Assembly: GCA_026770705.1 (NCBI GenBank)
Contig: JANJGN010000151.1
Location: 186,001-250,000 of the forward strand
Origin: Isurus oxyrinchus
Lineage: Eukaryota
Length of the DNA: 64,000 nucleotides
Direction of reading: 5' to 3'
The notes below the pieces were generated by a model, which saw only the letters and a program-made list of their open reading frames with translations, did not search any database and had not been told where the DNA came from. How positions within the stretch are numbered: the first letter of the stretch is position 1; the number at the start of each line of letters is the position of its first letter. The position numbers and the translations under genes are program-made. Shown in pieces: positions 1 to 64,000 of the stretch.

Positions 1-129
1 TTGGAAAGTTTGCTGCAGCTGGTCCTTTCCTGTCATTGGTTGGATCAGCAGTGCAGTGGGACGGGGATCTGTATTTCTGCTCCGATAGAGGATTTCTCAC
101 ACTGCAAAATCACAGACTCAGGAGGTATA

Positions 130-628
130 ATGGGGAACCGTCTCGCTCCGCTCCTCATCATTATCTCACTTCTCAGTAAGTATTTCCTTCCTGGAAAAAC
201 TAGATTCTCCTCCTGACAATGTAGCCCAGATGCTATTGTTGGTAAGAAAAAACTGATGATGATGATTATGTTGATTAAAATGAGGCTGAAGCTAATTGTT
301 GTTTTTACTATATTTTCACGTTAGAATGGAGCCACCCAGACACAGTGGAACAACGGGTTGCTGAAATAACGGCGGAAGAAGAAAGAAATGCTACCCTAAC
401 TTGCACCTTGAAAACAAGCGATTCTAACCCTTATGTGTACTGGTACAGTCAGCGCCTTGGGCAGCCTCCAAAGTACATGCTCCATATCCTGGGAGGGGAG
501 GTATACAGACACACCGACATTCCCGACCGCTTTTCAGCTACGTTGAATAAAACAGCTAAGATTACCGAGCTAATGATCTGCAACGTCCTGATCTCTGACA
601 GTGCGGTCTATTTCTGTGCCACGCAACC
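130..628 (+). CDS. TCR alpha/delta-type V segment, family A, apparently functional (leader 130-175, intron 176-324, V exon 325-628)
   Basis: Leader MGNRLAPLLIIISLL + A|gtaag donor; ttag acceptor; spliced frame open: KWSHPDTVEQ..LTC..YWYSQ..DSAVYFCATQP; RSS follows. Confidence 0.9.
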
Positions 629-668
629 CACACTGCTGCAGAGATATAACGGATCCAGTACAAAAACC
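629..668 (+). other. RSS: CACACTG-24 bp-ACAAAAACC
   Basis: Heptamer 629-635, consensus nonamer 660-668 directly after V exon. Confidence 0.85.
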
Positions 669-675
669 TAACACC

Positions 676-710
676 GAGAGTTCCAGTTAGTTCTCAGCAG
701 AAGGTGCTCT
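676..710 (+). promoter_or_regulatory. RSS-proximal CTCF-like motif (degenerate copy)
   Basis: gagagttcc-agttag-ttctcagcagaaggtgctct; homologous to better-matching copies at 2403, 13456, 40769, 46124, 50521. Confidence 0.5.
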
Positions 711-1279
711 GACACCAATAAACAGATTAAATAATCCCGCCTCCACAGCGAGAGTCTCAGGGACCATCGCAAAATTGCAACAAAACACAACCCCCTCCAA
801 GATCCGACAATGACCACTTCAGTAGTAATATCATCATGCGATTTCAACTCGAGCATATAAGAAAAATGAACATCGTGAATCAATCTGTGGTGCTTTCACA
901 CACCTTTCTTTTCCTTGGATGCCCTTCACTGCCGACTTGTTCTTTCTCAGTCTCTGCCTTCACTCGTTACGAATAATTTCAGCCATTCTCTTCTTCCAGT
1001 CTTTACATTAAACGTTTCAGGCCATTGATAATTGTTGTAAATTACCTCAGACTAACGCAGCTGCCCATAGATTCAGGCCCAGTTTTATCCGAGGTTGCTA
1101 ACGTGGATTCCCTTTATTACTGAATAACTTACTCATCCTGACATGCCTGTATTCACCCTGTTCTGCCCAGTATGGAATGAATGTGAAAGTACAGCAGTTC
1201 TCATAGAGAGACAGAGTTACATCATTTTCGACCGTGGTATTATTGTTATTATTGATTTCAGCTCCTGACAAGTGGGTCC

Positions 1280-1560
1280 GATGTGTGATAACAGTCTGCT
1301 GTAGCACCGCCCACAGCTTCCCGTTTGCAGCCGTCTCTCTGACCCGCCTTGCCTGCCCTCTATTATTGGACCGGTTGCTGCCTCTGTTCTGGTTGGCATT
1401 GTTTGGGTCAGCAGTTCAGTGGGGCGGGGCTCAGTATTTCTGCTCTGACAGAGGATTTCTCGGGCTGCAGCATTCAGAGAGAAGAACCATCCTGCGTAAC
1501 CATTTCAGTCCGCTCCTCATCATTAGATCACTTCTCAATATGTATGTCCTTCTTCGTGAA
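1280..1560 (+). pseudogene. Orphan family-A promoter + decayed leader exon with no V exon
   Basis: Aligns by eye to 20-200 (cagcagttcagtggggcgggg..tatttctgctc..ccgctcctcatcattagatcacttctca); ATG and GT donor lost. Confidence 0.65.
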
Positions 1561-1596
1561 ACTCCATTCATTCCATTCTGGGAATCCCTGTCTGTT

Positions 1597-1770
1597 GAGG
1601 GTTGTATCGAGTCTCGGGCAGGTACAGCCACAATGTTCAGCGGCGCAGTCAGTCGCTTAGACACAAACCGAAAGAAAACCACATTAACCTCGGATCAAAC
1701 TGTCACCAACTGTTTTCAGGAGCGGCCAACAGAACAAACTGCAGAGTCCATTCGACCGGCATATCATCAC
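1597..1770 (+). repeat. Locus-specific ~175-bp repeat carrying RSS-like motifs (copy 1 of 5-6)
   Basis: Near-identical copies at 22488, 42096, 47013, 48850-49036 (-) and a diverged one at 33690-33830. Confidence 0.8.
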
Positions 1771-2402
1771 AGAATCAGATTTGGACTTACCTCTTCTAAT
1801 CCCCACCCTCAATAGATTGTTGCTATGTCTCAGGTAGCTTTCATCTCACTTCCTTCTGTCTCCATGGGTCTGTGAGATCCTTCGGTGGTCAGCTGCACTT
1901 TTCGAGACAGGTGTGGGTGGAATTAAACTTTGCTCTGTTCATTATCACCAGAAAGCTCGGGATTTTAATAGCGACAGAAAAGCTTCCAGCATTAAGGGAA
2001 CATTCTGAAGCTCAGTGGTCAGCGGGTGAACTCTGTACCTGAGATTTGTTTTAGAGATCATAGTTACTGCCTGGTGAGCTGCGCTCGTTGTGTATAAACT
2101 GTCTCCGACCCAGCAACACACTCTGATCAAACAAACCCTGTGAACGGGCCGCGGACGATGAAACCGACAGGGGAGACGGGGAAAGGGTTGTTCAATATAA
2201 TAGACAGGCACAGAAATGGCATCAAAAGGCAACAAGTTAATGAAAGTAATCAAATACATTTATGAAAATCGATTGTGGCACAAGCTGGAGTTGAAATCAG
2301 CTAATATAATTCCGCTAACGTTGATGTTCTTAATGCATCTTTTAGGAAGTCCTGTGACCCTCACTGTGGGGAATGCTTTATTGCTACTGTTTCGCGGTGT
2401 GT

Positions 2403-2435
2403 GAGCGCCCTCTGCTGAGCACAAACTGGAATTCC
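2403..2435 (-). promoter_or_regulatory. RSS-proximal CTCF motif
   Basis: Minus strand gggaattcc-agtttg-tgcTCAGCAGAGGGCGCTca, 23 bp past the nonamer. Confidence 0.75.
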
Positions 2436-2441
2436 CAGTGG

Positions 2442-2918
2442 GGTTTTTGCTCCGGACCTGCTATATCTCTTTTGCAGTTTGGGTTCATTGGCACAGAAAT
2501 ACACGGCGCTGTCGGAGAGAAGAGCCCCGGAGAAATTTAAATGAACAGTTTTGTTTCCTATGTGCAAATCAGCAAAGAACCTGTCTGTTAAGTTTGGAGA
2601 CTACTCTTCATCCCCCAACTTTATATTTTCAGTAAATATCTCGGAGCTTCGCCAGGATGCTGGTTGTACCAGGACAGAGTTTGGGCAGGGTCGGTTGTCG
2701 AGTAACTGCAGTCCAATGCTATGCTCTGTCCTTCCAGAATCATTCATTCAGACGGATCTTGGGACACTGAATCCGCGCCACTCGTTCCCGTAACACAAAT
2801 GCAGAATTTTTCAAAAGTCAGTGAGGAAATATAACCCCTGTAAACACACTGACAATGTAGACATAGAGTGACCAGGCAGCAAGTGCATCATTATCAGTAA
2901 CGAACATGGGGAGCACAT
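2442..2918 (-). pseudogene. TCR V pseudogene, family B (leader 2873-2918, V ~2482-2788, RSS 2442-2481)
   Basis: Leader MCSPCSLLIMMHLLP; acceptor mutated (ttacgg); DSVSQDPSE*..LDCSY..SWYNQ..DSAVYFCANEP with stops; heptamer CAAACTG, 24-bp spacer, GCAAAAACC. Confidence 0.88.
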
Positions 2919-3890
2919 GGTGCCTGGTATCGAGCGCAACAGAAAACCACAGGTTATTCTAAATATGTTGATCCCTCTGGTCTGATATTAAAGTGCAACC
3001 CAGATCAGGATCAGATCTCACTTTTTTAGAAATAGAGGAGTGGTTACCCGAGAGAGGATTGGCTGGTCTGTTGGAGATAATGACAGTTCCCCACCAATCA
3101 AGGAGAGCTGCAGACAGTTGGTTTCTCTGATTACCTCCAACATTCTGATATTTTTATCTTGTTGGTCTTGATGTCTGGTGGGTCAATCTCCCCTTAAAGG
3201 AAACATTCCCTCCGCAGTAAAACGCGGAACAGTGGGGTGAATACAGGATTGCACAAATTCGGCAAGCGCACAGTTACGCGTAAACACTTCCAGGCGGCGT
3301 GAATGTCAGCCTGGAGTTCTCTCATTGATATCGGAGTGAAAGTCAATCAGGAAATGTAGTTTACGTTTGTCTCATTCAATGAAACCATAGTGTCCAAAGA
3401 GCATTGAGGCGGCGTGGTAAATATAAACTGCACTGGTACAGAAAGCAAATATGAAGCAAATGTGGATTTAAAGGCAAAGGAGTAAAATTATTTACAGGCA
3501 ATGAGGAACCAGCAAACAACCCTGCTAAATTAAATGATTTTGAGCCGGCGATGACCATTGACGTTAAAAATACCCCAGAGATCCAATCAACCTAAATAAA
3601 ATAATCTATTGTTGTAAAGAGAAGGAAAAATTCATTCCCAGTGACTGGTCAAGAGTTCTCTGCATTGAGACAGCCAGTCCCTGCGTGATGCACTGAATGA
3701 CGCCTGATGACAGCAACCAATAATAAGTCGATTGGTGAGAAAATCACTCATCAGTCATTCACTATAAGCGGAGGATGTGAAGCTCTCGCTCTCCCCCTCC
3801 TCTCCACCATAGTGAACCCTGGGCTCGGCAGCAAGTTCCAGCTTGGAAATCAGACCCTGATGGATCCACCTTTTGTTCATCTTCGTCATC

Positions 3891-4358
3891 ATGAACAGAA
3901 ACCCCTGCAAAGGCCTGTTTACAATAGGGTCCCTGATGCTCTGGATATTGTGTGAGTTTATTTACCTAGTCAGATGCATTGTCTAACCAATCTCTTAATA
4001 CCCTGTCGTAGTTTGTGGAATTTTCCCTCTGTTTACAGTCGTTCAGTTTGAGGATCAGAGCTCCCACCCTGAGCAGGTGGTGTGTCGGGAAGGGGAACGG
4101 GTTGAAATGAGCTGTCGGCTCTCTATTGGCTCTGGTCATACAGTAGCCTGGTACAGGCAAACACTGTCAGGGGCTCCGACACTTACTGGCTCCTAATATC
4201 AGGAGAGCGGACAGAAGGACGCTCCGCATTGTTCTTTGATCGAGTGAAGAATTTCAACACCATATCTATAGACAACACAGCCGTCCAGGACGCCGGAATC
4301 TATCACTGCGTGAAGCAGACACAGTGAGACATAGAGCGGATCAGGCCGTACAATATCT
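3891..4358 (+). pseudogene. TCR V pseudogene (leader 3891-3951, V 4039-4319, RSS 4320-4358)
   Basis: Leader MNRNPCKGLFTIGSLMLWIL|gtgagt; EGERVEMSC..AWYRQ, frameshift near 4180, DAGIYHCVKQ; CACAGTG-23-ACAATATCT; CCAAT and TATA-like motifs at 3717-3767. Confidence 0.88.
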
Positions 4359-4639
4359 TGTTCACTGCCCTTCTCCGCTGCACCTTTAACTTTTACCCAA
4401 ACGGGGCCTTTTGAAATGCCGGCGATGGTCAGAAATGTTACTTTCTCATTTTCAAACCTCCATCTGGATAAAGTTAGAAAATTCCAAGGCTGTTGCTGTA
4501 GATACGGCGCCCAGAAACATATTAAGTAAAACTTGGTTATAGAACATACGAAGTAAAGATATGGACAGACAAAGGTATGTGACTCTCATATACCTAGATA
4601 GGTACATAAACGAGAAAACGAAACATAAGCAAGGAGATA

Positions 4640-4698
4640 AATAGATAGGTAAATAAAAAGATAGATAGATAAATAGATAGATTGATAGATAGATAGAC

Positions 4699-4734
<36 letters not shown>

Positions 4735-4750
4735 TGATAGATAGATACGA
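4640..4750 (+). repeat. (GATA)n microsatellite
   Basis: Direct reading. Confidence 0.95.
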
Positions 4751-4872
4751 AGATAGGATGAGAGGAAGATATATCAGTTTATTATGCAAAAACAATTATA
4801 GATTTATATAATTTCATATAATTATGTTCCTTTTACATATCATGATGCTAATTTTATTCTTGTTCTCGCAGC

Positions 4873-5190
4873 TGTTGTTTGTAAGTCGGAGACATTTCGG
4901 ATCTCGGTGTATGGGGGAAGTGAAGGACAAACTATTTCACTTCATCATTCTGCTACTTTCGCTACCAGTGATCTTGGATTCTGTTACCGGCAATTCTCCA
5001 AACGAGCTCCCTAGTATTATGTCCCCACACTCAGAGATGAAATAGTTGCGGGAAGGTTTAAAGTATCCTGGAGCAGTGAGAAATGCTCCATCACTCTCAC
5101 CGTTATCATAGTCCGGCTATCAGACACTGCGGTGTATTACAGTGCAGTGAGACACGGGAAACCAATAGGTGAGAATCTTGTACATAGACA
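4873..5190 (+). pseudogene. Highly decayed TCR V exon
   Basis: ttctcgcag acceptor; FCYRQFSKRAP*Y; RFKVS..ITLTV..LSDTAVYYSAVR; decayed RSS cacggga..acatagaca. Confidence 0.7.
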
Positions 5191-6270
5191 CTCTCGACAT
5201 GGAGACTGAGGGAACAACCAGCTCACGGGTATTCGAAGTGCGAGTGATACAAGTGAAATCAGTCAAAAAATTGTAATTTGTTATCAGAGCAATTTAGTAG
5301 AATAAAATAATATTTATTTATCGGTACGAGAGATCTCGACTGTAAAGAATACGCAAACAATGAAGCACTGAAGCAACCAGAATAAAGAAAGAAGGACTGT
5401 TTGTTATTGAGTACAGTTCCTGTCCCTACATCTCAGCAGCGCCAGAATGAGGAATACTAGATACATCCTTAAGTTTACAGGTCAATAAGCAAACATGACA
5501 CAGCTGGCATTAGATGAACACATATCGGGTAAACACATTACCAGATACCTAAAGGAACCAATTTCAAGTCACGTGGAATTTCTGCTTCTGGGTTGGTTGT
5601 AACTATTGTTCACACGATGAAAGAAGCAGTTTGTTGATCTGCTCCTCCCTAGCCCAGCGGCTCACATCTGAACAGGCCAGTTGACTGAAGACCAGCAAGT
5701 TCCTCTCCTCCATGTGTAGGAGGAAACCTGTCGCTTTCTGCCAATGGCTCTGGAAAGGAACATATCAGGCACTGGGTGTTCGAATCCAGTAAAATTCTTT
5801 CCTGATAGAATGAATAGAGGCTGGAGAAATGTACCTCACAAAGGAATCAACATCTTCCGGCAGCTTCCAGCTTTTTATTCAGAGACCTATTTCAGGCAAT
5901 TGAAATATCTCCTGGGGGGAAGGGAGTTTAAAGGAAAATGCAGTTTTCTCGTTGTTACATCTTTTCCTTCAAGGTTTACTTCAACATTTACTTTTCCCAC
6001 TAGTTATTTGCACTTTCCTTTATTCATCTTTTCTTATTTTGTTAATGTCCTTTCCCTGAAATGAATTGACAAACGTTTCTACCCATTCTTGCTCTCAATC
6101 TCCCTTTCCATGTTTGCTCCTCTGTTTTCCCTGCCTGGGTTTCCATTTATCTTTATTTCGCACTTTTTGATCTCTCTCTCTTCACTATTTTCTATTTTAA
6201 GCTCATGCACTATAGATTTCCATTATTATTACCGGATATGCCAAAACACAGCAGAGGAGCTCTCCCACAG

Positions 6271-6610
6271 GGTTTCTGTACGGACTCTGTTTGCTACACT
6301 GTGGCCTCACGCACAGAGATAGGTGGTGCTGTCTGTCATTTGGATGTCCCTCAAGGTCATTGTGCTAAATTTATTGACTCACCGGATTGCAACAGTGATC
6401 CTTCCTTGTTGATCGGTACCACATGTGGCCATAACCAGATGCTGGAGGGGCTGTTACGGGCGGAGTCTGTCCCAGTACGAGACGGTAGCCGAGCAGTTCA
6501 TGGATACGATTCCCACGTCACTGAGAACCAGCCGCCCAGGGAGCTGCACAACCTCAGCTTCACTTGAGAAGTGCATAAACCATCACGAAAACCCAGTAAA
6601 TCTGGAACAT
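6271..6610 (-). pseudogene. TCR V pseudogene, family C (single-exon leader+V)
   Basis: ataATG at 6610; EAEVVQLPG..SMNC..QPLQHLVMAT..TDSTTYLCA*; CACAGTG with spacer shortened to 17 bp and ACAGAAACC. Confidence 0.82.
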
Positions 6611-6819
6611 TATTGAACCGGATGAAATGCTTGTAGACTGAATTGTCCACGGAGAACCAGGGCACGAGAGCAGATTCAGGAGAGCTAACAATCAGCCAGA
6701 CCCCCGCTTCAGACCAAACTCAGAGGTTTCTTCGTGTGGAAAACCGAAAGAACATGTGCTCGGAATGTGCCTACTCTGGAGCTTCCACTTTCCATGTTTC
6801 TCACTAATGGCAGCTTACA

Positions 6820-7362
6820 ATAGGAACAGGAGAAGGCCATTCAGCCTGTCGAGCCTGCCCTGGCTTTTACCCATACTATCTCCATAACCCCTTACGTTAT
6901 TGTGAATCGGAAATCTATCAATTGTACCTTAACTACACTCAAAGACTGAACTTTCATGGCCCTCTGGGGTGGAGAATTCCAAAGATTTGCAACTCTCAGA
7001 GTAAAGAAATTTCCACTCATCTTTGCCATTGGTCGCTTCCGCATTATTTTAAAATTGTGTCCTCTGGTTCTAGACTCTCCAGTGGGGGGAAACATCTTAC
7101 CTGCATGTACCCTATCTATTATTTTAAGTGTTCTGTAGGTTTCAATCAGATCACCTCTCATTCTTCGAAACTTCAGAGAATGCAGGCCCAGTTTCCCCAA
7201 TCTCTCCTCATAAGACAGTACCACCATTCCAGGAACAAGTCTGGTGAACCTTCGCTGCACTACCTCGAAGCGAAACTATTTCTGAGTTAAGGGGGACAAA
7301 ACTGCACACAGTACTCTAGGTGTGACCTAACCAAGCTTCTATTTAATTGAAGCAACGCTTTC
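6820..7362 (-). mobile_element. CR1-type LINE 3' fragment
   Basis: QRRFTRLVPGM..LSYEERL..LGLHSL..RRMRGDLIETY..SRTRGH..FFTLRVANLWNS, the typical CR1 ORF2 C-terminus. Confidence 0.9.
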
Positions 7363-7364
7363 CT

Positions 7365-7590
7365 TGCCCCTCAACTCACAGGCAGCACTAAAACTCAGTC
7401 TTTCTCCAGGACACCAGCTCACACTCTCTGAGTTCACACTGGGCTGCCTACACTCAGTGTTTCTCATTGAGACAGTTCACGCTCTCTGAGCTCAAACCGG
7501 GCCACCCATACTCAAAGTCTTTGACGGAGACCTGCGGACACTCTCTGAGCTCATACTGTGGTGCCTACACCCAGTAGTTCACATTGCCCT
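7365..7590. repeat. ~59-bp tandem repeat (~4 units) upstream of family-C genes
   Basis: Unit acactctctgagctca..gggc..cctacactca; homologous arrays at 10380-10530 and 35100-35222. Confidence 0.75.
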
Positions 7591-8109
7591 CTTGTGTACT
7601 AATAATTGCGAGGTGTTTTGACTGTTGCTGAATCCGGCAAGTTGTATTTTACAGTATAGTTACAAATGAGAATAGATTTTCCCTCCTTCTTGGTGTTGTT
7701 CGCTTTTCCAGGGAGACCCTAATTCTCGCCTTTCTTTGTAAAATCCACCAATTCTGATCTGTTTCTCTCCTCCAGTCTGAGTCAAACCTTGTTTCACTTT
7801 GCTCTCACAGTGTGTAAAGAGGAATTTCATTATTCCAGTCCGAAAATATGCTTTTATTCTTTGAACCTTACCCAGATGTGTGCATAACGAACCTTTCTTG
7901 CTGATGTTTCAATATGTCAATAGTGGTAATTGCATCGTAAATTATAATGAAAGAAGGAAATAACCTTACATTCAGTTAGCATTTTCCCCAATTAATGGAC
8001 GTATCAAAGAACTTATCGCCATTGAAACGCTTGTTGAAGTGTGATCATTGTTGTAATTTAGGAGCTGTTGTCGTTAATGTCCATACAGCAAATTGACATA
8101 TAGCAATGG

Positions 8110-8385
8110 GATAGCCAGTTTGTGTGATGTTGATTGAGGGATGAAAATTGGATAATTCCCATGCTTTTCTTAGAAAGAGTGTCATGAGATATTTTACATT
8201 CACCTGAGCAGAGAGGTGTAGATCGTGTTAATGCCTCATCCAAAATACGTCACCTGATGTAATTCTCCTCCAGTGATTCACCTGAGCGTCAGCATTGATT
8301 TTTGTGCTCAAGTCCTGGAGTGAGGTTGAACCCAGAACATTTTGATGCTGCTGGGAGTGTGTCACCAACTGAACCAGGGCTGACA
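8110..8385 (-). mobile_element. Old tRNA-derived SINE (Deu-domain / AmnSINE-SacSINE-like)
   Basis: gattttgtgctcaagtcctggagtg..gaacccagaac..accaactgaacc resembles this family's head; recognised from memory only. Confidence 0.5.
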
Positions 8386-8669
8386 ATATGCAACAAAGTG
8401 TAAAAGTACTGATACTAATTTCAAAGCAATGCTGCTATTTTTCAATGTTCTTTACAGCCTTCTGTATTTAACACTGTGTTCAATTATAGATGATGACCTC
8501 TGCCTCCATCGTTTTCATGTTTTTTTTTTGCTGGTTCGTTCTTGTCTCGTTTCTTTCTTTATCCCTTCATATTCCATTTGGGCAGCCGCCAAGGAGCCAT
8601 TCACACCTCATCTGGAGACATGATTAGTTTGTTCAGAATACTCCTGACCATTCTTTTTGGCTTTTTAAA

Positions 8670-9025
8670 CTTATTTGATGAGATGTAGGCGTCGCTGACA
8701 AGACCCATTTGTTGCCGATCCCTAATTGCCCATGAGCTGAGTGGTTGGTGAGGCTGTCTCGGAGGGGAGTTATGAGCCAAACACATTGCTGCGGGTCTTG
8801 ATTCTCATGTAGATCAGGCCAGGAAGAGATGGCAGATTTTCTTCCCCAAAGGACATCGGTACACCAATCAATGTTACTTTCATGGTCACTATTACAAAAC
8901 TTGATTTCATTCCCAGGTTTTGCTCTTTAAATTTAAATTTGCCACATGCTGTGTGAAGGGACTTAAACCCATGCAACCGAGTCGCTCAATTACTAGTGCA
9001 ACAACATAACCATTATACCACTGTC
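8670..9025 (-). mobile_element. tRNA-derived SINE with LINE-like tail
   Basis: Same family as 17040-17270 (+), 38540-38910 (+), 52780-53040 (-). Confidence 0.7.
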
Positions 9026-9632
9026 TTTCCATTAAATGTACCCACTACTACAGAGCAAGCAATGAGGGTCAAAACGAATAACAACGAAGGAAACCTGTGG
9101 GTGGGGCTGCCTGAGCAGGGTAACTGCCAGTTCTGCCCCTATAATGTCCAGTGGATAACAGGGAGTAACGTGTGATCACACGTTATCCTAGCGGAACCCA
9201 TGAGAACTTTTCAACATCAGAACAAAGAGAAAAGTGGAAATGTATCCATGTGGCACGATTCAATGACCAGGCAACATTTTCAGAAAATTTAGCTTTGGAA
9301 CTAACAGAGAAGTATGAGTGTTGTTAAATATAAATGAATTCTATTTTATTTGAGGTTCTTTACATTTTATGACTTCATCTAATCTTTAAACTCTTGAATG
9401 ACGTTCGTTATTTTCCACTTTCTTTCATTTATTTTTCCATATTTATCTCATGTTATGAGCTTTTCACGAATGATTCCTGTACCTATTCGCTTTACCATTG
9501 CCTCTCACTCATTCTGGCTTGTGCGTTTGCGCTTCCTTTCTCAGCATCTATGTTTCTAACTCCCTGCATTTCTGATCACGTTTAAACCTTTATATATTAT
9601 ACTGCCTTGCTCTTGCCCTTAACACCGTCCCC

Positions 9633-9805
9633 NNNNNNNNNNNNNNNNNNNNNNNNNNNNNNNNNNNNNNNNNNNNNNNNNNNNNNNNNNNNNNNNNNNN
9701 NNNNNNNNNNNNNNNNNNNNNNNNNNNNNNNNNNNNNNNNNNNNNNNNNNNNNNNNNNNNNNNNNNNNNNNNNNNNNNNNNNNNNNNNNNNNNNNNNNNN
9801 NNNNN
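9633..9805. other. Assembly gap
   Basis: N run. Confidence 1.
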
Positions 9806-9864
9806 TCACATAATTCACAAGCCGATCATGGAAACATCGTAGTCCTGAGCCCCCACTCTGTGTA

Positions 9865-10230
9865 GGTTTCTGTACGAGCTCTCAGTTTGTTTGTTACACT
9901 CATGGCACTTAGATAGGAGGCAGTGTCTGTAACTTGCGTATCCCTCATGGCCAGGATACTAAGTTTGTTGTCTCCCCCGACTGAAGCAGAGATCCTCCCG
10001 TGTTGATCAGTTCCTCTTGTGGCCACTACAAGATGTTGGGGTGGCTGATTGGGGAGCTGCCTGTACCAACACACCACGTTCATCCCACTGATGATGGTGC
10101 AGTTCATGGATACGATTCCCGCTTCACTGACAACAATTCACACTGGGAGCTTCGTCACCTCATCTTCACCGGTCACTTCAGTGGAGATCAGAATGGATAA
10201 GAGAAAACAGACTCTGTAAATCCACAGCAT
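9865..10230 (-). pseudogene. TCR V pseudogene, family C (single-exon leader+V)
   Basis: MLWIYRVCFLLSILISTEVTG-EDEVTKLPV*..MNC..CWYRQLPNQPPQ..TDTASYLSAM; stop, Cys104->Ser, heptamer CAC deleted; nonamer ACAGAAACC 9865-9873. Confidence 0.88.
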
Positions 10231-10721
10231 TATCAGATCACATGAAATACCAGCTGAAGCAATTGTCCACGGAGATCAGGTTACGGCCAGGAAAACGATA
10301 TTGTATTCTGAAGATTGAACAAGGAACCAAACATTCGCTTCAGGTCCAACTCAAGGCGCTTTTCTGTCAGACTAGCGAAATAAGCCGAGCCTTGGAGTTT
10401 ACCGCTTCAGGATTCACACGAACACCGGTTCACACTGTCTCTGAACTCATGTCCTGGCCACCTACATTCACTACTTCATAGTGACATTGGCTCACACTGT
10501 CTCTGAGCTAACACGGGCCGCCCACATCCAATCAATGACATCAGAGAACAAAGGCAGCAAACTCTCCAATAATAAACCGGCAAAGAAGGCGGGTCATACT
10601 GACGACAGCAGTGGATGATGATATGGGCGGTGTTATAGCAGGCAGTGATATCATACACAACAAAACAAAAATACCTGGAAAAGCTCAGCAGGTCTGACAG
10701 CATCCACGGAGAAGAATACAA

Positions 10722-10756
10722 TTGACGTTTCGAGTCCACATACTCTTCATCAGAAC
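10722..10756 (-). ncRNA. Minimal hammerhead ribozyme motif in Penelope terminus
   Basis: GUU CUGAUGA A GAGU-augugg-ACUC GAAA CGUC AA: core, stem II and GUC triplet present. Confidence 0.6.
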
Positions 10757-12773
10757 TAGGCAAACAGAGAAATGAGGTGAACTATAAGCTGGCAGAGGTG
10801 GGTAGGACAGGTAGAGCTGGATTGGGGGACAGTGATAAGGAGGCAACGAAGAGATTGCCAAAGATGTCATAGGCAAAAGGACAAAGGGGTGTTGACGTTG
10901 GTGATATTATCTAAGGAATAGGGACCCTAAGGGTACCAAGCAGGACAAGCTAGTGGCAGATGGACATAATGGGTGTTGGGTGGGGGGAAGGGATTGAAAT
11001 GAGCGGAAAGGTGGAGATAAAACAATAGATCGAATTACATTTAAAAATAGGTGGGAAAAGAGAAATATATATGTTTTAAAATTATAATTTATGGGAAAAA
11101 GGGTGATCCGAAAGGGGGTGGGGATGGAAGAGAGAGTTCATGATCTGAAATTGTTGAACTGAATATTAAGTCCAGATGGCTATAAAGTGCCTAAAGTCGG
11201 AAGATGAGGTGCTGTTCCTCCAGTTTGTGTTGAGCTTCACTGGAACAATGCAACAGGCCAAGGACGGACATGTGGGCATGAGAGCAGGGTCGTGTGTTGA
11301 AATGGCAAGCGACAGGGAGGTCTGGGTCATGTTTGCAGACAGGCTGAATGTGTTCCACAAAGCGGTCACCCAGTCTCCGTTCCGTCTCTCCAAGGTGCAG
11401 GAGACCGCATTGGGGGCAGCGAATGCAATAGACTAAATTGAGGGATGTGCAAGTGAAGCACTGCTGCACTTGAACGGAGTCTTTGGGCTCTTGGACGGTG
11501 AGGAGGGGGGGAAGTAAAGGGGCAGGTGTTGCAACTTCTGCGGTTGCATGATAAGGTGCCGTGGGAAGGTGCTAAGGTGTAGGGGGTGATGGAGGAGTGG
11601 ACTAGGGTGTCCCAGAGGGAAAGATCCCTGCAGAAAGCCGCCAGGGGCAGTGAAGCACCCTCGATTTTCCACCCACGGTTGTTGACAAGGCCCTCAACAG
11701 TTCCGACCCATATCCTACGCATCCATCCTCACACTTTCCTCTCCCTCCCAGAACCATGATAGGGTCCTCCTTGTCCTCACTTATCACTCCACCAGCCTCT
11801 GCATTCAAAGGATCATCCTCCTCCAATTCCGCCAAAACCAGCATGATGCCACCATTAAACACATAATCCCTTCACTCCCCCGCTTGCTTTCCGCAGGGAT
11901 CATTCCCTCCGGGATACCGTGGTCCACTCCTCCATCACCCCCCTACACCCTCACCACCCTCCCACGGCACCCTTCCCATGCAACCGCAGAAGATACAACA
12001 CTTAACCCCTTCTCACCGTCCAAGGAGCCAAACGCTCCTTTCAAGCAGTGCTTCACTTGCACTTCCCCCAATTTAGTCTACTGCCTTTGCTGCTTCCAAT
12101 GCAGTTTCCTCTACATTGGAGAGACCAAACACAGACTGGGTGACCGCTTTGCAGAATACCTTTGGCCTGTCCGCAAGCATGACCCAGACCTCCCTGTCGC
12201 TTGCCATTTCTACACTCCACCCTGCTCCCATGCCCACATGTCCATCCTTGGCCTGCTGCAATGTTCCAGTGAAGTTCAACGCAAACTGGAGGAAGAACAT
12301 GTCATCTTCCGACTAGGTACTTTGCAGCCTTCTGGACTTAAAATTGAGTTCAACAATTTCAGATCATGAACTCTCTCTTCCATCTCCACCCCCTTTCCAA
12401 TACCCCCTTTTCCAATAACATATAATAAAAATATATTTTTCCCCACCTATTTTAAAATTTGTTTCGATCTATTTCTTTAATCTCCACCTTTCAGCCCATT
12501 TCGATCCGTTCCCCCTGCCCCACCCCCAAAAGGGCCATCTGCCACCAGCTTGTCCTGCTTGCTACCCTTAATATCCCCATGAGCACATTCCTTAGATAAT
12601 GTCACCACCGTCAACACCCCTTTGTCCTTTTGTCTATGACATCTTTGGCAATCTCTTCTTTGCCTCCACCTATCACTGCCCCCCCTACCCAGCTCTTTTT
12701 GTCCCACCACACCGCAGCCCCCCCCCCCCCCCACCCAACAGCATATATTACATCTCATTTCTCTTTTTCCTTA

Positions 12774-12810
12774 GTTCTGATGAAGAGTCATACGGAGTCG
12801 AAACGTCAAC
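12774..12810 (+). ncRNA. Minimal hammerhead ribozyme motif in Penelope terminus
   Basis: GUU CUGAUGA A GAGUC-auacg-GAGUC GAAA CGUC AAC; one stem II mismatch. Confidence 0.55.
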
Positions 12811-13455
12811 TGTCATTCCGCTTCGCAGATTCTGTCAGACCTGCTGAGTCTTTCTAGGTATTTTTGTTTTTGTTTCATCCGCAGTATTTTGCTTTTATAT
12901 TCATGATATCATACATTCGGATTCATCTGCAAGGAAGCGAACCAGTAGTAATATCCACTTCGAAAAGGATATAAGTCTGTCTCTCTAGAAGAGTTGCGGC
13001 ACTCACATATTCATTCCATACTGGGGACGAGCAGATTCGGGACAGGAGTATCAGGATTATTATATTATTCAATTAAAGGCCATTTTTTTCATGAATAACC
13101 TCTCGTATCCAGGGCTGAATCTATAGGCATCGGGGTTGGAGGGGTTGTGAATTAATACCCAAAGAAGTAGCAAAGGGCCATCTCCTTAAATCAAAGACTG
13201 AAAGAAGAAACTGTACACATTTTTTTTACCGAAAGGAGAAGGGATGATAAGAAAGAAGTCAGCAGGGAAATGCGTCGAAAAGGATAAGTGGGATTGAAGC
13301 ATTACATTGCCATTTACAAAGTTCGTTTTTATTATAAATTCAAATTTTAAAGACAAGCTAATGTAATTAGCTGTTCTTGTTGAATGTGATGATCTTTTGA
13401 AAAGGTCCGCGTGACCTCACATTCGAAGTAGAATTCTTCCTTTTTTGTGGGTGTG

Positions 13456-13476
13456 ACAGCGCCCTCTGCTGAGCGG
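13456..13476 (-). promoter_or_regulatory. RSS-proximal CTCF motif
   Basis: Minus strand cgcTCAGCAGAGGGCGCTgt, 21 bp past the nonamer. Confidence 0.75.
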
Positions 13477-13493
13477 TAATTGAAAAAACTGTG

Positions 13494-14040
13494 AGTTTTT
13501 GTCTTCGTTCCACGATCTCTCTGTAGCAGTGTATGGCTCATGGCACAGAAATACACGGCAGAGTGGGAAATCAATGTGTTGCCGATCGTTAGATCAGCGA
13601 TCTTGGCATTTCTAATTAAGCGAAGAAGAAAACCAATAATTGATATCGGCGCTCCTGTACACATTCTTTCGAACATGATAAAGCTTCCACTCTGGAGGCT
13701 GCCTGGGATGCTCACTGTGCCACTACACATAAAAGCTGCGATTGCTTGCTTTAAAAATGCAAGTTTGTGCAGCATTGATTTCCTCTTCATCCAGTATTTC
13801 ATGAACCGGCTGTTCTACTGTGCCTTGGTTGTCCCATTCTAACATTAAAGAAAAGTAAAAACAATAGTCAGCATCAGCTTCGTGTCGGTCAACATAATCA
13901 TCATCACCGCCATCACTATTATTTTAACAACAATGACATCTGGGTCACAGCAATCAGGAGGATAGTGGACTTTACCGGGAAGGAGATGCTTGCTGAGAAA
14001 TGATATAACAATGAAAAGCGGAGTGAAATTGTTCCCCTTG
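13494..14040 (-). pseudogene. TCR V pseudogene, family A (V exon 13534-13838)
   Basis: Start ATG->AAG, donor GT->GC, stop before WHS, SHSAVYFCAMSH; TACACTG-24-ACAAAAACT. Confidence 0.85.
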
Positions 14041-15080
14041 ATACGTCATGAGTCTGTAACTTACATGCAAAAAATCCTGTGTCAAAGCAGAAATACAGAC
14101 CCCCGCCCCACTGCAGTGCCCAGCCAAACAATGAGAAGAATGAACCAGCGCCAGCAATCGTTCCAATAACATAATCGGGTCAGAGAATGACCAGCTGTGG
14201 GCGGGGATACCGCAGACTCAATATTAAGTGAAGTGCGCGATAACTCTCAGCTGCTCTCTGAACTGAGGGAGCGGAAATAGCGACGGTTGAAATTTCACAA
14301 GTTTGTGACAATCCTGCAGCTGCTCACTGTTCAAGTGACAGAGAGCAAATAGAGCAGAAGAGGCATGAAGAAACTTGAATCATGTAATTTTAAACCACTG
14401 AATTAGATTATTTGCCATACCATCCCTGTGTCTGTTTGGAAGAGTTATCAAAACCGCCTTTCAACTCCTGCAGTTTCCGCATGAGGGGCAAGTTTTCTCA
14501 TTTTCAACTTGCAAACAATTTCTTTTTGAAGGTTCCGATTGAATGTTCTTCTTCCATCCTTTAGGTCGTGCATTTTAGGTTTCAACACAGTGTAATGAAT
14601 GAATTTCACCTTTTTGCTTATTTTTTCTTACATTTTCTTCTCTGAAAATGGGGTGTATGCGTTATCGAATTTTCTGCCACTGGGCACAATAATGCACGAT
14701 TTATTACATCAGATCTCTTATCATTTTGACTACTTCAATTAAGTATCTCCTTTAAATCCTTTCATAAAAGAATAACGCCAGTTTTCCTCGTCTGTTTACA
14801 TTTAAGGTAGCCACACTTAGTACCTGCCTCGTGCATTACTTCTAATGTGTAATATCTTATATATTATCATCCTATCTAAATAGTTTTTCCTTGATTTTCA
14901 AACAGTAATATAGAAAGAAATGCATTATTCTCTGGCATAAACACAAAAGAAAGCCTGAGTCTGATAAGCTCCAATTTCAATTCCTTGGAAACAATATCTG
15001 GCATGCTTGTTTTAATATGTATACCAATGAATTCCACAGCCACCCAAAGGCCCCATTCTCAACCAAATTGAACAGAATCT

Positions 15081-15150
15081 GCCAGCAGATGGCGCCAAGT
15101 TTATACATGTTGATTATAAAGTCACGCGTGACCAACACCAGAGCCAATAA
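15081..15150 (+). promoter_or_regulatory. Promoter of family-D V: CTCF motif, palindrome, CCAAT
   Basis: GCCAGCAGATGGCGCCA 15081-15097; GTCACGCGTGAC 15121-15132; gCCAAT 15143-15148. Confidence 0.65.
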
Positions 15151-15299
15151 GGATGGTAGCTTGAGTGAGGTCACGATGGGCCTGGCCCCCAGCAGTGTGT
15201 GGGTGGAACAATGAGTTAAACAAAGCCCGGTTTTCCTACCTTCTTCTCACTCTCTAAATCATTCCATTCACATTGAGAGCGAGAGAGATTCACTCAGAC

Positions 15300-15820
15300 A
15301 TGTTCCTGATAATACTGGATAGTAAGTATTGGACTGTGTTCATCAAGGCAAGTTAGCAGATTGATGCAAAGAGTTTGCAATAGGATGTAATGCGATTAGA
15401 CATCTTGATAGGTGGGAATTTGCACATACAGATAGATGCAGGTTTAGATTGAACCTTGTGCTTTTTTGTACCTCTAACTCCACAGGCGGACTATTTGCAG
15501 ATCCAGTGACTCAGTCTCCACTGACAACAACCGTGTTAGATGGGGGTTCTGTGCAGTTACATTGTGAATATAAAACCCTGGATATTGAGTATATGCAATG
15601 GCATCGGCAGAAGCCTGCACAGACTCCAGGCTGGATAATCAGCAGGACAGTAGTGCTGAAAGAAGACAAAATCTGAGGGCAATATCTGGCGGCTGCTGAC
15701 AGGTCTACAAGGTCTGGTTACCTCAATATAAGTGGACTGAGTGTGGAGAAGGACAGCGTGGTCTATTACTGTGTAGTGAGGCACAGCGCCAGATAACAGC
15801 CACGACGCTGTACAAAAATC
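15300..15820 (+). pseudogene. TCR V pseudogene, family D (short leader 15300-15321, V 15486-15781, RSS 15782-15820)
   Basis: DPVTQSP..VQLHC..QWHRQKP..KI*GQY..DSVVYYCVVR; single TGA at 15674; CACAGCG-23-ACAAAAATC. Confidence 0.9.
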
Positions 15821-16502
15821 TCAGCAAATATTTACAAGACCGTTAAGTATGCTTCCGCACTATTACCGGCAGGAACTTTGATCCCAACAAAGCCTAGGAG
15901 AAAGATTGGCAGGTTTGTCTCTCAAACAGTTGCATTACTCTTTTGGTCCTTGTCCAGGGAAACAGGGAACCTGTATGGAAATATTGAGAACTAACTCAAT
16001 GCCTCGAGTTACATCTCCTCAGAAAATATCTCTGAGATCACCCGGAATATTAATGCACCAACAGAGCGAGAGAAAGTTATCAGACATGTAGAAACTGCAG
16101 CCTAACGTTACTACCTTTTTTTCCAGACCGTTAACCCAGAAGGATCCAGGGACTCTTAATCTCTCCCATTCCCTCGTGCCTGTAACAAAGCACAGAATGT
16201 GCCAAAGTCTAGAACCGGACTTAAACATGAAATACCCAATGATTATTTAAACATAGGCCCACCACACAGAAGTTCAGAAAGGAACGTATGGAACATATGG
16301 TGTTTGATTTCTATTTTGACAGGAAATAAATTAATGCTAAATGGATGTTGACCCTTCTGGTCTGATTTTGTAGCGTGAACAATGATCAGGGCAGGATTCA
16401 CTTATTGGGAGACGGAGGGCCCTTTTCCAGGGAGATTGTTATCAAACTCCCAGCTCTTTGATAAGGGCACAGGCTACAAACTGTCACCCACCTCCCTCAG
16501 GA

Positions 16503-16770
16503 GGCTTTTCTATGATCCTTACTGCGAGGTGACACATTGTGCCTCAAAGAAACAGAAATAGCGTCTGTCACTCGAGCGTCGCCAACATTCTGAGCTCTTC
16601 ACTACGCTAAATTAGGCCAAGCCTTGATCTTGTTCCGATTGCTGGTACTTCTCACCAGGTGCTGCATTGTTCTGTCCGGATATCGTCTGATCCGTCCTGC
16701 TACTTTGGTAAAACAGATCAATGATGCAATGTCTCCTTCTGCAACAACCGCTGACTGTCATACTCCATTA
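16503..16770 (-). pseudogene. Decayed TCR V exon, family F
   Basis: Homologous to 47936-48199 (acgctcgagtgacagac, aatgcagcacctgg); CACAATG 16535-16541, 23-bp spacer, AGAAAAGCC. Confidence 0.75.
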
Positions 16771-16921
16771 CTGCCAGTTGCATGAGATATAATGTACGTA
16801 ATTTGTAAAAAAAAAGCGCAATTCTATATAACATACAATAATAAAATACAAAATAACAAAATACAAGATGATAGAATACTGGAAAATGCAATCCAACAGA
16901 ATATAGCATAATTATATTTCT

Positions 16922-16940
16922 ACACACACACACACACACA

Positions 16941-16983
<43 letters not shown>

Positions 16984-17000
16984 AGATACACACATACATA
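16922..17000 (+). repeat. (CA)n microsatellite
   Basis: Direct reading. Confidence 0.95.
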
Positions 17001-17039
17001 TATTTCGAAAACAGGCAAATAGTGAAATTTGAATTCAAT

Positions 17040-17270
17040 ACAAATCTGGGAATATGTCCATGAAACGACTGTCGGTTGTCTTAAAAAGCATCTGGTTCAT
17101 TTATGCTCTTTAGGGCAGGAAATCTGCCATCCTTATTTGGCCTGACCAACATGTGACTCTGGTCCCACAGCAATGTGGTTGACTCTCAAATGCCCTTTCA
17201 TCAAGGTCAATTAGGGAGGGATGGGCAATAACTGGTGGCCTAGACAGCGACGCCTACATCCCATAAACGA
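17040..17270 (+). mobile_element. SINE fragment
   Basis: Matches the 3' part of 38540-38910. Confidence 0.7.
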
Positions 17271-18659
17271 ATAATATATATTATACTGTACAACATAATA
17301 TATAATATAATATTATAATATACTGTTAGACTATATGTATTACAATATATGTGATATTATAGGCACTTAATGATGTGTGCTGCACTCACATAGACGATAG
17401 AGTGTGAAATCCAGAATTGCCACCATTTCGTGTCCTATCAACTTGGGTAAATTAACTGTCGGCAGATCCAGGCCAGGGTAGCTGCTTCTGGAGAAGTCAG
17501 TGCTGTTGTGCATCAATCTTAACGAACACCAGAACACTGTGCCCGCTAGAAGCAGACTTCTGGGACTCCACCTCACAGTGTTAACTGTGAGGGAGGTTCT
17601 TGCTCAGCTTTGGTTGAAAGTGGGAGGGGCGTTCGCCTCGTCATCCTGAATCAGACCGAATAATGAAAACAGAGAGAACACAAAGACTGAACAATGATCT
17701 CTGAGATCCTCCCAAAGGTGTTCATTTAAACCAGGTCAGCAGGTGGCGGTGCCGATTCGTTGTGTCTGCCACTGGCCATATTGCCCCAAAGAATGCTGAC
17801 TGGCATTTGCTTTCATCTAAATTAACGAAAAAAAATATTTCAGCCCTTCGATTTGAACTCATAACATTCTATCTTTGCTAATGCCAATAATTTCATGGTT
17901 TACTTGATTACAAATAAGCTAGCTACTCAACTTGAAAGTTTGAAATTAAATACATTTGCCATTAGGAATTACAATTCCGATTGGGTTGGGATTTTTCGGT
18001 CATCCAAAGTCTGCTTTTGCCCGCACACTTCAATCCGAGATCAATGGTGAAGGCATTTGCAGTTAAATAATAACATTGGAGTTCATTTCGTGAACCTGGG
18101 GCTAACATGGTTCTCATAGAGAGGTGGAGCTACATCATTTTCAATGGGCATATTATTATAGAGGCAACGTCCTCAAGCTCGTTTTGTGCATGTGCTGTAC
18201 AGGCAAAGGCTGCAATTAAGCAGCGACGACAGATATGATATCCTTTTGGCCCTGCCAATGTTAAGATATCATGAAAAGGTAACCTTTCCTGTCAGTATCC
18301 AAGGTGTTCTCGACAGAATTCCCTGTAAATTGGAGGCCCGTGGATTCCCGGATCTCTTTCACATTCATCTGCAGTTATTATAGCAACACCAACAGGTCTG
18401 TGTGGTTTCCATTTTACCTTGTTAGTGTTCAATGTTTAAGGAAATTCTACATTTTGTTTCAGCTGCTTTAATTGTTTGTATTCACCACCTCCCCCAACCC
18501 CAACACCGCCGCCACCTCCCTCCCCCTCCACCTCCCCACGACCACCGCCCCCCCTCACCCCTCCGTGCCCCACAACACCCCCCCCCCCCCCCCCCCCACC
18601 CCTTGGCTGGGAGAATCCGTTTACTGGCAGCGATAATGCTGACGTCTCCCTTGAATTCA

Positions 18660-19655
18660 CAAAATCACAGTATCACAGAGTGCAGAAGAGGCCCTTCGGC
18701 CCATCGATTCTGCACCAACACCGAGAAAAACCTGACCAACCTAGCTAATCCCATTTACCAGTACGTCGCCCATAGCCTTGTATGTTATGACGTGCCAAGC
18801 GCTCATCCAGGTATTTAGATCCATAAAACCAGAGAAAAATTACAGCACAGAAGGAGGCCATTCGGCCCATCTTGTCCATGCCAGCCCGAGGACATCCAGG
18901 TGCCCTTTCTAATCACACCGTTTTGCACCCCGCCCATAGCCCTGCAGCTTACAGCACTTTAGGTGCAGTTGCAGGTACTTTTTAAAAGGGTTTAAAGTTT
19001 CTGCGTCTACTACCAACTTGGGCAGCGAATTCCTGACAACTACTACTCTTGTTAAAGTATATGAGACAACCCGCGTTCACCACCCTCCCAAGGAGTGCAT
19101 TCCAGACGTCACCACCCTCTGGGTAAAAAAAAAATCCTCACATCCCCCCTAAACCTCCAACCCCTCACCTTGAACTTATGCCCCCTTGTGACTGACCCTT
19201 CAACTAAGGGGAACAGCTCCTCCCTATCCACCCTGTCCATGCCCCTCATAATCTTGAACATCTCGATCCAGTCGCCCCTCAGTCTTCTCTGCTCCAACGA
19301 AAACAACCCAAGTCTATCCAAAACAAAAACAGAATTACCTGGAAAAACTCAGGAGGTCTGGCAGCATCAGCGGAGAAGAAAAGAGTTGACGTTTCGAGTC
19401 CTCATGACCCTTCGACAGAACTTGATTTCGAGTCCAAGAAAGAGTTGAAATATAAGCTGGTTTAAGGTGTGTGTGTGGGGGGCGGAGAGATAGAGAGAGA
19501 GAGAGGTGGTTGTGTGGACAAACAAGCAGTGATAGAAGCAGATCATTAAAAGATGTCAGCGACAATGGTACAATATATCCAACCTCTCTTCATAACTTAA
19601 ATATTTCATCCCAGGCAAAATCCAGGTAAATCTCCTTTGCATCCTCTCCAGTTCG
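18660..19655 (-). mobile_element. Nested CR1 3' fragments, interrupted by a Penelope terminus (19321-19575)
   Basis: LGLFSLEQRRLRGD..TRGHKFK; Penelope end with CUGUCGA..GAAACGUC motif flanked by a tatcca duplication. Confidence 0.82.
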
Positions 19656-20489
19656 GTAGTCCCAAGTGCCTGAAAAGGTAAACTTGCTGACTCACTGCTC
19701 AGTCCAATGACCTTCCACTGGAAAAATAGGTCTGGATCCACTTTGTCTGGACAAATTTGAACACAGAGCCGCAGTGGGTGAAGGTTGGTTTCGGGCAGAT
19801 TGTGAAGACTTGACTGGGCCACCAAAGTGAATTGTCACCAATTGCTTTTGACGTTTGCAAACTGCAACCAGCCCGAATATCGGACGTGTGGTTGAGGAAC
19901 ACGTCAGCCACCTGGTTAGATGCCGGAGAACAAACAGGTAGGAGGCTGCCACGTTAGCCATTCTCTGGAAAATTAAAAGATCAAAAAGTGAATCGATCAA
20001 CGATAAGAGAAGATTTTCCAGAGAACTGATCTTGCTGGAATTTCGTAAATGATTTGCAGGTCATGGGGGAAAAGTGCTGATTCTGGCTTAGCTACTCTCA
20101 CAGAGGGCTGGCACGGATAAGATGCGATGAATGGCCTTTCTCTGTGCTGTAACCACGCCATAATTTTATGATTCTAATCACTGTCATGAAGTATGATGTA
20201 TCCAATTGGGACATTCATTTTATCTTCATGTGGCTATTCTGGGAGACTGGGTTGGAAAATGAAGCTATTGAAAGTTTTGCATGTTTGCCCTGCATTAACA
20301 GAGGTCCATGGTGAGGGCCGGATACCCCAACTTTAATTCTCAATGTATTTTGAAAGTATATCAATCACAGTCAGCAATCTACCTCTGTTTCTATCCCCAC
20401 AGCAGCTTTTCCTGAATGATCCTCAGGAAGCGATGTCGAAGGATTAAAATCTGATACTAATCACTGGGCAAGGCAAGTGAATGAAAGGT

Positions 20490-20640
20490 CTGGAAGATGG
20501 GGAAAGGGATATTAAAATATAAATGATGAATACACCCTGAGATGATATTTCTGAAGATGGGGAAAGGAATATTAAAATATGAAGGAAAGATAGACGCTGA
20601 GAAGTGAATTCTGAAGATGGGGAAAGGATACTAAAATATG
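20490..20640 (+). repeat. 60-bp tandem repeat (~2.5 units)
   Basis: ctg(g)aagatggggaaagg.atattaaaatat recurring at 60-bp period. Confidence 0.85.
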
Positions 20641-21089
20641 ACGAAAATATGTGATGAGCTGTGTTTTCTGAAGCCATTCATTGTATCGAGGGTGGGGATC
20701 GATGATAAAGGAGCGAAAGACAATTCAAACCCCTTTTATTTTGCTTCTCCCTGCACCACATCTTCTTCTAACCTGAACGAGAGTTGTAAGGACAGTTTTT
20801 CATGCACTATGGGTGTTAGTTCTTGTTAATGAGTATTCAGCCTGCATCTCACCCTGGGAGCTTTGGACCCGCTCGGAGTGTTCTGTCTTCAGTAACTGGA
20901 TGTGGAGAGTCAATGCGATGCAATCTCATTTACAAATGCGAAGGTTATGGAGGTTATGGGTTTCTAAATATATCCTTACTTGTACAGAGAGGCAGAATTC
21001 ACCACTGAGTTTCTAACAAAGTTTTAAGTATAAACTGCAGCAGGGGTCAGTGCTCGAAATGTTGTTTAAATTATAGGGAGAGCTTTTCT

Positions 21090-21420
21090 TTTACTCATTC
21101 ACGGGGTGTGGACTTCGCTGTCTCGGCCAGCATTTACTGCCCATCCATACTTGCTATTGAGAAAGTGATGGTGAGCTGCTCCTTGAACTGCTGTAGTCCA
21201 GGTGGTGTAGGTACATCCAGAGTGCTGTAAGGAAAGAAGTTCCAGGATTTTCATCCAGCGGCAGTGAAGGAACGGTGATATATTTCCATGTTAGAATGGT
21301 GAGTGACTCGGAGGGGAACTTCCAGATGGTGGTACTCCCATCTATCCGCTGCCTTGTCCTTCTAGATGGCAATGGTCGTGGGTTTGGAAGGTGCGGTCGA
21401 AGGAGCCTTGGTGAATTGCT
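21090..21420 (-). mobile_element. LINE (L2/CR1-group) 3' end
   Basis: Same sequence as 42930-43260. Confidence 0.7.
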
Positions 21421-21953
21421 CTATGTTAATTCCTCTAGGTTTGCTCAAGTACTTGTTCAGTAACAACATATATCACCGTTATAAATCACTGAGACAAAAC
21501 ACAGAATCGTTCTTAGCTCAATAGTTAACTGACACTTGAGGGAAATCTCAGCGGAGTCACTGTTCCGACTCTCCTTCTGGTCAGGTCAGCCTTGAGTTTT
21601 CCAGTTACAATAATCAGCCACTGTTACATCGGTAGCTAAATCTGAAACATTCCCCCTATGAGCACACTAAATATCGTCCAGCTTTGGGAATTTAAATACA
21701 CTGACAACCAGAACACCACCCTCGGCTTCCAAAGCTGAGCCATTCCCCCTATAAAGGCACTGAACATTGTCCAGTTCGGTGTGTTTACATTCACTGAGGA
21801 CCAGCTCACCAACTACCGCTCTCACAGCACCACTGAGGACATAAGGAAGTGAGGTGAGAACACCCTGAGACACGACAGCATATTAATGATGAAGGGGTTT
21901 AGAACAGGTGTCTTCAAATATTCAACTCCCCTTTTACGGAGCAGACAGCGACA

Positions 21954-22451
21954 ATGCGGCAGCTCAGCCTCTGGGTTCTGTGGGGAGCATTACTGACAGG
22001 TAATCGAGGACCACACACATTTCATCTTCATCTTTCACATTTTCCGCACATCCTTTAAATGTTAAATACCCGCTGGTCTGATTTATTTTCTGTTTCAACA
22101 TGTTCAGAACTAATTCATGGAGATTTTGTAAGAGCAGCTGCCCTCAGATGCTCAGGCAAAAGGCGAAGTGGTGACTTTAAGCTGTAGCTATCATACGACA
22201 AAAAACAGCTCTTGGCTATACTGATATAGGCTACAGCTAGACGCCCAGCTCGGGTTTTTATTGCTGAAATCCACGAGCGGTTATGAAGAAAAAACAAATT
22301 TTGCCCAAATCCGTTTCCCAGTCGAGTTCCAGTCCTCCACGAAATTCACCAGTTGAACCATCTCGGGTCTGCAGCTGACTGACGCTGCCGTGTATTGCTG
22401 CACTCTCACACTCACAGTGATGGAAAACAGTCTCACCCCTGTGCGCAAACT
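21954..22451 (+). pseudogene. TCR (delta-like) V pseudogene, family E (leader 21954-21999, V 22108-22412, RSS 22413-22451)
   Basis: MRQLSLWVLWGALLT|gtaat; frameshift; LSCSY..LY*YR..ISGLQLTDAAVYCCTLT; CACAGTG-23-GCGCAAACT. Confidence 0.9.
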
Positions 22452-22487
22452 GTCTTTGAACTGTGACTCGGAACTCCTGTCCATTTG

Positions 22488-22660
22488 GGTTTATGTGTAG
22501 AATCTCGGGCAGATGCAGCCACAATGTTCAGCGATGCTATCGGCCATTCAAACACAAACCGAGAGGAAACCACATTCACCTCGGATCAAACTGTCACCCA
22601 ACAGTTTCCTAGCGGCTGAGAAAACAAACTGCAGATTCCAATCCGACTGAATCTGCAAAG
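22488..22660 (+). repeat. Locus-specific RSS-like repeat (copy 2)
   Basis: GGTTTATGT-12-gcagatg-cagc-CACAATG-25-ACACAAACC. Confidence 0.8.
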
Positions 22661-22839
22661 AAGCATATTTGAGGACAGCAGTTCTAATCCTCAATACCCT
22701 GCTGCCGTGTCTCAGGACTCTCTCAGGTCGCTTCCTTGTGTATACAGTGATGGTGGTGAGCTGGCTGCTGACCACAAGCTGGGCTATCGTCCTGATAAGG
22801 GAGTGTTTGCATGTTTAGAGACCAAGCCGATGGAGGGAA

Positions 22840-23220
22840 TGAAACTCTCCAGTTCAATGCTATGCACTGTCCTTCCAGAATGTCAATTCAGATGGACACG
22901 GTACTCATTCATGTAAGACAAATGCAGAAAGTTTCGAAAGTCTGAGCAACATTATTTATGGAAGCGAGACCCATTATTTAAGCATATACTGAAAGAGTAG
23001 GAAGACCGTTATTATCAGTAGTAAGGGAACATAGGGAGAACAAGGTGTCTGGTTTGGAGTTCGACAGAAAATCAGAGAATGTTCCAAATATGTTGTTCCT
23101 TCTGATATTAAAGTGTAACTCAGATCAGGATCAGGCTTCACTTACTGAGAAACTGAAGGGATTTCCCAGGCATACGACTGGCTGGTTTATCAGGAATGAT
23201 GACGCTTATGTTCTCCAAAA
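22840..23220 (-). pseudogene. Family-B promoter/leader/5' V remnant
   Basis: Aligns to 2710-3100. Confidence 0.65.
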
Positions 23221-23229
23221 CGTAGTTTG

Positions 23230-24850
23230 GGTGTGGAATCCACAATCAAATACAGCTATTCTACACAAAGATCAGTCGCACGGTTTGAGTCAATAGGTGA
23301 GAACTGAAAAGGTTTCCGATCAAATCAAGATTCAAATCAGAGAGGGCTGCCCTCTCTCCTCTGCCTTCTTCATATTTTGCATAAAACTGAGCCAATCAGG
23401 AAGGATGGCCGGGACGGAGGGTGGTTGTGGAGGGGGGGGAGGGGGTGGGGGCGGACGGGGGGGTGTTGGAGGTTTAAGCGGTTTGATCTCAGGCAGTGGA
23501 GGCGGACAAGTCAACGTCTCCCTGTATATAGACAATGTCACTGTCTTATACTCGGACCCGCTGTCAGTCATGAACACCTGCGCCCAGTTTAAACTGGCCT
23601 CAGAGCTAAGGTGAATCGTGGCAAGAGCTAGTACATGATTTTTGGGCCGACAGACCCTTTGTCCTCTTCATCGTCAGGTCAGACTACCTGGAGATATGGT
23701 TGTGAGAGTCCAGACCGTGCGCCTGAGCCTGGGAAGGACGTATAGCTAAGGTGAGGCGGGAACTGGGCACGGGGGAGCGACTCTGTCTCTCCATTGAGAG
23801 TATCAACCTGCTCATCAGGTGTGAAATGCCCTCGGTGTTGCTGTACATAATGTAAGCCCTGCAACTAGATGCTGCATGGCAGCAGTCCACGAAGTCATAT
23901 TCTGCTTCATCTGGAGGTCAAAGATGGAGCGTGCCCACAGGGACAACATGTGCGAAGCTCTGGAATAGGGGTGGAGGTGGGGTGGGGCGGAGGCAAGGAA
24001 ACGTGCCTCACATCACCCCCATCCTGATGGCCGCCTTTACGTGTGCCTGAATCAAGCCATGTGTAGACCCTTAATAAGTGAACAACAAGTGTCACTAAAT
24101 GCAGTCACTACCTGTCCCCAGTGTTGCAAAGAATGAGTCTGGCCACTGTATCTCAGAACGCTCCAAGTAGTTGCTCTATGTCCATTCATCCATCCCTGGT
24201 GGGAAAGGTTTGTAAAAAAAAAACATTCACTGACCACAAATCCATGAGACAGCGGTCAGCACGTTCCATCCTATCGGCCCTGAGGTAGATGGAGATGTTG
24301 GGCCTTGTCGGATGGATCCTTGAGCAGATTGTCAAAGTCATTGGGGAAAATACCTCAGCACCAAAACTTTCAATCAAACACCAAGGCCGTGGCTGTGTGG
24401 TGGTGAGAAAGGCCCTCCCCATCAGCTCCTTCATGCACGCCCTAAATCTCTGTGCCACCGCACGCTGCCTCAAAAGCAGCTGCGGTGGTGTACAGACAGT
24501 GGAACAACTCCTTCTAGAATGTGGCTTTGCAAAGAAGGGGATGCGGTGGAGTTAGTCACCCCAACAGATCTGTCACGCAGGACTCTAAGCTCTGTGGGAA
24601 GTTTCCAGGGACGCACAGCGACAGATATCAACTACTGCTGAAGGATGTTCAACTCGGTTAAAATGGTTCCTTTTTCTGCCTGAAACTTGCTTTTCCCCTA
24701 GTGCAAAGAATTGATCACGGCTGAGCATTGCACACTGACAAATACCAAAGTCCAAGACTACGTGCTGGGAGATCCACTAAAGCTTGGGGCAGTCGCTGCA
24801 AAGGTGCAATGGGGAAAGGCCACTGCCTAGAACTATTCAGGTATAGTGCA
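23230..24850 (+). mobile_element. Degenerate L1/Tx1-clade LINE ORF2 (RT domains to CCHC knuckle)
   Basis: IREGCPLSS.FF, VSLYIDNVT, FKLAS..RVN, C...CGG..TVEQLLLEC.FA. Confidence 0.8.
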
Positions 24851-25169
24851 CCGAAGGCCGGTTAACTGTGTAAAACCCCTCGGGCTGTACACTTGTCATT
24901 GACTGTATATAGTAAATGCAGTTATAATGATGCACCTCAGAGTGCAACACGCTGCATGGACAAAAGTTAAGGATTATTGCAATTTCAGTTTGAAATGTTT
25001 TGGAAAATACTTAGTTATTTTACGGATAAAGCATATTATTTGCAAAAATAATTACGATTGGACAATAAATGCTGGCGGTGCACATCCCAAAAATGATTAT
25101 ATAATCCATGTTGATATATCCGATAGATTACTCTACTTAAACCTATGCATAACAATTCAGAAAGGATAT

Positions 25170-25615
25170 TAGGACTCGAATGGATGCAGAGCAAATTTAT
25201 TAGAATGGAACCAAAGATGCTGGACTTCAGCCATATGGAGTGACTCGAAAGGCTAAGATTATTCTGGTTTGAGCAAAGGCAGTTGAGAGCAGATTGAATA
25301 TAACTGCTCCAAATTTTGATAGAGTAGAGTAGGGAAAAATTGCTTCTATTGGAAGTAAAGTCCTCAATAATAGGAGACTGATACGACGTGATCGACAAAA
25401 AAAAAACGAGATAGAGATGAGTCGATATTTTTACATACGAGTTGTTGTATGGAATGCATTGCTGGAAATGGTGGTAGAAGCAGATTCAATAGTAACTATC
25501 GAAAAGTCAATTGAATAATTTCTTGAAGGAAGATATATATTCCAATGCAGTGGGGCAAGGTAGGTCAGTTGAAATTAATTGGATATATCTTTCAAAGAGC
25601 AGGATAGGCGCCAGT
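25170..25615 (+). mobile_element. Old CR1 3' fragment
   Basis: gcagagcaaatttattagaatg..ttggagcaaaggc..tggaatgcattg pattern. Confidence 0.65.
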
Positions 25616-25709
25616 GCTATGGCGGTTTGATCAGTTCATGGGAATTGCAGTCTTGTTGCAACCTCGTCCTGACCACAATGAAACATCCTCTGTGAAAACA
25701 GATGCAGTC

Positions 25710-25748
25710 AGTTTTTGTACGAGAGAAGGATTGGGTTGTGTCACTGTG
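25710..25748 (-). other. RSS: CACAGTG-23-ACAAAAACT
   Basis: Heptamer 25742-25748, nonamer 25710-25718. Confidence 0.95.
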
Positions 25749-26208
25749 TCGATCTGATCGGGCGAATCCACAAAGGTAGAGTGCCGTGTCGCTCAGCTGA
25801 AGAGCAGTGACTGTTAAAACAGACATTTTTGACGATTTGTTTATTACAGATCTGAAGCGATTCCCAATGTTTTCCGCTTTCCCTCCACTGCCACTGGTAC
25901 TTCTCCACACTATCATCTCCGGGCGATCATCGGGATACTTTCGGTACCAGTACAGGTCATACCAGGTTGCTGTTGTCGAATAGCTGCACTGCGTTCTGAA
26001 CGTCTGTCCGATTTTCAGGACGACTGTTGCCCAAACCTGGGACACAGAATCTTCGTGACTCAGATCTAATTGAAAGTATAGATTACAACTGAATTGTGAA
26101 TTTTCTAAGAATCAGTGAGTTTTTAATGGTTTGTACTATAACTTCCCATGTAGACTTACCAAATGCTAAGTAGGTGAGGGTAGTTAAAAGGGTGAATTTT
26201 AAATGCAT
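25749..26208 (-). CDS. TCR delta-like V segment, apparently functional (leader 26160-26208, V exon 25749-26065)
   Basis: MHLKFTLLTTLTYLAF G|gtaagt; ttag acceptor; DLSHEDSVSQ..TQCSYS..LYWYRKYP..LQLSDTALYLCGFARSD, open frame, near-consensus RSS. Confidence 0.92.
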
Positions 26209-26729
26209 GATCTCTGTGAATCCCAGCCGCAGTGCGTCTCTGCAGGTTGATCTGATTGTCCTTTGCGGGAAGCTGATCGAGTACTTGTGTTGAGCAGCTC
26301 GTATGTGCCGGGTTAAACAAACCAGGAGCATCCGATAGCCGCTCCTGAGATAAATTAGCATATGAGGGAGAGATCCAATCTGATTGGACGAAAGGACGTG
26401 ACATGTAAATTTATTCTCAGATGTTGTCGTTGCTGGTGGGTCCGCAGTTGTTATCAGTACCCAGTTGGCCCAAGAGAGGAGCGTCAGTACTACACGAAAG
26501 TCGTTTTTCTTAACATTCTGGTCATATGGCCCAGCAAGGTGCTCAGTTACATAAAGGCAAGTAAAGTTAGGCAATAAATCCAATCATGACAGCACACGCA
26601 TCTCCGGAAAATAAACCGAAACCTTCCCAACAATTTGAACACATGGCCTACATCACCTCAGACGTAACATTATATTGAATCTCCTTCCTTCACCGTCAGT
26701 GGCCTTTCATTAAAGTTAAACAGCATAAT

Positions 26730-27120
26730 TTTTGTGAGGAGGGAGGAGGTAAAGGGGCAGGTGATACACCTTCTGCGATTGCACAGGAAGGTGCCTTGGG
26801 AGATTGATGAAGTGTTAGGGGTGATGGAGGAGTGGACCAGGCTGTTGTCGAGGGAACAGCCCCCACAGAATGCCGACAGGGTTGGTGAAGGGTTGGTGTG
26901 TTTGGTGGTGGCATCGTGCTGGAGTTGGCAATCGCAGAAGGTGCAACACCTGCCCCATTACCTCGTCCTTCCTCACCGCCCACGGGCCCAAAGATTCCTT
27001 TCAGGCGAAGCAGCGCTTCATTTGCACCTCCTTCAATTTGCTCTGCTGCATTCGTTGCTCCCCATGCGGTCTCCTCTACATTGGAGAGACCAAATTCAGA
27101 CTGGGCGACCACTTTGCAAT
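26730..27120. mobile_element. Penelope GIY-YIG fragments in inverted arrangement
   Basis: FICTSFNLLCCIRC..CGLLYIGETKFRLGDHF (+), preceded by a minus-strand piece matching 11500-11650. Confidence 0.8.
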
Positions 27121-27129
27121 GAATTACAT

Positions 27130-27985
27130 AGATTCAGCACTTTCTGGCTAAAGAAGTTTCGCTTCATATCTGTTCTGAAAGGTCTTCCCTTTACTTTGAG
27201 GTTGTGCCCTCAGGTCCTAGTCTCCCCTACTAATGGAAATATCTTCCCCACATCCACTCTATCCAGGCCTTTCAGTATTCTGTAAGTTTCAATCAGATCC
27301 CCTCTCACCCTTCTAAACTCCATCAACTATAGACCCCCAGAGTCCTCAAACGTTCCTCATATGTTAAGCCTTTCATTCCTGGGATCGTTCTCGTGAACCT
27401 ACCCTGGACCCTCTCCAGTGCCAGCACATCCTTCCTGAGATACGGGGCCCAAAATCGCTCACAATATTCTAAATGTGGTCTGACCAGGGCCTTATAAAGC
27501 CTCAGCAGCACATTCCTGCTTTTATATTCTGGTCCTCTCGGAATAAATGCCAACATTGCATTTGCCTTCCTAACTACCACGTCAACCTGCAAGTTAACCT
27601 TAAGAGAATCCTAGACTAGGATTCCCAAGTCCGTTTGCACTCCAGATTTCTGAATTCTCTCCCCATTTAGAAAATAGTCCATGTCTCCATTCTTCCTACC
27701 AAAGTTCATGACCTCACATTTCCTCACATTTTATTCCATCTGCCACTTCTTTGCCCATTCTCCTAACCTGTCCAAATTCTTCTGCAGCCTCCATGCCTCC
27801 TCAATGCTACCTGTCCTTCCACCTATCTTTGCGTCATCTACAAACTTAGCCAGGACGCCCTCAGTTCCTTCATCTGTATCATTAATGTATAAAGTGAAAA
27901 GCTGTTGTCCCAACACTGACCCCTGCGGAACTTCACTAGTCACCAGCCGCCATCCTGAGAAGGACCCCCCTAATTCCCACTCAAA
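27130..27985 (-). mobile_element. CR1 LINE ORF2 fragment
   Basis: VPQGSVLG..LFTLYIND..KFVDDAK; LYKALVRPHLEYC..WAPY. Confidence 0.92.
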
Positions 27986-28598
27986 TGCTCCCCACCACAA
28001 ATACAGATAGATAAATAGATGTAGAAACAATATTCACACTCAGGCATAAACGGGTTAAAAGCGGCCAAAATGGAGTTTCGAGTTCCTGCTATGTTTGTCC
28101 TTCGTGCGGTACTATCTGTTTGGTTTAAATCTTACTATATAGGTGTCTGCCTGTCCATTTCACTCTTACTACAACAATCTTCTAATGAATAATGTCTGGG
28201 TCTGTCTAGTTGGCTGCCTTTTTGCCTCTCTGCCTTTCTCTCTCTCTCTCTCCGTCACACACAACTACGCCCCTCACTTTCTATTCTCTAGCTCTCTCTC
28301 TCCTACTCTCCCTCGATCTCCTTCCATCATTCTCTATCTATCTGTCTCTCTCACTGTTTCTCTCTCCCTCTCTCTTTCCCTGTTTTTGTCTTTCTCTCTG
28401 TTTCACCATCTGTATCTCTACATTTGTTTATCAACCTGTCTACCTATGAATGTCCAGCCGTTATTCAAGCCTTTCTCTCTCTTTCTCTTTGTCTCCCTGT
28501 GTATATACTGTTAAATAAACCGACATATTATTACGGAAACATGCCAATGATCTGTTCTTCATGCTCTTTGCACGAGTAACCAGAAATCCTTTCTGTAG

Positions 28599-28925
28599 GA
28601 TTGAGTTCTGGAGACTCCACTAAGCAGTGGCCATCAGCAACCCAATATCTGGAAAGGACCTCAACGAAAATTAATTATAACTGTTGAACCGCTGGATCAA
28701 GCTGTTATACATTGAACGTTATAGTCAGACCCACAGCAAGGCGTCAACTTTCATAATTAGAAAACACTCCTATGGAAAGGGTTGTTCTAATGGCCGATCT
28801 CTGTCAATTATTGAATCGTTCTGAAAATTAAATGATTTTATACTGACTGAGGTGCAGTTCGCTAATCGCACAGTTTACCTTTGTGTCCTATGACCCACGG
28901 GGAGAAGGCACTGGGGAATTTTCGT
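28599..28925 (+). pseudogene. Highly decayed TCR V exon
   Basis: ttctgtag acceptor; GDSTKQWP..; TEVQFANRTVYLCVL*P followed by cacgggg; CTCF-like cccagcaggtagcg at 28975. Confidence 0.5.
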
Positions 28926-29449
28926 CCAGTATCCGTGCCCTGTGAGATCAGTAAATGCGGATGCTTTAACCCCACCCAGCAGGTAGCGTACACAGATCGT
29001 GATTTTCACCCGTCTACGTTGCATCGGCTAATATCGATTTTCTGAATACAAATTAACCTAAAATCGTTTTATGCCAGATTTATAGTTTTTAATGTGATAT
29101 TTTCCGTTACACTTCCACAATTTCATAAGATAGTTAAGTTTAAGTGTGTGCATCAACCAGAAAATAGGAATCTATTGCCGTTTTGCTCTATTTGTCATCG
29201 CCAGTTTCAGTCCCAGTGTTTTTTTACACCAGTGTCAATGATGAAGATTTTAGTAAATATTGAACAACATAATCATTCTGCGTTTCCATCCGCGAGCCTT
29301 TTGACTTCGAATTTGCAATGAATATGAAGCGACGGCAGACCTTATAGGGATGCAAAGTTACAGAATTTCTGATGGGTACGTTACTATTGAATTCAGAGCA
29401 CGACAAATGGATTCTGCAATAACACTGCAATAACAAGCACTGCCTCAGC

Positions 29450-30190
29450 CTCGCCCGCAGCTTTCGCCTTCTGCTTTACATTGACTGCCTTGCTTGCTCT
29501 GTTTTTTTGAGCAGAATGCTGCCGTTACTCCCTGTTTGGCATTTGTTTGGATCAGCAGTGCACTGGGATGGAAATCTGCATTTCTGATCCGACAGAGAAT
29601 TAAATGAATGCGGGGTTACAAACTCAAACAGCAGCTCGCATGGCCATTTCCTCATCATTAAATCACTGCTGAGTACGTACTTCCTTCCTAATAAAATCAA
29701 TTATCCCCCTGACTGCCGTAGTTTAGCTATTAATTCTGCTAAAAAATAAAACTGTGACAATGGTAATGATGACGGTAATGAGCGTTGCTTTATTTTATGT
29801 TAGAAAAGAGGGAACAAAACTCAGTGGAAAAGTTAGTTCCAGAAATGATGCTTGAAAAGGAGATTAATGTCACAGTGAGCTGCATCTCGGAAACAAGTGA
29901 TTCTAACCCTTCAGTTTTCTGTTACAGTCAGCACTACCGATTCAGGTCGCAGTGGGTGTTCCAGATCATCGGAGAGACAGTCAACAAGAACCTTTAAATT
30001 GCTGATCGATTCTCCTGCATGTTCAGTAAAACTGCTAATACCAACGAGTCAACGATCATCAATGTCCTGATCTCCGACCCCGTCTTGTTTTTCTGTACCA
30101 TGAGCACGATGCAGTTTCAGGGATACAGCGGATCCCAAACAAAAAGACGTTGAATGTTCCAGTTACTGCTCAAGAGAGGCCATTCTCGCA
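29450..30190 (+). pseudogene. TCR V pseudogene, family A (V exon ~29804-30107)
   Basis: NVTVSCISETSDSNPSVFCYSQ..; NVLISDPVLFFCTMS; decayed promoter, leader, RSS and CTCF site. Confidence 0.8.
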
Positions 30191-30618
30191 GCAATAAACG
30201 GAAGCAATAATTCAGGGAGAGTCACAAAGAGGTTTTAAAAAGTGTAATGAAGTAAGGCACTCAAAAAGAACAGATGAAGTCCACTGGCAAAAATATATTC
30301 GTTTGTAATTTTAAGTTATATATGTAATAAAATACAAACTCCACAAATGCACCAATGCAGCCTGAACTCACCCTTTGTCTGATGATTTCCTTTTTGGCCC
30401 TGTGCCTTATCATTGCCTGTCTCCACTTTTACCCATAATTGTTGAACTTTCCTTTTTCCAGTATATAGTTTAACTATATAAACCATTGTTTCTGCTCGGC
30501 ATGTGAATTCAAAACTGCTCCAACCGAGCTTCCTTTGAACCAGAAATCTCATATCGGGTTATTGAATGAACATTGGATCTCTCACAGCCTCTCAGGGGCA
30601 TCTGAACACTTCATAGAA

Positions 30619-30637
30619 TGCCCACCAGGGGGCGTAA
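30619..30637 (+). promoter_or_regulatory. CTCF motif (intergenic)
   Basis: tgcCCACCAGGGGGCGtaa, near-perfect core. Confidence 0.7.
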
Positions 30638-33144
30638 TGCCACAACGTTCCTTTCATCAGGCCAGGGCAGCGGGTTAACTGCTGTATCTCCAAAATCTGA
30701 CTCATTTTGTAATAAATAGCAATTTAATAATTCAAATCAGAATACTTTAATGGTATGTGAGGGTCCATTCGACAATAGGATCACAAAGTAAGCCCACATA
30801 TTGAAGGATAGGCTTCAGATACTAAGCAATGAGTGGGACAGGTGAGTGGAAGATACGAAAAATGGAGGGAGGAATAAAGAGCCGAGGTGAGATCAGTTTT
30901 CTGAAGCAATGGACTGTGCAGTTAGAGGGGATCGATGATAAAGGGGAAAAGCTAAATCTAAAAATCTTGTGATTTGTTTATTTCTTTGCTCCATGTGCTT
31001 TTGTAATCTGAGTGAGAGTTGTAGAGATATTCAACTTCTGCTGCTATCGAGTTCATGTCAACGAGAACCCGCTCTACATCTTACCCTGGAGGCTATGAAA
31101 CCAGTCTAGAGCTATTCTCCCTCCTGCCACATTAAACCAATGAGAGGTGTGATTATATGTGCATCTTTTTATTTTTGTGTGTTTATGAATATACCCTGTG
31201 TAGGTAAGGAAAGCTGTGCCTGTGTATGTTCAGGGTTAATCAATGCAGAGGTTCCTGGAGTCAAATTCTTTGTGGAGTCTAAGGGGTGAAAGAGTAAATG
31301 TGTTATCTCTTTGCATTTGAATTGAGGTCTTGTGGTGGGTTTTAATTTACAAGTAAACAAAGTAGATTTGAAATATACATTTGGTGTTGTGTTAAAATTC
31401 ATGTGCAGCTAGTGCATTTCAAAAGAGGTTCAAAGAACATTTTCATCTTACCGGAGATTCGTGAAATGCGAAATAAAGGTAACATAGGAACATGAAAGGT
31501 TTTAATATTTGGGAAACCCAACGTTAAAGGGGTTTGTGAAGACAATGGGGAACATGAAAAAGAAAAAAAGTATTTAGGAAAGCAGCCTTTAAGCTGCAGT
31601 GAATTGCTGGGGGCGGGAGGAGGAGGGCGGCGGGGGCGGGGATGTCTCACTGGAGACCAGCTCCTTTGTTTTGCATGTGAAAGGTTTTTAATTGTAGAAA
31701 GTAGCAGCCTGAGGCCTGGAGAACATTGGTCCTGTGAAACAGTTTGTTAGAATCTGCTTTTTCAAAACCACATCAGCACGTTTTGTTTCTGGGAAGCTGT
31801 AGATTGTACTTCTATTTGCAGTCGAAGGCAATTTCTTAACTTGGGTAATATTTCATGGATATTTCAGTTAAGACACTATAAGGGCAGTTGTCAAAAAGGT
31901 AGTTCATTGTGGAACTTAGGTGAAAGTTAAATTAAAGCGTGAGCTAATTCTTTCGGTCTGTAAATTTTTTTGTTCAGTAACAACAGGTATCATTGTTCTA
32001 ATATGAAGATCCCATAAATAACTCCGAAGAATTACAGAATCAAACTTCAACCACTGGTTCCCTGATCTGTCAGGAAAAGGTCACTGGAGTCACAGTTAGC
32101 AGCATCCTGTTGGTGAAGCTGCTAAATGTAAGAGGAAGAATTAACGCTGGAATAAACCAAAATCATTAATAATCACAAGAACCAATCAATGAATTCTGTC
32201 CCCTCCCACCATTCTGCTACCCCACCCCACCCTTACACACATGATCCCAAAGTTTTTAACAACGACACCATCACGCCTATGAAAAAAGTGACTCTTAGGG
32301 AGAAACTAAACGTGCTAAAAGAGAACACTGTAAGAATTTACTGAAGAAAACTTAAAATCCTCAGGTAGACATGGCTGCTAAGCATATTAAGAGTTGACGA
32401 TTAACAGATGAATATTGCACAGACTTGAGAATCAGGCTGAAGACACAAGCAGGGCATAAAATAGATTAAGTGTACTCTCCTTTCACATAGGGAAGGGGCA
32501 GATGGTTTTAACTTAGATATGGGAAGACATACAATGGACAAAGAGGGGGCTTTGATGAAACGCAAACAGTCTTGAGCTGTGAAAACCAAGGTCTTTGTTG
32601 TACGAGTTTTAATTTTGATTGGATAACATAATTATGTATATCTCCTTTAGAATAATTGGTTAGCAAAATCACATGTTTATTTACTCAATCAGATGGGGTT
32701 ACCATGAGACCGGTGTGTCGGTTACCGATTGGATGTATTCAAATGTATTATGATAAGAAAAAGTACATAAGTAATGAAAAGTAATCAATCTGGGAACTGG
32801 GTCTTCATTCTTAGAAATGATTGCAGCTGCCTTACATATGCTTGAATAAAACCGGTTAAAAGAAGTCTGAGAGTCTCTGGTCTCTTTGTAATTGGAGAGT
32901 GTAACTTCACCTCTTCCACTTTGCGGGATCGGAGGGTGCACCCTTCTGCACTGACTATAGCCGAATTCGAGGTGTTTCCACTAACTGACAGCCAGATCAC
33001 CACTTACCGGACTCAGGACACCACCGAAGATAGAGGAAAGTGAGGTGAGAGCATTATGAGACACGGCAGCAGATCATTGAGAGTGAAGATGGAAAAGGGC
33101 GCCTTCAAATATCCAACTCCCCTTTTACAGAGCGGACAGTGGCA

Positions 33145-33649
33145 ATGTGGCGACTCAGCATCTGGGCTGCGTCAGGCAGCTGAAGCCTTGAAATATTTCA
33201 ACTGATGAACTTAGTTGAGGTCTGTAGATCTGTAGAGAAACGACTTCGTCAAACTCTGCTTCATCTAAATTACCAAGAGAATATTTCCACAGTCGAAACT
33301 CGGGCTGCGTGTCTGAGTGTTGCCGGTAACGGTATAAATTATTTCTGCTCCAAGCAGTATCATAGGTGTGGCTTAAATTCAGCGTAGCTCCTTCTGCCTT
33401 GGCATCTGAGGAGAGCGACTGAGTAATATAATCCCTGTGAATCATATTTGAAAAACAGGGCCCATCAGGAAAAAAAAATATTGACTCACGGATCTTTAAA
33501 ATTCAGATTCAATCCATACTTTGGAAATTAGAGGTAAAATAAAACTTGTTTAGTCCAGATTTACCCTTTAGTAATGATGCCTGCGGTGCATCACTGCGCT
33601 CCCTGGGACACAGAGCTGTGGAATGCAATTCCACACCTGCACAAAAAAC
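33145..33649 (+). pseudogene. Family-E V pseudogene disrupted by an internal inversion (~33169-33582)
   Basis: Leader start MWRLSIW (+); leader end, intron and V through LQLPDAA on (-); AVHHCAPW + CACAGAG..ACAAAAAAC on (+). Confidence 0.85.
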
Positions 33650-34574
33650 CTGCTTTGGACTGTGTGTCTGAGCTCCTATCTGTTGACGGGTGTGCGCAAT
33701 CGCACCAATGAAGCATTTCAAACAAGATGCGAGAGGAAACCAAATAAACCTTGAATAAGGTTGTCGCCAACAGTTTCCAGGAGCGGCCAAGAGGAACAAA
33801 CTTCAGAATCCAATCGGAGCGACGCCAAAGATAAATCTGCCAATTAAACTCTCCTTCCCGTTTCTAATCAACTATTTCTGTCACTCAAATCAGGGAGCTA
33901 TGTTGAGATAATCTCCAAGGAAGAGGGTACTGAAACCCAACCTCCATTGAACCTGAGCGACAACATATTACAGAACCTGAGACCGGGGTCACGTTAATGG
34001 GGCAATCTACCGATCGCAAAGTGAATCGCGGAGCTGGAGGGAAGTGAACAACGACAAACTGAACAGAAGGGGTTAATTAGAAGTAAAAACAGATAAACCA
34101 GAGAAAATGAAACGTATAGCTTAATTAAATTTATTCAACTGAACAATGCAACTGATTGAATGAAAAGAAGATCTGGTCAATGCCCTTGAGTGGGGTTGCC
34201 CCGGTGGATCAGCTCAGTGCACGTCTGTCCTCAATGGTTAAATCCGTTTTCTTCACCTCCTTTCTCTCTCTTTTCTTCCTATCTCTTTCTGCTGTCTCTT
34301 TCAGTAGTTTCCTGAATATATGTCCTGTTCAAGTATTATTACTGCACTTTTTCTCTCGTTCTTTTGCGCTACATATTCTGGCTTACGTCTTTACTCTTCC
34401 TTTTTCTTCGTCTATGTTTGCAGCTCTGTTTATTTCTGACTCTCTTTCAATCTTTCTCTTCTATGTTTTCTTTATTTTGGCACTCATATCTCCTACCTAC
34501 GGATCATTTTATAACGGCGCCACTCGCAATGCTGATGGTCCAAAAACAGTAAAGCGGCTCTCGCACTCGGTGCA

Positions 34575-34946
34575 GGTTTCTGTACGAGAGCCACATATGT
34601 TTTTTACACTGTGGCCCACAGCGCAGAGATAGGTGGCAGTGTCTGTAGCTTGGGCATCGCTCACAGTCAGGATACTGAGTTTGCTGCCTTCACCGATTGA
34701 AGCCGTGATCCTCCCTTATTGACCGGTTCCTCTTGTGGCCATTACCAGATACTGGGGTGGCTGATTCGGGAGCTGTCTGTACCAAAACATGAAGTTAAAC
34801 GCTGTGGTGCGAGTGCAGTTCATGGTTACGATTTCCGCTTCCCTAAAGACCACCTGCCCAGGGAGCTGCACCACCTCATCCTTACCGGCCACCTCCTTGT
34901 AGATCAGAGTGAAAAACAGCAAACAGATTATGTAAATTCTGATCAT
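34575..34946 (-). pseudogene. TCR V, family C (single-exon leader+V 34614-34946), one premature stop
   Basis: MIRIYIICLLFFTLIYKEVAG-KDEVVQLPG..MNC..FWYRQ..GQ*GRI..TDTATYLCAVG; CACAGTG-23-ACAGAAACC. Confidence 0.9.
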
Positions 34947-35730
34947 TATCAGATCACATGAAAAAGCGGCTGAAACGATTGCCCAGGGAGGTCAGGTTAG
35001 AAGCAGAAGATGGATATTATATTCAGCAGAATTAACAAGAAGCTACACACGGGCTTCAGGTCCAACTCAGAGGCGCCTTATTGTCGAACTAACATAAGAA
35101 GCTTAGTCTTGGGATTTACCCGCCCACACTCAGCGTGTCACACTGACACCAGCTCACACTGTTTGTGATCTCGCTCCGGTCCGCCCACATTCAAGTTTCT
35201 CATTGGTTCACACTGCTCTCTGATGGCATGTACCGGTAAGTACGTGAGTTCCCGCCAAGCTACAGTACACAATATAGTTAGATAGACAAATTAGAACAGC
35301 TATTCTCTCCCTCTTACAATAGGTTTCTTTTCGGGGGAGACCCTACACCTCACCTTCAACTGCAGCATCCAACGATTCGAGTGCATTGTCCTTCCGCATT
35401 CTGACTGAAGCTTTATTCCAGATTGTGATCATTCTCAGTGTGACAACAGGAAGATTTGCCCAACAGTCTCCTTTCATATTGTGAACCCGTGTGCTTCCCC
35501 ACTTGAATGCAGCGCAAACTTTTTTTTTCAAATATTAACAACATGCCAACAATAATAGCAACATTGACAGCTCATTATAATGAATTACGTTAAACAATAT
35601 AAAACATGCTATGAATATTAAAATATTTTTTGTTTCCACATGTGTTCCTTCAATGACATTTTCTTCAATAAAGTTACCGAATATTGTTCTCAGTCTGGAA
35701 TTCTCCCCAACACTGATCACAACAGTCTCC

Positions 35731-35763
35731 CACTGCCCACTGGTGGCGGTGATTGGAACTACA
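35731..35763 (-). promoter_or_regulatory. CTCF motif with upstream module
   Basis: Minus strand gtagttcc-aatca-ccGCCACCAGTGGGCAGtg. Confidence 0.6.
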
Positions 35764-36714
35764 AGGTGCAGCTTTCCAGCACTTGTTAACCTTCCGGATT
35801 CAAGATTGCATTTAACAATTTTTCTACAGCACTTTGTTCTTCTTTCTATGTTTTCTCTTTGCATTTTGGATGGAAACTCGAAGGGATGAATCTGCTTTCC
35901 TTAAGTACACCTCCGCCAGAGCTACATTTAGTTTCTTTACTTGCCCCATTACATTTTTCCCTTGGGCCACTTCGCCTGTAACTTTTAACCTATCCTGCCA
36001 GCCACCGTTTCACTGATCTACCATTTTCTTCTTTATGTAATGCCACCTATGCCTGCTTCCGTAATTATTTACAATCTGTTACATCTACAGTTTTTTCCAG
36101 TTATGATGAATATCATCGACTAAAATCTGTTTCTGACTCTCCAAAGCTGCAAACCTGCTGAACTTCTCCAGAGTTTTATAGTTTTACTTCAGACACTATG
36201 CAGTTCCTGCCGTGCACCAGTTCATTCGATCATTCGGTATGTTGGAGACCATGCGGCCAATTTAACATCAATCATTCGCAGATGTTCTGAACCTTCCCCC
36301 ACGATGCCCCAAATATTTCCTTGAACTCTGTAGAAGTCTCGACTTCTTCCATTCTAGCTGGGAATTTTTTTCACAAATTCACATTTGAACTCCTGCCCCC
36401 ACCCCCAATTCGACTCAACAATTCAGTTTACAGTAAACTTGTGGGATATGTTTTCAAAACATGAACATTCTGATACTGATCTAAGTGTTGTTGCAGTCAG
36501 GCACTCGGATAGGACGTTGAATGAAAAAATGACATGTCCTTCAGCAGCGGGGCAGGAGGGCTGGAAACTGTCTCCTTGGGATAGTTTATTTCACAGAAAG
36601 AAGGGGGGATCACTGAGACAACAAGTGCAGACAGCACAATTTCTCGCAGGCGGACACTACGTAGGATAACACCACCTATTAAAGGCCCTCCCAGAACTTT
36701 CAGTTTGCTGCTAT

Positions 36715-36810
36715 ACCTCTGATCCTCCTGAGGACAGCGGTTGAGTGACAAAATCTCCATGACTCAGAACAACAGGAAAGATCAAACTGGCGGGTATTTA
36801 ACATTCACGT
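36715..36810 (-). pseudogene. Family-E V 5' fragment
   Basis: aatgttaaatacccgc intron piece (cf. 22058) + SHGDFVTQPLSS. Confidence 0.55.
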
Positions 36811-37029
36811 TTGAACCATGTAGGAAATGAGAGGGAAAGAAAAATGTGTTTGACCCTCCACTAACGACACCACCATCATTTCACAAAGGACAATAACTTG
36901 ATTAGTGCCATCAGCAGGAGAATGGGGGTTTTATTCGGAAGGACACACCTGCTGCGAAGTGTCAGAGTTATCAGGAATAATAAGAGATAGTTCCGCTTTT
37001 CGCTGACTTTGTCGGTATCTCTGCAGTGA

Positions 37030-37480
37030 GTTCCTCTGTCGCAGCAGTAATATAGAGTGCCAGTCCCACTGTGATATCTGTGATACTGGAGAGATTGCTG
37101 CCATTATTTACTCATTGCCATTCATTGGGTCAGCAGAGCAGAAGGGTGCCATTGCCCTGCCTTTTCCCCATCCCCCGACACATTATTTCCATTCAAATAA
37201 TCATCTAATGCCCTCTTCAATGCCACGTGCAACAGTGCTGCCCTTACTGGGAATGTTATAACTTCTTGTTGGGTAAACGAATAGGTTGAAGAGTTTGCCT
37301 GTAATGTTTCTGATAACAGTCGATATGATAAATTTCGAGCATTTTTCTGACGTATCCTATGCCAGTGAATACTCTCAAGAGCCTCTGGTGATTACATTTT
37401 ACTGCATTTCATTCGATTGTCCTTCTTGTGTAAGGATCCGCTGTGACTGGTGGATCACAGTCTCTCCATCGAAAGCTGCT
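37030..37480 (-). pseudogene. Highly decayed V exon split by a small CR1 piece
   Basis: cagcag acceptor; GETVIHQSQRILTQEGQS..; IHWHR; TLYYCC. Confidence 0.45.
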
Positions 37481-38539
37481 GATACAAATGAGAAGAAACA
37501 TGTTCTGTTGGCAACACTATTCTCCGCAAAGTCCTCACCTAAAATCAAAACCGTGAAGCTGTAATTCCATTCATTGCGTTTTCCTGGTTCTTGAACACGT
37601 TGGATCAGGAATATTACTGGAGAATTGGTTTAATTTGGGGTCATTGAGATTTACAATTAAAGATATTTTTATGGTAAATATCTTTCATATCGTTGGCGAG
37701 GGAAAGGGAGCAAACTGACGCCAATGGAATTTTTTCCATTGACATGCCCTCTGGAGCCAGGTTTTTCACTTTTCCTCATCAATAAAGATACAACTGTCTC
37801 CCTAACTCGGGGTTCCAAAGAAGAGTTACATTGAACTCGAAACGTTAACTCTGTTTCTCTCTCCACAGATGCTGCTAGAACTGCTGTGCCTTTCCAGCAC
37901 TTCCTGTTTTTGTTTCAGATCTCCAGCATCCACAGTGTTTTGCTTTTATACAAGGATGGACCTCTATTGTGTCTGATGGGGACTGAGTACATCAATTGGT
38001 TTGAGGCTGCCTTTTCTGATGAATTTAATTCGGGCCCAGAAAATGATTAGACACCGCATTTGGTTTTGGAAACGAATGTCCTGATATAAAATGGAGAGTT
38101 TCTGAGGCCTGTTGTTGTGGCGACTAACTTCCTCTTCTACAACAGTAACAGGCATCTAATCCTGAAGACTCCCCAGGGAATGGAATGTAAAAACAACACT
38201 TGGATAACTTCAATGAATCAAATAATTACGATGGACTAGAGGGCCGCCTGGGCGGCTAAATATTTGTTTTTCAAACGTGTCTGTGAGGGACAGGCAGATG
38301 GAGAAGCGCATTGAGAGGCAGAGAGGAACAAAAACTGTGGGTGAGACAATGGCAAAAACACAGATGGAGATAAAGGGAGAGAGACTGAGTGAGGGGCAGA
38401 GAGGTAAACGCAGATGGAGATAAAGAGAGAAAAACAGGAGGGAAGAGAACGATACAATTGAAGGAGAGAGATGGAGATAAGCAGAGAGAGATAACAGAGG
38501 GAGAGACATTAAGAGAAATGAGAAAGAGAGAGAGATTTA

Positions 38540-38910
38540 GGGGGAGGCAATGGCCTAGTGGCATTGTCGCTGCATGAGTCATTCAGAGAGCCAAGGTTTA
38601 CCCTCGGTAACGCTCTGGGGATCGCCACAGCAGATGATGCAATTTGAATTCAATTAAAAAAAAACCTTGAATTAAACGCCTAATGATGACCATGAAACCA
38701 TTGCCGATTGTCATGAAAACCCATTTGGTTCACTATGCCCTTTAGGGAAGGAAATCTGCTGTCCTTACCTGGGCTGGCCCATATGTGACTCGAGACCTGC
38801 AGCAATGTGGTCAGCTCTTAAATGCCCGCTGAATAAGGGCAATTAAGGATGATCAACAAATGCTGGCCCAGCCAGCGACGCTCACATCTCACAAATGCAT
38901 AAAAAAAGTT
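38540..38910 (+). mobile_element. Near full-length tRNA-derived SINE
   Basis: A-box tggcctagtgg, conserved body, LINE-like tail and A-rich end. Confidence 0.75.
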
Positions 38911-40275
38911 GAAGATACACTGAAGGGAACAGATGCAGCAACATGAAGACATGCAAACTGAGAAATGAAGAGAAAAAATTAAAAATATAGCGAGTGAATC
39001 AGAGGGAGAGACTGTGATAGAAATGGAGACAAAGAGAGGAAAACAGGTGAAGATACGGAGAGATAAACAGGAGGAAAGGGAATGATAGAAATCAGTGAGA
39101 TAAACAGTCCGAGAGACACTGAGAGAAATGAGGGAGAACGGAGACAGGGAGGGAAATAGATGAAGACACATTGAAGGAAACAGATGCAGAAATATGAAGA
39201 CAATACAGAATGAGCAACGAAGAGAGACCAAACGAGAGAAACCGGCATAGACAGCGAGGGAATCTAAGGGATATAGTGAGAATAATAATGCTCGAAAGGG
39301 AGGCAGGAATTCCAGGAAGTCAAAGAAAAATAAGATAAGATAGCAGGCGATAGGGAAAGGATAATTTCCGAGAGGCATTTGGCCTCCTAGATTAATAGAG
39401 CAGTTTCATAATCACCATGTTACTGTGCCCATATCCGCTGCAGTGAATGCACAGAGACGATCAGGGAACTGCAATTACTGGAGCATGATATTGTTGCATG
39501 ATTATGTCGCATTTCTAGAGTTCTTCTTATTATTGTAATGTATCTTAGTGCAGGTGAACTTATACACGTGAGCTAATTTAAACTTTACTTTAAATCCTAG
39601 TGGTTCCCTTGTTTATTTTAATACCTCGGCCATTGCTGGTTAAAAGAAGCTTGCTTTAACGAAATGAAACAACCGAGATCCCGATGGGATGCCGAGTCTT
39701 AAATATCAACACAGACAAAGAATAGGACGCGTGCCATAGTTGGGATGTAAACTTAACTGTTTCTATTTTAATGCTGCCTCCGAGCTGCGGTTAAGTAGTT
39801 TATCTATTGTAGCTGCTCCTGTTGATTGAGGACTTTTCTGAACTTATTGAAATGGGAGACTGGGAAAAATTGGATTTTCTGCATTCTGAAATTAGGGAAA
39901 CCGGGTGACAGAGAAAGAGGCAGAGAAAGCATGTGTGACGGAGGGTCAGAAACAGCCAGAGGGGAGTTACAGCCACAGAGACCGAAAGACAAAGCGAGCC
40001 AGAGAGATCCTGAGACCAAGGGAGATCTCGAAAACCCGAGAAAGACAGGAAGAAAGAGAAACTCAGAAGAAATAATCGGCCCAAACTAACACTAATTGGT
40101 GCCCCAACTGTCATCAGTTCTGAGAGACCAGCCAATCCTGTCGCTGGGAAACGCCCCTCAGTTCCTCAGTAGGTGAAGTCTGCCCCTGAGCTGAATTTCC
40201 TCTTTAATATCAGAACAGAAGTGTCAACATATCTCAAATCTTATCTTATTTCTTCCGAGCTCTAATCCTGTCACC

Positions 40276-40748
40276 ATGTGCTCCCCATGTTCTTTGCTGC
40301 TAATAATGATCTTGCTACCTGGTGAGTCAATGTTTAAATGGTCGTGTCCGTTACTTGTGTTATCTTCACTCCCAGATATTTGATACATTCTGTGTTTTGT
40401 TGCAGGAATAAATGGTCAAGATTCAGTGTCCCAGGATTCCCTGAATTAAAGGTCCTGGAAGGACAGAGCATAAAACTGGATTGTAATTATTCGACGGCTG
40501 CTGTCCCAACCCTGTTCTGGTACATCCAGTATCCCGGGGAAGCTCCGACATATTTAATGAAGATATATAGCTCAGGGAATGTAGATAAGTCTCCAGATTT
40601 CCCAGACAGGTTCTCTGCTGTTTTGCACAAAGGAAACAAAACGGTTCATTTAAATATCACCGGGGCTCTTCTATCCGACGGCGCCGTGTTTTTCTGTGCC
40701 TTGGAACCCTCACTGCTGCAAAGATATAGGGGATGCCGTACAAAAACT
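40276..40748 (+). pseudogene. TCR V pseudogene, family B (leader 40276-40321, V 40406-40708)
   Basis: Intact leader MCSPCSLLLIMILLP; 1-nt deletion at ~40440 (gattccctgaa); rest open to DGAVFFCALEP; heptamer CTCACTG, 24-bp spacer, ACAAAAACT. Confidence 0.88.
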
Positions 40749-40753
40749 CCACT

Positions 40754-40787
40754 GGGATTTCCCATTAATGCTCAGCGGAGGGCGCTC
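40754..40787 (+). promoter_or_regulatory. RSS-proximal CTCF motif
   Basis: gggatttcc-cattaa-tgcTCAGCGGAGGGCGCTc, 23 bp past the nonamer. Confidence 0.7.
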
Positions 40788-41522
40788 TCACACCGCTAAA
40801 CTGAAGCAATAACTCAGCCTGTGAGGGTCACAGAGTCTTCAATAAAATATCAAAACAAAAACACAACGCTGAAGAACGGGTGAGCAGCAACTGAGGAATT
40901 ATATTAGCTGATTTTAACTTGCAACTGTAGTAAAATTTAATCCACAAATAAATTTGTATTGCACTAACTCACATTTAGTCTTTTGATGATCTTTCATTGC
41001 CTGCCTGAACTCTTATGCAGCCCTTTCCCCTTCTCCACTCTCTCCTTCAAGGCCCCTTTTGTCAAAGCCTGTACGTGGTGTTTATTTGACCAGAGTACTT
41101 TGCTGGTTCAAAAACAGTTTATAGAAAACGAAGACACTTTATCAGTTTGTGTTATCACTCTTTAAAACAAGCCCCGAGGACAGAGTTCCCGTAATGTTCA
41201 TTCTCCTTTCGAGTGTCAAACCTTTCCTGACGCCATTAACAAACCAGTGCTTCTGAATTGTAATAACTAGACCAGGGGGTCCAGTCCCATCCCTGTCCCT
41301 AACCATGTAACCATTCCTCTTGAAAGGACATTGACTATAGCTCAGCTCGGGTTGTTTCCATTCGCTGCCAGCGTGTTCCCAACTACAAACCTTAAAGCAT
41401 CACTGGATACACAAGGAAGTGAGGTGAGATGATGTTGAGAAACATCAGAAGATACTTGATGGTGAAGATTACAACAAGTTCCTTCTAATCACAATTTACA
41501 TTTTACAGAGCGGGCATCGACA

Positions 41523-42060
41523 ATGCAGCCACCCAGCATCTAGGTTGAAATGGTTGTCGGGAGGGGGTGAGGGGGAGGTTGGGGGCGGAGGGGGTGGGGG
41601 GAGGGTGCGGCGGGGGGAGGAGAGATAATTATGGCAAGTAATTGTGGAACAAACACATTTCGTCTCATTTCCGAATCAAGATTTCAATCCGAATTTTATA
41701 CACCCTCCAGTCAGTAATTTCCTGTTGGCACATGCATTTCAGATCTGAGTCATGGAGATGTTTTCATTCAGCTACTGTCCTCACTTGCTTCGACGAAAGA
41801 GATGTGGCTGCTTTAAGTATCATTTATGACACTACATGGGGTGAACTGTGTTTTATTCTGTTACTGGCTGGCCCCGATCTGGCTGTATTTACAGGGACAG
41901 TCTTACATCTGTTTTCAGGCAATTGCTGAGGCAAGAAAATAGCAACAGCACCTTTCAGGCAGTCACATCTCTCTCCCTGAGTGGAGAAAGTTAACTTTGA
42001 CGAGTTGGTCCGAAGGAGGACTCGCAGCCGGAGTTTACGATGAAAATCAGTCTCATCCGG
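41523..42060 (+). pseudogene. Decayed family-E V
   Basis: Leader remnant and tttcag-atctgagtcatggagat exon start; inverted paralog of 49070-49560. Confidence 0.65.
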
Positions 42061-42095
42061 GTACTTTGGGCTGTGTCTGGCAGATCCTGTCTGAT

Positions 42096-42290
42096 GGGGC
42101 TTGCATCGAATCTCGAGCAGGTGCAGCCACAAGGTTCAGCGGCGCTGTCAGCTGCTCAAACACAAACCGAGAGGAAACCACATTCATTTCGGATCAAACT
42201 GTCACCCAACTGTTTCCAACAGCGGCCGAGAAAACAAACTGCAGATTCCAGCCCTACCGACAGATCGACCACCAAATGAATCTACAGGTT
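42096..42290 (+). repeat. Locus-specific RSS-like repeat (copy 3)
   Basis: GGGGCTTGC-12-gcaggtg-cagc-CACAAGG-25-ACACAAACC. Confidence 0.8.
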
Positions 42291-42398
42291 AAACCGTCTT
42301 TCCTGTTCCTGTTTCCTGTTTTATTTCCCTTAAACTCAGGATTCGATATTCAGATCAGCTCCGAGGAAAAATGTTTCTGTTCCACAAACCAGACAGCC

Positions 42399-42545
42399 TG
42401 ACGTCACACAGTCTGTCGGATGACGTCACAAAGTTTACAAGGTGATGCTACACAGACAGACCTACGTCACGCAGGCCGCAGAATTACGTCACACTGGCGG
42501 TTACTCTGACGCATGAGCACCCCTCTCTCCCACACTCCATAAATG
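42399..42545 (+). promoter_or_regulatory. CRE/ATF site cluster, promoter of family-F leader
   Basis: TGACGTCA at 42399 and 42421; ctacgtca ~42462; ttacgtca ~42484; tgacgca ~42507. Confidence 0.7.
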
Positions 42546-42756
42546 CTGAAGCTCCCTCAAAGCTTCACTTTGTGATGACAAGTCCTAGAGACCCGAGTCC
42601 TCCAGACAAAGTGTAATTGATGTTGGGTTCAGTTTGATTACACAACAGCGATGCCTTCGCCAGGTCCCTCTCTTGATTTGAATCTTCTGATTCACCAATT
42701 GCCTGAAAACAGATGTAAGACTGTCCCTGTAAATACAAGTCGATAACAGCCGACGC

Positions 42757-42814
42757 ATGAATCTGAGCTTCACTTTAGTGATTACTTTCCTGGATATCTT
42801 ACTCTTTCCAACGC
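42757..42814 (+). pseudogene. Orphan family-F leader exon
   Basis: MNLSFTLVITFLDILLFPT, paralog of 48379-48436; donor lost, no matching V exon. Confidence 0.7.
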
Positions 42815-42929
42815 ATGAGGGTGATCTCTATTTCTGACAGCAATATTTCACTCATCAGATCCGTTATCTTCTGCTGGACTTTGCTATATTGTATTATCTT
42901 GTACGATGCTGAATTGTAATTTTACAGGA

Positions 42930-44060
42930 TGCTTGCTGGGCCAGAATTTATTGCCTGTCCCTAATAACCGTTGAGAATGTGGCGGTGTGCTGCCTTCTCG
43001 AGCTGTTGCAGTCCCTGTGGTGAAGGTGCACTCGTGCTGCTGCTAGGAAAGGAGTTCCAGGATTTTGACACAGCGATAGTGAAGGAAAGGCGATATATTT
43101 CAAAGTCAAGTTGGTGTGTGACTTGGAGGGGAAATTCCAGGCGGTGGTGTTCCCATCTATCTGTTGTCCTTGTCCTTCTAGGTGGTAGTCGTCGTGGGTT
43201 TGGAAGGTGCTGTCTAAGGCGCCTTGATGAGTTCCTGCAGTGCATTTCGTAGATAGTACACACTGCTGCTACTGTGCCACGTAGTGGAGGGATTCAATGT
43301 TTGTGGATGTGGTGCCAATCAAGTGGGCTGCTTTGTCCTGGATGGTGTCAAGTTTCCTGGGTGTTGTTGGAGCTCCACTCATCCATGCAAGTGGGGACTA
43401 TTCCATCACACTCCTCACTCGTGCCTTGCAGATAGTGGACAGGTATTGGTGTGTCAGGAGGTGAGTTATTTGCCACAGGATTACTAGCCTCTGAACTGCT
43501 TTTGTAGCCAGTATTTATACGGCTAGTCCAGTTCAGTTCCTGGTCAATAGTAGCCCCCAGGGTGTGCCTAGTGCGGGATTCAGCGGTGGTAATACCGTTG
43601 CACATCAAAGGCGATTCTCCCTTGTTGGAGATGGTCATTGCTTGTCACTTGTGTGGTGTGAATGTTACTTGCCACTTTTCAGCCCAAGCCTGGATATTAT
43701 CCAGCCCTTGTTGCATTTGGACATGGACTGCTTCAGTATCTGAGGAGTCACGAATTGCTGAACATTTTGCAATCATCAGCGTACATCTCCACTTCTGACC
43801 TTATGATGGAAGGAAGTTCATTGATGAAGCAGCTAAAGATGGTTGGACCTAGGACACTACCCTGAGGAACTCCTGTAGCTGAGATGACTGACCTGCAACA
43901 ACCACAACCATCCTCCTTTGTGTTAAGTATGACTCCAACCAGCGGAGAATTTTCTCCTGATTCCCATTGACTCCAGTTTTGCTAGGGCTCCTTGAAGTCA
44001 CAATCCATCAAATGTGGCCTTGATATCAACGGTAGTCACGATCACCTCACTTCCTCACCT
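42930..44060 (-). mobile_element. LINE (L2/CR1-group) 3' ~1.1 kb
   Basis: RT and 3' motifs (gtcctaggtccaaccatcttt, LGATIDQELNW..IN, SWNSFP). Confidence 0.78.
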
Positions 44061-44239
44061 GAAAAGCCGTTTAAAATTCAGTTACTGTCTGTCGAAGTCT
44101 ACACCAGACACTACGTACTCTCTACGGCCCTTTCTGATAACGGTCATGCTGTTTGTTAATTCTATATTTAAAGCGTCATTGTCTATTTCATGTGTTAAAT
44201 TCAATTCCAGACTTTGACACCTTCTTTGTTTTGTTACAG

Positions 44240-44490
44240 TAACAAGTGGTGTCAACCAAGTGTCCCAAGATCCCGTTGAGTTAACTGTGTGGGAGAACAG
44301 ACCATAATGGTCTGCTATAGTTATTCCATGCCTGTGAGCTTTCTCTACATCTGTTGGTACATCAAATGTTCGGGTAAGCTCCGAGACATTTACTGAAGAG
44401 CTATAACTCGGGCCATGGAGTCGAGTCTCAAAATTTCCCAGGCCTGCTCTCTGCTGATTTGGACAAGGCCGAATACAACAATACAAATGT
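44240..44490 (+). pseudogene. Decayed family-B V exon, 3'-truncated
   Basis: ttgttacag acceptor; VSQDPVEL..; tggtacatcaa..gctccgagacatttactgaag matches 40406-40640. Confidence 0.7.
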
Positions 44491-44593
44491 TTCAAAATAA
44501 ACTTGTCAGCTCCTGTTCTCTGTGAGCTCGGGAGCAAACTAAAGTCGCAGATAGACATTAAAAACACTTAGCTGAGTAGTGAATACTCGCTGA

Positions 44594-44805
44594 GTTTTCT
44601 GTACGGGTTTTCGGCTTTTAACTGACACTGGGCCTCAGAGCGCTCTCCGCACTCAGGCCACTTATTTTGAGATAACCGGACTTCTTAGATGCGTCAGCAG
44701 CCGCCAGTTATCGTCCTGAGATTTCAACTATTTTCAGTCCTATTAGTTTGCTGATTACCCAACTTACAGGTTGTGCCGGTTTCTGCCGATACCATTGCCA
44801 TAGTT
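44594..44805 (-). pseudogene. Family-D V 3' half with RSS
   Basis: QWYRQKPAQPVSWVIS..SGYLKISGLSAE, YYC deleted; CCCAGTG-23-ACAGAAAAC; 5' part replaced by CR1. Confidence 0.78.
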
Positions 44806-44809
44806 TTAG

Positions 44810-45115
44810 GCTAAGGGGTGGCAGATTTAAATCATAAATGAGGAGCAATTACTTTTCTCAAAGGGCCGTGAATCTGTGGAATTCACTACCTCAGAGTGCA
44901 ATGTATGCCAGGACGTTGAATAAATTGAAGGAGGAGATAGACAGATTTTCAATTAGTAATGGGTTGAGAGGTTATGGGGAGAGGATGGGATATTGCAGTT
45001 GAGGCCGAAATGAAATCAGCCGTGATCGTATTGAATAGCTGGGCAGGTTCGAGGGACTGAATCGCCTACACCTGCTGCTCGTTCTTATATTCTTATGTTA
45101 TGTTTTATGTTCTTA
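44810..45115 (+). mobile_element. CR1 3' end
   Basis: gtgaatctgtggaattcactacc.. and (ttcttatg)n tail. Confidence 0.8.
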
Positions 45116-45569
45116 TTTCACTGCCATTTGTTCAGAGCTGGAACCACTGCAGAATATCCGGCTATGTGGAAAATGCGGAGACGAAAGATGAATTGTATAA
45201 CTCTTTCCATGAAGTCTAGACGTGACTCAGTCCTTCTTCTAAGATTCTAAACACCTTATTTGGTTTCAGTCAGTTGAACAGTGAGCAGGTGCAGGATGGT
45301 TAGAGAATTCTGCAGATTCAACCGTCGCTATTTCCGCTCCAGCAGTACCAGGTGCAGCTAAGAGTACTGCACACTTCATTCAATATTCAGTCTGCGCCCA
45401 CAGTTTCCGTTTTCTGCTGTTGCTCTGATCCGATTGTGCATTGGAGTGATTGCTGCCGCTGGTCCATCCCTGCCATTGGTTGGGTCAGCAGTGCAGTGGG
45501 ACAGGGATCTGTATTTCTGCTCTGGCAGAGAATTTCCTGCATTGCACAGTTGCAGACTCAGGAAGTTCC

Positions 45570-46100
45570 ATGGGGAACCGTCTCGCTCCGCTCCTCATCA
45601 CTTCTCAGTAAGTACTTCCTTCCCAGTAAAACTCCATTCTCTTCCTGATGCTGTAACCCAGATGTTGTTTTTAGTAAGAAAATGGTGATGTTGATGACGA
45701 TTATGTTTACTTAAATGAGGCTGATGCTGATTGTTGTTATTGCTATTGTTTTATGTTAGAATGGAGCCAACCAGAGACAGTGGAACAACCGGTTGCTGAA
45801 ATAACGGCGGAAGATTAAAGTAATGTCACACTAACTTGCACCTTGAAAACAAGCGATTCTAACCCTTATGTGTACTGGTACAGTCAGCGCCGCGGGCAGC
45901 CTCCACAGTACATGCTTCACATTCGGGGAGGGAAACAATACAGACACACCGACATCACCGATCGCTTTTCAGCTATGTTAAATAAAACAGCCAAGATTAC
46001 CGAGCTAATGATCTGCAATGCCCTGATCTCTGACAGCGCGGTATATTTCTGCGCCAGAGAGCCCATACTGTTGCAGAGACGTGGACCCCGTTCAAAAACC
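45570..46100 (+). pseudogene. TCR V pseudogene, family A (leader 45570-45607, V 45760-46063)
   Basis: 8-nt leader deletion, TAA after AED; otherwise very close to 130-628; CATACTG-21-TCAAAAACC. Confidence 0.9.
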
Positions 46101-46107
46101 CCACACT

Positions 46108-46142
46108 GAGAGTTCCAGTTAGTGCTCAGCAGAGGGCGCTCT
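46108..46142 (+). promoter_or_regulatory. RSS-proximal CTCF motif
   Basis: gagagttcc-agttag-tgcTCAGCAGAGGGCGCTct, 25 bp past the nonamer. Confidence 0.78.
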
Positions 46143-47012
46143 CACACCCATAAATAGAAACAATAATCATGCCTCCACAGTGGGAGGCACAGAGACCGTC
46201 CTAAAATTGCACCAAAACACAACCCCTTACAAGAACTGACAATGATCACTTCAGCAGTAATATCAATGTGCGTTTTCAACTCTCACACCTAAGAAAAATG
46301 AACACTACGAATCGATATATGGTGCTTTAACTCATCTTTCTTTTCCTTGGATGCGTTTCCCTGCCGACTTGTTCTCTCTCAGCCTCTGTCTCCACCCGTT
46401 ACGAATAATTTCAGACATTCCCTTCTTCCTGTCTTTAGTTTAACCGTTTCAGACCATTGATACTTGTTGAACATTAACACAGACTAATCCAGCTGCCCAT
46501 AGATACAACCCTCGTTTTATCCCAAGTCGCTAATGATAATTCCCTTTATTATTGAATAATTTACTAATTCTGACTTGCCGGTGCTCACCCTGCTCTCCCC
46601 CAATATGGAATGAATATGAAAGTGCCGCAGCTGTTATAGAGAGGCAGAGTTATGTCATTTTCGAAGGGGACAATACTATTGACTTCAGCTGCTTACAAAT
46701 GGATTCCATGTGTGACAAGACTTCCTGATGTAGCCCCGCCCACAGCTTCCGTTTGCTGTCGCCTCTCTGACCCGCCTTATTATTGGACCGAATGCTGCCT
46801 GTGTTCTAGTTGGCATTGTTTGGGTTGGCAGTTCAGTGGGGCCGGGCTCGGTATTTCTGCTCTGACAGAGGTTTTCCCGGACTGCAGCAATGCAGAGGAG
46901 GACCATCCTGTGGAACACCCTCAGTCCGCTCATCATCATTATCTTACTTCTCAATACATATTTCCTTCCTAGTGAAACTCTATTCACTCCATTCTGGGAA
47001 TTCTTGTCGGTT

Positions 47013-47190
47013 GAGGTTTGCATCGAATTTCGGGCAGGTGCAGCCAGAATGTCCAGCGGTGCTGTCAACCGCTCAAACACACACCGAGAGGAAACCACTT
47101 TAACCTCAGATCAAACTGTCACCCAACTGTTTCCAGGAGCGACCGAGAGAACAAACTGCAGAATCCGATCCGACTGACAGATCATCACAG
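47013..47190 (+). repeat. Locus-specific RSS-like repeat (copy 4), after an orphan family-A promoter/leader (46700-46975)
   Basis: Direct paralog of 1280-1770. Confidence 0.8.
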
Positions 47191-47935
47191 AATCAGATTT
47201 GAAGATACCCATTCCAATCCCCACCCTTAATAGTTTGCTGCTATGTGTCAGGTAGTTTTCATCTCACTTCTTTGTGTCTCCATGGGTCCGTGAGATCCTT
47301 CGGTGGTGAGCTGACTGACATTGAATGGAAAAATCCTGAGCTGGACTACAGTCAGATAGGGGAAATCCTGCACTTTTAGAGATGGGCGTGGTGGTGGGGG
47401 GAGGTGGGGGGGCGCGGAGTTCAATCCTGATCTGTTCATTATCACTAGCAAATTTGGGATTGTTAATGGGTACAGAAAATATTCCAGCATTGAATGAACA
47501 TTCTGAAGCTCAATGGTCAGTGGGTGAACTCGAGATCTGAAGTTTGTTTTAGACATCACAGTCACTGCCTGGTGAGCTGGGTTCATTGTGTATAAATGGG
47601 GAAGGGTTGTTCAATATTACAGACAGGCACTGAAACTGCATAAAAAGGCAATAAGTAAATGAAAGTGATCAAATTGATTTATGAAAATCGATTATGGTAC
47701 AAATTCGAGTTGAAATCAACTAATATAATTGCGCAAGTGTTCCTCAGCTCTTCTTCTTTGCTGCTGTTATTAGGTGTTTTAGGAAGGTCCCTGTGACCCT
47801 CACTGTGGAGGCTCCTTTATTGCTTTTGTTTAGCCGGAGTGAGACTGCCCGCTCTGATGTCTGTACCGATTACAATCCGTCAGCGTCTCGCTGGCAGGTG
47901 TTTGTACGATCTCTACTGATCTTTGCTGGACTGTG

Positions 47936-48436
47936 TCCCAACCGCATAGAAATAAGTGGTGGTGTCTGTCACTCGAGCGTCACTAACATTCAGAGCACTG
48001 CTCTTCTCTACTGCAATCAACCGAGCTGTGATCCTGTCCCGAACACTGGCCAGGTGCTGCACGATTCTGTCCGGGTGTTGCCTGTACCAGTGTAGGATCT
48101 GTCCTCCTACTCTAATGGAACAGCTGAACGATGAAGTTTCTCCTTTGGTAGCAACCACTGACTTGGGAGATTGTGACATTTCTTCACTGTCAGTGGAGTC
48201 TGAGAAGAATATGTAGATATAGAGTAATAAGATGAAATCAATATTATCTAGCACAATAAACTATAATATAGCACAATAAGAACAAGATAATAGAAGATAT
48301 GCAATAAAGTAAAGTACAATGTAAAACAACATAAGGGATGTATAAAATATTCTGGTCAGGAATAGTGAGCACACTAACACGGAGGGAAAAGTAAGAAATC
48401 CAGGGAGATGATCACTAAAGTGAGGCTCAGCTTCAT
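47936..48436 (-). CDS. TCR V segment, family F, open frame but second Cys replaced by Tyr (leader 48379-48436, V 47936-48199)
   Basis: MKLSLTLVIISLDFLLFPP T|gttagt; ttctcag acceptor; EEMSQSP..FSC..HWYRQ..TDTTTYFYAVG; RSS CACAGTC-23-ACAAACACC at 47897-47935. Confidence 0.75.
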
Positions 48437-48849
48437 GTCGGACCCTATCGACTTCAGTAAAGTAACTCTCAACAGATTCAGGCCAAGAGGCGCTGTCGGG
48501 GGAGGCAGCGCTGTGCCCTATCAAACTGAGCCCAACACCAGTTACACTGCGTCCGCCAGACCGGAGTCTCTGGGACTTGTGATCACAAACTGAAGCTGCG
48601 ATGGAGCTTCAGCATGATGGGGCGTGGGGGAAGGGAGTACGCATGCGTCAGAGCATCCGCCAGTAAGACTCCACCCACAGCCTGTGTGACGTCACCCTGC
48701 AGCTGTGAGACGTCTTCGCCCTGCAGTCAGTGTGATGTCAGACGGTCTGGTTTGAGGATCAGAAACATCTTTCCCGGAGCTGATCTGAATATCGAGCTCG
48801 GAGTTTAAGGGAAATAAAAGCTGATCAGAAACAGGAAAGATGGTTTAAC

Positions 48850-49036
48850 CTGTAGATTTATTTGACATGTGTTCGGTAGGGTCGGATTCTGCAGTTTGTT
48901 TTCTTGGCCGCTGCTGGAAACAGTTGTTGCCGGTTTGATCCGAGGTGAATGTGGTTTTCTCTCAGTGTGTGTTTGAGTTGCTGACAGCGCCGCTGGACAT
49001 TATGGCTGCACCTGCCCTGGATTCTGTACAAACCCC
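48850..49036 (-). repeat. Locus-specific RSS-like repeat (copy 5)
   Basis: GGGGTTTGT-12-gcaggtg-cagc-CATAATG-25-ACACACACT. Confidence 0.8.
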
Positions 49037-49069
49037 AACAGGCAGGAGCTCCCAAGCACAGCACAAAGT

Positions 49070-49560
49070 ACTGGGGAGTGAGATTGCTTCCCAACATAAA
49101 CCTCGGTTGTGCCCTGCTTCTGATGAGCTCTTCACAGTTCACTTCCTTAACTCAGAGAGAGGTGTGACTGTCTGAACGGTCCTTTTGCTGTTGTCTGTCT
49201 CACCAATTGCCTGCAGACATGAGTAAGACTGCCCCTGTAAATACAGCCCGATCGGGATCAGCCGGTACCAGAATAAAACGCATTCACTCCGTGAAATATC
49301 ATCAGTGAAACTTAAACCAGCTACTTCTCCTTCAGTCTTAACATTTGAGGACAGTATCTGAGTAACGATCTCCATAATTCAGACCTGAAACACATGATCA
49401 AACAGAAAATGCTCATACAGGAGAGTGTTTAAAACTCAGATTGAAACCATGTTTTGAAAATGAGATGAAATGTGTTTATTTCACTGTTCCCTGTCAGGAA
49501 TACCCCGGTCACTCCCCATACACCCCAATTGCTGCTTGTCGACATTGTCGCTGTCCGCTC
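49070..49560 (-). pseudogene. Decayed family-E V
   Basis: IVTQILSSNVKTEGEVAGLSF..LFWYRL, then non-V sequence. Confidence 0.68.
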
Positions 49561-50267
49561 TGTGAAAGGGAAATTGAGATTAGCAGAAACCATCAATAAT
49601 CGGTTGTTATTCTCGGGACCCTCTCACCTCATTCCCTTGTGTATCCGTTGGTTCTTTAAGACCTGTAGGTGGTGGGGTGGGCGGGGGGTTTGGTAGCGGA
49701 GGGGAGCGGCTGTCAGTGAATGTAAATAGCCCGAGCGGGGCTATTGTCTGTGTCCTTATAACGGAAATATTATATTATTAGGGACAGGGGTGGGGATGGA
49801 TCCCCTTGTCTGGTTATTGAAAAACAGAAACACCGGGTTGTGAATGGTGTAAGAAAATATCAAGCAGACACTCGAAAGGACAATGCACATTGAGGGAACT
49901 CTGTGCTTGGGGCTTGTTTAAAAGAGCGCAATCATTCCCTTGTGAAATGTGTTCATTTTCTACCTACCTTCCATGAACCAGAAAAATAGTCTGGTCAAAT
50001 AGATAACATGTGCCGGCGTTGACCAAAGAGACTTTGAAAGAGACAGTGGAGATCGAGAAAGGGGCAATAATTCTCGACAGGCAAGGAAAGATCATCAAAA
50101 GGCAAAATGTGAATTAACGCACCACAAATTAATTTGGGAAATTCATGTTTAGTATAGATGCGTGCTAAAATCCCAACTCATAGAATTCCTCAGTTGCTGC
50201 TCAGCTGTTCTTGTTCAGTTATGATTGGTTTTGATATTTCATTAATGACCATGTGACACCTACAGGC

Positions 50268-50487
50268 CTAAATAGCCAAGTGGTTATGGTACTGGGTTTG
50301 TAACACCAAGATTGAGAGTTCAAATCTCACAATGGCAAAACTGTGAAACAATGTAACTTCATCTGAAACAGATGGAAACGGGTTTGTGCTCGAAAGAGTA
50401 TCAAGAGTTCAAATCTCACAATGGCAAGCTATGAAACAATGTAACTTCATCTGAAACAGTTGGAAACGTGTTTGTACTCGAAAGAGT
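50268..50487 (+). mobile_element. tRNA-derived insertion with internal 89-bp tandem duplication and 7-bp TSD
   Basis: A box TAGCCAAGTGG, TGT anticodon-like loop, B box GAGTTCAAATC; TACAGGC at 50261-50267 and 50488-50494; absent from paralog at ~40815. Confidence 0.8.
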
Positions 50488-50520
50488 TACAGGCTGAATT
50501 GTTTCCGTTTTTTCGGTGTG

Positions 50521-50555
50521 ACAGCCCCCTCTGCTGAGCACTGACTGGAATTCCC
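50521..50555 (-). promoter_or_regulatory. RSS-proximal CTCF motif
   Basis: Minus strand gggaattcc-agtcag-tgcTCAGCAGAGGGGGCTgt. Confidence 0.68.
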
Positions 50556-50560
50556 AGCAG

Positions 50561-51031
50561 GGTATTTGTACGGGATACGCTATATCTCTGCAGCAGTGTG
50601 GGCTCCATGGCACAGAAATACACGGCGCTGTCGGAGAGAAAAGCCCCAGCGGTATTTAAAGGAACCGTTTTGTTCCCATTGTGCAAAACAGTGGAGAATC
50701 TATCTGGGAAATCTGGAAATTTTCTGCATTCCCCGAGCTATATATCTTCATTAAATATCTCGGAGCTTCCCCGGGGTACTGGATGTACCAGAACAGAGTT
50801 ACACCAGCTGCCGAATAAATACATTCCAGTTTTATGCCTTGTCCTTCAAGAGCCGCTAATTTAGGGGGATCCTGGGACACTGAATCTTGACCATTTGTTC
50901 CTGGAACAAAACACAGAACGTATCAAATATCTGGAATTGAATATAACAAATGGAACAGACATGGACCATTTAAACATTGACTCACCATGCAGTAAGATCA
51001 TTATTATCATTAAAGGGCACTGGGAGCATAT
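50561..51031 (-). pseudogene. TCR V pseudogene, family B (leader 50986-51031, V 50601-50900)
   Basis: Start ATG->ATA; QDSVSQDPP..LEC..FWYIQYPG, frameshift ~50720, DSAVYFCAMEP; CACACTG-24-ACAAATACC. Confidence 0.9.
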
Positions 51032-51269
51032 GGTGTCAGGATTAGAATTCGGATGAAGTAAGATAAGATTAGAAATATGTTGACACTCTGTTCTGAGATA
51101 AAGAGGAAATTCGGATCGGGGCAAGCTTCACTTATTGAGAAACTGAAAGGCGTTTCCCAGCAACATGATTGGCTGCTCTCTCAAGACTGATGATAATTGG
51201 GCACCAATTGCTTCTGGGCCGATTATTTTCCCTGACTTTCTCTTTCTCCCTGTCTTTCTCGGTAGCTCA

Positions 51270-52760
51270 GGTACTTTCTTCATCGGCGGGTCTATCTGTC
51301 TCATTCCGTCGTTGATGTAATGAGGCCAGGAGCTCAGTGGCCCTGGCGGAACCCAAACTGGGTGTCAGTGAGCAACTCATAGCTAAACAAGTGCTGCTTG
51401 GTCGCACTGTTGATGACCCGTTCCATATCTTTACTGATGATCGAGAATAGTCTGTTCGGGCGGTTGGGTTTGTCCTGCTTTTTGTGTGCAGGGTATACCT
51501 GGGACATTTTTCACGTTGCTGGGTATATGCCTGTGTTGTGGCTGTACTGGAAAATATTCGGTCTGAGTGCGGCAAGTTCTGGAGCACACATGTTCAGTAC
51601 TTTTGCCGGAATATTGTCAGTGCCAATAGCCTTTGTCATATCCAGTGCCTTCAACCGTTTCTTGATATCACCAGGAGAGAATCGAATTGGCTGAAGACAG
51701 GCATCTGTGATTGTGGGAACCTCTGGAGGAAGTCGAAGATTGCAATAAATGTTTCAGTCTTATCTTTTGCACTGACCTGCTAGACTCTTTCTTCATAGGG
51801 GATGGGGATATTGGAGACGCCGCTTCCTCTAGCAAGTTGTTTAATTGTCCACCACCATTCATGGCTGGATGTGGCAGCACGACAGAGCTTAGGTCTGATC
51901 CGTTGGTTGTGGAATTGTTTAGCTCTGTCCATCACTTACTGCTTATGCTGTTTGGCACGCAAGCAGTCATATGTTATAGCTTCACCAGGCTGACACCTCA
52001 TTTTTAGGTATGCCTGGTGCTGCTCCTGGCATGCCTTACTGCGCTCTTCATTGAACCATGGTTGATCCACTGGCTTGATGGTAATGGTAGAGTGGGGTGT
52101 ATGCCAGTCCATGAGGTTACAGGTTGTGGTTGAACACAGTGCTGCTGCTTCTGATGGCCCACCGTGCCTAGTTGTTGTCTAAAATTGAACTGCAAGATCT
52201 TTGCGAAACCTATGCCATTTTGCACGATTGTGGTGTCACACAACACGATGGAGGGTACCCTCAATCTGGAGATGGCAAACAGATTGGAGGGGATGAGGTC
52301 AAATATCTTTTTCCCTCTTGTTTGTTCACTCACCACATGCCCCAGACCCAGTCCAGCAGCCATGGCCTTTATGACTCAACCAACTCTTAGGTGATGGACA
52401 TTGGAGTCCCCCATTCAGATAACATTCTGTGCCCTTACCACCCTCACTGTTTCCTCCAAGTGGTGTTCAAAATGAAAGACTACAGATTCATCAGGTGTTG
52501 GGGAGGGGGGTACTTGGTAATCACCAGGAGGTTTCCTTGCTCCTATTTGACCTGATGCCATGAGATCTGGAGTCCATGTTGAGGGCTCCTTGGGCAACTC
52601 CTTCCCGGCTGCTGCCGGGACATAACCAGCGATGGTGGTGCCTGGGACATTGTCTGTAAGATAGTATGATTATGCTTGACTGATCAATGAGACAGCTCTC
52701 ATGTTAGTACGAAGGGCAGTGCAGTGCTGGCAGGCCTAAATTTGCCGTGTGCTCCATCCA
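51270..52760 (-). mobile_element. Degenerate LINE ORF2 (endonuclease/linker region)
   Basis: GLGHVVSEQTRGKKIFDLI, gggactccaatgtccatcac (GDFN-H-like), PWF-like motif. Confidence 0.65.
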
Positions 52761-53914
52761 GTTTCATTCCTTTGATGCAACAGAGTAGAGTGGCTTACTG
52801 GGCCATTTGAGAGTTAACCCACATAGCTGTGGGTCTTAAGTCACATGTAGGCCAGACCAGGTGACGGCAACAGATTTCCTTCCCTAAAGGACATTAGTGA
52901 ACCAGATTTTTTTACAGCATTCAGCCATGGTTATCATTAGACTTATTGAACTCAAATTTCAACATCTGCTCTTGTGGGATTCAAACTCGGCTCATACCCG
53001 GGGTCTCTGAAATATTAGTCCACCACGCCACCGCTTTCTACATTGCTATATTAGATCATGCCCAAGGATATTGGAAGACGTTGGTGTGGAATAATGCACG
53101 CAACAGGCTAAGAAGGAGTAAAATGGCAACAGAAATAGTGTGAAACTTCTTGGAGAGCAGCAAGTGTTTCATTCTTTCCCAAGCAAGGGAAATAATAAAG
53201 AGGGATTTTAAGACCGGGTAAGTTCAGGTCAAGTATAGATCATTTTCATTTTTGCAATCACTTGCACAAATTATCACCCTCTCGATGTTTATATCAAGAG
53301 CTTCTGTTTAATGCTGAGCCAAACACTTAACAATAAAACGCAGCGACTGGTGGGTAGCTGCTCGTTCTCTTTGGAATAATTTGGTCCTATTTCCCACAGA
53401 ATACTAGGAACAGAGGGGTTCTCTGGTGAGGGAACGCTCAATGTCTTCTCAGTCAATTTTAACGATACTAAATGAACAACAATTACATTTTGAATAAAAT
53501 AAAATCTGGAACATAATACGTGAATATAATTATTTGTTTTTGTGCACTTCATTTTTAAACAAATGATGCGTGTACACACATTTACACACACACGCACACA
53601 CACACACTTCAACTTAACATCCCAACCTGGCTACCTCGGAGGTTCTGCAACACCTGATGTATCGGGGAAATCACTGCCATCATATTTCAGGTTGTACCAT
53701 GATCCAATAATTACTTCCCACGTCGCATATGTTGAGTTGGACAAGATCATCAAGAATTAATAAATATGAATTTAGACACTTTGCTCTTTTGCTCATCTTA
53801 AAGTGCATAGATCAGTCACGTTAATCTGCAATAGTTGCACCTTAAATATCGGGACTTTCCACATCATAGACATGGGTTCTGGATACACGAAGCCAGTATG
53901 GAGCGGTAAAGGGT

Positions 53915-55155
53915 AAATCATGTTTAACTAACTTGCTTGAGTTTTTCGATGACACAGCAGCGATGGCTGATGAGGATAATGCTGCTGACGTGGTTTACAT
54001 GGACTTCCAAAAGACATTTGATGAAGCGCCCCACAACGGACTTGTGAAAAAAGTTGGGTATCACTTGAATAAAATGGACGGTAACATCATGGATAGGGGA
54101 CTGGCTGGGTGCCAGTAAACAAAGAATAGTTTTGAATGGTTGTTTATCGGTCTAGGGGAAGAATTATAATGAAGTTCCCCAGGGATCAGTTCTGGTACGC
54201 CTGTTTTTCATAATATTTATTAATGAACTAGATTTAGTGTACAGGGTACAGTTTCAAAATATGTGGACGATGCGAAATGTGGAAACATTGCCAAATGTGG
54301 AAACATTGTGAGCCATGAGGAGGATAGTGTAGAAATTGAAAACGACATAGACAGGTTGGTGGAATGGGCGGGCAAGTGACAGCTGAAATTTCACACAGAG
54401 AAGGTGAGAAGTTATTCATTTTAGTCGGAAGAACACCGAGAGACAATATAAATTCAAGAGTATGATTCCAAAGGGGCTGCAGGAGCAGATGTTGATCTGT
54501 ATAAGTTATTAAAAGGTGGCAGGACAAGTTGAGAGCCTGCTTAATATAGCATGCAGCATCCTGGACTTTATCAGTAAGATAAAAGAGTATTAAAGCAAGC
54601 AGGTTAAACTTGTGTGACACGCTGCTTAGGCCTCAATTGGAGAATTGCATCCAATTCCAGGCACCACACTTTTGGAAGAATTTGAAGGCATAAGAGAGGG
54701 CACAGGAAAGATTCATGGAAAATGTTCCAGTAGAGGAACTCCAGTTATGTATAAAGAGTGAAGAAGTTGGCTTTAAGCTCCTCGGAGAAGCTAAAGTTTA
54801 GAGGAGATTTGACTGAGGTATTAAATATCATGAAGCACCTGGATAGGGGAGATAGGGAGAAATAGTTCTCATTCGTTGAAAGTTCGAGAGCCAGAGGGCA
54901 CAAGTTTAAAGTAATCTGAAGAAGGAACAATGGAGACTAGAGGAAAAACTTTTTTTCACGCAGTGAGCTGTAAGGAATGCACTGCCTAAGTGTCCGGTGG
55001 ATTGAGGAACAATTGATGGTTTCGAAAAGAAATCGGATCATTACCTGAAAATGAAATAAAATGCTGGGCTACAGAGAAAGAGTGACAATAGGTTAACTGA
55101 TTCTTCAGGGATTCAGCACGGACACAACTGGCCGAATGACACCCTTCTGCGCTGT
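53915..55155 (+). mobile_element. CR1 LINE ORF2 fragment to 3' tail
   Basis: NLLEFF..DVVYMDFQKTFD..PH..L; PQGSVL; (ttctatga)n tail. Confidence 0.88.
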
Positions 55156-55220
55156 AAGAATTCTATGATTCTATCATTGATATCAGATGCAGTCACTGAA
55201 ACCGATATTTTCATAGTATC

Positions 55221-55254
55221 TGCAATAGCGGGGTCTATCCAGTAGATGGCAGTA
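55221..55254 (+). promoter_or_regulatory. CTCF motif with upstream module, beyond the last V
   Basis: TGCAATAGC-ggggtc-tatCCAGTAGATGGCAGTA. Confidence 0.68.
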
Positions 55255-55289
55255 GAACAGCGATTACTGGCATTTTATGAAACAGACAC

Positions 55290-57200
55290 ACTGTCTCAAT
55301 CATTACTACACCGGACCATGTCCCTGTTCATAATAAACTTGACCCTGTGTCTATATGTATTACACTAATTCAAATCTCTGATCATATTACAATCGGTCGT
55401 GTCTCAGTTATTTCTGTAATAGGCCCAATCTCAGTTGTTAATACAACGGACCAAGGCCATATTACTATAATAATAAAAACAAAAAAACTGCAGATGCTGG
55501 AAATCCAAAACAAAAACAGAATTGCCTGGAAAAACTCAGCAGGTCTGGCAGCATCGGTGGAGAAGAAAAGAGTTGAACTAGTTCTGTCGAAGGGTCATGA
55601 GGACTCGAAACGTCAACTCTTTTCTTCTCCGCCGATGCTGCCAGACCTGCTGAGTTTTTCCAAGTAATTCTGTTTTTGTCAAGGCCATATTACACTCGAC
55701 ATTCCCTTCGTTATGATTGCATTGAGCCATATTTTGGCTGATATGACAATCGCCCATGTCTCAGCTGTTACTCCACTAGTACTTGTCTCTGCTTATACTA
55801 AACCAGAACATGTTCCAGTTTGCATGACACAATATCTGTCTCAGATATTGCAATAATAGACCCTGCCACGTTTATACTAAACTAGTGGATGTCTCGGTCA
55901 ATGCTATGTCTATGTCCCTGTTTATATTACATGATGCCCTGTCACTGTTACTATTGTTAATACAATGTCTCTCTTATTGCTGCACTTGCCAACATCTCTT
56001 TATATTAATCCAGGCACTTAGTTGGCAATTACTACACTAGGTTCTGTCTCAGTTTACATTAGTCAAGGTCCTGTAACAGGTAAAATTACAGTATACTCCG
56101 TGTCAGTTTCCTTTCACTAGATCCTGTCTTGGTTAGTACTAAACTAGACCATGTTGCTGTTCATATTACACAAGGCCTTGCCTCATTTATTACTGCACTC
56201 GGCACTGCCTCACTTTTTATTCCAGTAGATCATGTCCCTGTTTATATTACATTAGATGACGTCTTTGCTTATATTCTGTTAGACCACACCTGAGTATGTA
56301 TTCCCCTGCCTGTCTCCGTTTACATTACGCTGGACCTTATTTCTGTTTATATTAAACTGGACCTTGTCTCAGTTTATATTACAATGGACCCCGTCTCAGT
56401 TTATAGTACACTGGACTCTGTCTCAATTTATATTGCTCTAGACCCCGTCTCAGTTTATATTACACTAGAACCTGCCTCAGTTTATATTACACTAGACGTT
56501 GTCTCAGTTTAAATTAGAATAGATCCTGTATTTGTTATGGCTGTACAGACTATGTCCCTGTTTATATTACACAAGGCCAAGTCTGTTATTAATGCACTAA
56601 ATCCTGGCACATCAATCACTGAGACTAGGCTCGGTCGCGGTTTATATTGCTGTAGGTGCTGTATCAATAATTGGAACAATCAGCCCTGTCTCAGTACTAC
56701 TGCACCAGACCCTGAGTTTGTTTATATTGAAATAGATTATGTCTATGATAATATTACACCAGTCCCTGCCGCAGTTATTTCAGTGCTCGGCCTCGTCTCA
56801 GCTGTTCCGATTTCGGCCGTGGCTCTGGTTGCATCACCTATGGCAAAGTCTCTGGACCCAATGTTTTTACATACAAAGGTCAAGCCTGCCTTTGTTGTTG
56901 CTGCACGAGTTCATACATCTTATATTACACACACCTTGTCTCTGTTTTTATTCCAATGGATCATGTTTTTATTTATCTTACACGAGAGGCAATCTCAGTT
57001 ATTACTGCACCAGGTCCTCTCTAGGAGTTTATTAATCTATGCGCCAGATCGATAATTACTGTCCTAGCCCCGGGAGTGGATTAATATCAATTGATATTAA
57101 GCCAGGTACTTATTCAGTAATTACTGCGCTAAACCTGCGTCAGTTATTTCTAGACTAGACCATGTCACTGTTATTCCTGCAGTGCTCTATGTCTCTGTGA
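55290..57200 (+). repeat. Degenerate 27-bp minisatellite array
   Basis: Unit ~ctagaccctgtctcagtttatattaca, clearest at 56340-56520. Confidence 0.88.
55466..55679. mobile_element. 214-bp palindromic Penelope-derived mini-element with 14-bp TSD
   Basis: Arms 55510-55575 / 55614-55679; hammerhead-like loop; CAAGGCCATATTAC at 55452-55465 and 55680-55693. Confidence 0.88.
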
Positions 57201-57632
57201 TTTGGAGGGGTAATATTATAAACAAAGGTGTTGACGTGGGAATTTTTCTCTGGAGTTGGCCTAAAACGGGCGGTATTTGATGGCCCATTCTTTGCAGCAC
57301 CTGACAGTTTTTTTCATTTAGTTTCAGTTAGCGAAATTGTATATCAGGTGTCGCCTGTTATGTGTGTTGTATGCACAAAGAACATGCTTCTTGCTTATAC
57401 CGTCATTTCTCAAAGATTAACGATGATCTCCACCAGAATGTTTCAATGTTTAATTTTCTTTCACTCAGAATGTAACTACGGATGATTTAGTATCGCAAAT
57501 GTTTATTGATAACATGTTTCTTTGTGCACTTTTGTTTAGGAAGTGATGTCATACTGACCATGTCATTACTAAGACGATCACGTCCATCACCAAATTCATT
57601 GAATATCTCTTCTCTCTCTGTCTGAGGCAGCG

Positions 57633-57766
57633 NNNNNNNNNNNNNNNNNNNNNNNNNNNNNNNNNNNNNNNNNNNNNNNNNNNNNNNNNNNNNNNNNNNN
57701 NNNNNNNNNNNNNNNNNNNNNNNNNNNNNNNNNNNNNNNNNNNNNNNNNNNNNNNNNNNNNNNNNN
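57633..57766. other. Assembly gap
   Basis: N run. Confidence 1.
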
Positions 57767-58359
57767 TTTCGAATCTGCTGTTATCTAATAGCACTTTTAG
57801 GAGAAAATCCATTTTTTTCAATAATTTCCCTTCATTTCTCTCAGTGACAATCTTCAGTCCATTCCATCCTTCAGTGATTGTGTTCAAATGCAAAACTACA
57901 CATTTATTTAAGTCGCAGATTGTTTAATACTGTAACAATTTATTGATAACTATTCTGTTGTGTGCATTTGTTTATAAAATGATATCAGACTGACTACTTA
58001 GTTTCTGAGGTAGGTTTATTTGTCTCCGATGGTCAGTTGGAAAGTGAATTAAATCCCATCAAGAATAACAAGCAGCTTATGAACAAATGGCAACTCAGCA
58101 TCTCACAGAATCTCCTGATATATATCGAATGTGAGGTTACTTCTTCAAATGATGGCAAAAATAAAACATTATCTATATCTGACATGAGATAAATACACCT
58201 GTAATTCTCCGGCTTATTATTCCTGTTGATGAGAAGAATTGAAACTCCTGCTGCTCTCCAGCGAAATTCCATTATTTCTGTTTCCACTGTTTTTATCATT
58301 ATCTTCACAAATTCCACCGCAACCGCTCGAATCATTTTTGCCTGATTGGTCTGAAAATA

Positions 58360-59375
58360 AACCAGGATCAAGTGCAGCATAAGCAGAGAGCGGACCTGGT
58401 GTAACATAAGCAAAGATATGGACCAGTGCAGAATAACAAAGATGAGATCTCGTGCAATATAAAAAGAGATATTGGCTGTTTAGGTAATGACAGATGATGT
58501 AATGTAACCAATGATATGGGCTAGTGCAGTAATAATCGAGACAGGCTTGGTGCAATATAAATGGAAATATAGTCTGGAGCATAATAACGGTAACAGGACC
58601 TGGTGTAATAGAAACAGAGATATGGAGTAGTTTAGTAATTTGCAGAGACAGAACCTGGTCAAATATTATCAGAGAAATCGGCTGGTGCAGTAATAACAGG
58701 TACTGGTCTAATACAGACAGAGACGTGCGCTAGAGCAGTGATAACACAAACTTTCTCTGGGAGTAACATAAACAGAGAAATGGACTAGTTCAGGAATAAG
58801 ACAGAGAGGGGACCTGGTACAACATTCAAGTGTACAAGTTTTTGTGTAAGCATAGTTGCAAAATTGTTTTGCATTAAACAACAAATGAAAGAGGTCATCT
58901 TGCATCCCTAACAGAAGCAAGATCAACATTAAAAATATCAGAAACAGGCTCCTATTGAAAAGTATAGGTACAAGGTTTTCAGAAATAATGAGAGAGGTTT
59001 GCATATGAATTTCAGTGGCAGGACGGTTCTTAGTACAACTATTACAGAGACAGCGTTTTATACAATGAGATAGGATACAGGGAACAGATTAAAATCAGGG
59101 AAGTTGTGTGTAACAAATGCAATTTTTGTTGATAACAGGGGATGGCAGGTTGCACTGCGTCAATGAATATTCACTGGATCCAGTGTGATAACGGCAGAGT
59201 CAGCATCTGATCCACCCAAATCGAAGTTGGGGCTTGATATAATAGTGCGTGAGACAGCGTCAATTGATACAATAGCAAATCTTCTGCCTAATGTATAATA
59301 ACAGAGTCAAGCACCACTGCAATATGAATGGGATGGAGTTGGTGTAATAACACTGACACAGTCTAGTGTAATAGC
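58360..59375 (-). repeat. Same 27-bp minisatellite in opposite orientation
   Basis: Recurring tg(c/t)a(g/a)taataacagagac..ctag units. Confidence 0.8.
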
Positions 59376-62291
59376 AAATAAAACATAACATTCTGAAATT
59401 ACCCTGCAGGTCAGGCAGAATCTGTGGCGATAAACAGAGTGAACGTTTCATGGCAATAACCCTTCAGCAGAACCGGGGTCATCGATTAGAAACTTTAACT
59501 CTGCTTCTCTCCACAGCCACTGCACTCCCGAATGGTACAGTTGGTGGTCCTCCTGCTTTTGAGCTTCAGATTCAACTCCAGGCTCCGTTGACAACGGGAA
59601 GAGTGTTGGTGTGACAGAACGCCGGTTTTTAATTAGCTTACAAAATCCTCTCGCCTCTCCATACTTTCCACAAGGCTGCAAAGTATATGACGACCCGGAA
59701 AACAAACAGGATCGACACCTGCTGTCTGACCTGTTGAGGATTCCCAGCACATTCGGTTTTTATTTTAGATTTGTAGCATCTGTCATGTGTTGCCGTTGTA
59801 CTAATGCAATGGGAACTGCGGATACATCATGTCAACATTGTCGAATTAGCGTCACTCTTAACCCCTGGGTCAAAAGGTTGTGGGTTGAAGCCTCAATCCA
59901 GAGAGTTGACCAGTGCTCACGGTGAGAGCTTATATTTGTTTTAAAATATTATATATTATATATTTTATATTATATTAATTTTATATTTGCCTTTCTGTTC
60001 TTTTATCCATTATTTTCTTACACTCAGGAGGAGGAATTAAAGACAGAGAAATTCTAGACAGTTTCTTCATCCAGCAAAGGACGGGTTCCTGGGACACTGT
60101 TGCTGCTTTGACCTTCCCGCCCTCTCCAAAAATACAAACAACATCTCCCTCCTTGGATTTGCAAAGGGAATTCTGACTGCCGGGCCCGGGCCAGACTGGG
60201 GCCTGATCCAATAATAATCAGAGTCCGGCTCCAGTGTAACAATAACAGAGGCTGCTGCTTCCATTAAGAGAGGCAGGAGGTCTGATAAACATCTGATCGT
60301 AATAGGGTGTGAAAGTGTGAGGAAGCAATGATGTTTAGGGCCTTAGCGCAATCTTCTGTGTTATAGTGAGTGACCCAGGGATTTGTGCGGTAAAAACGGA
60401 GCGGAAACATCATGACATAGGCCCGTGTGACTGACTCCACCTGACTGAGAGCTGTTACACCCAAGGGGAGGACAATAATGGCGGACTCCAGAGATTTCTG
60501 ATATCTGAGGCGTCAATGCTGCATCTGTCAGAGGAATAGAAAATAATCTACTCCTTCTCATTCTTACCGACAGTTCTTTATTTACACAGACACGCAAGGG
60601 CCGGACCTGGCAGCTTGTAGAAACCAATGTTTAAATCTTAAATGTTTAAATATAGATGAGCATTACAGTTTGTCCCATTCCCTGTAATCCTTCAAATTTT
60701 AACCCCTTTAAGTATTTATAGAATTCATTTTACTAAGTTACTATTAACCTGATTCCATCACCCTTTCGAGTTGTGTTTCCAGTTCAGAACAACTCGCCGT
60801 GTGAAAAAAAAATAAACAATTATCCTCCTGCCTTCCTGTTCAAAAAAGTAAATTAGCGTCCCCTGGTTACTGACCCTCCTACAGTTGAAATAGTCCCTCT
60901 TTATTCACAATATCGTAACTTTCATGATTTTGAACGCTTCTATTTAATAGACACAGAGAGGTGGAGAGAGATACACTAGAGAAATAAACAGAGATAAAAC
61001 TAGGAAAGGAGACTTAAAATGACAAAGGGAGACGGAATGTTGCAGAGAAACAGAGGAAACAAGTTTGGAGGGAAAGTGTGTGTGCCTAGCGGGTAGCGGA
61101 GGGGTGGGGGAGTGGTGTTAGTGGGGTGTGGAGGAGGACTTGGAGTGGGCGCGGGTGGTGGAGCATGACAACGAAAAATGAAAAGTAGCAAGATCTCATT
61201 TCCCCGTTTTAGGGACTCGAGGGAGCTCAGTGACTGACAATCCAGTTATGTCCTGGAAATGGAAGCTCTAAACGGATCACACAGGCTCATTTGTAAGTGT
61301 CACCGCAATGTGATCTGTGTGACTCTGCCCCGACTCTGTGGCCAGAAATAGGCCGCCTTGACAGATGTTCTCACCAGATTGTGGCCCCTGGATTTATTTT
61401 CTGCTCAGAAGTGAGATGTGCGGTTTGGAACCGGCAGCAGAGAAACAGGAAGTTGTGTTACCTGAGAATGAAACAGCAGGCGTCAGTTTCATGTTATCAC
61501 CGTGAACAGCCTTCCTGCCTGTGAGGGTGAACTCACTCTGACAGCATCAAGAACAACCACACAGATTGCTGTCGGCCTCAGTATTACATTCACCTCCATT
61601 CCCAATTTAAAGAATTAAATAAACGAGGTTATTTTGGTTATAACTTATTAACTGAAGGCGAGATTGACTGAATGTTATCACTGAGAGAAAAGAGGGGAAA
61701 TTAAAACAACAAAACCGCTCACAGGGGGTTATTCTAAAATGGAAAGTTTTAAGAGGGTTTGGTGCTGCCTCAGAGAAAGAGAGGAGAGAAGTTAAGTGAA
61801 TGAGCTGGTGTCTTTATGGCACTGAATTTTCCACTGATGAGGTATTGACACTTAATTTTTTTCAGTGATAATGTGCCTTAAGCAAAAGATTTAAACATTG
61901 GTTCCTCGAAGCTGCCAGATCCGGCTCTTGTGAGTCTGTGTAAGTGAGTTAAGTGAAGTCTGAGAGAGAGAAGAGAGGTTAACTGATTTAGGTGTATTCT
62001 GAGACAGAGGAAGAGAGGGAAGAAGTTCAGTGAGTCATTTCAAATATGTATTTACCATGATAATGGAATGGCCAGTTTGACATTACTTTCCAGTGCACTC
62101 AAGACAATGCATTACTGATAAATATTAATGGCAGCATAGGCAGCATATAGATATATTCTCAATAAACTATCGTAACTTGCTGAAAAATAATTATAATGTC
62201 TTTTGAAAGCAATGAAGCATGATATGCTCTAGATGTACCCGCACACATTCACACTCACACACACACGCACAGGCACACGCGCATGCTCAGC

Positions 62292-62425
62292 NNNNNNNNN
62301 NNNNNNNNNNNNNNNNNNNNNNNNNNNNNNNNNNNNNNNNNNNNNNNNNNNNNNNNNNNNNNNNNNNNNNNNNNNNNNNNNNNNNNNNNNNNNNNNNNNN
62401 NNNNNNNNNNNNNNNNNNNNNNNNN
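62292..62425. other. Assembly gap
   Basis: N run. Confidence 1.
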
Positions 62426-62854
62426 GAGCATTGGTTATTAGGAGCCTGCTGCCGCTCATTCGCCTTCAGATCTTGTCTCTCACAATCAGTGACCACGCCA
62501 AAAGCAAACAGACATTCCTGTTGAAAGATGGAAAAATATCTGTAAATTATAGAAACCTGTGAGCAATTGTCATTGATAAGCTCAAGTATGAATTTGTCAT
62601 CTCCAACACAATGCAGTTTGTGACTAAGTTGTGCAATGTGCAGTGCAATGTGGTTCATCTTTGTTTCTAATCCTCAACCTCATTGATGAAAGGAATGTTA
62701 CAAGATTCAGCCCAACCTTTCAGCACAAACAGGACACACATCACACTAGAGCAATTAGAAATTGCACACAATGCCTAATAGTTAGCATCAAAACTAAATG
62801 TATTCTTTCAAAACCTTTTGACCCAGAGGATATTATGACATTTTAAAAATCAAT

Positions 62855-62962
62855 ACTCACCTGTTCACCTGGCTCTCTCTCCACCTCTGTACAGTTATCA
62901 GAGGCTTTTTATAGTGAAGTAATAACTGAAACTTGGTCTAGTGTATTAATAAATGGGATTGG
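62855..62962 (-). promoter_or_regulatory. Possible Pol II promoter and short first exon
   Basis: CCAAT 62958-62962, TATAAAAA 62906-62913, CAG|GTGAGT donor at 62861/62860. Confidence 0.45.
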
Positions 62963-63029
62963 ACCTTTATAACATAAGGTGAGACACAGAAGAGTACAGT
63001 GATGAATGAAGCAGCCTAAAACAGTAATA

Positions 63030-64000
63030 TCACAGAATCATAGAATCACAGAACTTTAACGGCACAGAAGGAGGCCATTCTGCCCAACTTGTCTGCATCG
63101 GACCTCCAAATGAGCATTCTGACATAGTGCCATTGCCCTGGCTTTTCCCCGCACCCTAGCACTTTGTTTCTATTCAAATAATCATTTAACACCCTTTTGA
63201 ATGCCTCAGTTGAACCTGCCTTCCTCACACTTCCAGTCAGTGTATTCCAGGCCGAACCACTCGCTGTGTGAAAAAGTAAGTTCTCACGTCACATTTGCTT
63301 CTTTTGCAAACCACTTTAAACCTGTGCCCTCTCGTTCTTTATCCTTTTACGGATGGGAACAGTTTCTTCCTCTCTACTCTGTCCAGCCCACTCATGATTT
63401 TGAATACTTCAATCAAATCTCCTCTCAGCCTTCTCCTCTCCATGGAACACAATCCCAGCTTCTCCAATCTCCCCTCATAACTGAAATTTCTCATCCCTGG
63501 GTACATTCTTCTAAACCTCTTCAGCACTCTCTCCAATATCTTCACATACTTCCTTTGATATCGTACCAAGGACGGCACACAATATTCCAGCTGAGTTCTA
63601 ACGATATAAATTCAGCATAACCTCCCTGCTCATGTACTCTATGCCCCTATTAATAGAGTGCAGGATACTATATGCTTTATTAACTGTTCTCTCCACCTGT
63701 CCTGCCACTTTCAATTATCTATGCATATCTACACCCAAGTCTTTCTGCTCCTGCACTCCTTTCAAAACTCCACCCCTTATTTATTTTGCCTGTCCATGTT
63801 CCTCTTACCAAAATGCATCACCTCACACTTCTCCACGTTGAATTTCATCTGCCACCTATCTGCCCACTCCACCAACTTGTCTGTGTCCTCTTGAAGTTCC
63901 ACACCATTCCCCTGGCAGTTTGCAACACTCCCAAGCTTCGTCTCATCCGCAAACTTTCAAATTGTCCCCTGCACACCAAGGCCTAGATGGTTAATATATA
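63030..64000 (-). mobile_element. CR1 LINE 3' ~1 kb
   Basis: LERVLKRFRRMYPGMRNFSYEGRLEKLGL..RRLRGDLIEVFKIM; (ttctatga)n tail. Confidence 0.92.

Follow-up and report, generated by a model that had tools for sequence, protein, structure and literature searches.

Current models in which cohesin drives RAG scanning give a central place to CTCF sites that adjoin an RSS. The closest described systems are the proximal VH segments of mammalian Igh (mouse 7183, Q52 and further families, and their human homologues; PMC6746451, PMC5859386), in which a CTCF core lies on the V sense strand at a short fixed distance 3′ of the 23-RSS nonamer, this distance being 17-19 bp in mouse VH and 19 or 48 bp in human (PMC6746451). 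The mouse and human VH core, GACCAGCAGGGGGC, equals the RSS in conservation and exceeds the linker, and in the mouse 7183 and Q52 families functional members keep the site while non-functional ones are typically without it (PMC6746451). Mutating the VH RSS-associated sites alters V usage (reviewed in PMC7930373). Most CTCF sites of mouse Tcra/Tcrd are found upstream of V promoters or in intergenic DNA, and in mouse Tcrb just two are near an RSS (PMC5859386, Table 2). Throughout the literature searched, RSS-adjacent CTCF sites are described for mammalian Igh alone, and none is described for a cartilaginous-fish TCR locus.

The window analysed here is a 64-kb stretch of DNA, apparently from a cartilaginous fish; for one of its repeat ORFs, the single named relative retrieved was a stingray protein model with a fragment of the repeat. 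Across the whole window, the core TCAGCAGAGGGCGCT is matched six times at no more than two mismatches, where 0.10 matches are expected, and none of 100 shuffles reached six; all six sites lie where an earlier note on this DNA had placed them. Five of the six sites also agree, to within one mismatch, with an extended 25-mer, GCTCAGCAGAGGGCGCTNNCACACC, for which no match is expected. Upstream of each core, on the same strand, there is a V-type exon end (DSAVYFCA) followed by a heptamer, a spacer and a nonamer, and the linkers from nonamer to core measure, in coordinate order from the site at 694, 25, 23, 21, 23, 25 and 23 bp. The claimed placement of the motif, 21-25 bp from the nonamer and on the strand of the V gene, is thus borne out at every site. 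The segments and their cassettes are:

327 to 625, plus strand: V exon A1 (family A), frame open from the splice acceptor to YFCA.
629 to 668, plus strand: RSS of A1, with heptamer CACACTG, 24-bp spacer and nonamer ACAAAAACC.
676 to 716, plus strand: element of A1, with module GAGAGTTCC, 9 bp, core TCAGCAGAAGGTGCT at 694-708 (two mismatches), then GACACC.
2396 to 2481, minus strand: B1 cassette, with heptamer CAAACTG at 2475-2481 (CAC lost), 24-bp spacer, nonamer at 2442-2450, 23-bp linker containing GGGAATTCC, perfect core at 2404-2418 and CACACC at 2396-2401.
About 2490 to 2790, minus strand: V exon B1, with stops and frameshifts.
13450 to 13533, minus strand: A3 cassette, with heptamer TACACTG (dead), 24-bp spacer, nonamer at 13494-13502, 21-bp linker, perfect core at 13458-13472 and CACACC at 13450-13455.
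About 13545 to 13840, minus strand: V exon A3, heavily decayed.
About 40420 to 40700, plus strand: V exon B3, whose frame, compared with its paralogues, is shifted by 1 nt close to the start.
40709 to 40794, plus strand: B3 cassette, with heptamer CTCACTG (non-canonical), 24-bp spacer, nonamer at 40740-40748, 23-bp linker with GGGATTTCC, core TCAGCGGAGGGCGCT at 40772-40786 (one mismatch, 13.1 bits) and CACACC.
About 45770 to 46060, plus strand: V exon A2, with an in-frame stop.
46064 to 46148, plus strand: A2 cassette, with heptamer CATACTG, 21-bp spacer (3-bp deletion), nonamer at 46092-46100, 25-bp linker, perfect core at 46126-46140 and CACACC.
47840 to 47941, minus strand: family E pseudo-V (YFY, no Cys), with its RSS and a homologous 3′ flank.
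50515 to 50600, minus strand: B2 cassette, with heptamer CACACTG, 24-bp spacer, nonamer at 50561-50569, 23-bp linker, core TCAGCAGAGGGGGCT at 50523-50537 (one mismatch, 11.0 bits) and CACACC.
About 50610 to 50900, minus strand: V exon B2, with a frameshift and a stop.

The parallel with mouse VH sites drawn in the earlier note is closer than it stated, and includes the human sites (PMC6746451). In mouse VH the distance from the nonamer to GACCAGCAGGGGGC is 17-19 bp; here it is 19-23 bp when taken to the equivalent GCTCAGCAGAGGGC and 21-25 bp when taken to the 15-mer. As in the VH segments, the core lies on the V sense strand, it is conserved as well as the RSS or better while the linker is not, its presence follows V family phylogeny, and it has a locus-specific sub-consensus, the VH version likewise carrying extra flanking bases (PMC6746451). 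Unlike the VH sites, the putative CTCF sites described here accompany TCR alpha/delta-like V segments, have an RSS spacer of 24 bp in five cassettes (21 bp in the other), replace the first C of CCA by T in every copy and add a CACACC 3′ of the core (GACACC in A1), and occur with their V segments in both orientations along the window. The window resembles mouse Tcra/Tcrd and Tcrb (PMC5859386) in being a TCR V array with many V-associated CTCF-type sites; in mouse Tcra/Tcrd, however, most sites are on the promoter side of the V segments or intergenic, whereas here the site is coupled to the RSS.

An assembly gap at 9633-9805 overlaps no cassette, the closest site being 3.6 kb off. A family-C pseudo-V has its nonamer 60 bp from the start of the gap, and the motif was not found in these 60 readable bases on the 3′ side of the nonamer. 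Because the gap intervenes, the order and orientation of the sites at 694 and 2404 with respect to the other four are not secured.

The six V segments fall into two families, A and B. Among the best solved relatives of the family-A exon (A1) are V domains of TCR alpha/delta and of Ig light chains, and those of the family-B exon (B3) are mostly TCR alpha V domains; judged by these relatives, both families are TCR alpha/delta-like V segments and not VH. A protein search with the family-A exon returned two weak matches only (one unnamed, one a bat TCR beta), the family-B exon returned none, and cartilaginous-fish relatives were found with neither. The motif is present in all six members of A and B, has a decayed homologue in family E, and has no counterpart in families C, D and F, so that it is limited to certain V families and is not a general feature of the locus. 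The family-E core, TCAG-AGCGGGCAGT, has lost 1 bp and carries further changes; 39 bp separate it from the nonamer, and the flank contains no CTCF-matrix match of at least 8 bits.

Families A and B have one inherited 3′ cassette, consisting of the end of FR3, an RSS of the 23-RSS type, the linker, the core and CACACC. An implication is that the orientation and distance of the motif were inherited and do not represent six independent events. It had been claimed that the motif and its V gene invariably share one direction; this is true of all six, but it follows from descent and hence is not evidence of function. Recent gene conversion between tail-to-tail partner cassettes was considered and rejected, partners being no more alike than non-partners. 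A further possibility is that the motif has no function at all, being a passenger of a cassette spread by duplication and exchange among V segments, with a low divergence that is due to chance or to a local mutational cold spot. Every copy does descend from one cassette, two A/B pairs arise from an 83%-identical segmental duplication, and within the cassette the between-family identity equals the within-family identity, which suggests exchange or a mosaic history. With one ancestral cassette and two duplicated pairs, the effective sample is also small. We nevertheless consider a functionless passenger quite improbable, given the rates of change within the cassette itself.

Families A and B agree at 92% of core positions, 85% of nonamer positions and 83% of heptamer positions; the spacer reaches 63%, the linker 61%, the stretch from +11 to +30 56% and the V exon just 45%. 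Parsimony changes per column number 0.27 in the 15-bp core versus 1.08-1.5 in the flanks (binomial p = 5.6e-5), such that the core evolves at about one fifth of the rate of the spacer, linker and downstream flank. It is the slowest-changing non-coding stretch of the cassette, and among the 15-column windows of the 769 columns it shares the lowest number of changes with the Tyr-Phe-Cys codons. This comparison, which the earlier note had named as a refutation test, leaves the core clearly above the neighbouring spacer and linker in conservation and so does not refute the note's reading. Because the flanks have the same history as the core, shared history cannot explain why the core is slow. The non-coding block of A3 is only 51-62% like those of the other five cassettes and its core is still 15/15; moreover, the CpG in the core should decay fast if methylated and unconstrained. 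The statement that several pseudogenes have kept the motif better than their coding sequence also holds, a perfect core being found on three dead V segments and the weakest on A1, the sole V with an open reading frame among the six. Measured by these substitution patterns, the core is shown to be under purifying selection that is independent of whether its V gene is alive. Family E shows decay of the motif although its flank is homologous.

The A2 cassette was also compared with contigs of a closely related organism, over 45600-51000, where about one third of words are shared and 153 further differences lie outside those listed. Changes occur at 46066, 46076, 46081 and 46170, and among the differences listed none is in 46102-46148, an observation that carries almost no weight because about 0.5 changes are expected per core at this divergence and the list leaves those 153 differences aside.

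What the core might bind was assessed with approximate counts of the CTCF matrix JASPAR MA0139.1, so that the scores too are approximate. The scan, which the earlier note had proposed, gave 17.4, 17.4, 17.7, 13.1, 11.0 and 8.5 bits, corresponding on this approximate matrix to p = 7e-7 to 8e-5, with three sites at about 7e-7. The weakest, at 8.5 bits, is the core of A1, in which one of the two mismatches is a CpG-to-TpG change. Fourteen of 15 core positions agree with the CTCF core, and by this measure the motif is a good CTCF-type core. At one position, the first C of CCA, where the same approximate matrix gives C in about 88% of CTCF sites, all six copies carry T.

A candidate module lies upstream of the core. 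At five of the six sites TTCC stands 9 bp (6+3) before the core; the remaining site has a degraded TTTC. The module as originally described keeps its 6+3 spacing at the five sites and matches its 8-mer pattern exactly in the three family-B copies, but the match is loose in two family-A copies. Compared with the described two-part CTCF site, which combines a ZF9-11 upstream motif with a ZF3-7 core (PMC5504073, PMC12885311, PMC10484683), the 6+3 bp distance falls within the published spacing, and just T, T and C are invariant here out of the roughly 10-bp consensus CAGCTGTTCC, with which the module shares little beyond TTCC. The layout of TTCC, 6 bp, TGC and core fits the published spacing of 5-6 bp (plus TGG) (PMC12885311, PMC9004084), with only 3-4 positions conserved, and the family-B version can also be read as a kappaB/Ikaros-like site. 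The two-part motif is the same from lamprey to human (PMC5504073), and cartilaginous fish are therefore bracketed. Downstream, the published ZF1 motif is ‘GAG’ (PMC10484683); this triplet is absent here, and neither ‘GAG’ nor ‘GAGCCA’ matches CACACC. On the sequence as it stands, CTCF explains neither the T at a normally-C position nor CACACC.

It is conceivable, therefore, that the approximately 25-bp site GCTCAGCAGAGGGCGCTNNCACACC is bound by another factor or factor pair, for example a zinc-finger protein together with a CACCC-box/T-box binder, and that its likeness to a CTCF site is partial and coincidental. The constant T where CTCF strongly prefers C would be accounted for, as would the retention of a flanking GC and CACACC that match no published CTCF module; in our own reading, the family-B linker sequence GGGAATTCC / GGGATTTCCC also fits kappaB or Ikaros-type sites. 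Against this, 14 of the 15 core positions agree with the CTCF core, and the variation tolerated elsewhere in the window is CTCF-like. In the mouse VH sites, too, the sub-consensus is specific to the locus and includes additional flanking bases (PMC6746451). Of the alternatives compared by eye none was better: the core resembles NRSE/REST, MARE (Maf half-site), EGR/Sp and E-box sequences less than it does CTCF, and NRSE and MARE fit poorly. We regard binding by a different factor as unlikely.

The explanation that we tentatively put first, with a little less than an even chance of being correct, is that families A and B inherited a cassette whose selected core binds CTCF as an RSS-side barrier or anchor for loop extrusion. 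The model for this arrangement is the set of RSS-associated CTCF sites of mammalian proximal VH segments. CTCF would bind the core in an orientation set by the V strand, with its N-terminus facing away from the V segment, and the bound core, right beside the RSS, would stop or anchor cohesin loop extrusion in a polar manner; cores on dead V segments would be pure architectural anchors. Both CTCF binding and a role in RAG scanning are only what we infer from the motif and its placement. A simple model in which such a site promotes use of its own V does not fit, as the sole V with an intact frame and a CAC heptamer, A1, has the weakest motif. Because the V segments occur in both orientations, no single recombination centre could have all the motifs facing it, and half would point the other way. 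Unlike the mouse 7183 and Q52 families, the best motifs here are on pseudogenes and the weakest on the intact V (n=6).

These same features could indicate that CTCF is bound to the cores for general architecture or insulation, such as sub-domain boundaries or germline/antisense transcription, with no effect on RAG V choice, and that proximity to the RSS merely records where the site originated in an ancestral V. The strength of motifs on dead segments and their weakness on the live one would be expected, the tail-to-tail A/B units give convergent motif pairs 1.7 and 4.4 kb apart, the motifs face both ways along the window, and other strong CTCF-type motifs in the window do not adjoin an RSS. 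On the other hand, the distance of 21-25 bp from the nonamer has been held despite indels elsewhere in the flank, and the parallel is to VH sites whose mutation alters V usage (PMC7930373). A purely architectural role is in our judgement a doubtful alternative to a barrier or anchor that acts beside the RSS.

We further suggest, as a possibility somewhat short of even, that a V-RSS-CTCF-site cassette with the strand of the mammalian proximal VH sites and nearly their spacing has been selected in a clade of cartilaginous-fish TCR alpha/delta-type V segments, even where the V is dead. If the core is CTCF-bound, a polar loop-extrusion barrier behind the RSS would be as old as jawed vertebrates or would have evolved at least twice, and it becomes testable whether loop-extrusion control of V choice arose early in the V(D)J system or is a recurrent solution. 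In that case V pseudogenes would be kept for their role as architectural anchors, a concrete possible reason for their persistence. The locus offers a natural experiment in this respect, with live and dead V segments, strong and weak motifs, and both orientations.

Finally, we note a canonical two-part CTCF site at 35731-35749, about 0.8 kb upstream of a family-C V. Its presence indicates that the standard CTCF motif occurs in this genome, and its position resembles the mouse Tcra/Tcrd arrangement.

Six V segments in the window carry a CTCF-type motif 3′ of the RSS, an observation that the present analysis confirms. A search with TCAGCAGAGGGCGCT, allowing up to two mismatches, gave six matches in the window against 0.10 expected, a number reached by no shuffle, and recovered every site position in the earlier note. 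Read on its own strand, each site has the same order of V exon end (...DSAVYFCA), heptamer, spacer, nonamer, linker and motif; the V-strand orientation and the distance of 21-25 bp past the nonamer, which had also been claimed, therefore hold at all six.

Motif sites found with TCAGCAGAGGGCGCT, with nonamer-to-motif linker, carrier V exon and, in family B, the linker element GGGAATTCC / GGGATTTCCC
694, + strand; linker 25 bp; A1, family A exon 327-625 (+)
2404, - strand; linker 23 bp; B1, family B exon ~2490-2790 (-); element 2428-2436
13458, - strand; linker 21 bp; A3, family A exon ~13545-13840 (-)
40772, + strand; linker 23 bp; B3, family B exon ~40420-40700 (+); element 40753-40762
46126, + strand; linker 25 bp; A2, family A exon ~45770-46060 (+)
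50523, - strand; linker 23 bp; B2, family B exon ~50610-50900 (-); element 50547-50555

Five of the six sites have no more than one mismatch to the 25-mer GCTCAGCAGAGGGCGCTNNCACACC. Scores from an approximate version of the CTCF matrix JASPAR MA0139.1 are 17.4-17.7 bits (p ~7e-7) at three sites; the remaining three reach 13.1, 11.0 and 8.5 bits. The RSS spacer is 24 bp in five cassettes and 21 bp in one. The 24-bp spacers (five of the six A/B RSSs; RSS at 629-668 and the other five) are partly conserved in sequence, CTGCAGAGATATAGNGGATCCCGT; elsewhere in the window, spacers measure 23 bp in families C, D and E and are unrelated in sequence.

About 13 V-type exons lie in the window, in both orientations. 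The solved-structure relatives of family B are TCR alpha V domains, and those of family A are TCR alpha/delta and Ig light V domains, which is consistent with a V array of TCR alpha/delta type. Among the motif carriers, A1 alone combines an open frame with a CAC heptamer. Stops or frameshifts disrupt the remaining five, and in four of these the heptamer is spoiled (CAA, TAC, CTC, CAT), once together with the 21-bp spacer. Positions 1-2600 are an ~83% copy of 45441-50720, the duplicated unit being a family A V followed tail-to-tail by an inverted family B V; this makes A1/A2 and B1/B2 duplicated pairs. Each unit contains a convergent pair of motifs, 1.7 and 4.4 kb apart. The 45441-50720 copy is ~2.7 kb longer, and its surplus includes a family E pseudo-V. 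An assembly gap at 9633-9805 has no cassette nearby. The 60 bp between the nonamer of a family C pseudo-V, unrelated to the motif carriers, and the start of the gap 3′ of it contain no motif. The two sites before the gap have only a provisional orientation relative to the four beyond it.

From the FR3 end to ~+30 past the core, identity between families equals that within families, whereas V exons are 0.3-0.5 identical between families and 0.75-0.9 within. The 3′ cassette is therefore an inheritance common to families A and B, possibly one exchanged between them. The six sites of the earlier note descend from this one cassette and do not represent six events, strand and distance having come along with it. 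The 3′ flank of the family E pseudo-V (~47945-48240, - strand) is clearly homologous; in its core, 39 bp from the nonamer, 1 bp is deleted and other positions are changed, which shows that decay of the motif is possible. Families C, D and F of the window lack any comparable element. Decayed in one family and absent in three, the motif is therefore clade-specific.

Between-family (A versus B) identity
V exon, 45%
FR3 end, 81%
Heptamer, 83%
RSS spacer, 63%
Nonamer, 85%
Linker, 61%
15-bp core, 92%
+1 to +10 (holds an invariant CACACC), 72%
+11 to +30, 56%
Beyond +60, 33-40%

The earlier note would have been refuted by motif conservation between A and B that did not exceed that of neighbouring spacer DNA; the core is more conserved, and the motif is therefore under constraint. 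Parsimony on the six-sequence tree (769-column alignment) gave 0.27 changes per column in the core (binomial p = 5.6e-5); the corresponding values are 1.21 for the spacer, 1.08 for the linker and 1.5 for the downstream flank. No other 15-column window has fewer changes than the core, which is equalled by the Tyr-Phe-Cys codons. That the motif is a passenger with no function is improbable, and these rates speak against it. The further claim that the motif outlasts pseudogene coding sequence is illustrated most sharply by A3, which retains 15/15 core positions, the flanking GC and CACACC despite a broken exon and dead heptamer, its non-coding cassette being just 51-62% like the others. The core is under selection whether or not its V is functional. 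For A2, no change in linker or core is among those listed for contigs of a closely related organism, a comparison with almost no power.

RSS-associated CTCF-type sites are already known; new here are their occurrence on TCR-type V segments and their persistence on pseudogenes. In mouse Igh, 17-19 bp separate the VH nonamer from the core GACCAGCAGGGGGC 3′ of it, which in nearly all cases has a single orientation relative to VH transcription; the sites are conserved as well as the RSS and far better than the linker, and are confined to certain VH families, tracking the V tree, while the human core lies 19 or 48 bp from the nonamer (Ciccone et al., PMC6746451). By the 14-mer definition, the window sites, GCTCAGCAGAGGGC, are 19-23 bp away. 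Functional members of mouse 7183/Q52 retain the site and dead ones usually lack it (PMC6746451), whereas here the weakest site is on A1, the only live V, one of its two core changes being a CpG-to-TpG transition. Bound CTCF sites of mouse TCR alpha/delta are mostly upstream of V promoters rather than RSS-coupled as here, and mouse TCR beta has just two near an RSS (PMC5859386). The two-part CTCF motif is identical in lamprey, chicken and human (PMC5504073), which brackets a cartilaginous fish. Its upstream consensus is CAGCTGTTCC, with a 5-6 bp linker to the core (PMC12885311, PMC9004084); the window sites have TTCC at 6 + 3 bp, with little further match. The literature search turned up no description of CTCF sites coupled to RSSs at an antigen receptor locus of a cartilaginous fish.

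To judge from sequence, CTCF is probably the binder of the core, and the bound core would be a polar barrier to cohesin next to the RSS. In all six copies the first C of the CCA triplet is replaced by T, against C in ~88% of sites in the approximate CTCF matrix. The invariant CACACC matches neither the 'GAGCCA' motif nor the ZF1 'GAG' triplet seen in CTCF structures (PMC10484683). A different factor or factor pair might recognize the 25-bp unit, although we consider this unlikely. The family B linker element may just as well be a kappaB or Ikaros-type site; family A has GAGAGTTCC at its position. A full scanning-type role is the leading reading, if somewhat less likely than not. V segments, and the motifs with them, face both ways, so no single recombination centre could have every motif convergent with it. 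That a CTCF-bound core has a purely architectural role is unlikely. Overall, the interpretation in the earlier note is partly supported.

Several other features were noted in the window:
35731-35749, - strand: canonical two-part CTCF motif (GTAGTTCC, 5 bp, CCG, then CCACCAGTGGGCAG; 18.3 bits)
15079 (23.5 bits), 17733, 30619 and 55236, all + strand: further strong CTCF motifs (matrix scan), not RSS-adjacent
739-770, 46171-46200, 2345-2375, 40815-40840 and 47790-47830, cassette strand: second conserved block, ...CCTCCACAGTGAGGGTCACAGGGACC..., ~+35 to +65 past the core
11195-11465 / 12044-12314 and 26696-28030, between V segments: retroelement-like ORFs of the reverse-transcriptase C-terminal type, with an 86% inverted repeat

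The motif at 35731-35749 lies ~0.8 kb upstream of a family C V (~34620-34930) on the same strand, a placement like that of the sites upstream of V promoters in mouse TCR alpha/delta. The second block, common to family A, B and E flanks, holds a perfect CACAGTG heptamer and is well kept in family E, where the CTCF-type core is decayed. A very high-copy repeat at 50265-50491 (summed contig depth 1e5 to 1e6 in four of four runs; 'goes back 227' joints are numerous) interrupts the B2 flank 32 bp 3′ of the core, which is why this flank ceases to align with its paralogues beyond ~+30. The only named relative of such a retroelement-like ORF lies within a stingray (Hemitrygon akajei) protein model.

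What the first reader, a model, noticed from the sequence alone, without database searches (positions are those of the whole stretch)
34614..34946. V family with leader and V domain in a single exon
Seen: three family-C members (ATG at 6610, 10230, 34946; all ataATG) have a hydrophobic signal peptide contiguous with FR1. It is in frame in two (MIRIYIICLLFFTLIYKEVAG, MLWIYRVCFLLSILISTEVTG) and deleted/frameshifted in the third. No conserved phase-1 acceptor exists, yet each retains an RSS or RSS remnant. Related family F keeps its intron. Known: V genes nearly always have a leader intron; from memory, exceptions include an avian V-alpha group and marsupial TCR-mu Vmuj. Inference: intron loss via cDNA of a germline transcript, either ancient and shared with sauropsids or convergent.
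Basis: partly seen in the sequence, partly recalled or inferred. Interest (0 to 1): 0.7.

Follow-up and report, generated by a model that had tools for sequence, protein, structure and literature searches.

The report
Shark TCR V family lacking leader intron
A large family of shark T-cell-receptor variable genes carries its predicted signal peptide and its binding domain in one unbroken stretch of DNA instead of the usual two exons, likely because one ancestor lost the intron, separately from the same change already known in chickens.

Summary
The family is real and large. All 40 best genome hits run ATG-leader-V with no intron, and 18 of them are intact with a 23-bp RSS. Twelve further broken copies agree. 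A contig with family members also holds 81 J segments and a C-alpha-type gene, so this is the TCR alpha/delta locus of a shark. Sister family F keeps a phase-1 intron in the matching register. DNA runs from two studies bridge the junction. Probable-RNA contigs from two studies carry the 5' region running unspliced into the leader, but none spans the leader-V junction. A tree test rejects a shared clade with bird TRAV1-type genes (p-AU 0.006), which favours convergence. The route of loss is not shown: cDNA recombination is likeliest, with repair deletion and intron exonisation still open. The architecture is known from chicken TRAV1/TRGV1; I found no shark report, but four key papers on shark or chicken TCR loci and the first chicken report were not held.

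The parts
34895..34946 (-). ATG + 52 nt: equivalent of leader exon 1 (17 codons + 1 nt), copy C3
34884..34894 (-). 11 nt equivalent of leader part 2 (E-V-A-G), directly joined to the 52 nt; same register as F's 11 nt after its acceptor
34614..34883 (-). V region of copy C3 (TRAV-like), broken by an in-frame TAA at 34718-34716
   Evidence: intact paralog L002 hits Pfam V-set and human TRAV12 chains
34575..34613 (-). RSS CACAGTG-23 nt-ACAGAAACC
34947..35245 (-). 5' block conserved across the family (likely promoter and 5' UTR); holds a weak CAG at -23 and, in some paralogs, a cryptic donor at -130
9865..10230 (-). Copy C2: single-exon leader+V pseudogene (TGA 10140-10138, second Cys lost, heptamer damaged, nonamer 9873-9865)
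6271..6610 (-). Copy C1: diverged single-exon pseudogene, 14-nt deletion over the junction, several stops, RSS with 17-nt spacer
47897..48436 (-). Comparator, family F pseudogene: exon 1 48436-48379 (58 nt), phase-1 intron 48378-48200 (179 nt), V exon 48199-47936, 23-RSS

Best explanation
This is an expanded shark TCR alpha/delta V family whose predicted signal peptide and V domain lie in one exon ahead of a 23-bp RSS, likely because one ancestral gene lost its leader intron exactly, likely by recombination with a cDNA in the germ line, and likely independently of birds. Shown: single-exon layout in all 52 loci examined, 18 intact copies, linkage to a J array and C-alpha-type gene, intron kept in the sister family. 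Inferred: intact copies would be transcribed from the conserved 5' block, joined to a 12-RSS J (or D) by RAG, and translated from the in-exon ATG with no leader splice. Inferred: the loss happened once, before the family radiated by duplication. Least certain: the cDNA route.
For: Layout: 40 of 40 best DNA hits (40 scored of 87 candidates) are intronless and 18 of 40 are intact with CACAGTG-23-ACAGAAACC, 11 of them on contig C26 alone; 12 of 12 further family loci are intronless. Register: 52 nt + 11 nt in C against 58 nt | intron | 11 nt in F; exon 1 is 34-46 nt, phase 1, in 7 of 7 other shark V genes measured. Coding constraint: leader dN/dS 0.52 against 0.46 for the V and 1.08 for CDR1 (5 x 4 intact copies, non-independent pairs, no significance test); mismatches by codon position 0.18/0.28/0.38; GC 38% against 43% for F exon 1 and 24% for F intron ends. 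Hydrophobic core and basic N-end in 19 of 19. No upstream leader-exon candidate within 1.5 kb in 16 of 19 loci. Locus: contig C242 holds family members at 114 and 276 kb, 81 J segments at 660-743 kb and C-alpha-type exons at 749-752 kb. Not an assembly artefact: contigs of 3 of 4 DNA-like runs (2 studies) bridge the junction. Probable RNA: contigs in 2 of 4 runs (2 studies) match intact copy L021 unspliced from the 5' region into the leader, and L018-like V sequence. Tree: C with two bamboo shark models and one JGI ORF forms one group (95/99), next to F plus a chimaera V (94/72); bird TRAV1-type rows sit elsewhere, and forcing them with C is rejected, p-AU 0.0062.
Against: No RNA contig spans the leader-V junction and none shows a V-J join; RNA status of those runs is the tool's guess. 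SignalP was not available, so the signal peptide rests on hydrophobicity; two intact copies have weak cores (KD 1.7-1.9). C's leader shows no significant nucleotide likeness to F exon 1 (1 of 24 pairs p<0.05; p 0.18-0.68), so exactness of the loss rests on length and register only. No hallmark of retro-processing was found: no poly-A run over 7 nt within 800 nt downstream in 11 loci, and C-F promoter likeness is not above window background. The C+F branch is below the star threshold, the alignment has only 91 columns, and the bird rows were assigned to TRAV1 by the QVQQ motif, their introns not examined. The exon structure of the bamboo shark models could not be seen.
Confidence: 0.5

Rival explanations
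1. Same single-exon family and same independent origin, but the intron was removed exactly by double-strand-break repair or plain genomic deletion using a short repeat at the two splice sites, with no RNA step.
For: End joining is a proposed route to precise intron loss (PMC3652778, passages). Codon 17 is usually Thr followed by G, and three broken copies read CAG at the junction, which could have matched the acceptor CAG. No retro-processing hallmark was found. These genes would need germ-line transcription for the cDNA route, which I did not test.
Against: The same paper found micro-homology no commoner at lost than at kept introns in rodents. The ancestral donor cannot be read.
Confidence: 0.23
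2. The leader is not the old exon 1: the old exon decayed and a shrunken intron supplied a new ATG and a hydrophobic stretch (exonisation).
For: By eye the C and F consensus sequences share short words around F's donor and acceptor; one gap setting gave p 0.01-0.04 for this model. A chimaera gene model appears to read an intron end as a leader-like stretch (my reading), so such stretches can arise.
Against: Another gap setting favoured exact loss instead (p 0.01-0.03) and gave p 0.6-0.8 for this model. With both intron ends anchored p = 0.093, and 5 of 10 unrelated introns scored a higher z than F's. nhmmer found no C-F hit upstream of the V exon. GC content and codon-position pattern are exon-like, and the length fits a normal exon 1.
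Confidence: 0.17
3. The true leader is an upstream exon spliced in, and the in-frame hydrophobic stretch is intron read-through.
For: A phase-1 CAG at -23, open to the ATG, is present in 17 of 19 loci. One probable-RNA contig splices an upstream piece into the V exon. L010 and L014 have a leader-like ORF with a donor at about -1035.
Against: The -23 CAG is missing in two intact copies and in several diverged ones, and the L021-type RNA contigs cross it unspliced. The spliced contig matches pseudogene L017 exactly at its 5' piece, joins a non-coding piece at -130 to +170 in FR2 and removes the ATG, so it is non-productive. The -1035 ORF lies in a segment not shared with the other subfamilies. 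No AG at +52 in 19 of 19 loci.
Confidence: 0.05
4. One very old intron loss shared with bird TRAV1.
For: Chicken TRAV1 has the same layout (PMC10972964).
Against: AU test rejects the clade, p 0.0062; C lies next to intron-bearing F, and the bird rows group loosely (81/87) with lizard and alligator V domains and an intron-bearing shark V, L135.
Confidence: 0.05

Closest known systems
Chicken TRAV1 (V-alpha-1) and TRGV1 single-exon leader V genes (PMC10972964, passages; it cites Gobel 1994 and Parra and Miller 2012, neither held)
   Same: Unrearranged TCR V segments with leader and V in one exon, a 23-bp RSS, and a large family in the alpha/delta locus (45 of 48 chicken TRAV1 by the paper's listing).
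   Different: Different V lineage (AU test); shark rather than bird; sister family with intron present in the same locus.
Marsupial TCR-mu V-mu-j (PMC2275272, PMC6170632, passages)
   Same: TCR V without the leader intron; retrotransposition or intron deletion were both proposed.
   Different: V-mu-j is pre-joined to D and J and sits in a separate locus; family C is unrearranged, keeps its RSS and is a multi-copy array member.
Canonical split-leader TCR alpha/delta V genes (human TRAV12-like by sequence; shark family F and others in this locus)
   Same: V-set domain, Cys/Trp/Cys, 23-RSS, same 11-nt leader part 2 register, same locus.
   Different: Lacks the phase-1 leader intron that PMC12227049 calls canonical for all antigen-receptor genes.
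Germline-joined shark IgL (NS4) and catfish TCR genes (PMC2193156, PMC6170632, passages)
   Same: Germ-line remodelling of antigen-receptor genes in fish.
   Different: Those are V(D)J-joined and keep the leader intron, the reverse of family C.

Membership tests
TCR alpha/delta V gene (TRAV/TRDV) | Ig V-set domain with Cys, Trp, Cys | tested here: met
   Pfam V-set above cut-off for 4 of 4 proteins; motif present in 18 of 40 loci; many top PDB hits are human TRAV12 chains
TCR alpha/delta V gene (TRAV/TRDV) | 3' RSS with 23-bp spacer | tested here: met
   CACAGTG-23-ACAGAAACC in 25 of 40 loci, including all 18 intact
TCR alpha/delta V gene (TRAV/TRDV) | Linked to a J-alpha array and C-alpha | tested here: met
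   Contig C242: family members, 81 J with 12-RSS, C and TM exons of alpha type; the window's contig C151 was not itself linked to C242; alpha assignment of the TM motif is from recall plus tblastn to stored TCR proteins
TCR alpha/delta V gene (TRAV/TRDV) | Rearranged and expressed with C-alpha or C-delta | tested here: inconclusive
   Probable-RNA contigs of L021- and L018-like copies in 2 of 4 runs, no V-J join seen
Canonical split-leader V gene | Phase-1 intron between leader part 1 and part 2 | tested here: not met
   Absent in 52 of 52 loci examined
Single-exon leader V genes of the chicken TRAV1 kind (architecture) | ATG, leader and V in one exon before an RSS | tested here: met
Single-exon leader V genes of the chicken TRAV1 kind (architecture) | Leader is a working signal peptide | not testable with these tools
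   No SignalP; hydrophobicity and dN/dS are compatible
Avian TRAV1 (lineage) | Same V clade as bird TRAV1 | tested here: not met
   p-AU 0.0062 with two bird QVQQ-type proteins
TCR-mu V-mu-j / germline-joined V | Pre-joined V(D)J, RSS gone | tested here: not met
   RSS retained, no J follows
Retroposed processed gene | Poly-A tail, new location away from the parent locus | tested here: not met
   No A-run over 7 nt in 800 nt downstream of 11 loci; all 40 hits lie on six contigs; family F V genes were also found on five of them and the J array on the sixth. Target-site duplications not tested

The most novel reading that the evidence does not exclude
The signal peptide of this shark V family was born from the leader intron itself: the old exon 1 decayed, the intron shrank and gained an ATG, and the new leader was then kept under purifying selection while the family expanded to dozens of copies and persisted in distantly related sharks.
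Probability: 0.15. Interest if true: 0.7.

Novelty: new member of a known kind. Interest (0 to 1): 0.4.

Why it matters
The split leader is treated as a near-universal mark of antigen-receptor V genes (PMC12227049; chicken V-alpha-1 is called unique in PMC10972964). A second, independent, expanded and apparently functional single-exon family in sharks shows the leader intron is dispensable and was lost more than once. It gives a natural test of what the intron does for V transcription and usage: compare family C with intron-bearing neighbours in one locus. It also means V-gene finders that demand an AG acceptor would miss a sizeable shark V family. It does not imply a new receptor type or new recombination chemistry.

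Tried and rejected
Literature: 10 searches (listings read only) showed no report of a shark V family without the leader intron. Parra and Miller 2012, Criscitiello 2010, Deiss 2019, Ott 2021 and Gobel 1994 were not held, so absence from print is not established; the chicken FASTA supplements could not be read. No RNA holder was listed for L002; run X10 laid nothing and X7 only an unrelated 36-nt match. Two metagenome scans did not recover the JGI contig or relatives. Pfam PF09291 did not ring in the genome; C-alpha was found through the J array instead. Homolog searches returned 1, 1 and 4 proteins, with no rearranged shark cDNA. C-F promoter homology looked positive against shuffles (10 of 24 pairs) but not against real window background or by nhmmer, so I dropped it as evidence for in-place loss. 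The exonisation resemblance failed its controls. My automatic splice search resolved only 12 of 30 F-type loci correctly; acceptors were located in 13 of 14. The -1035 leader-like ORF was rejected as part of an unshared segment (repeat-like by recall). No structure or complex was predicted, as neither bears on the question.

Full report
Observation. The window is C151:186001-250000 of a 4.98-Gb genome. The nearest named homologs are bamboo shark gene models, so the organism is taken to be a shark. The three ATGs are on the minus strand at 6610, 10230 and 34946. At 34946 the frame runs from MIRIYIICLLFFTLIYKEVAG into FR1 and on to YLCAVG, followed by CACAGTG-23-ACAGAAACC, but it holds a TAA at 34718-34716. 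The 10230 copy has a TGA in FR1, no second Cys and a damaged heptamer. The 6610 copy has a 14-nt deletion over the junction and a 17-nt spacer.

The family. A genome search scored 40 of 87 candidates, at 74-100% identity, on C26 (23.9-40.2 Mb) and five smaller contigs. All 40 run ATG-leader-V without an insertion; 18 are open and end in the same 23-bp RSS, 11 of them on C26 alone. The small contigs may in part be alternative haplotypes, so 18 may overcount. Of 20 weaker protein hits fetched, 12 belong to the family and are also intronless, and 8 belong to other families. Contigs of three of four DNA-like runs, from two studies, bridge the leader-V junction with 31 nt or more on each side, so this is not an assembly slip; one run could be the source animal.

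Locus. Intact copies hit Pfam V-set and human TRAV12 chains. Contig C242 carries family members at 114 and 276 kb, 81 J segments with 12-bp RSS at 660-743 kb, and C and transmembrane exons of alpha type at 749-752 kb. The family therefore sits in the TCR alpha/delta locus. Whether it is used with C-alpha, C-delta or both was not seen.

Intron state. Family F, the nearest family in the tree, has a 58-nt exon 1, a phase-1 intron of 179-197 nt and 11 nt of leader part 2 (12 of 30 loci resolved; acceptor located in 13 of 14). Family C has 52 + 11 nt in the same register. Seven other shark V genes measured have phase-1 exons of 34-46 nt. No AG lies at +52 in 19 of 19 loci scanned, and 16 of 19 have no leader-exon candidate within 1.5 kb upstream. 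The candidate in L010 and L014 lies in a segment the other subfamilies lack. A phase-1 CAG at -23 is present in 17 of 19 but is lost in two intact and several diverged copies.

Is the leader real? All 19 N-termini have a basic start and a hydrophobic core, weak in two. Between subfamilies dN/dS is 0.52 for the leader, 0.16 for FR2, 1.08 for CDR1 and 0.46 for the whole V (non-independent pairs, untested). Mismatches rise toward the third codon position, and GC content is closer to F's exon than to F's intron. SignalP could not be run.

RNA. No RNA holder was listed. Laying four guessed-RNA runs on L019 gave family contigs in two studies. One type matches intact L021 and runs unspliced from the 5' region (from about -216 in X9) to +31 or +37 in the leader; another matches L018-like V sequence. 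A third contig, at depth 2, joins a donor at -130 to an AG at +170. Its 5' piece matches pseudogene L017 exactly; the join removes the ATG and is non-productive, but it indicates RNA and a start site upstream of -160.

History. In a 46-row tree (91 columns) family C groups with two bamboo shark models and one JGI ORF (95/99), beside F plus a chimaera V (94/72). Two bird proteins with the QVQQ motif that PMC10972964 uses for TRAV1 (sparrow and curlew) fall elsewhere. The bamboo shark models have leaders of the same length and register and read through their RSS, which suggests but does not show single exons. The JGI protein, 58-67% identical to this genome's copies, runs from Met through leader, V and RSS; if it was called as a plain ORF, it is intronless DNA. 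Its contig was not recovered.

Mechanism. The simplest reading is one exact loss of the leader intron before the family radiated. PMC3652778 (passages) lists cDNA recombination, genomic deletion and end joining as routes, with the first and third able to be exact. I commit to cDNA recombination at about even odds. One lost intron cannot separate the routes, no poly-A was found, and C-F promoter likeness did not survive background controls. A kept RSS does not require a transcript through the RSS. I also tested exonisation of the intron. It gave mixed results by gap setting, p = 0.093 when anchored, and was matched or beaten by unrelated introns; it stays a minority reading. My confidence in the single-exon architecture itself is above 0.9.

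Comparison and novelty. Chicken TRAV1 and TRGV1 have this layout (PMC10972964, passages). Opossum V-mu-j lacks the intron but is pre-joined (PMC2275272). Germline-joined shark IgL and catfish TCR genes keep the intron. PMC12227049 calls the split leader canonical for all antigen-receptor genes, and the nurse shark TCR-alpha paper PMC5931798 has no occurrence of 'intron'. Passages of PMC12529555, PMC5278385, PMC12698447 and PMC8656973 added no exception. Ten searches found no shark case, but five relevant papers were not held. The scan's own notes had nothing on this family. Verdict: a real, likely functional, independently derived shark example of a known architecture; interest 0.4.

Noticed in passing
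G000:C26:23.9-40.3 Mb; C151, C152, C140, C242, C301: Family C hits span about 16 Mb of C26 in both orientations. A C3-C2 pair about 25 kb apart recurs at least 9 times at 97-98% identity, pointing to recent large segmental duplications and a very large V array.
   Followed up: partly
L105-L113 (G000:C242:660480-742618) and L113-L114 (749.5-752.2 kb): 81 J-alpha-type segments with 12-RSS and splice donors, followed by C-alpha-type exons; the count is from my motif scan and is a lower bound.
   Followed up: partly
L120 (G000:C26:27350068-27350843): An immunoglobulin-heavy-like V exon followed by a perfect 12-RSS lies inside the span of the TCR V hits; it could be an Ig cluster or a TCR-associated Ig-like V. 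IgH-TCR linkage is reported in PMC12227049.
   Followed up: no
L017 type, -130 to +170 relative to the ATG: A probable-RNA contig shows a GT-AG splice from the 5' region into FR2 that removes the ATG and leader; a non-productive transcript whose 5' piece matches a pseudogene.
   Followed up: partly
window 324-628, 4050-4319, 15476-15781, 22100-22410, 25749-26060, 45770-46070, 50601-50930: Other V genes in the window have a separate leader exon and lie in both orientations; most are broken. The ones ending at 628 and 25749 look open.
   Followed up: partly
window 42552-42921 (+) and 16814-17595 (-): Two further family F promoter/leader/intron relics.
   Followed up: no
L121-L125 upstream; window 7393-7587 (-): The family's -300 to -230 upstream motif is expanded into a tandem repeat of about 59 bp in diverged pseudogenes; a detached copy lies 800 nt upstream of the 6610 gene.
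   Followed up: no
P0067 (chimaera gene model): The N-terminus looks like read-through of an intron acceptor rather than a true leader, a likely annotation error typical of V genes (my reading, DNA not seen).
   Followed up: no
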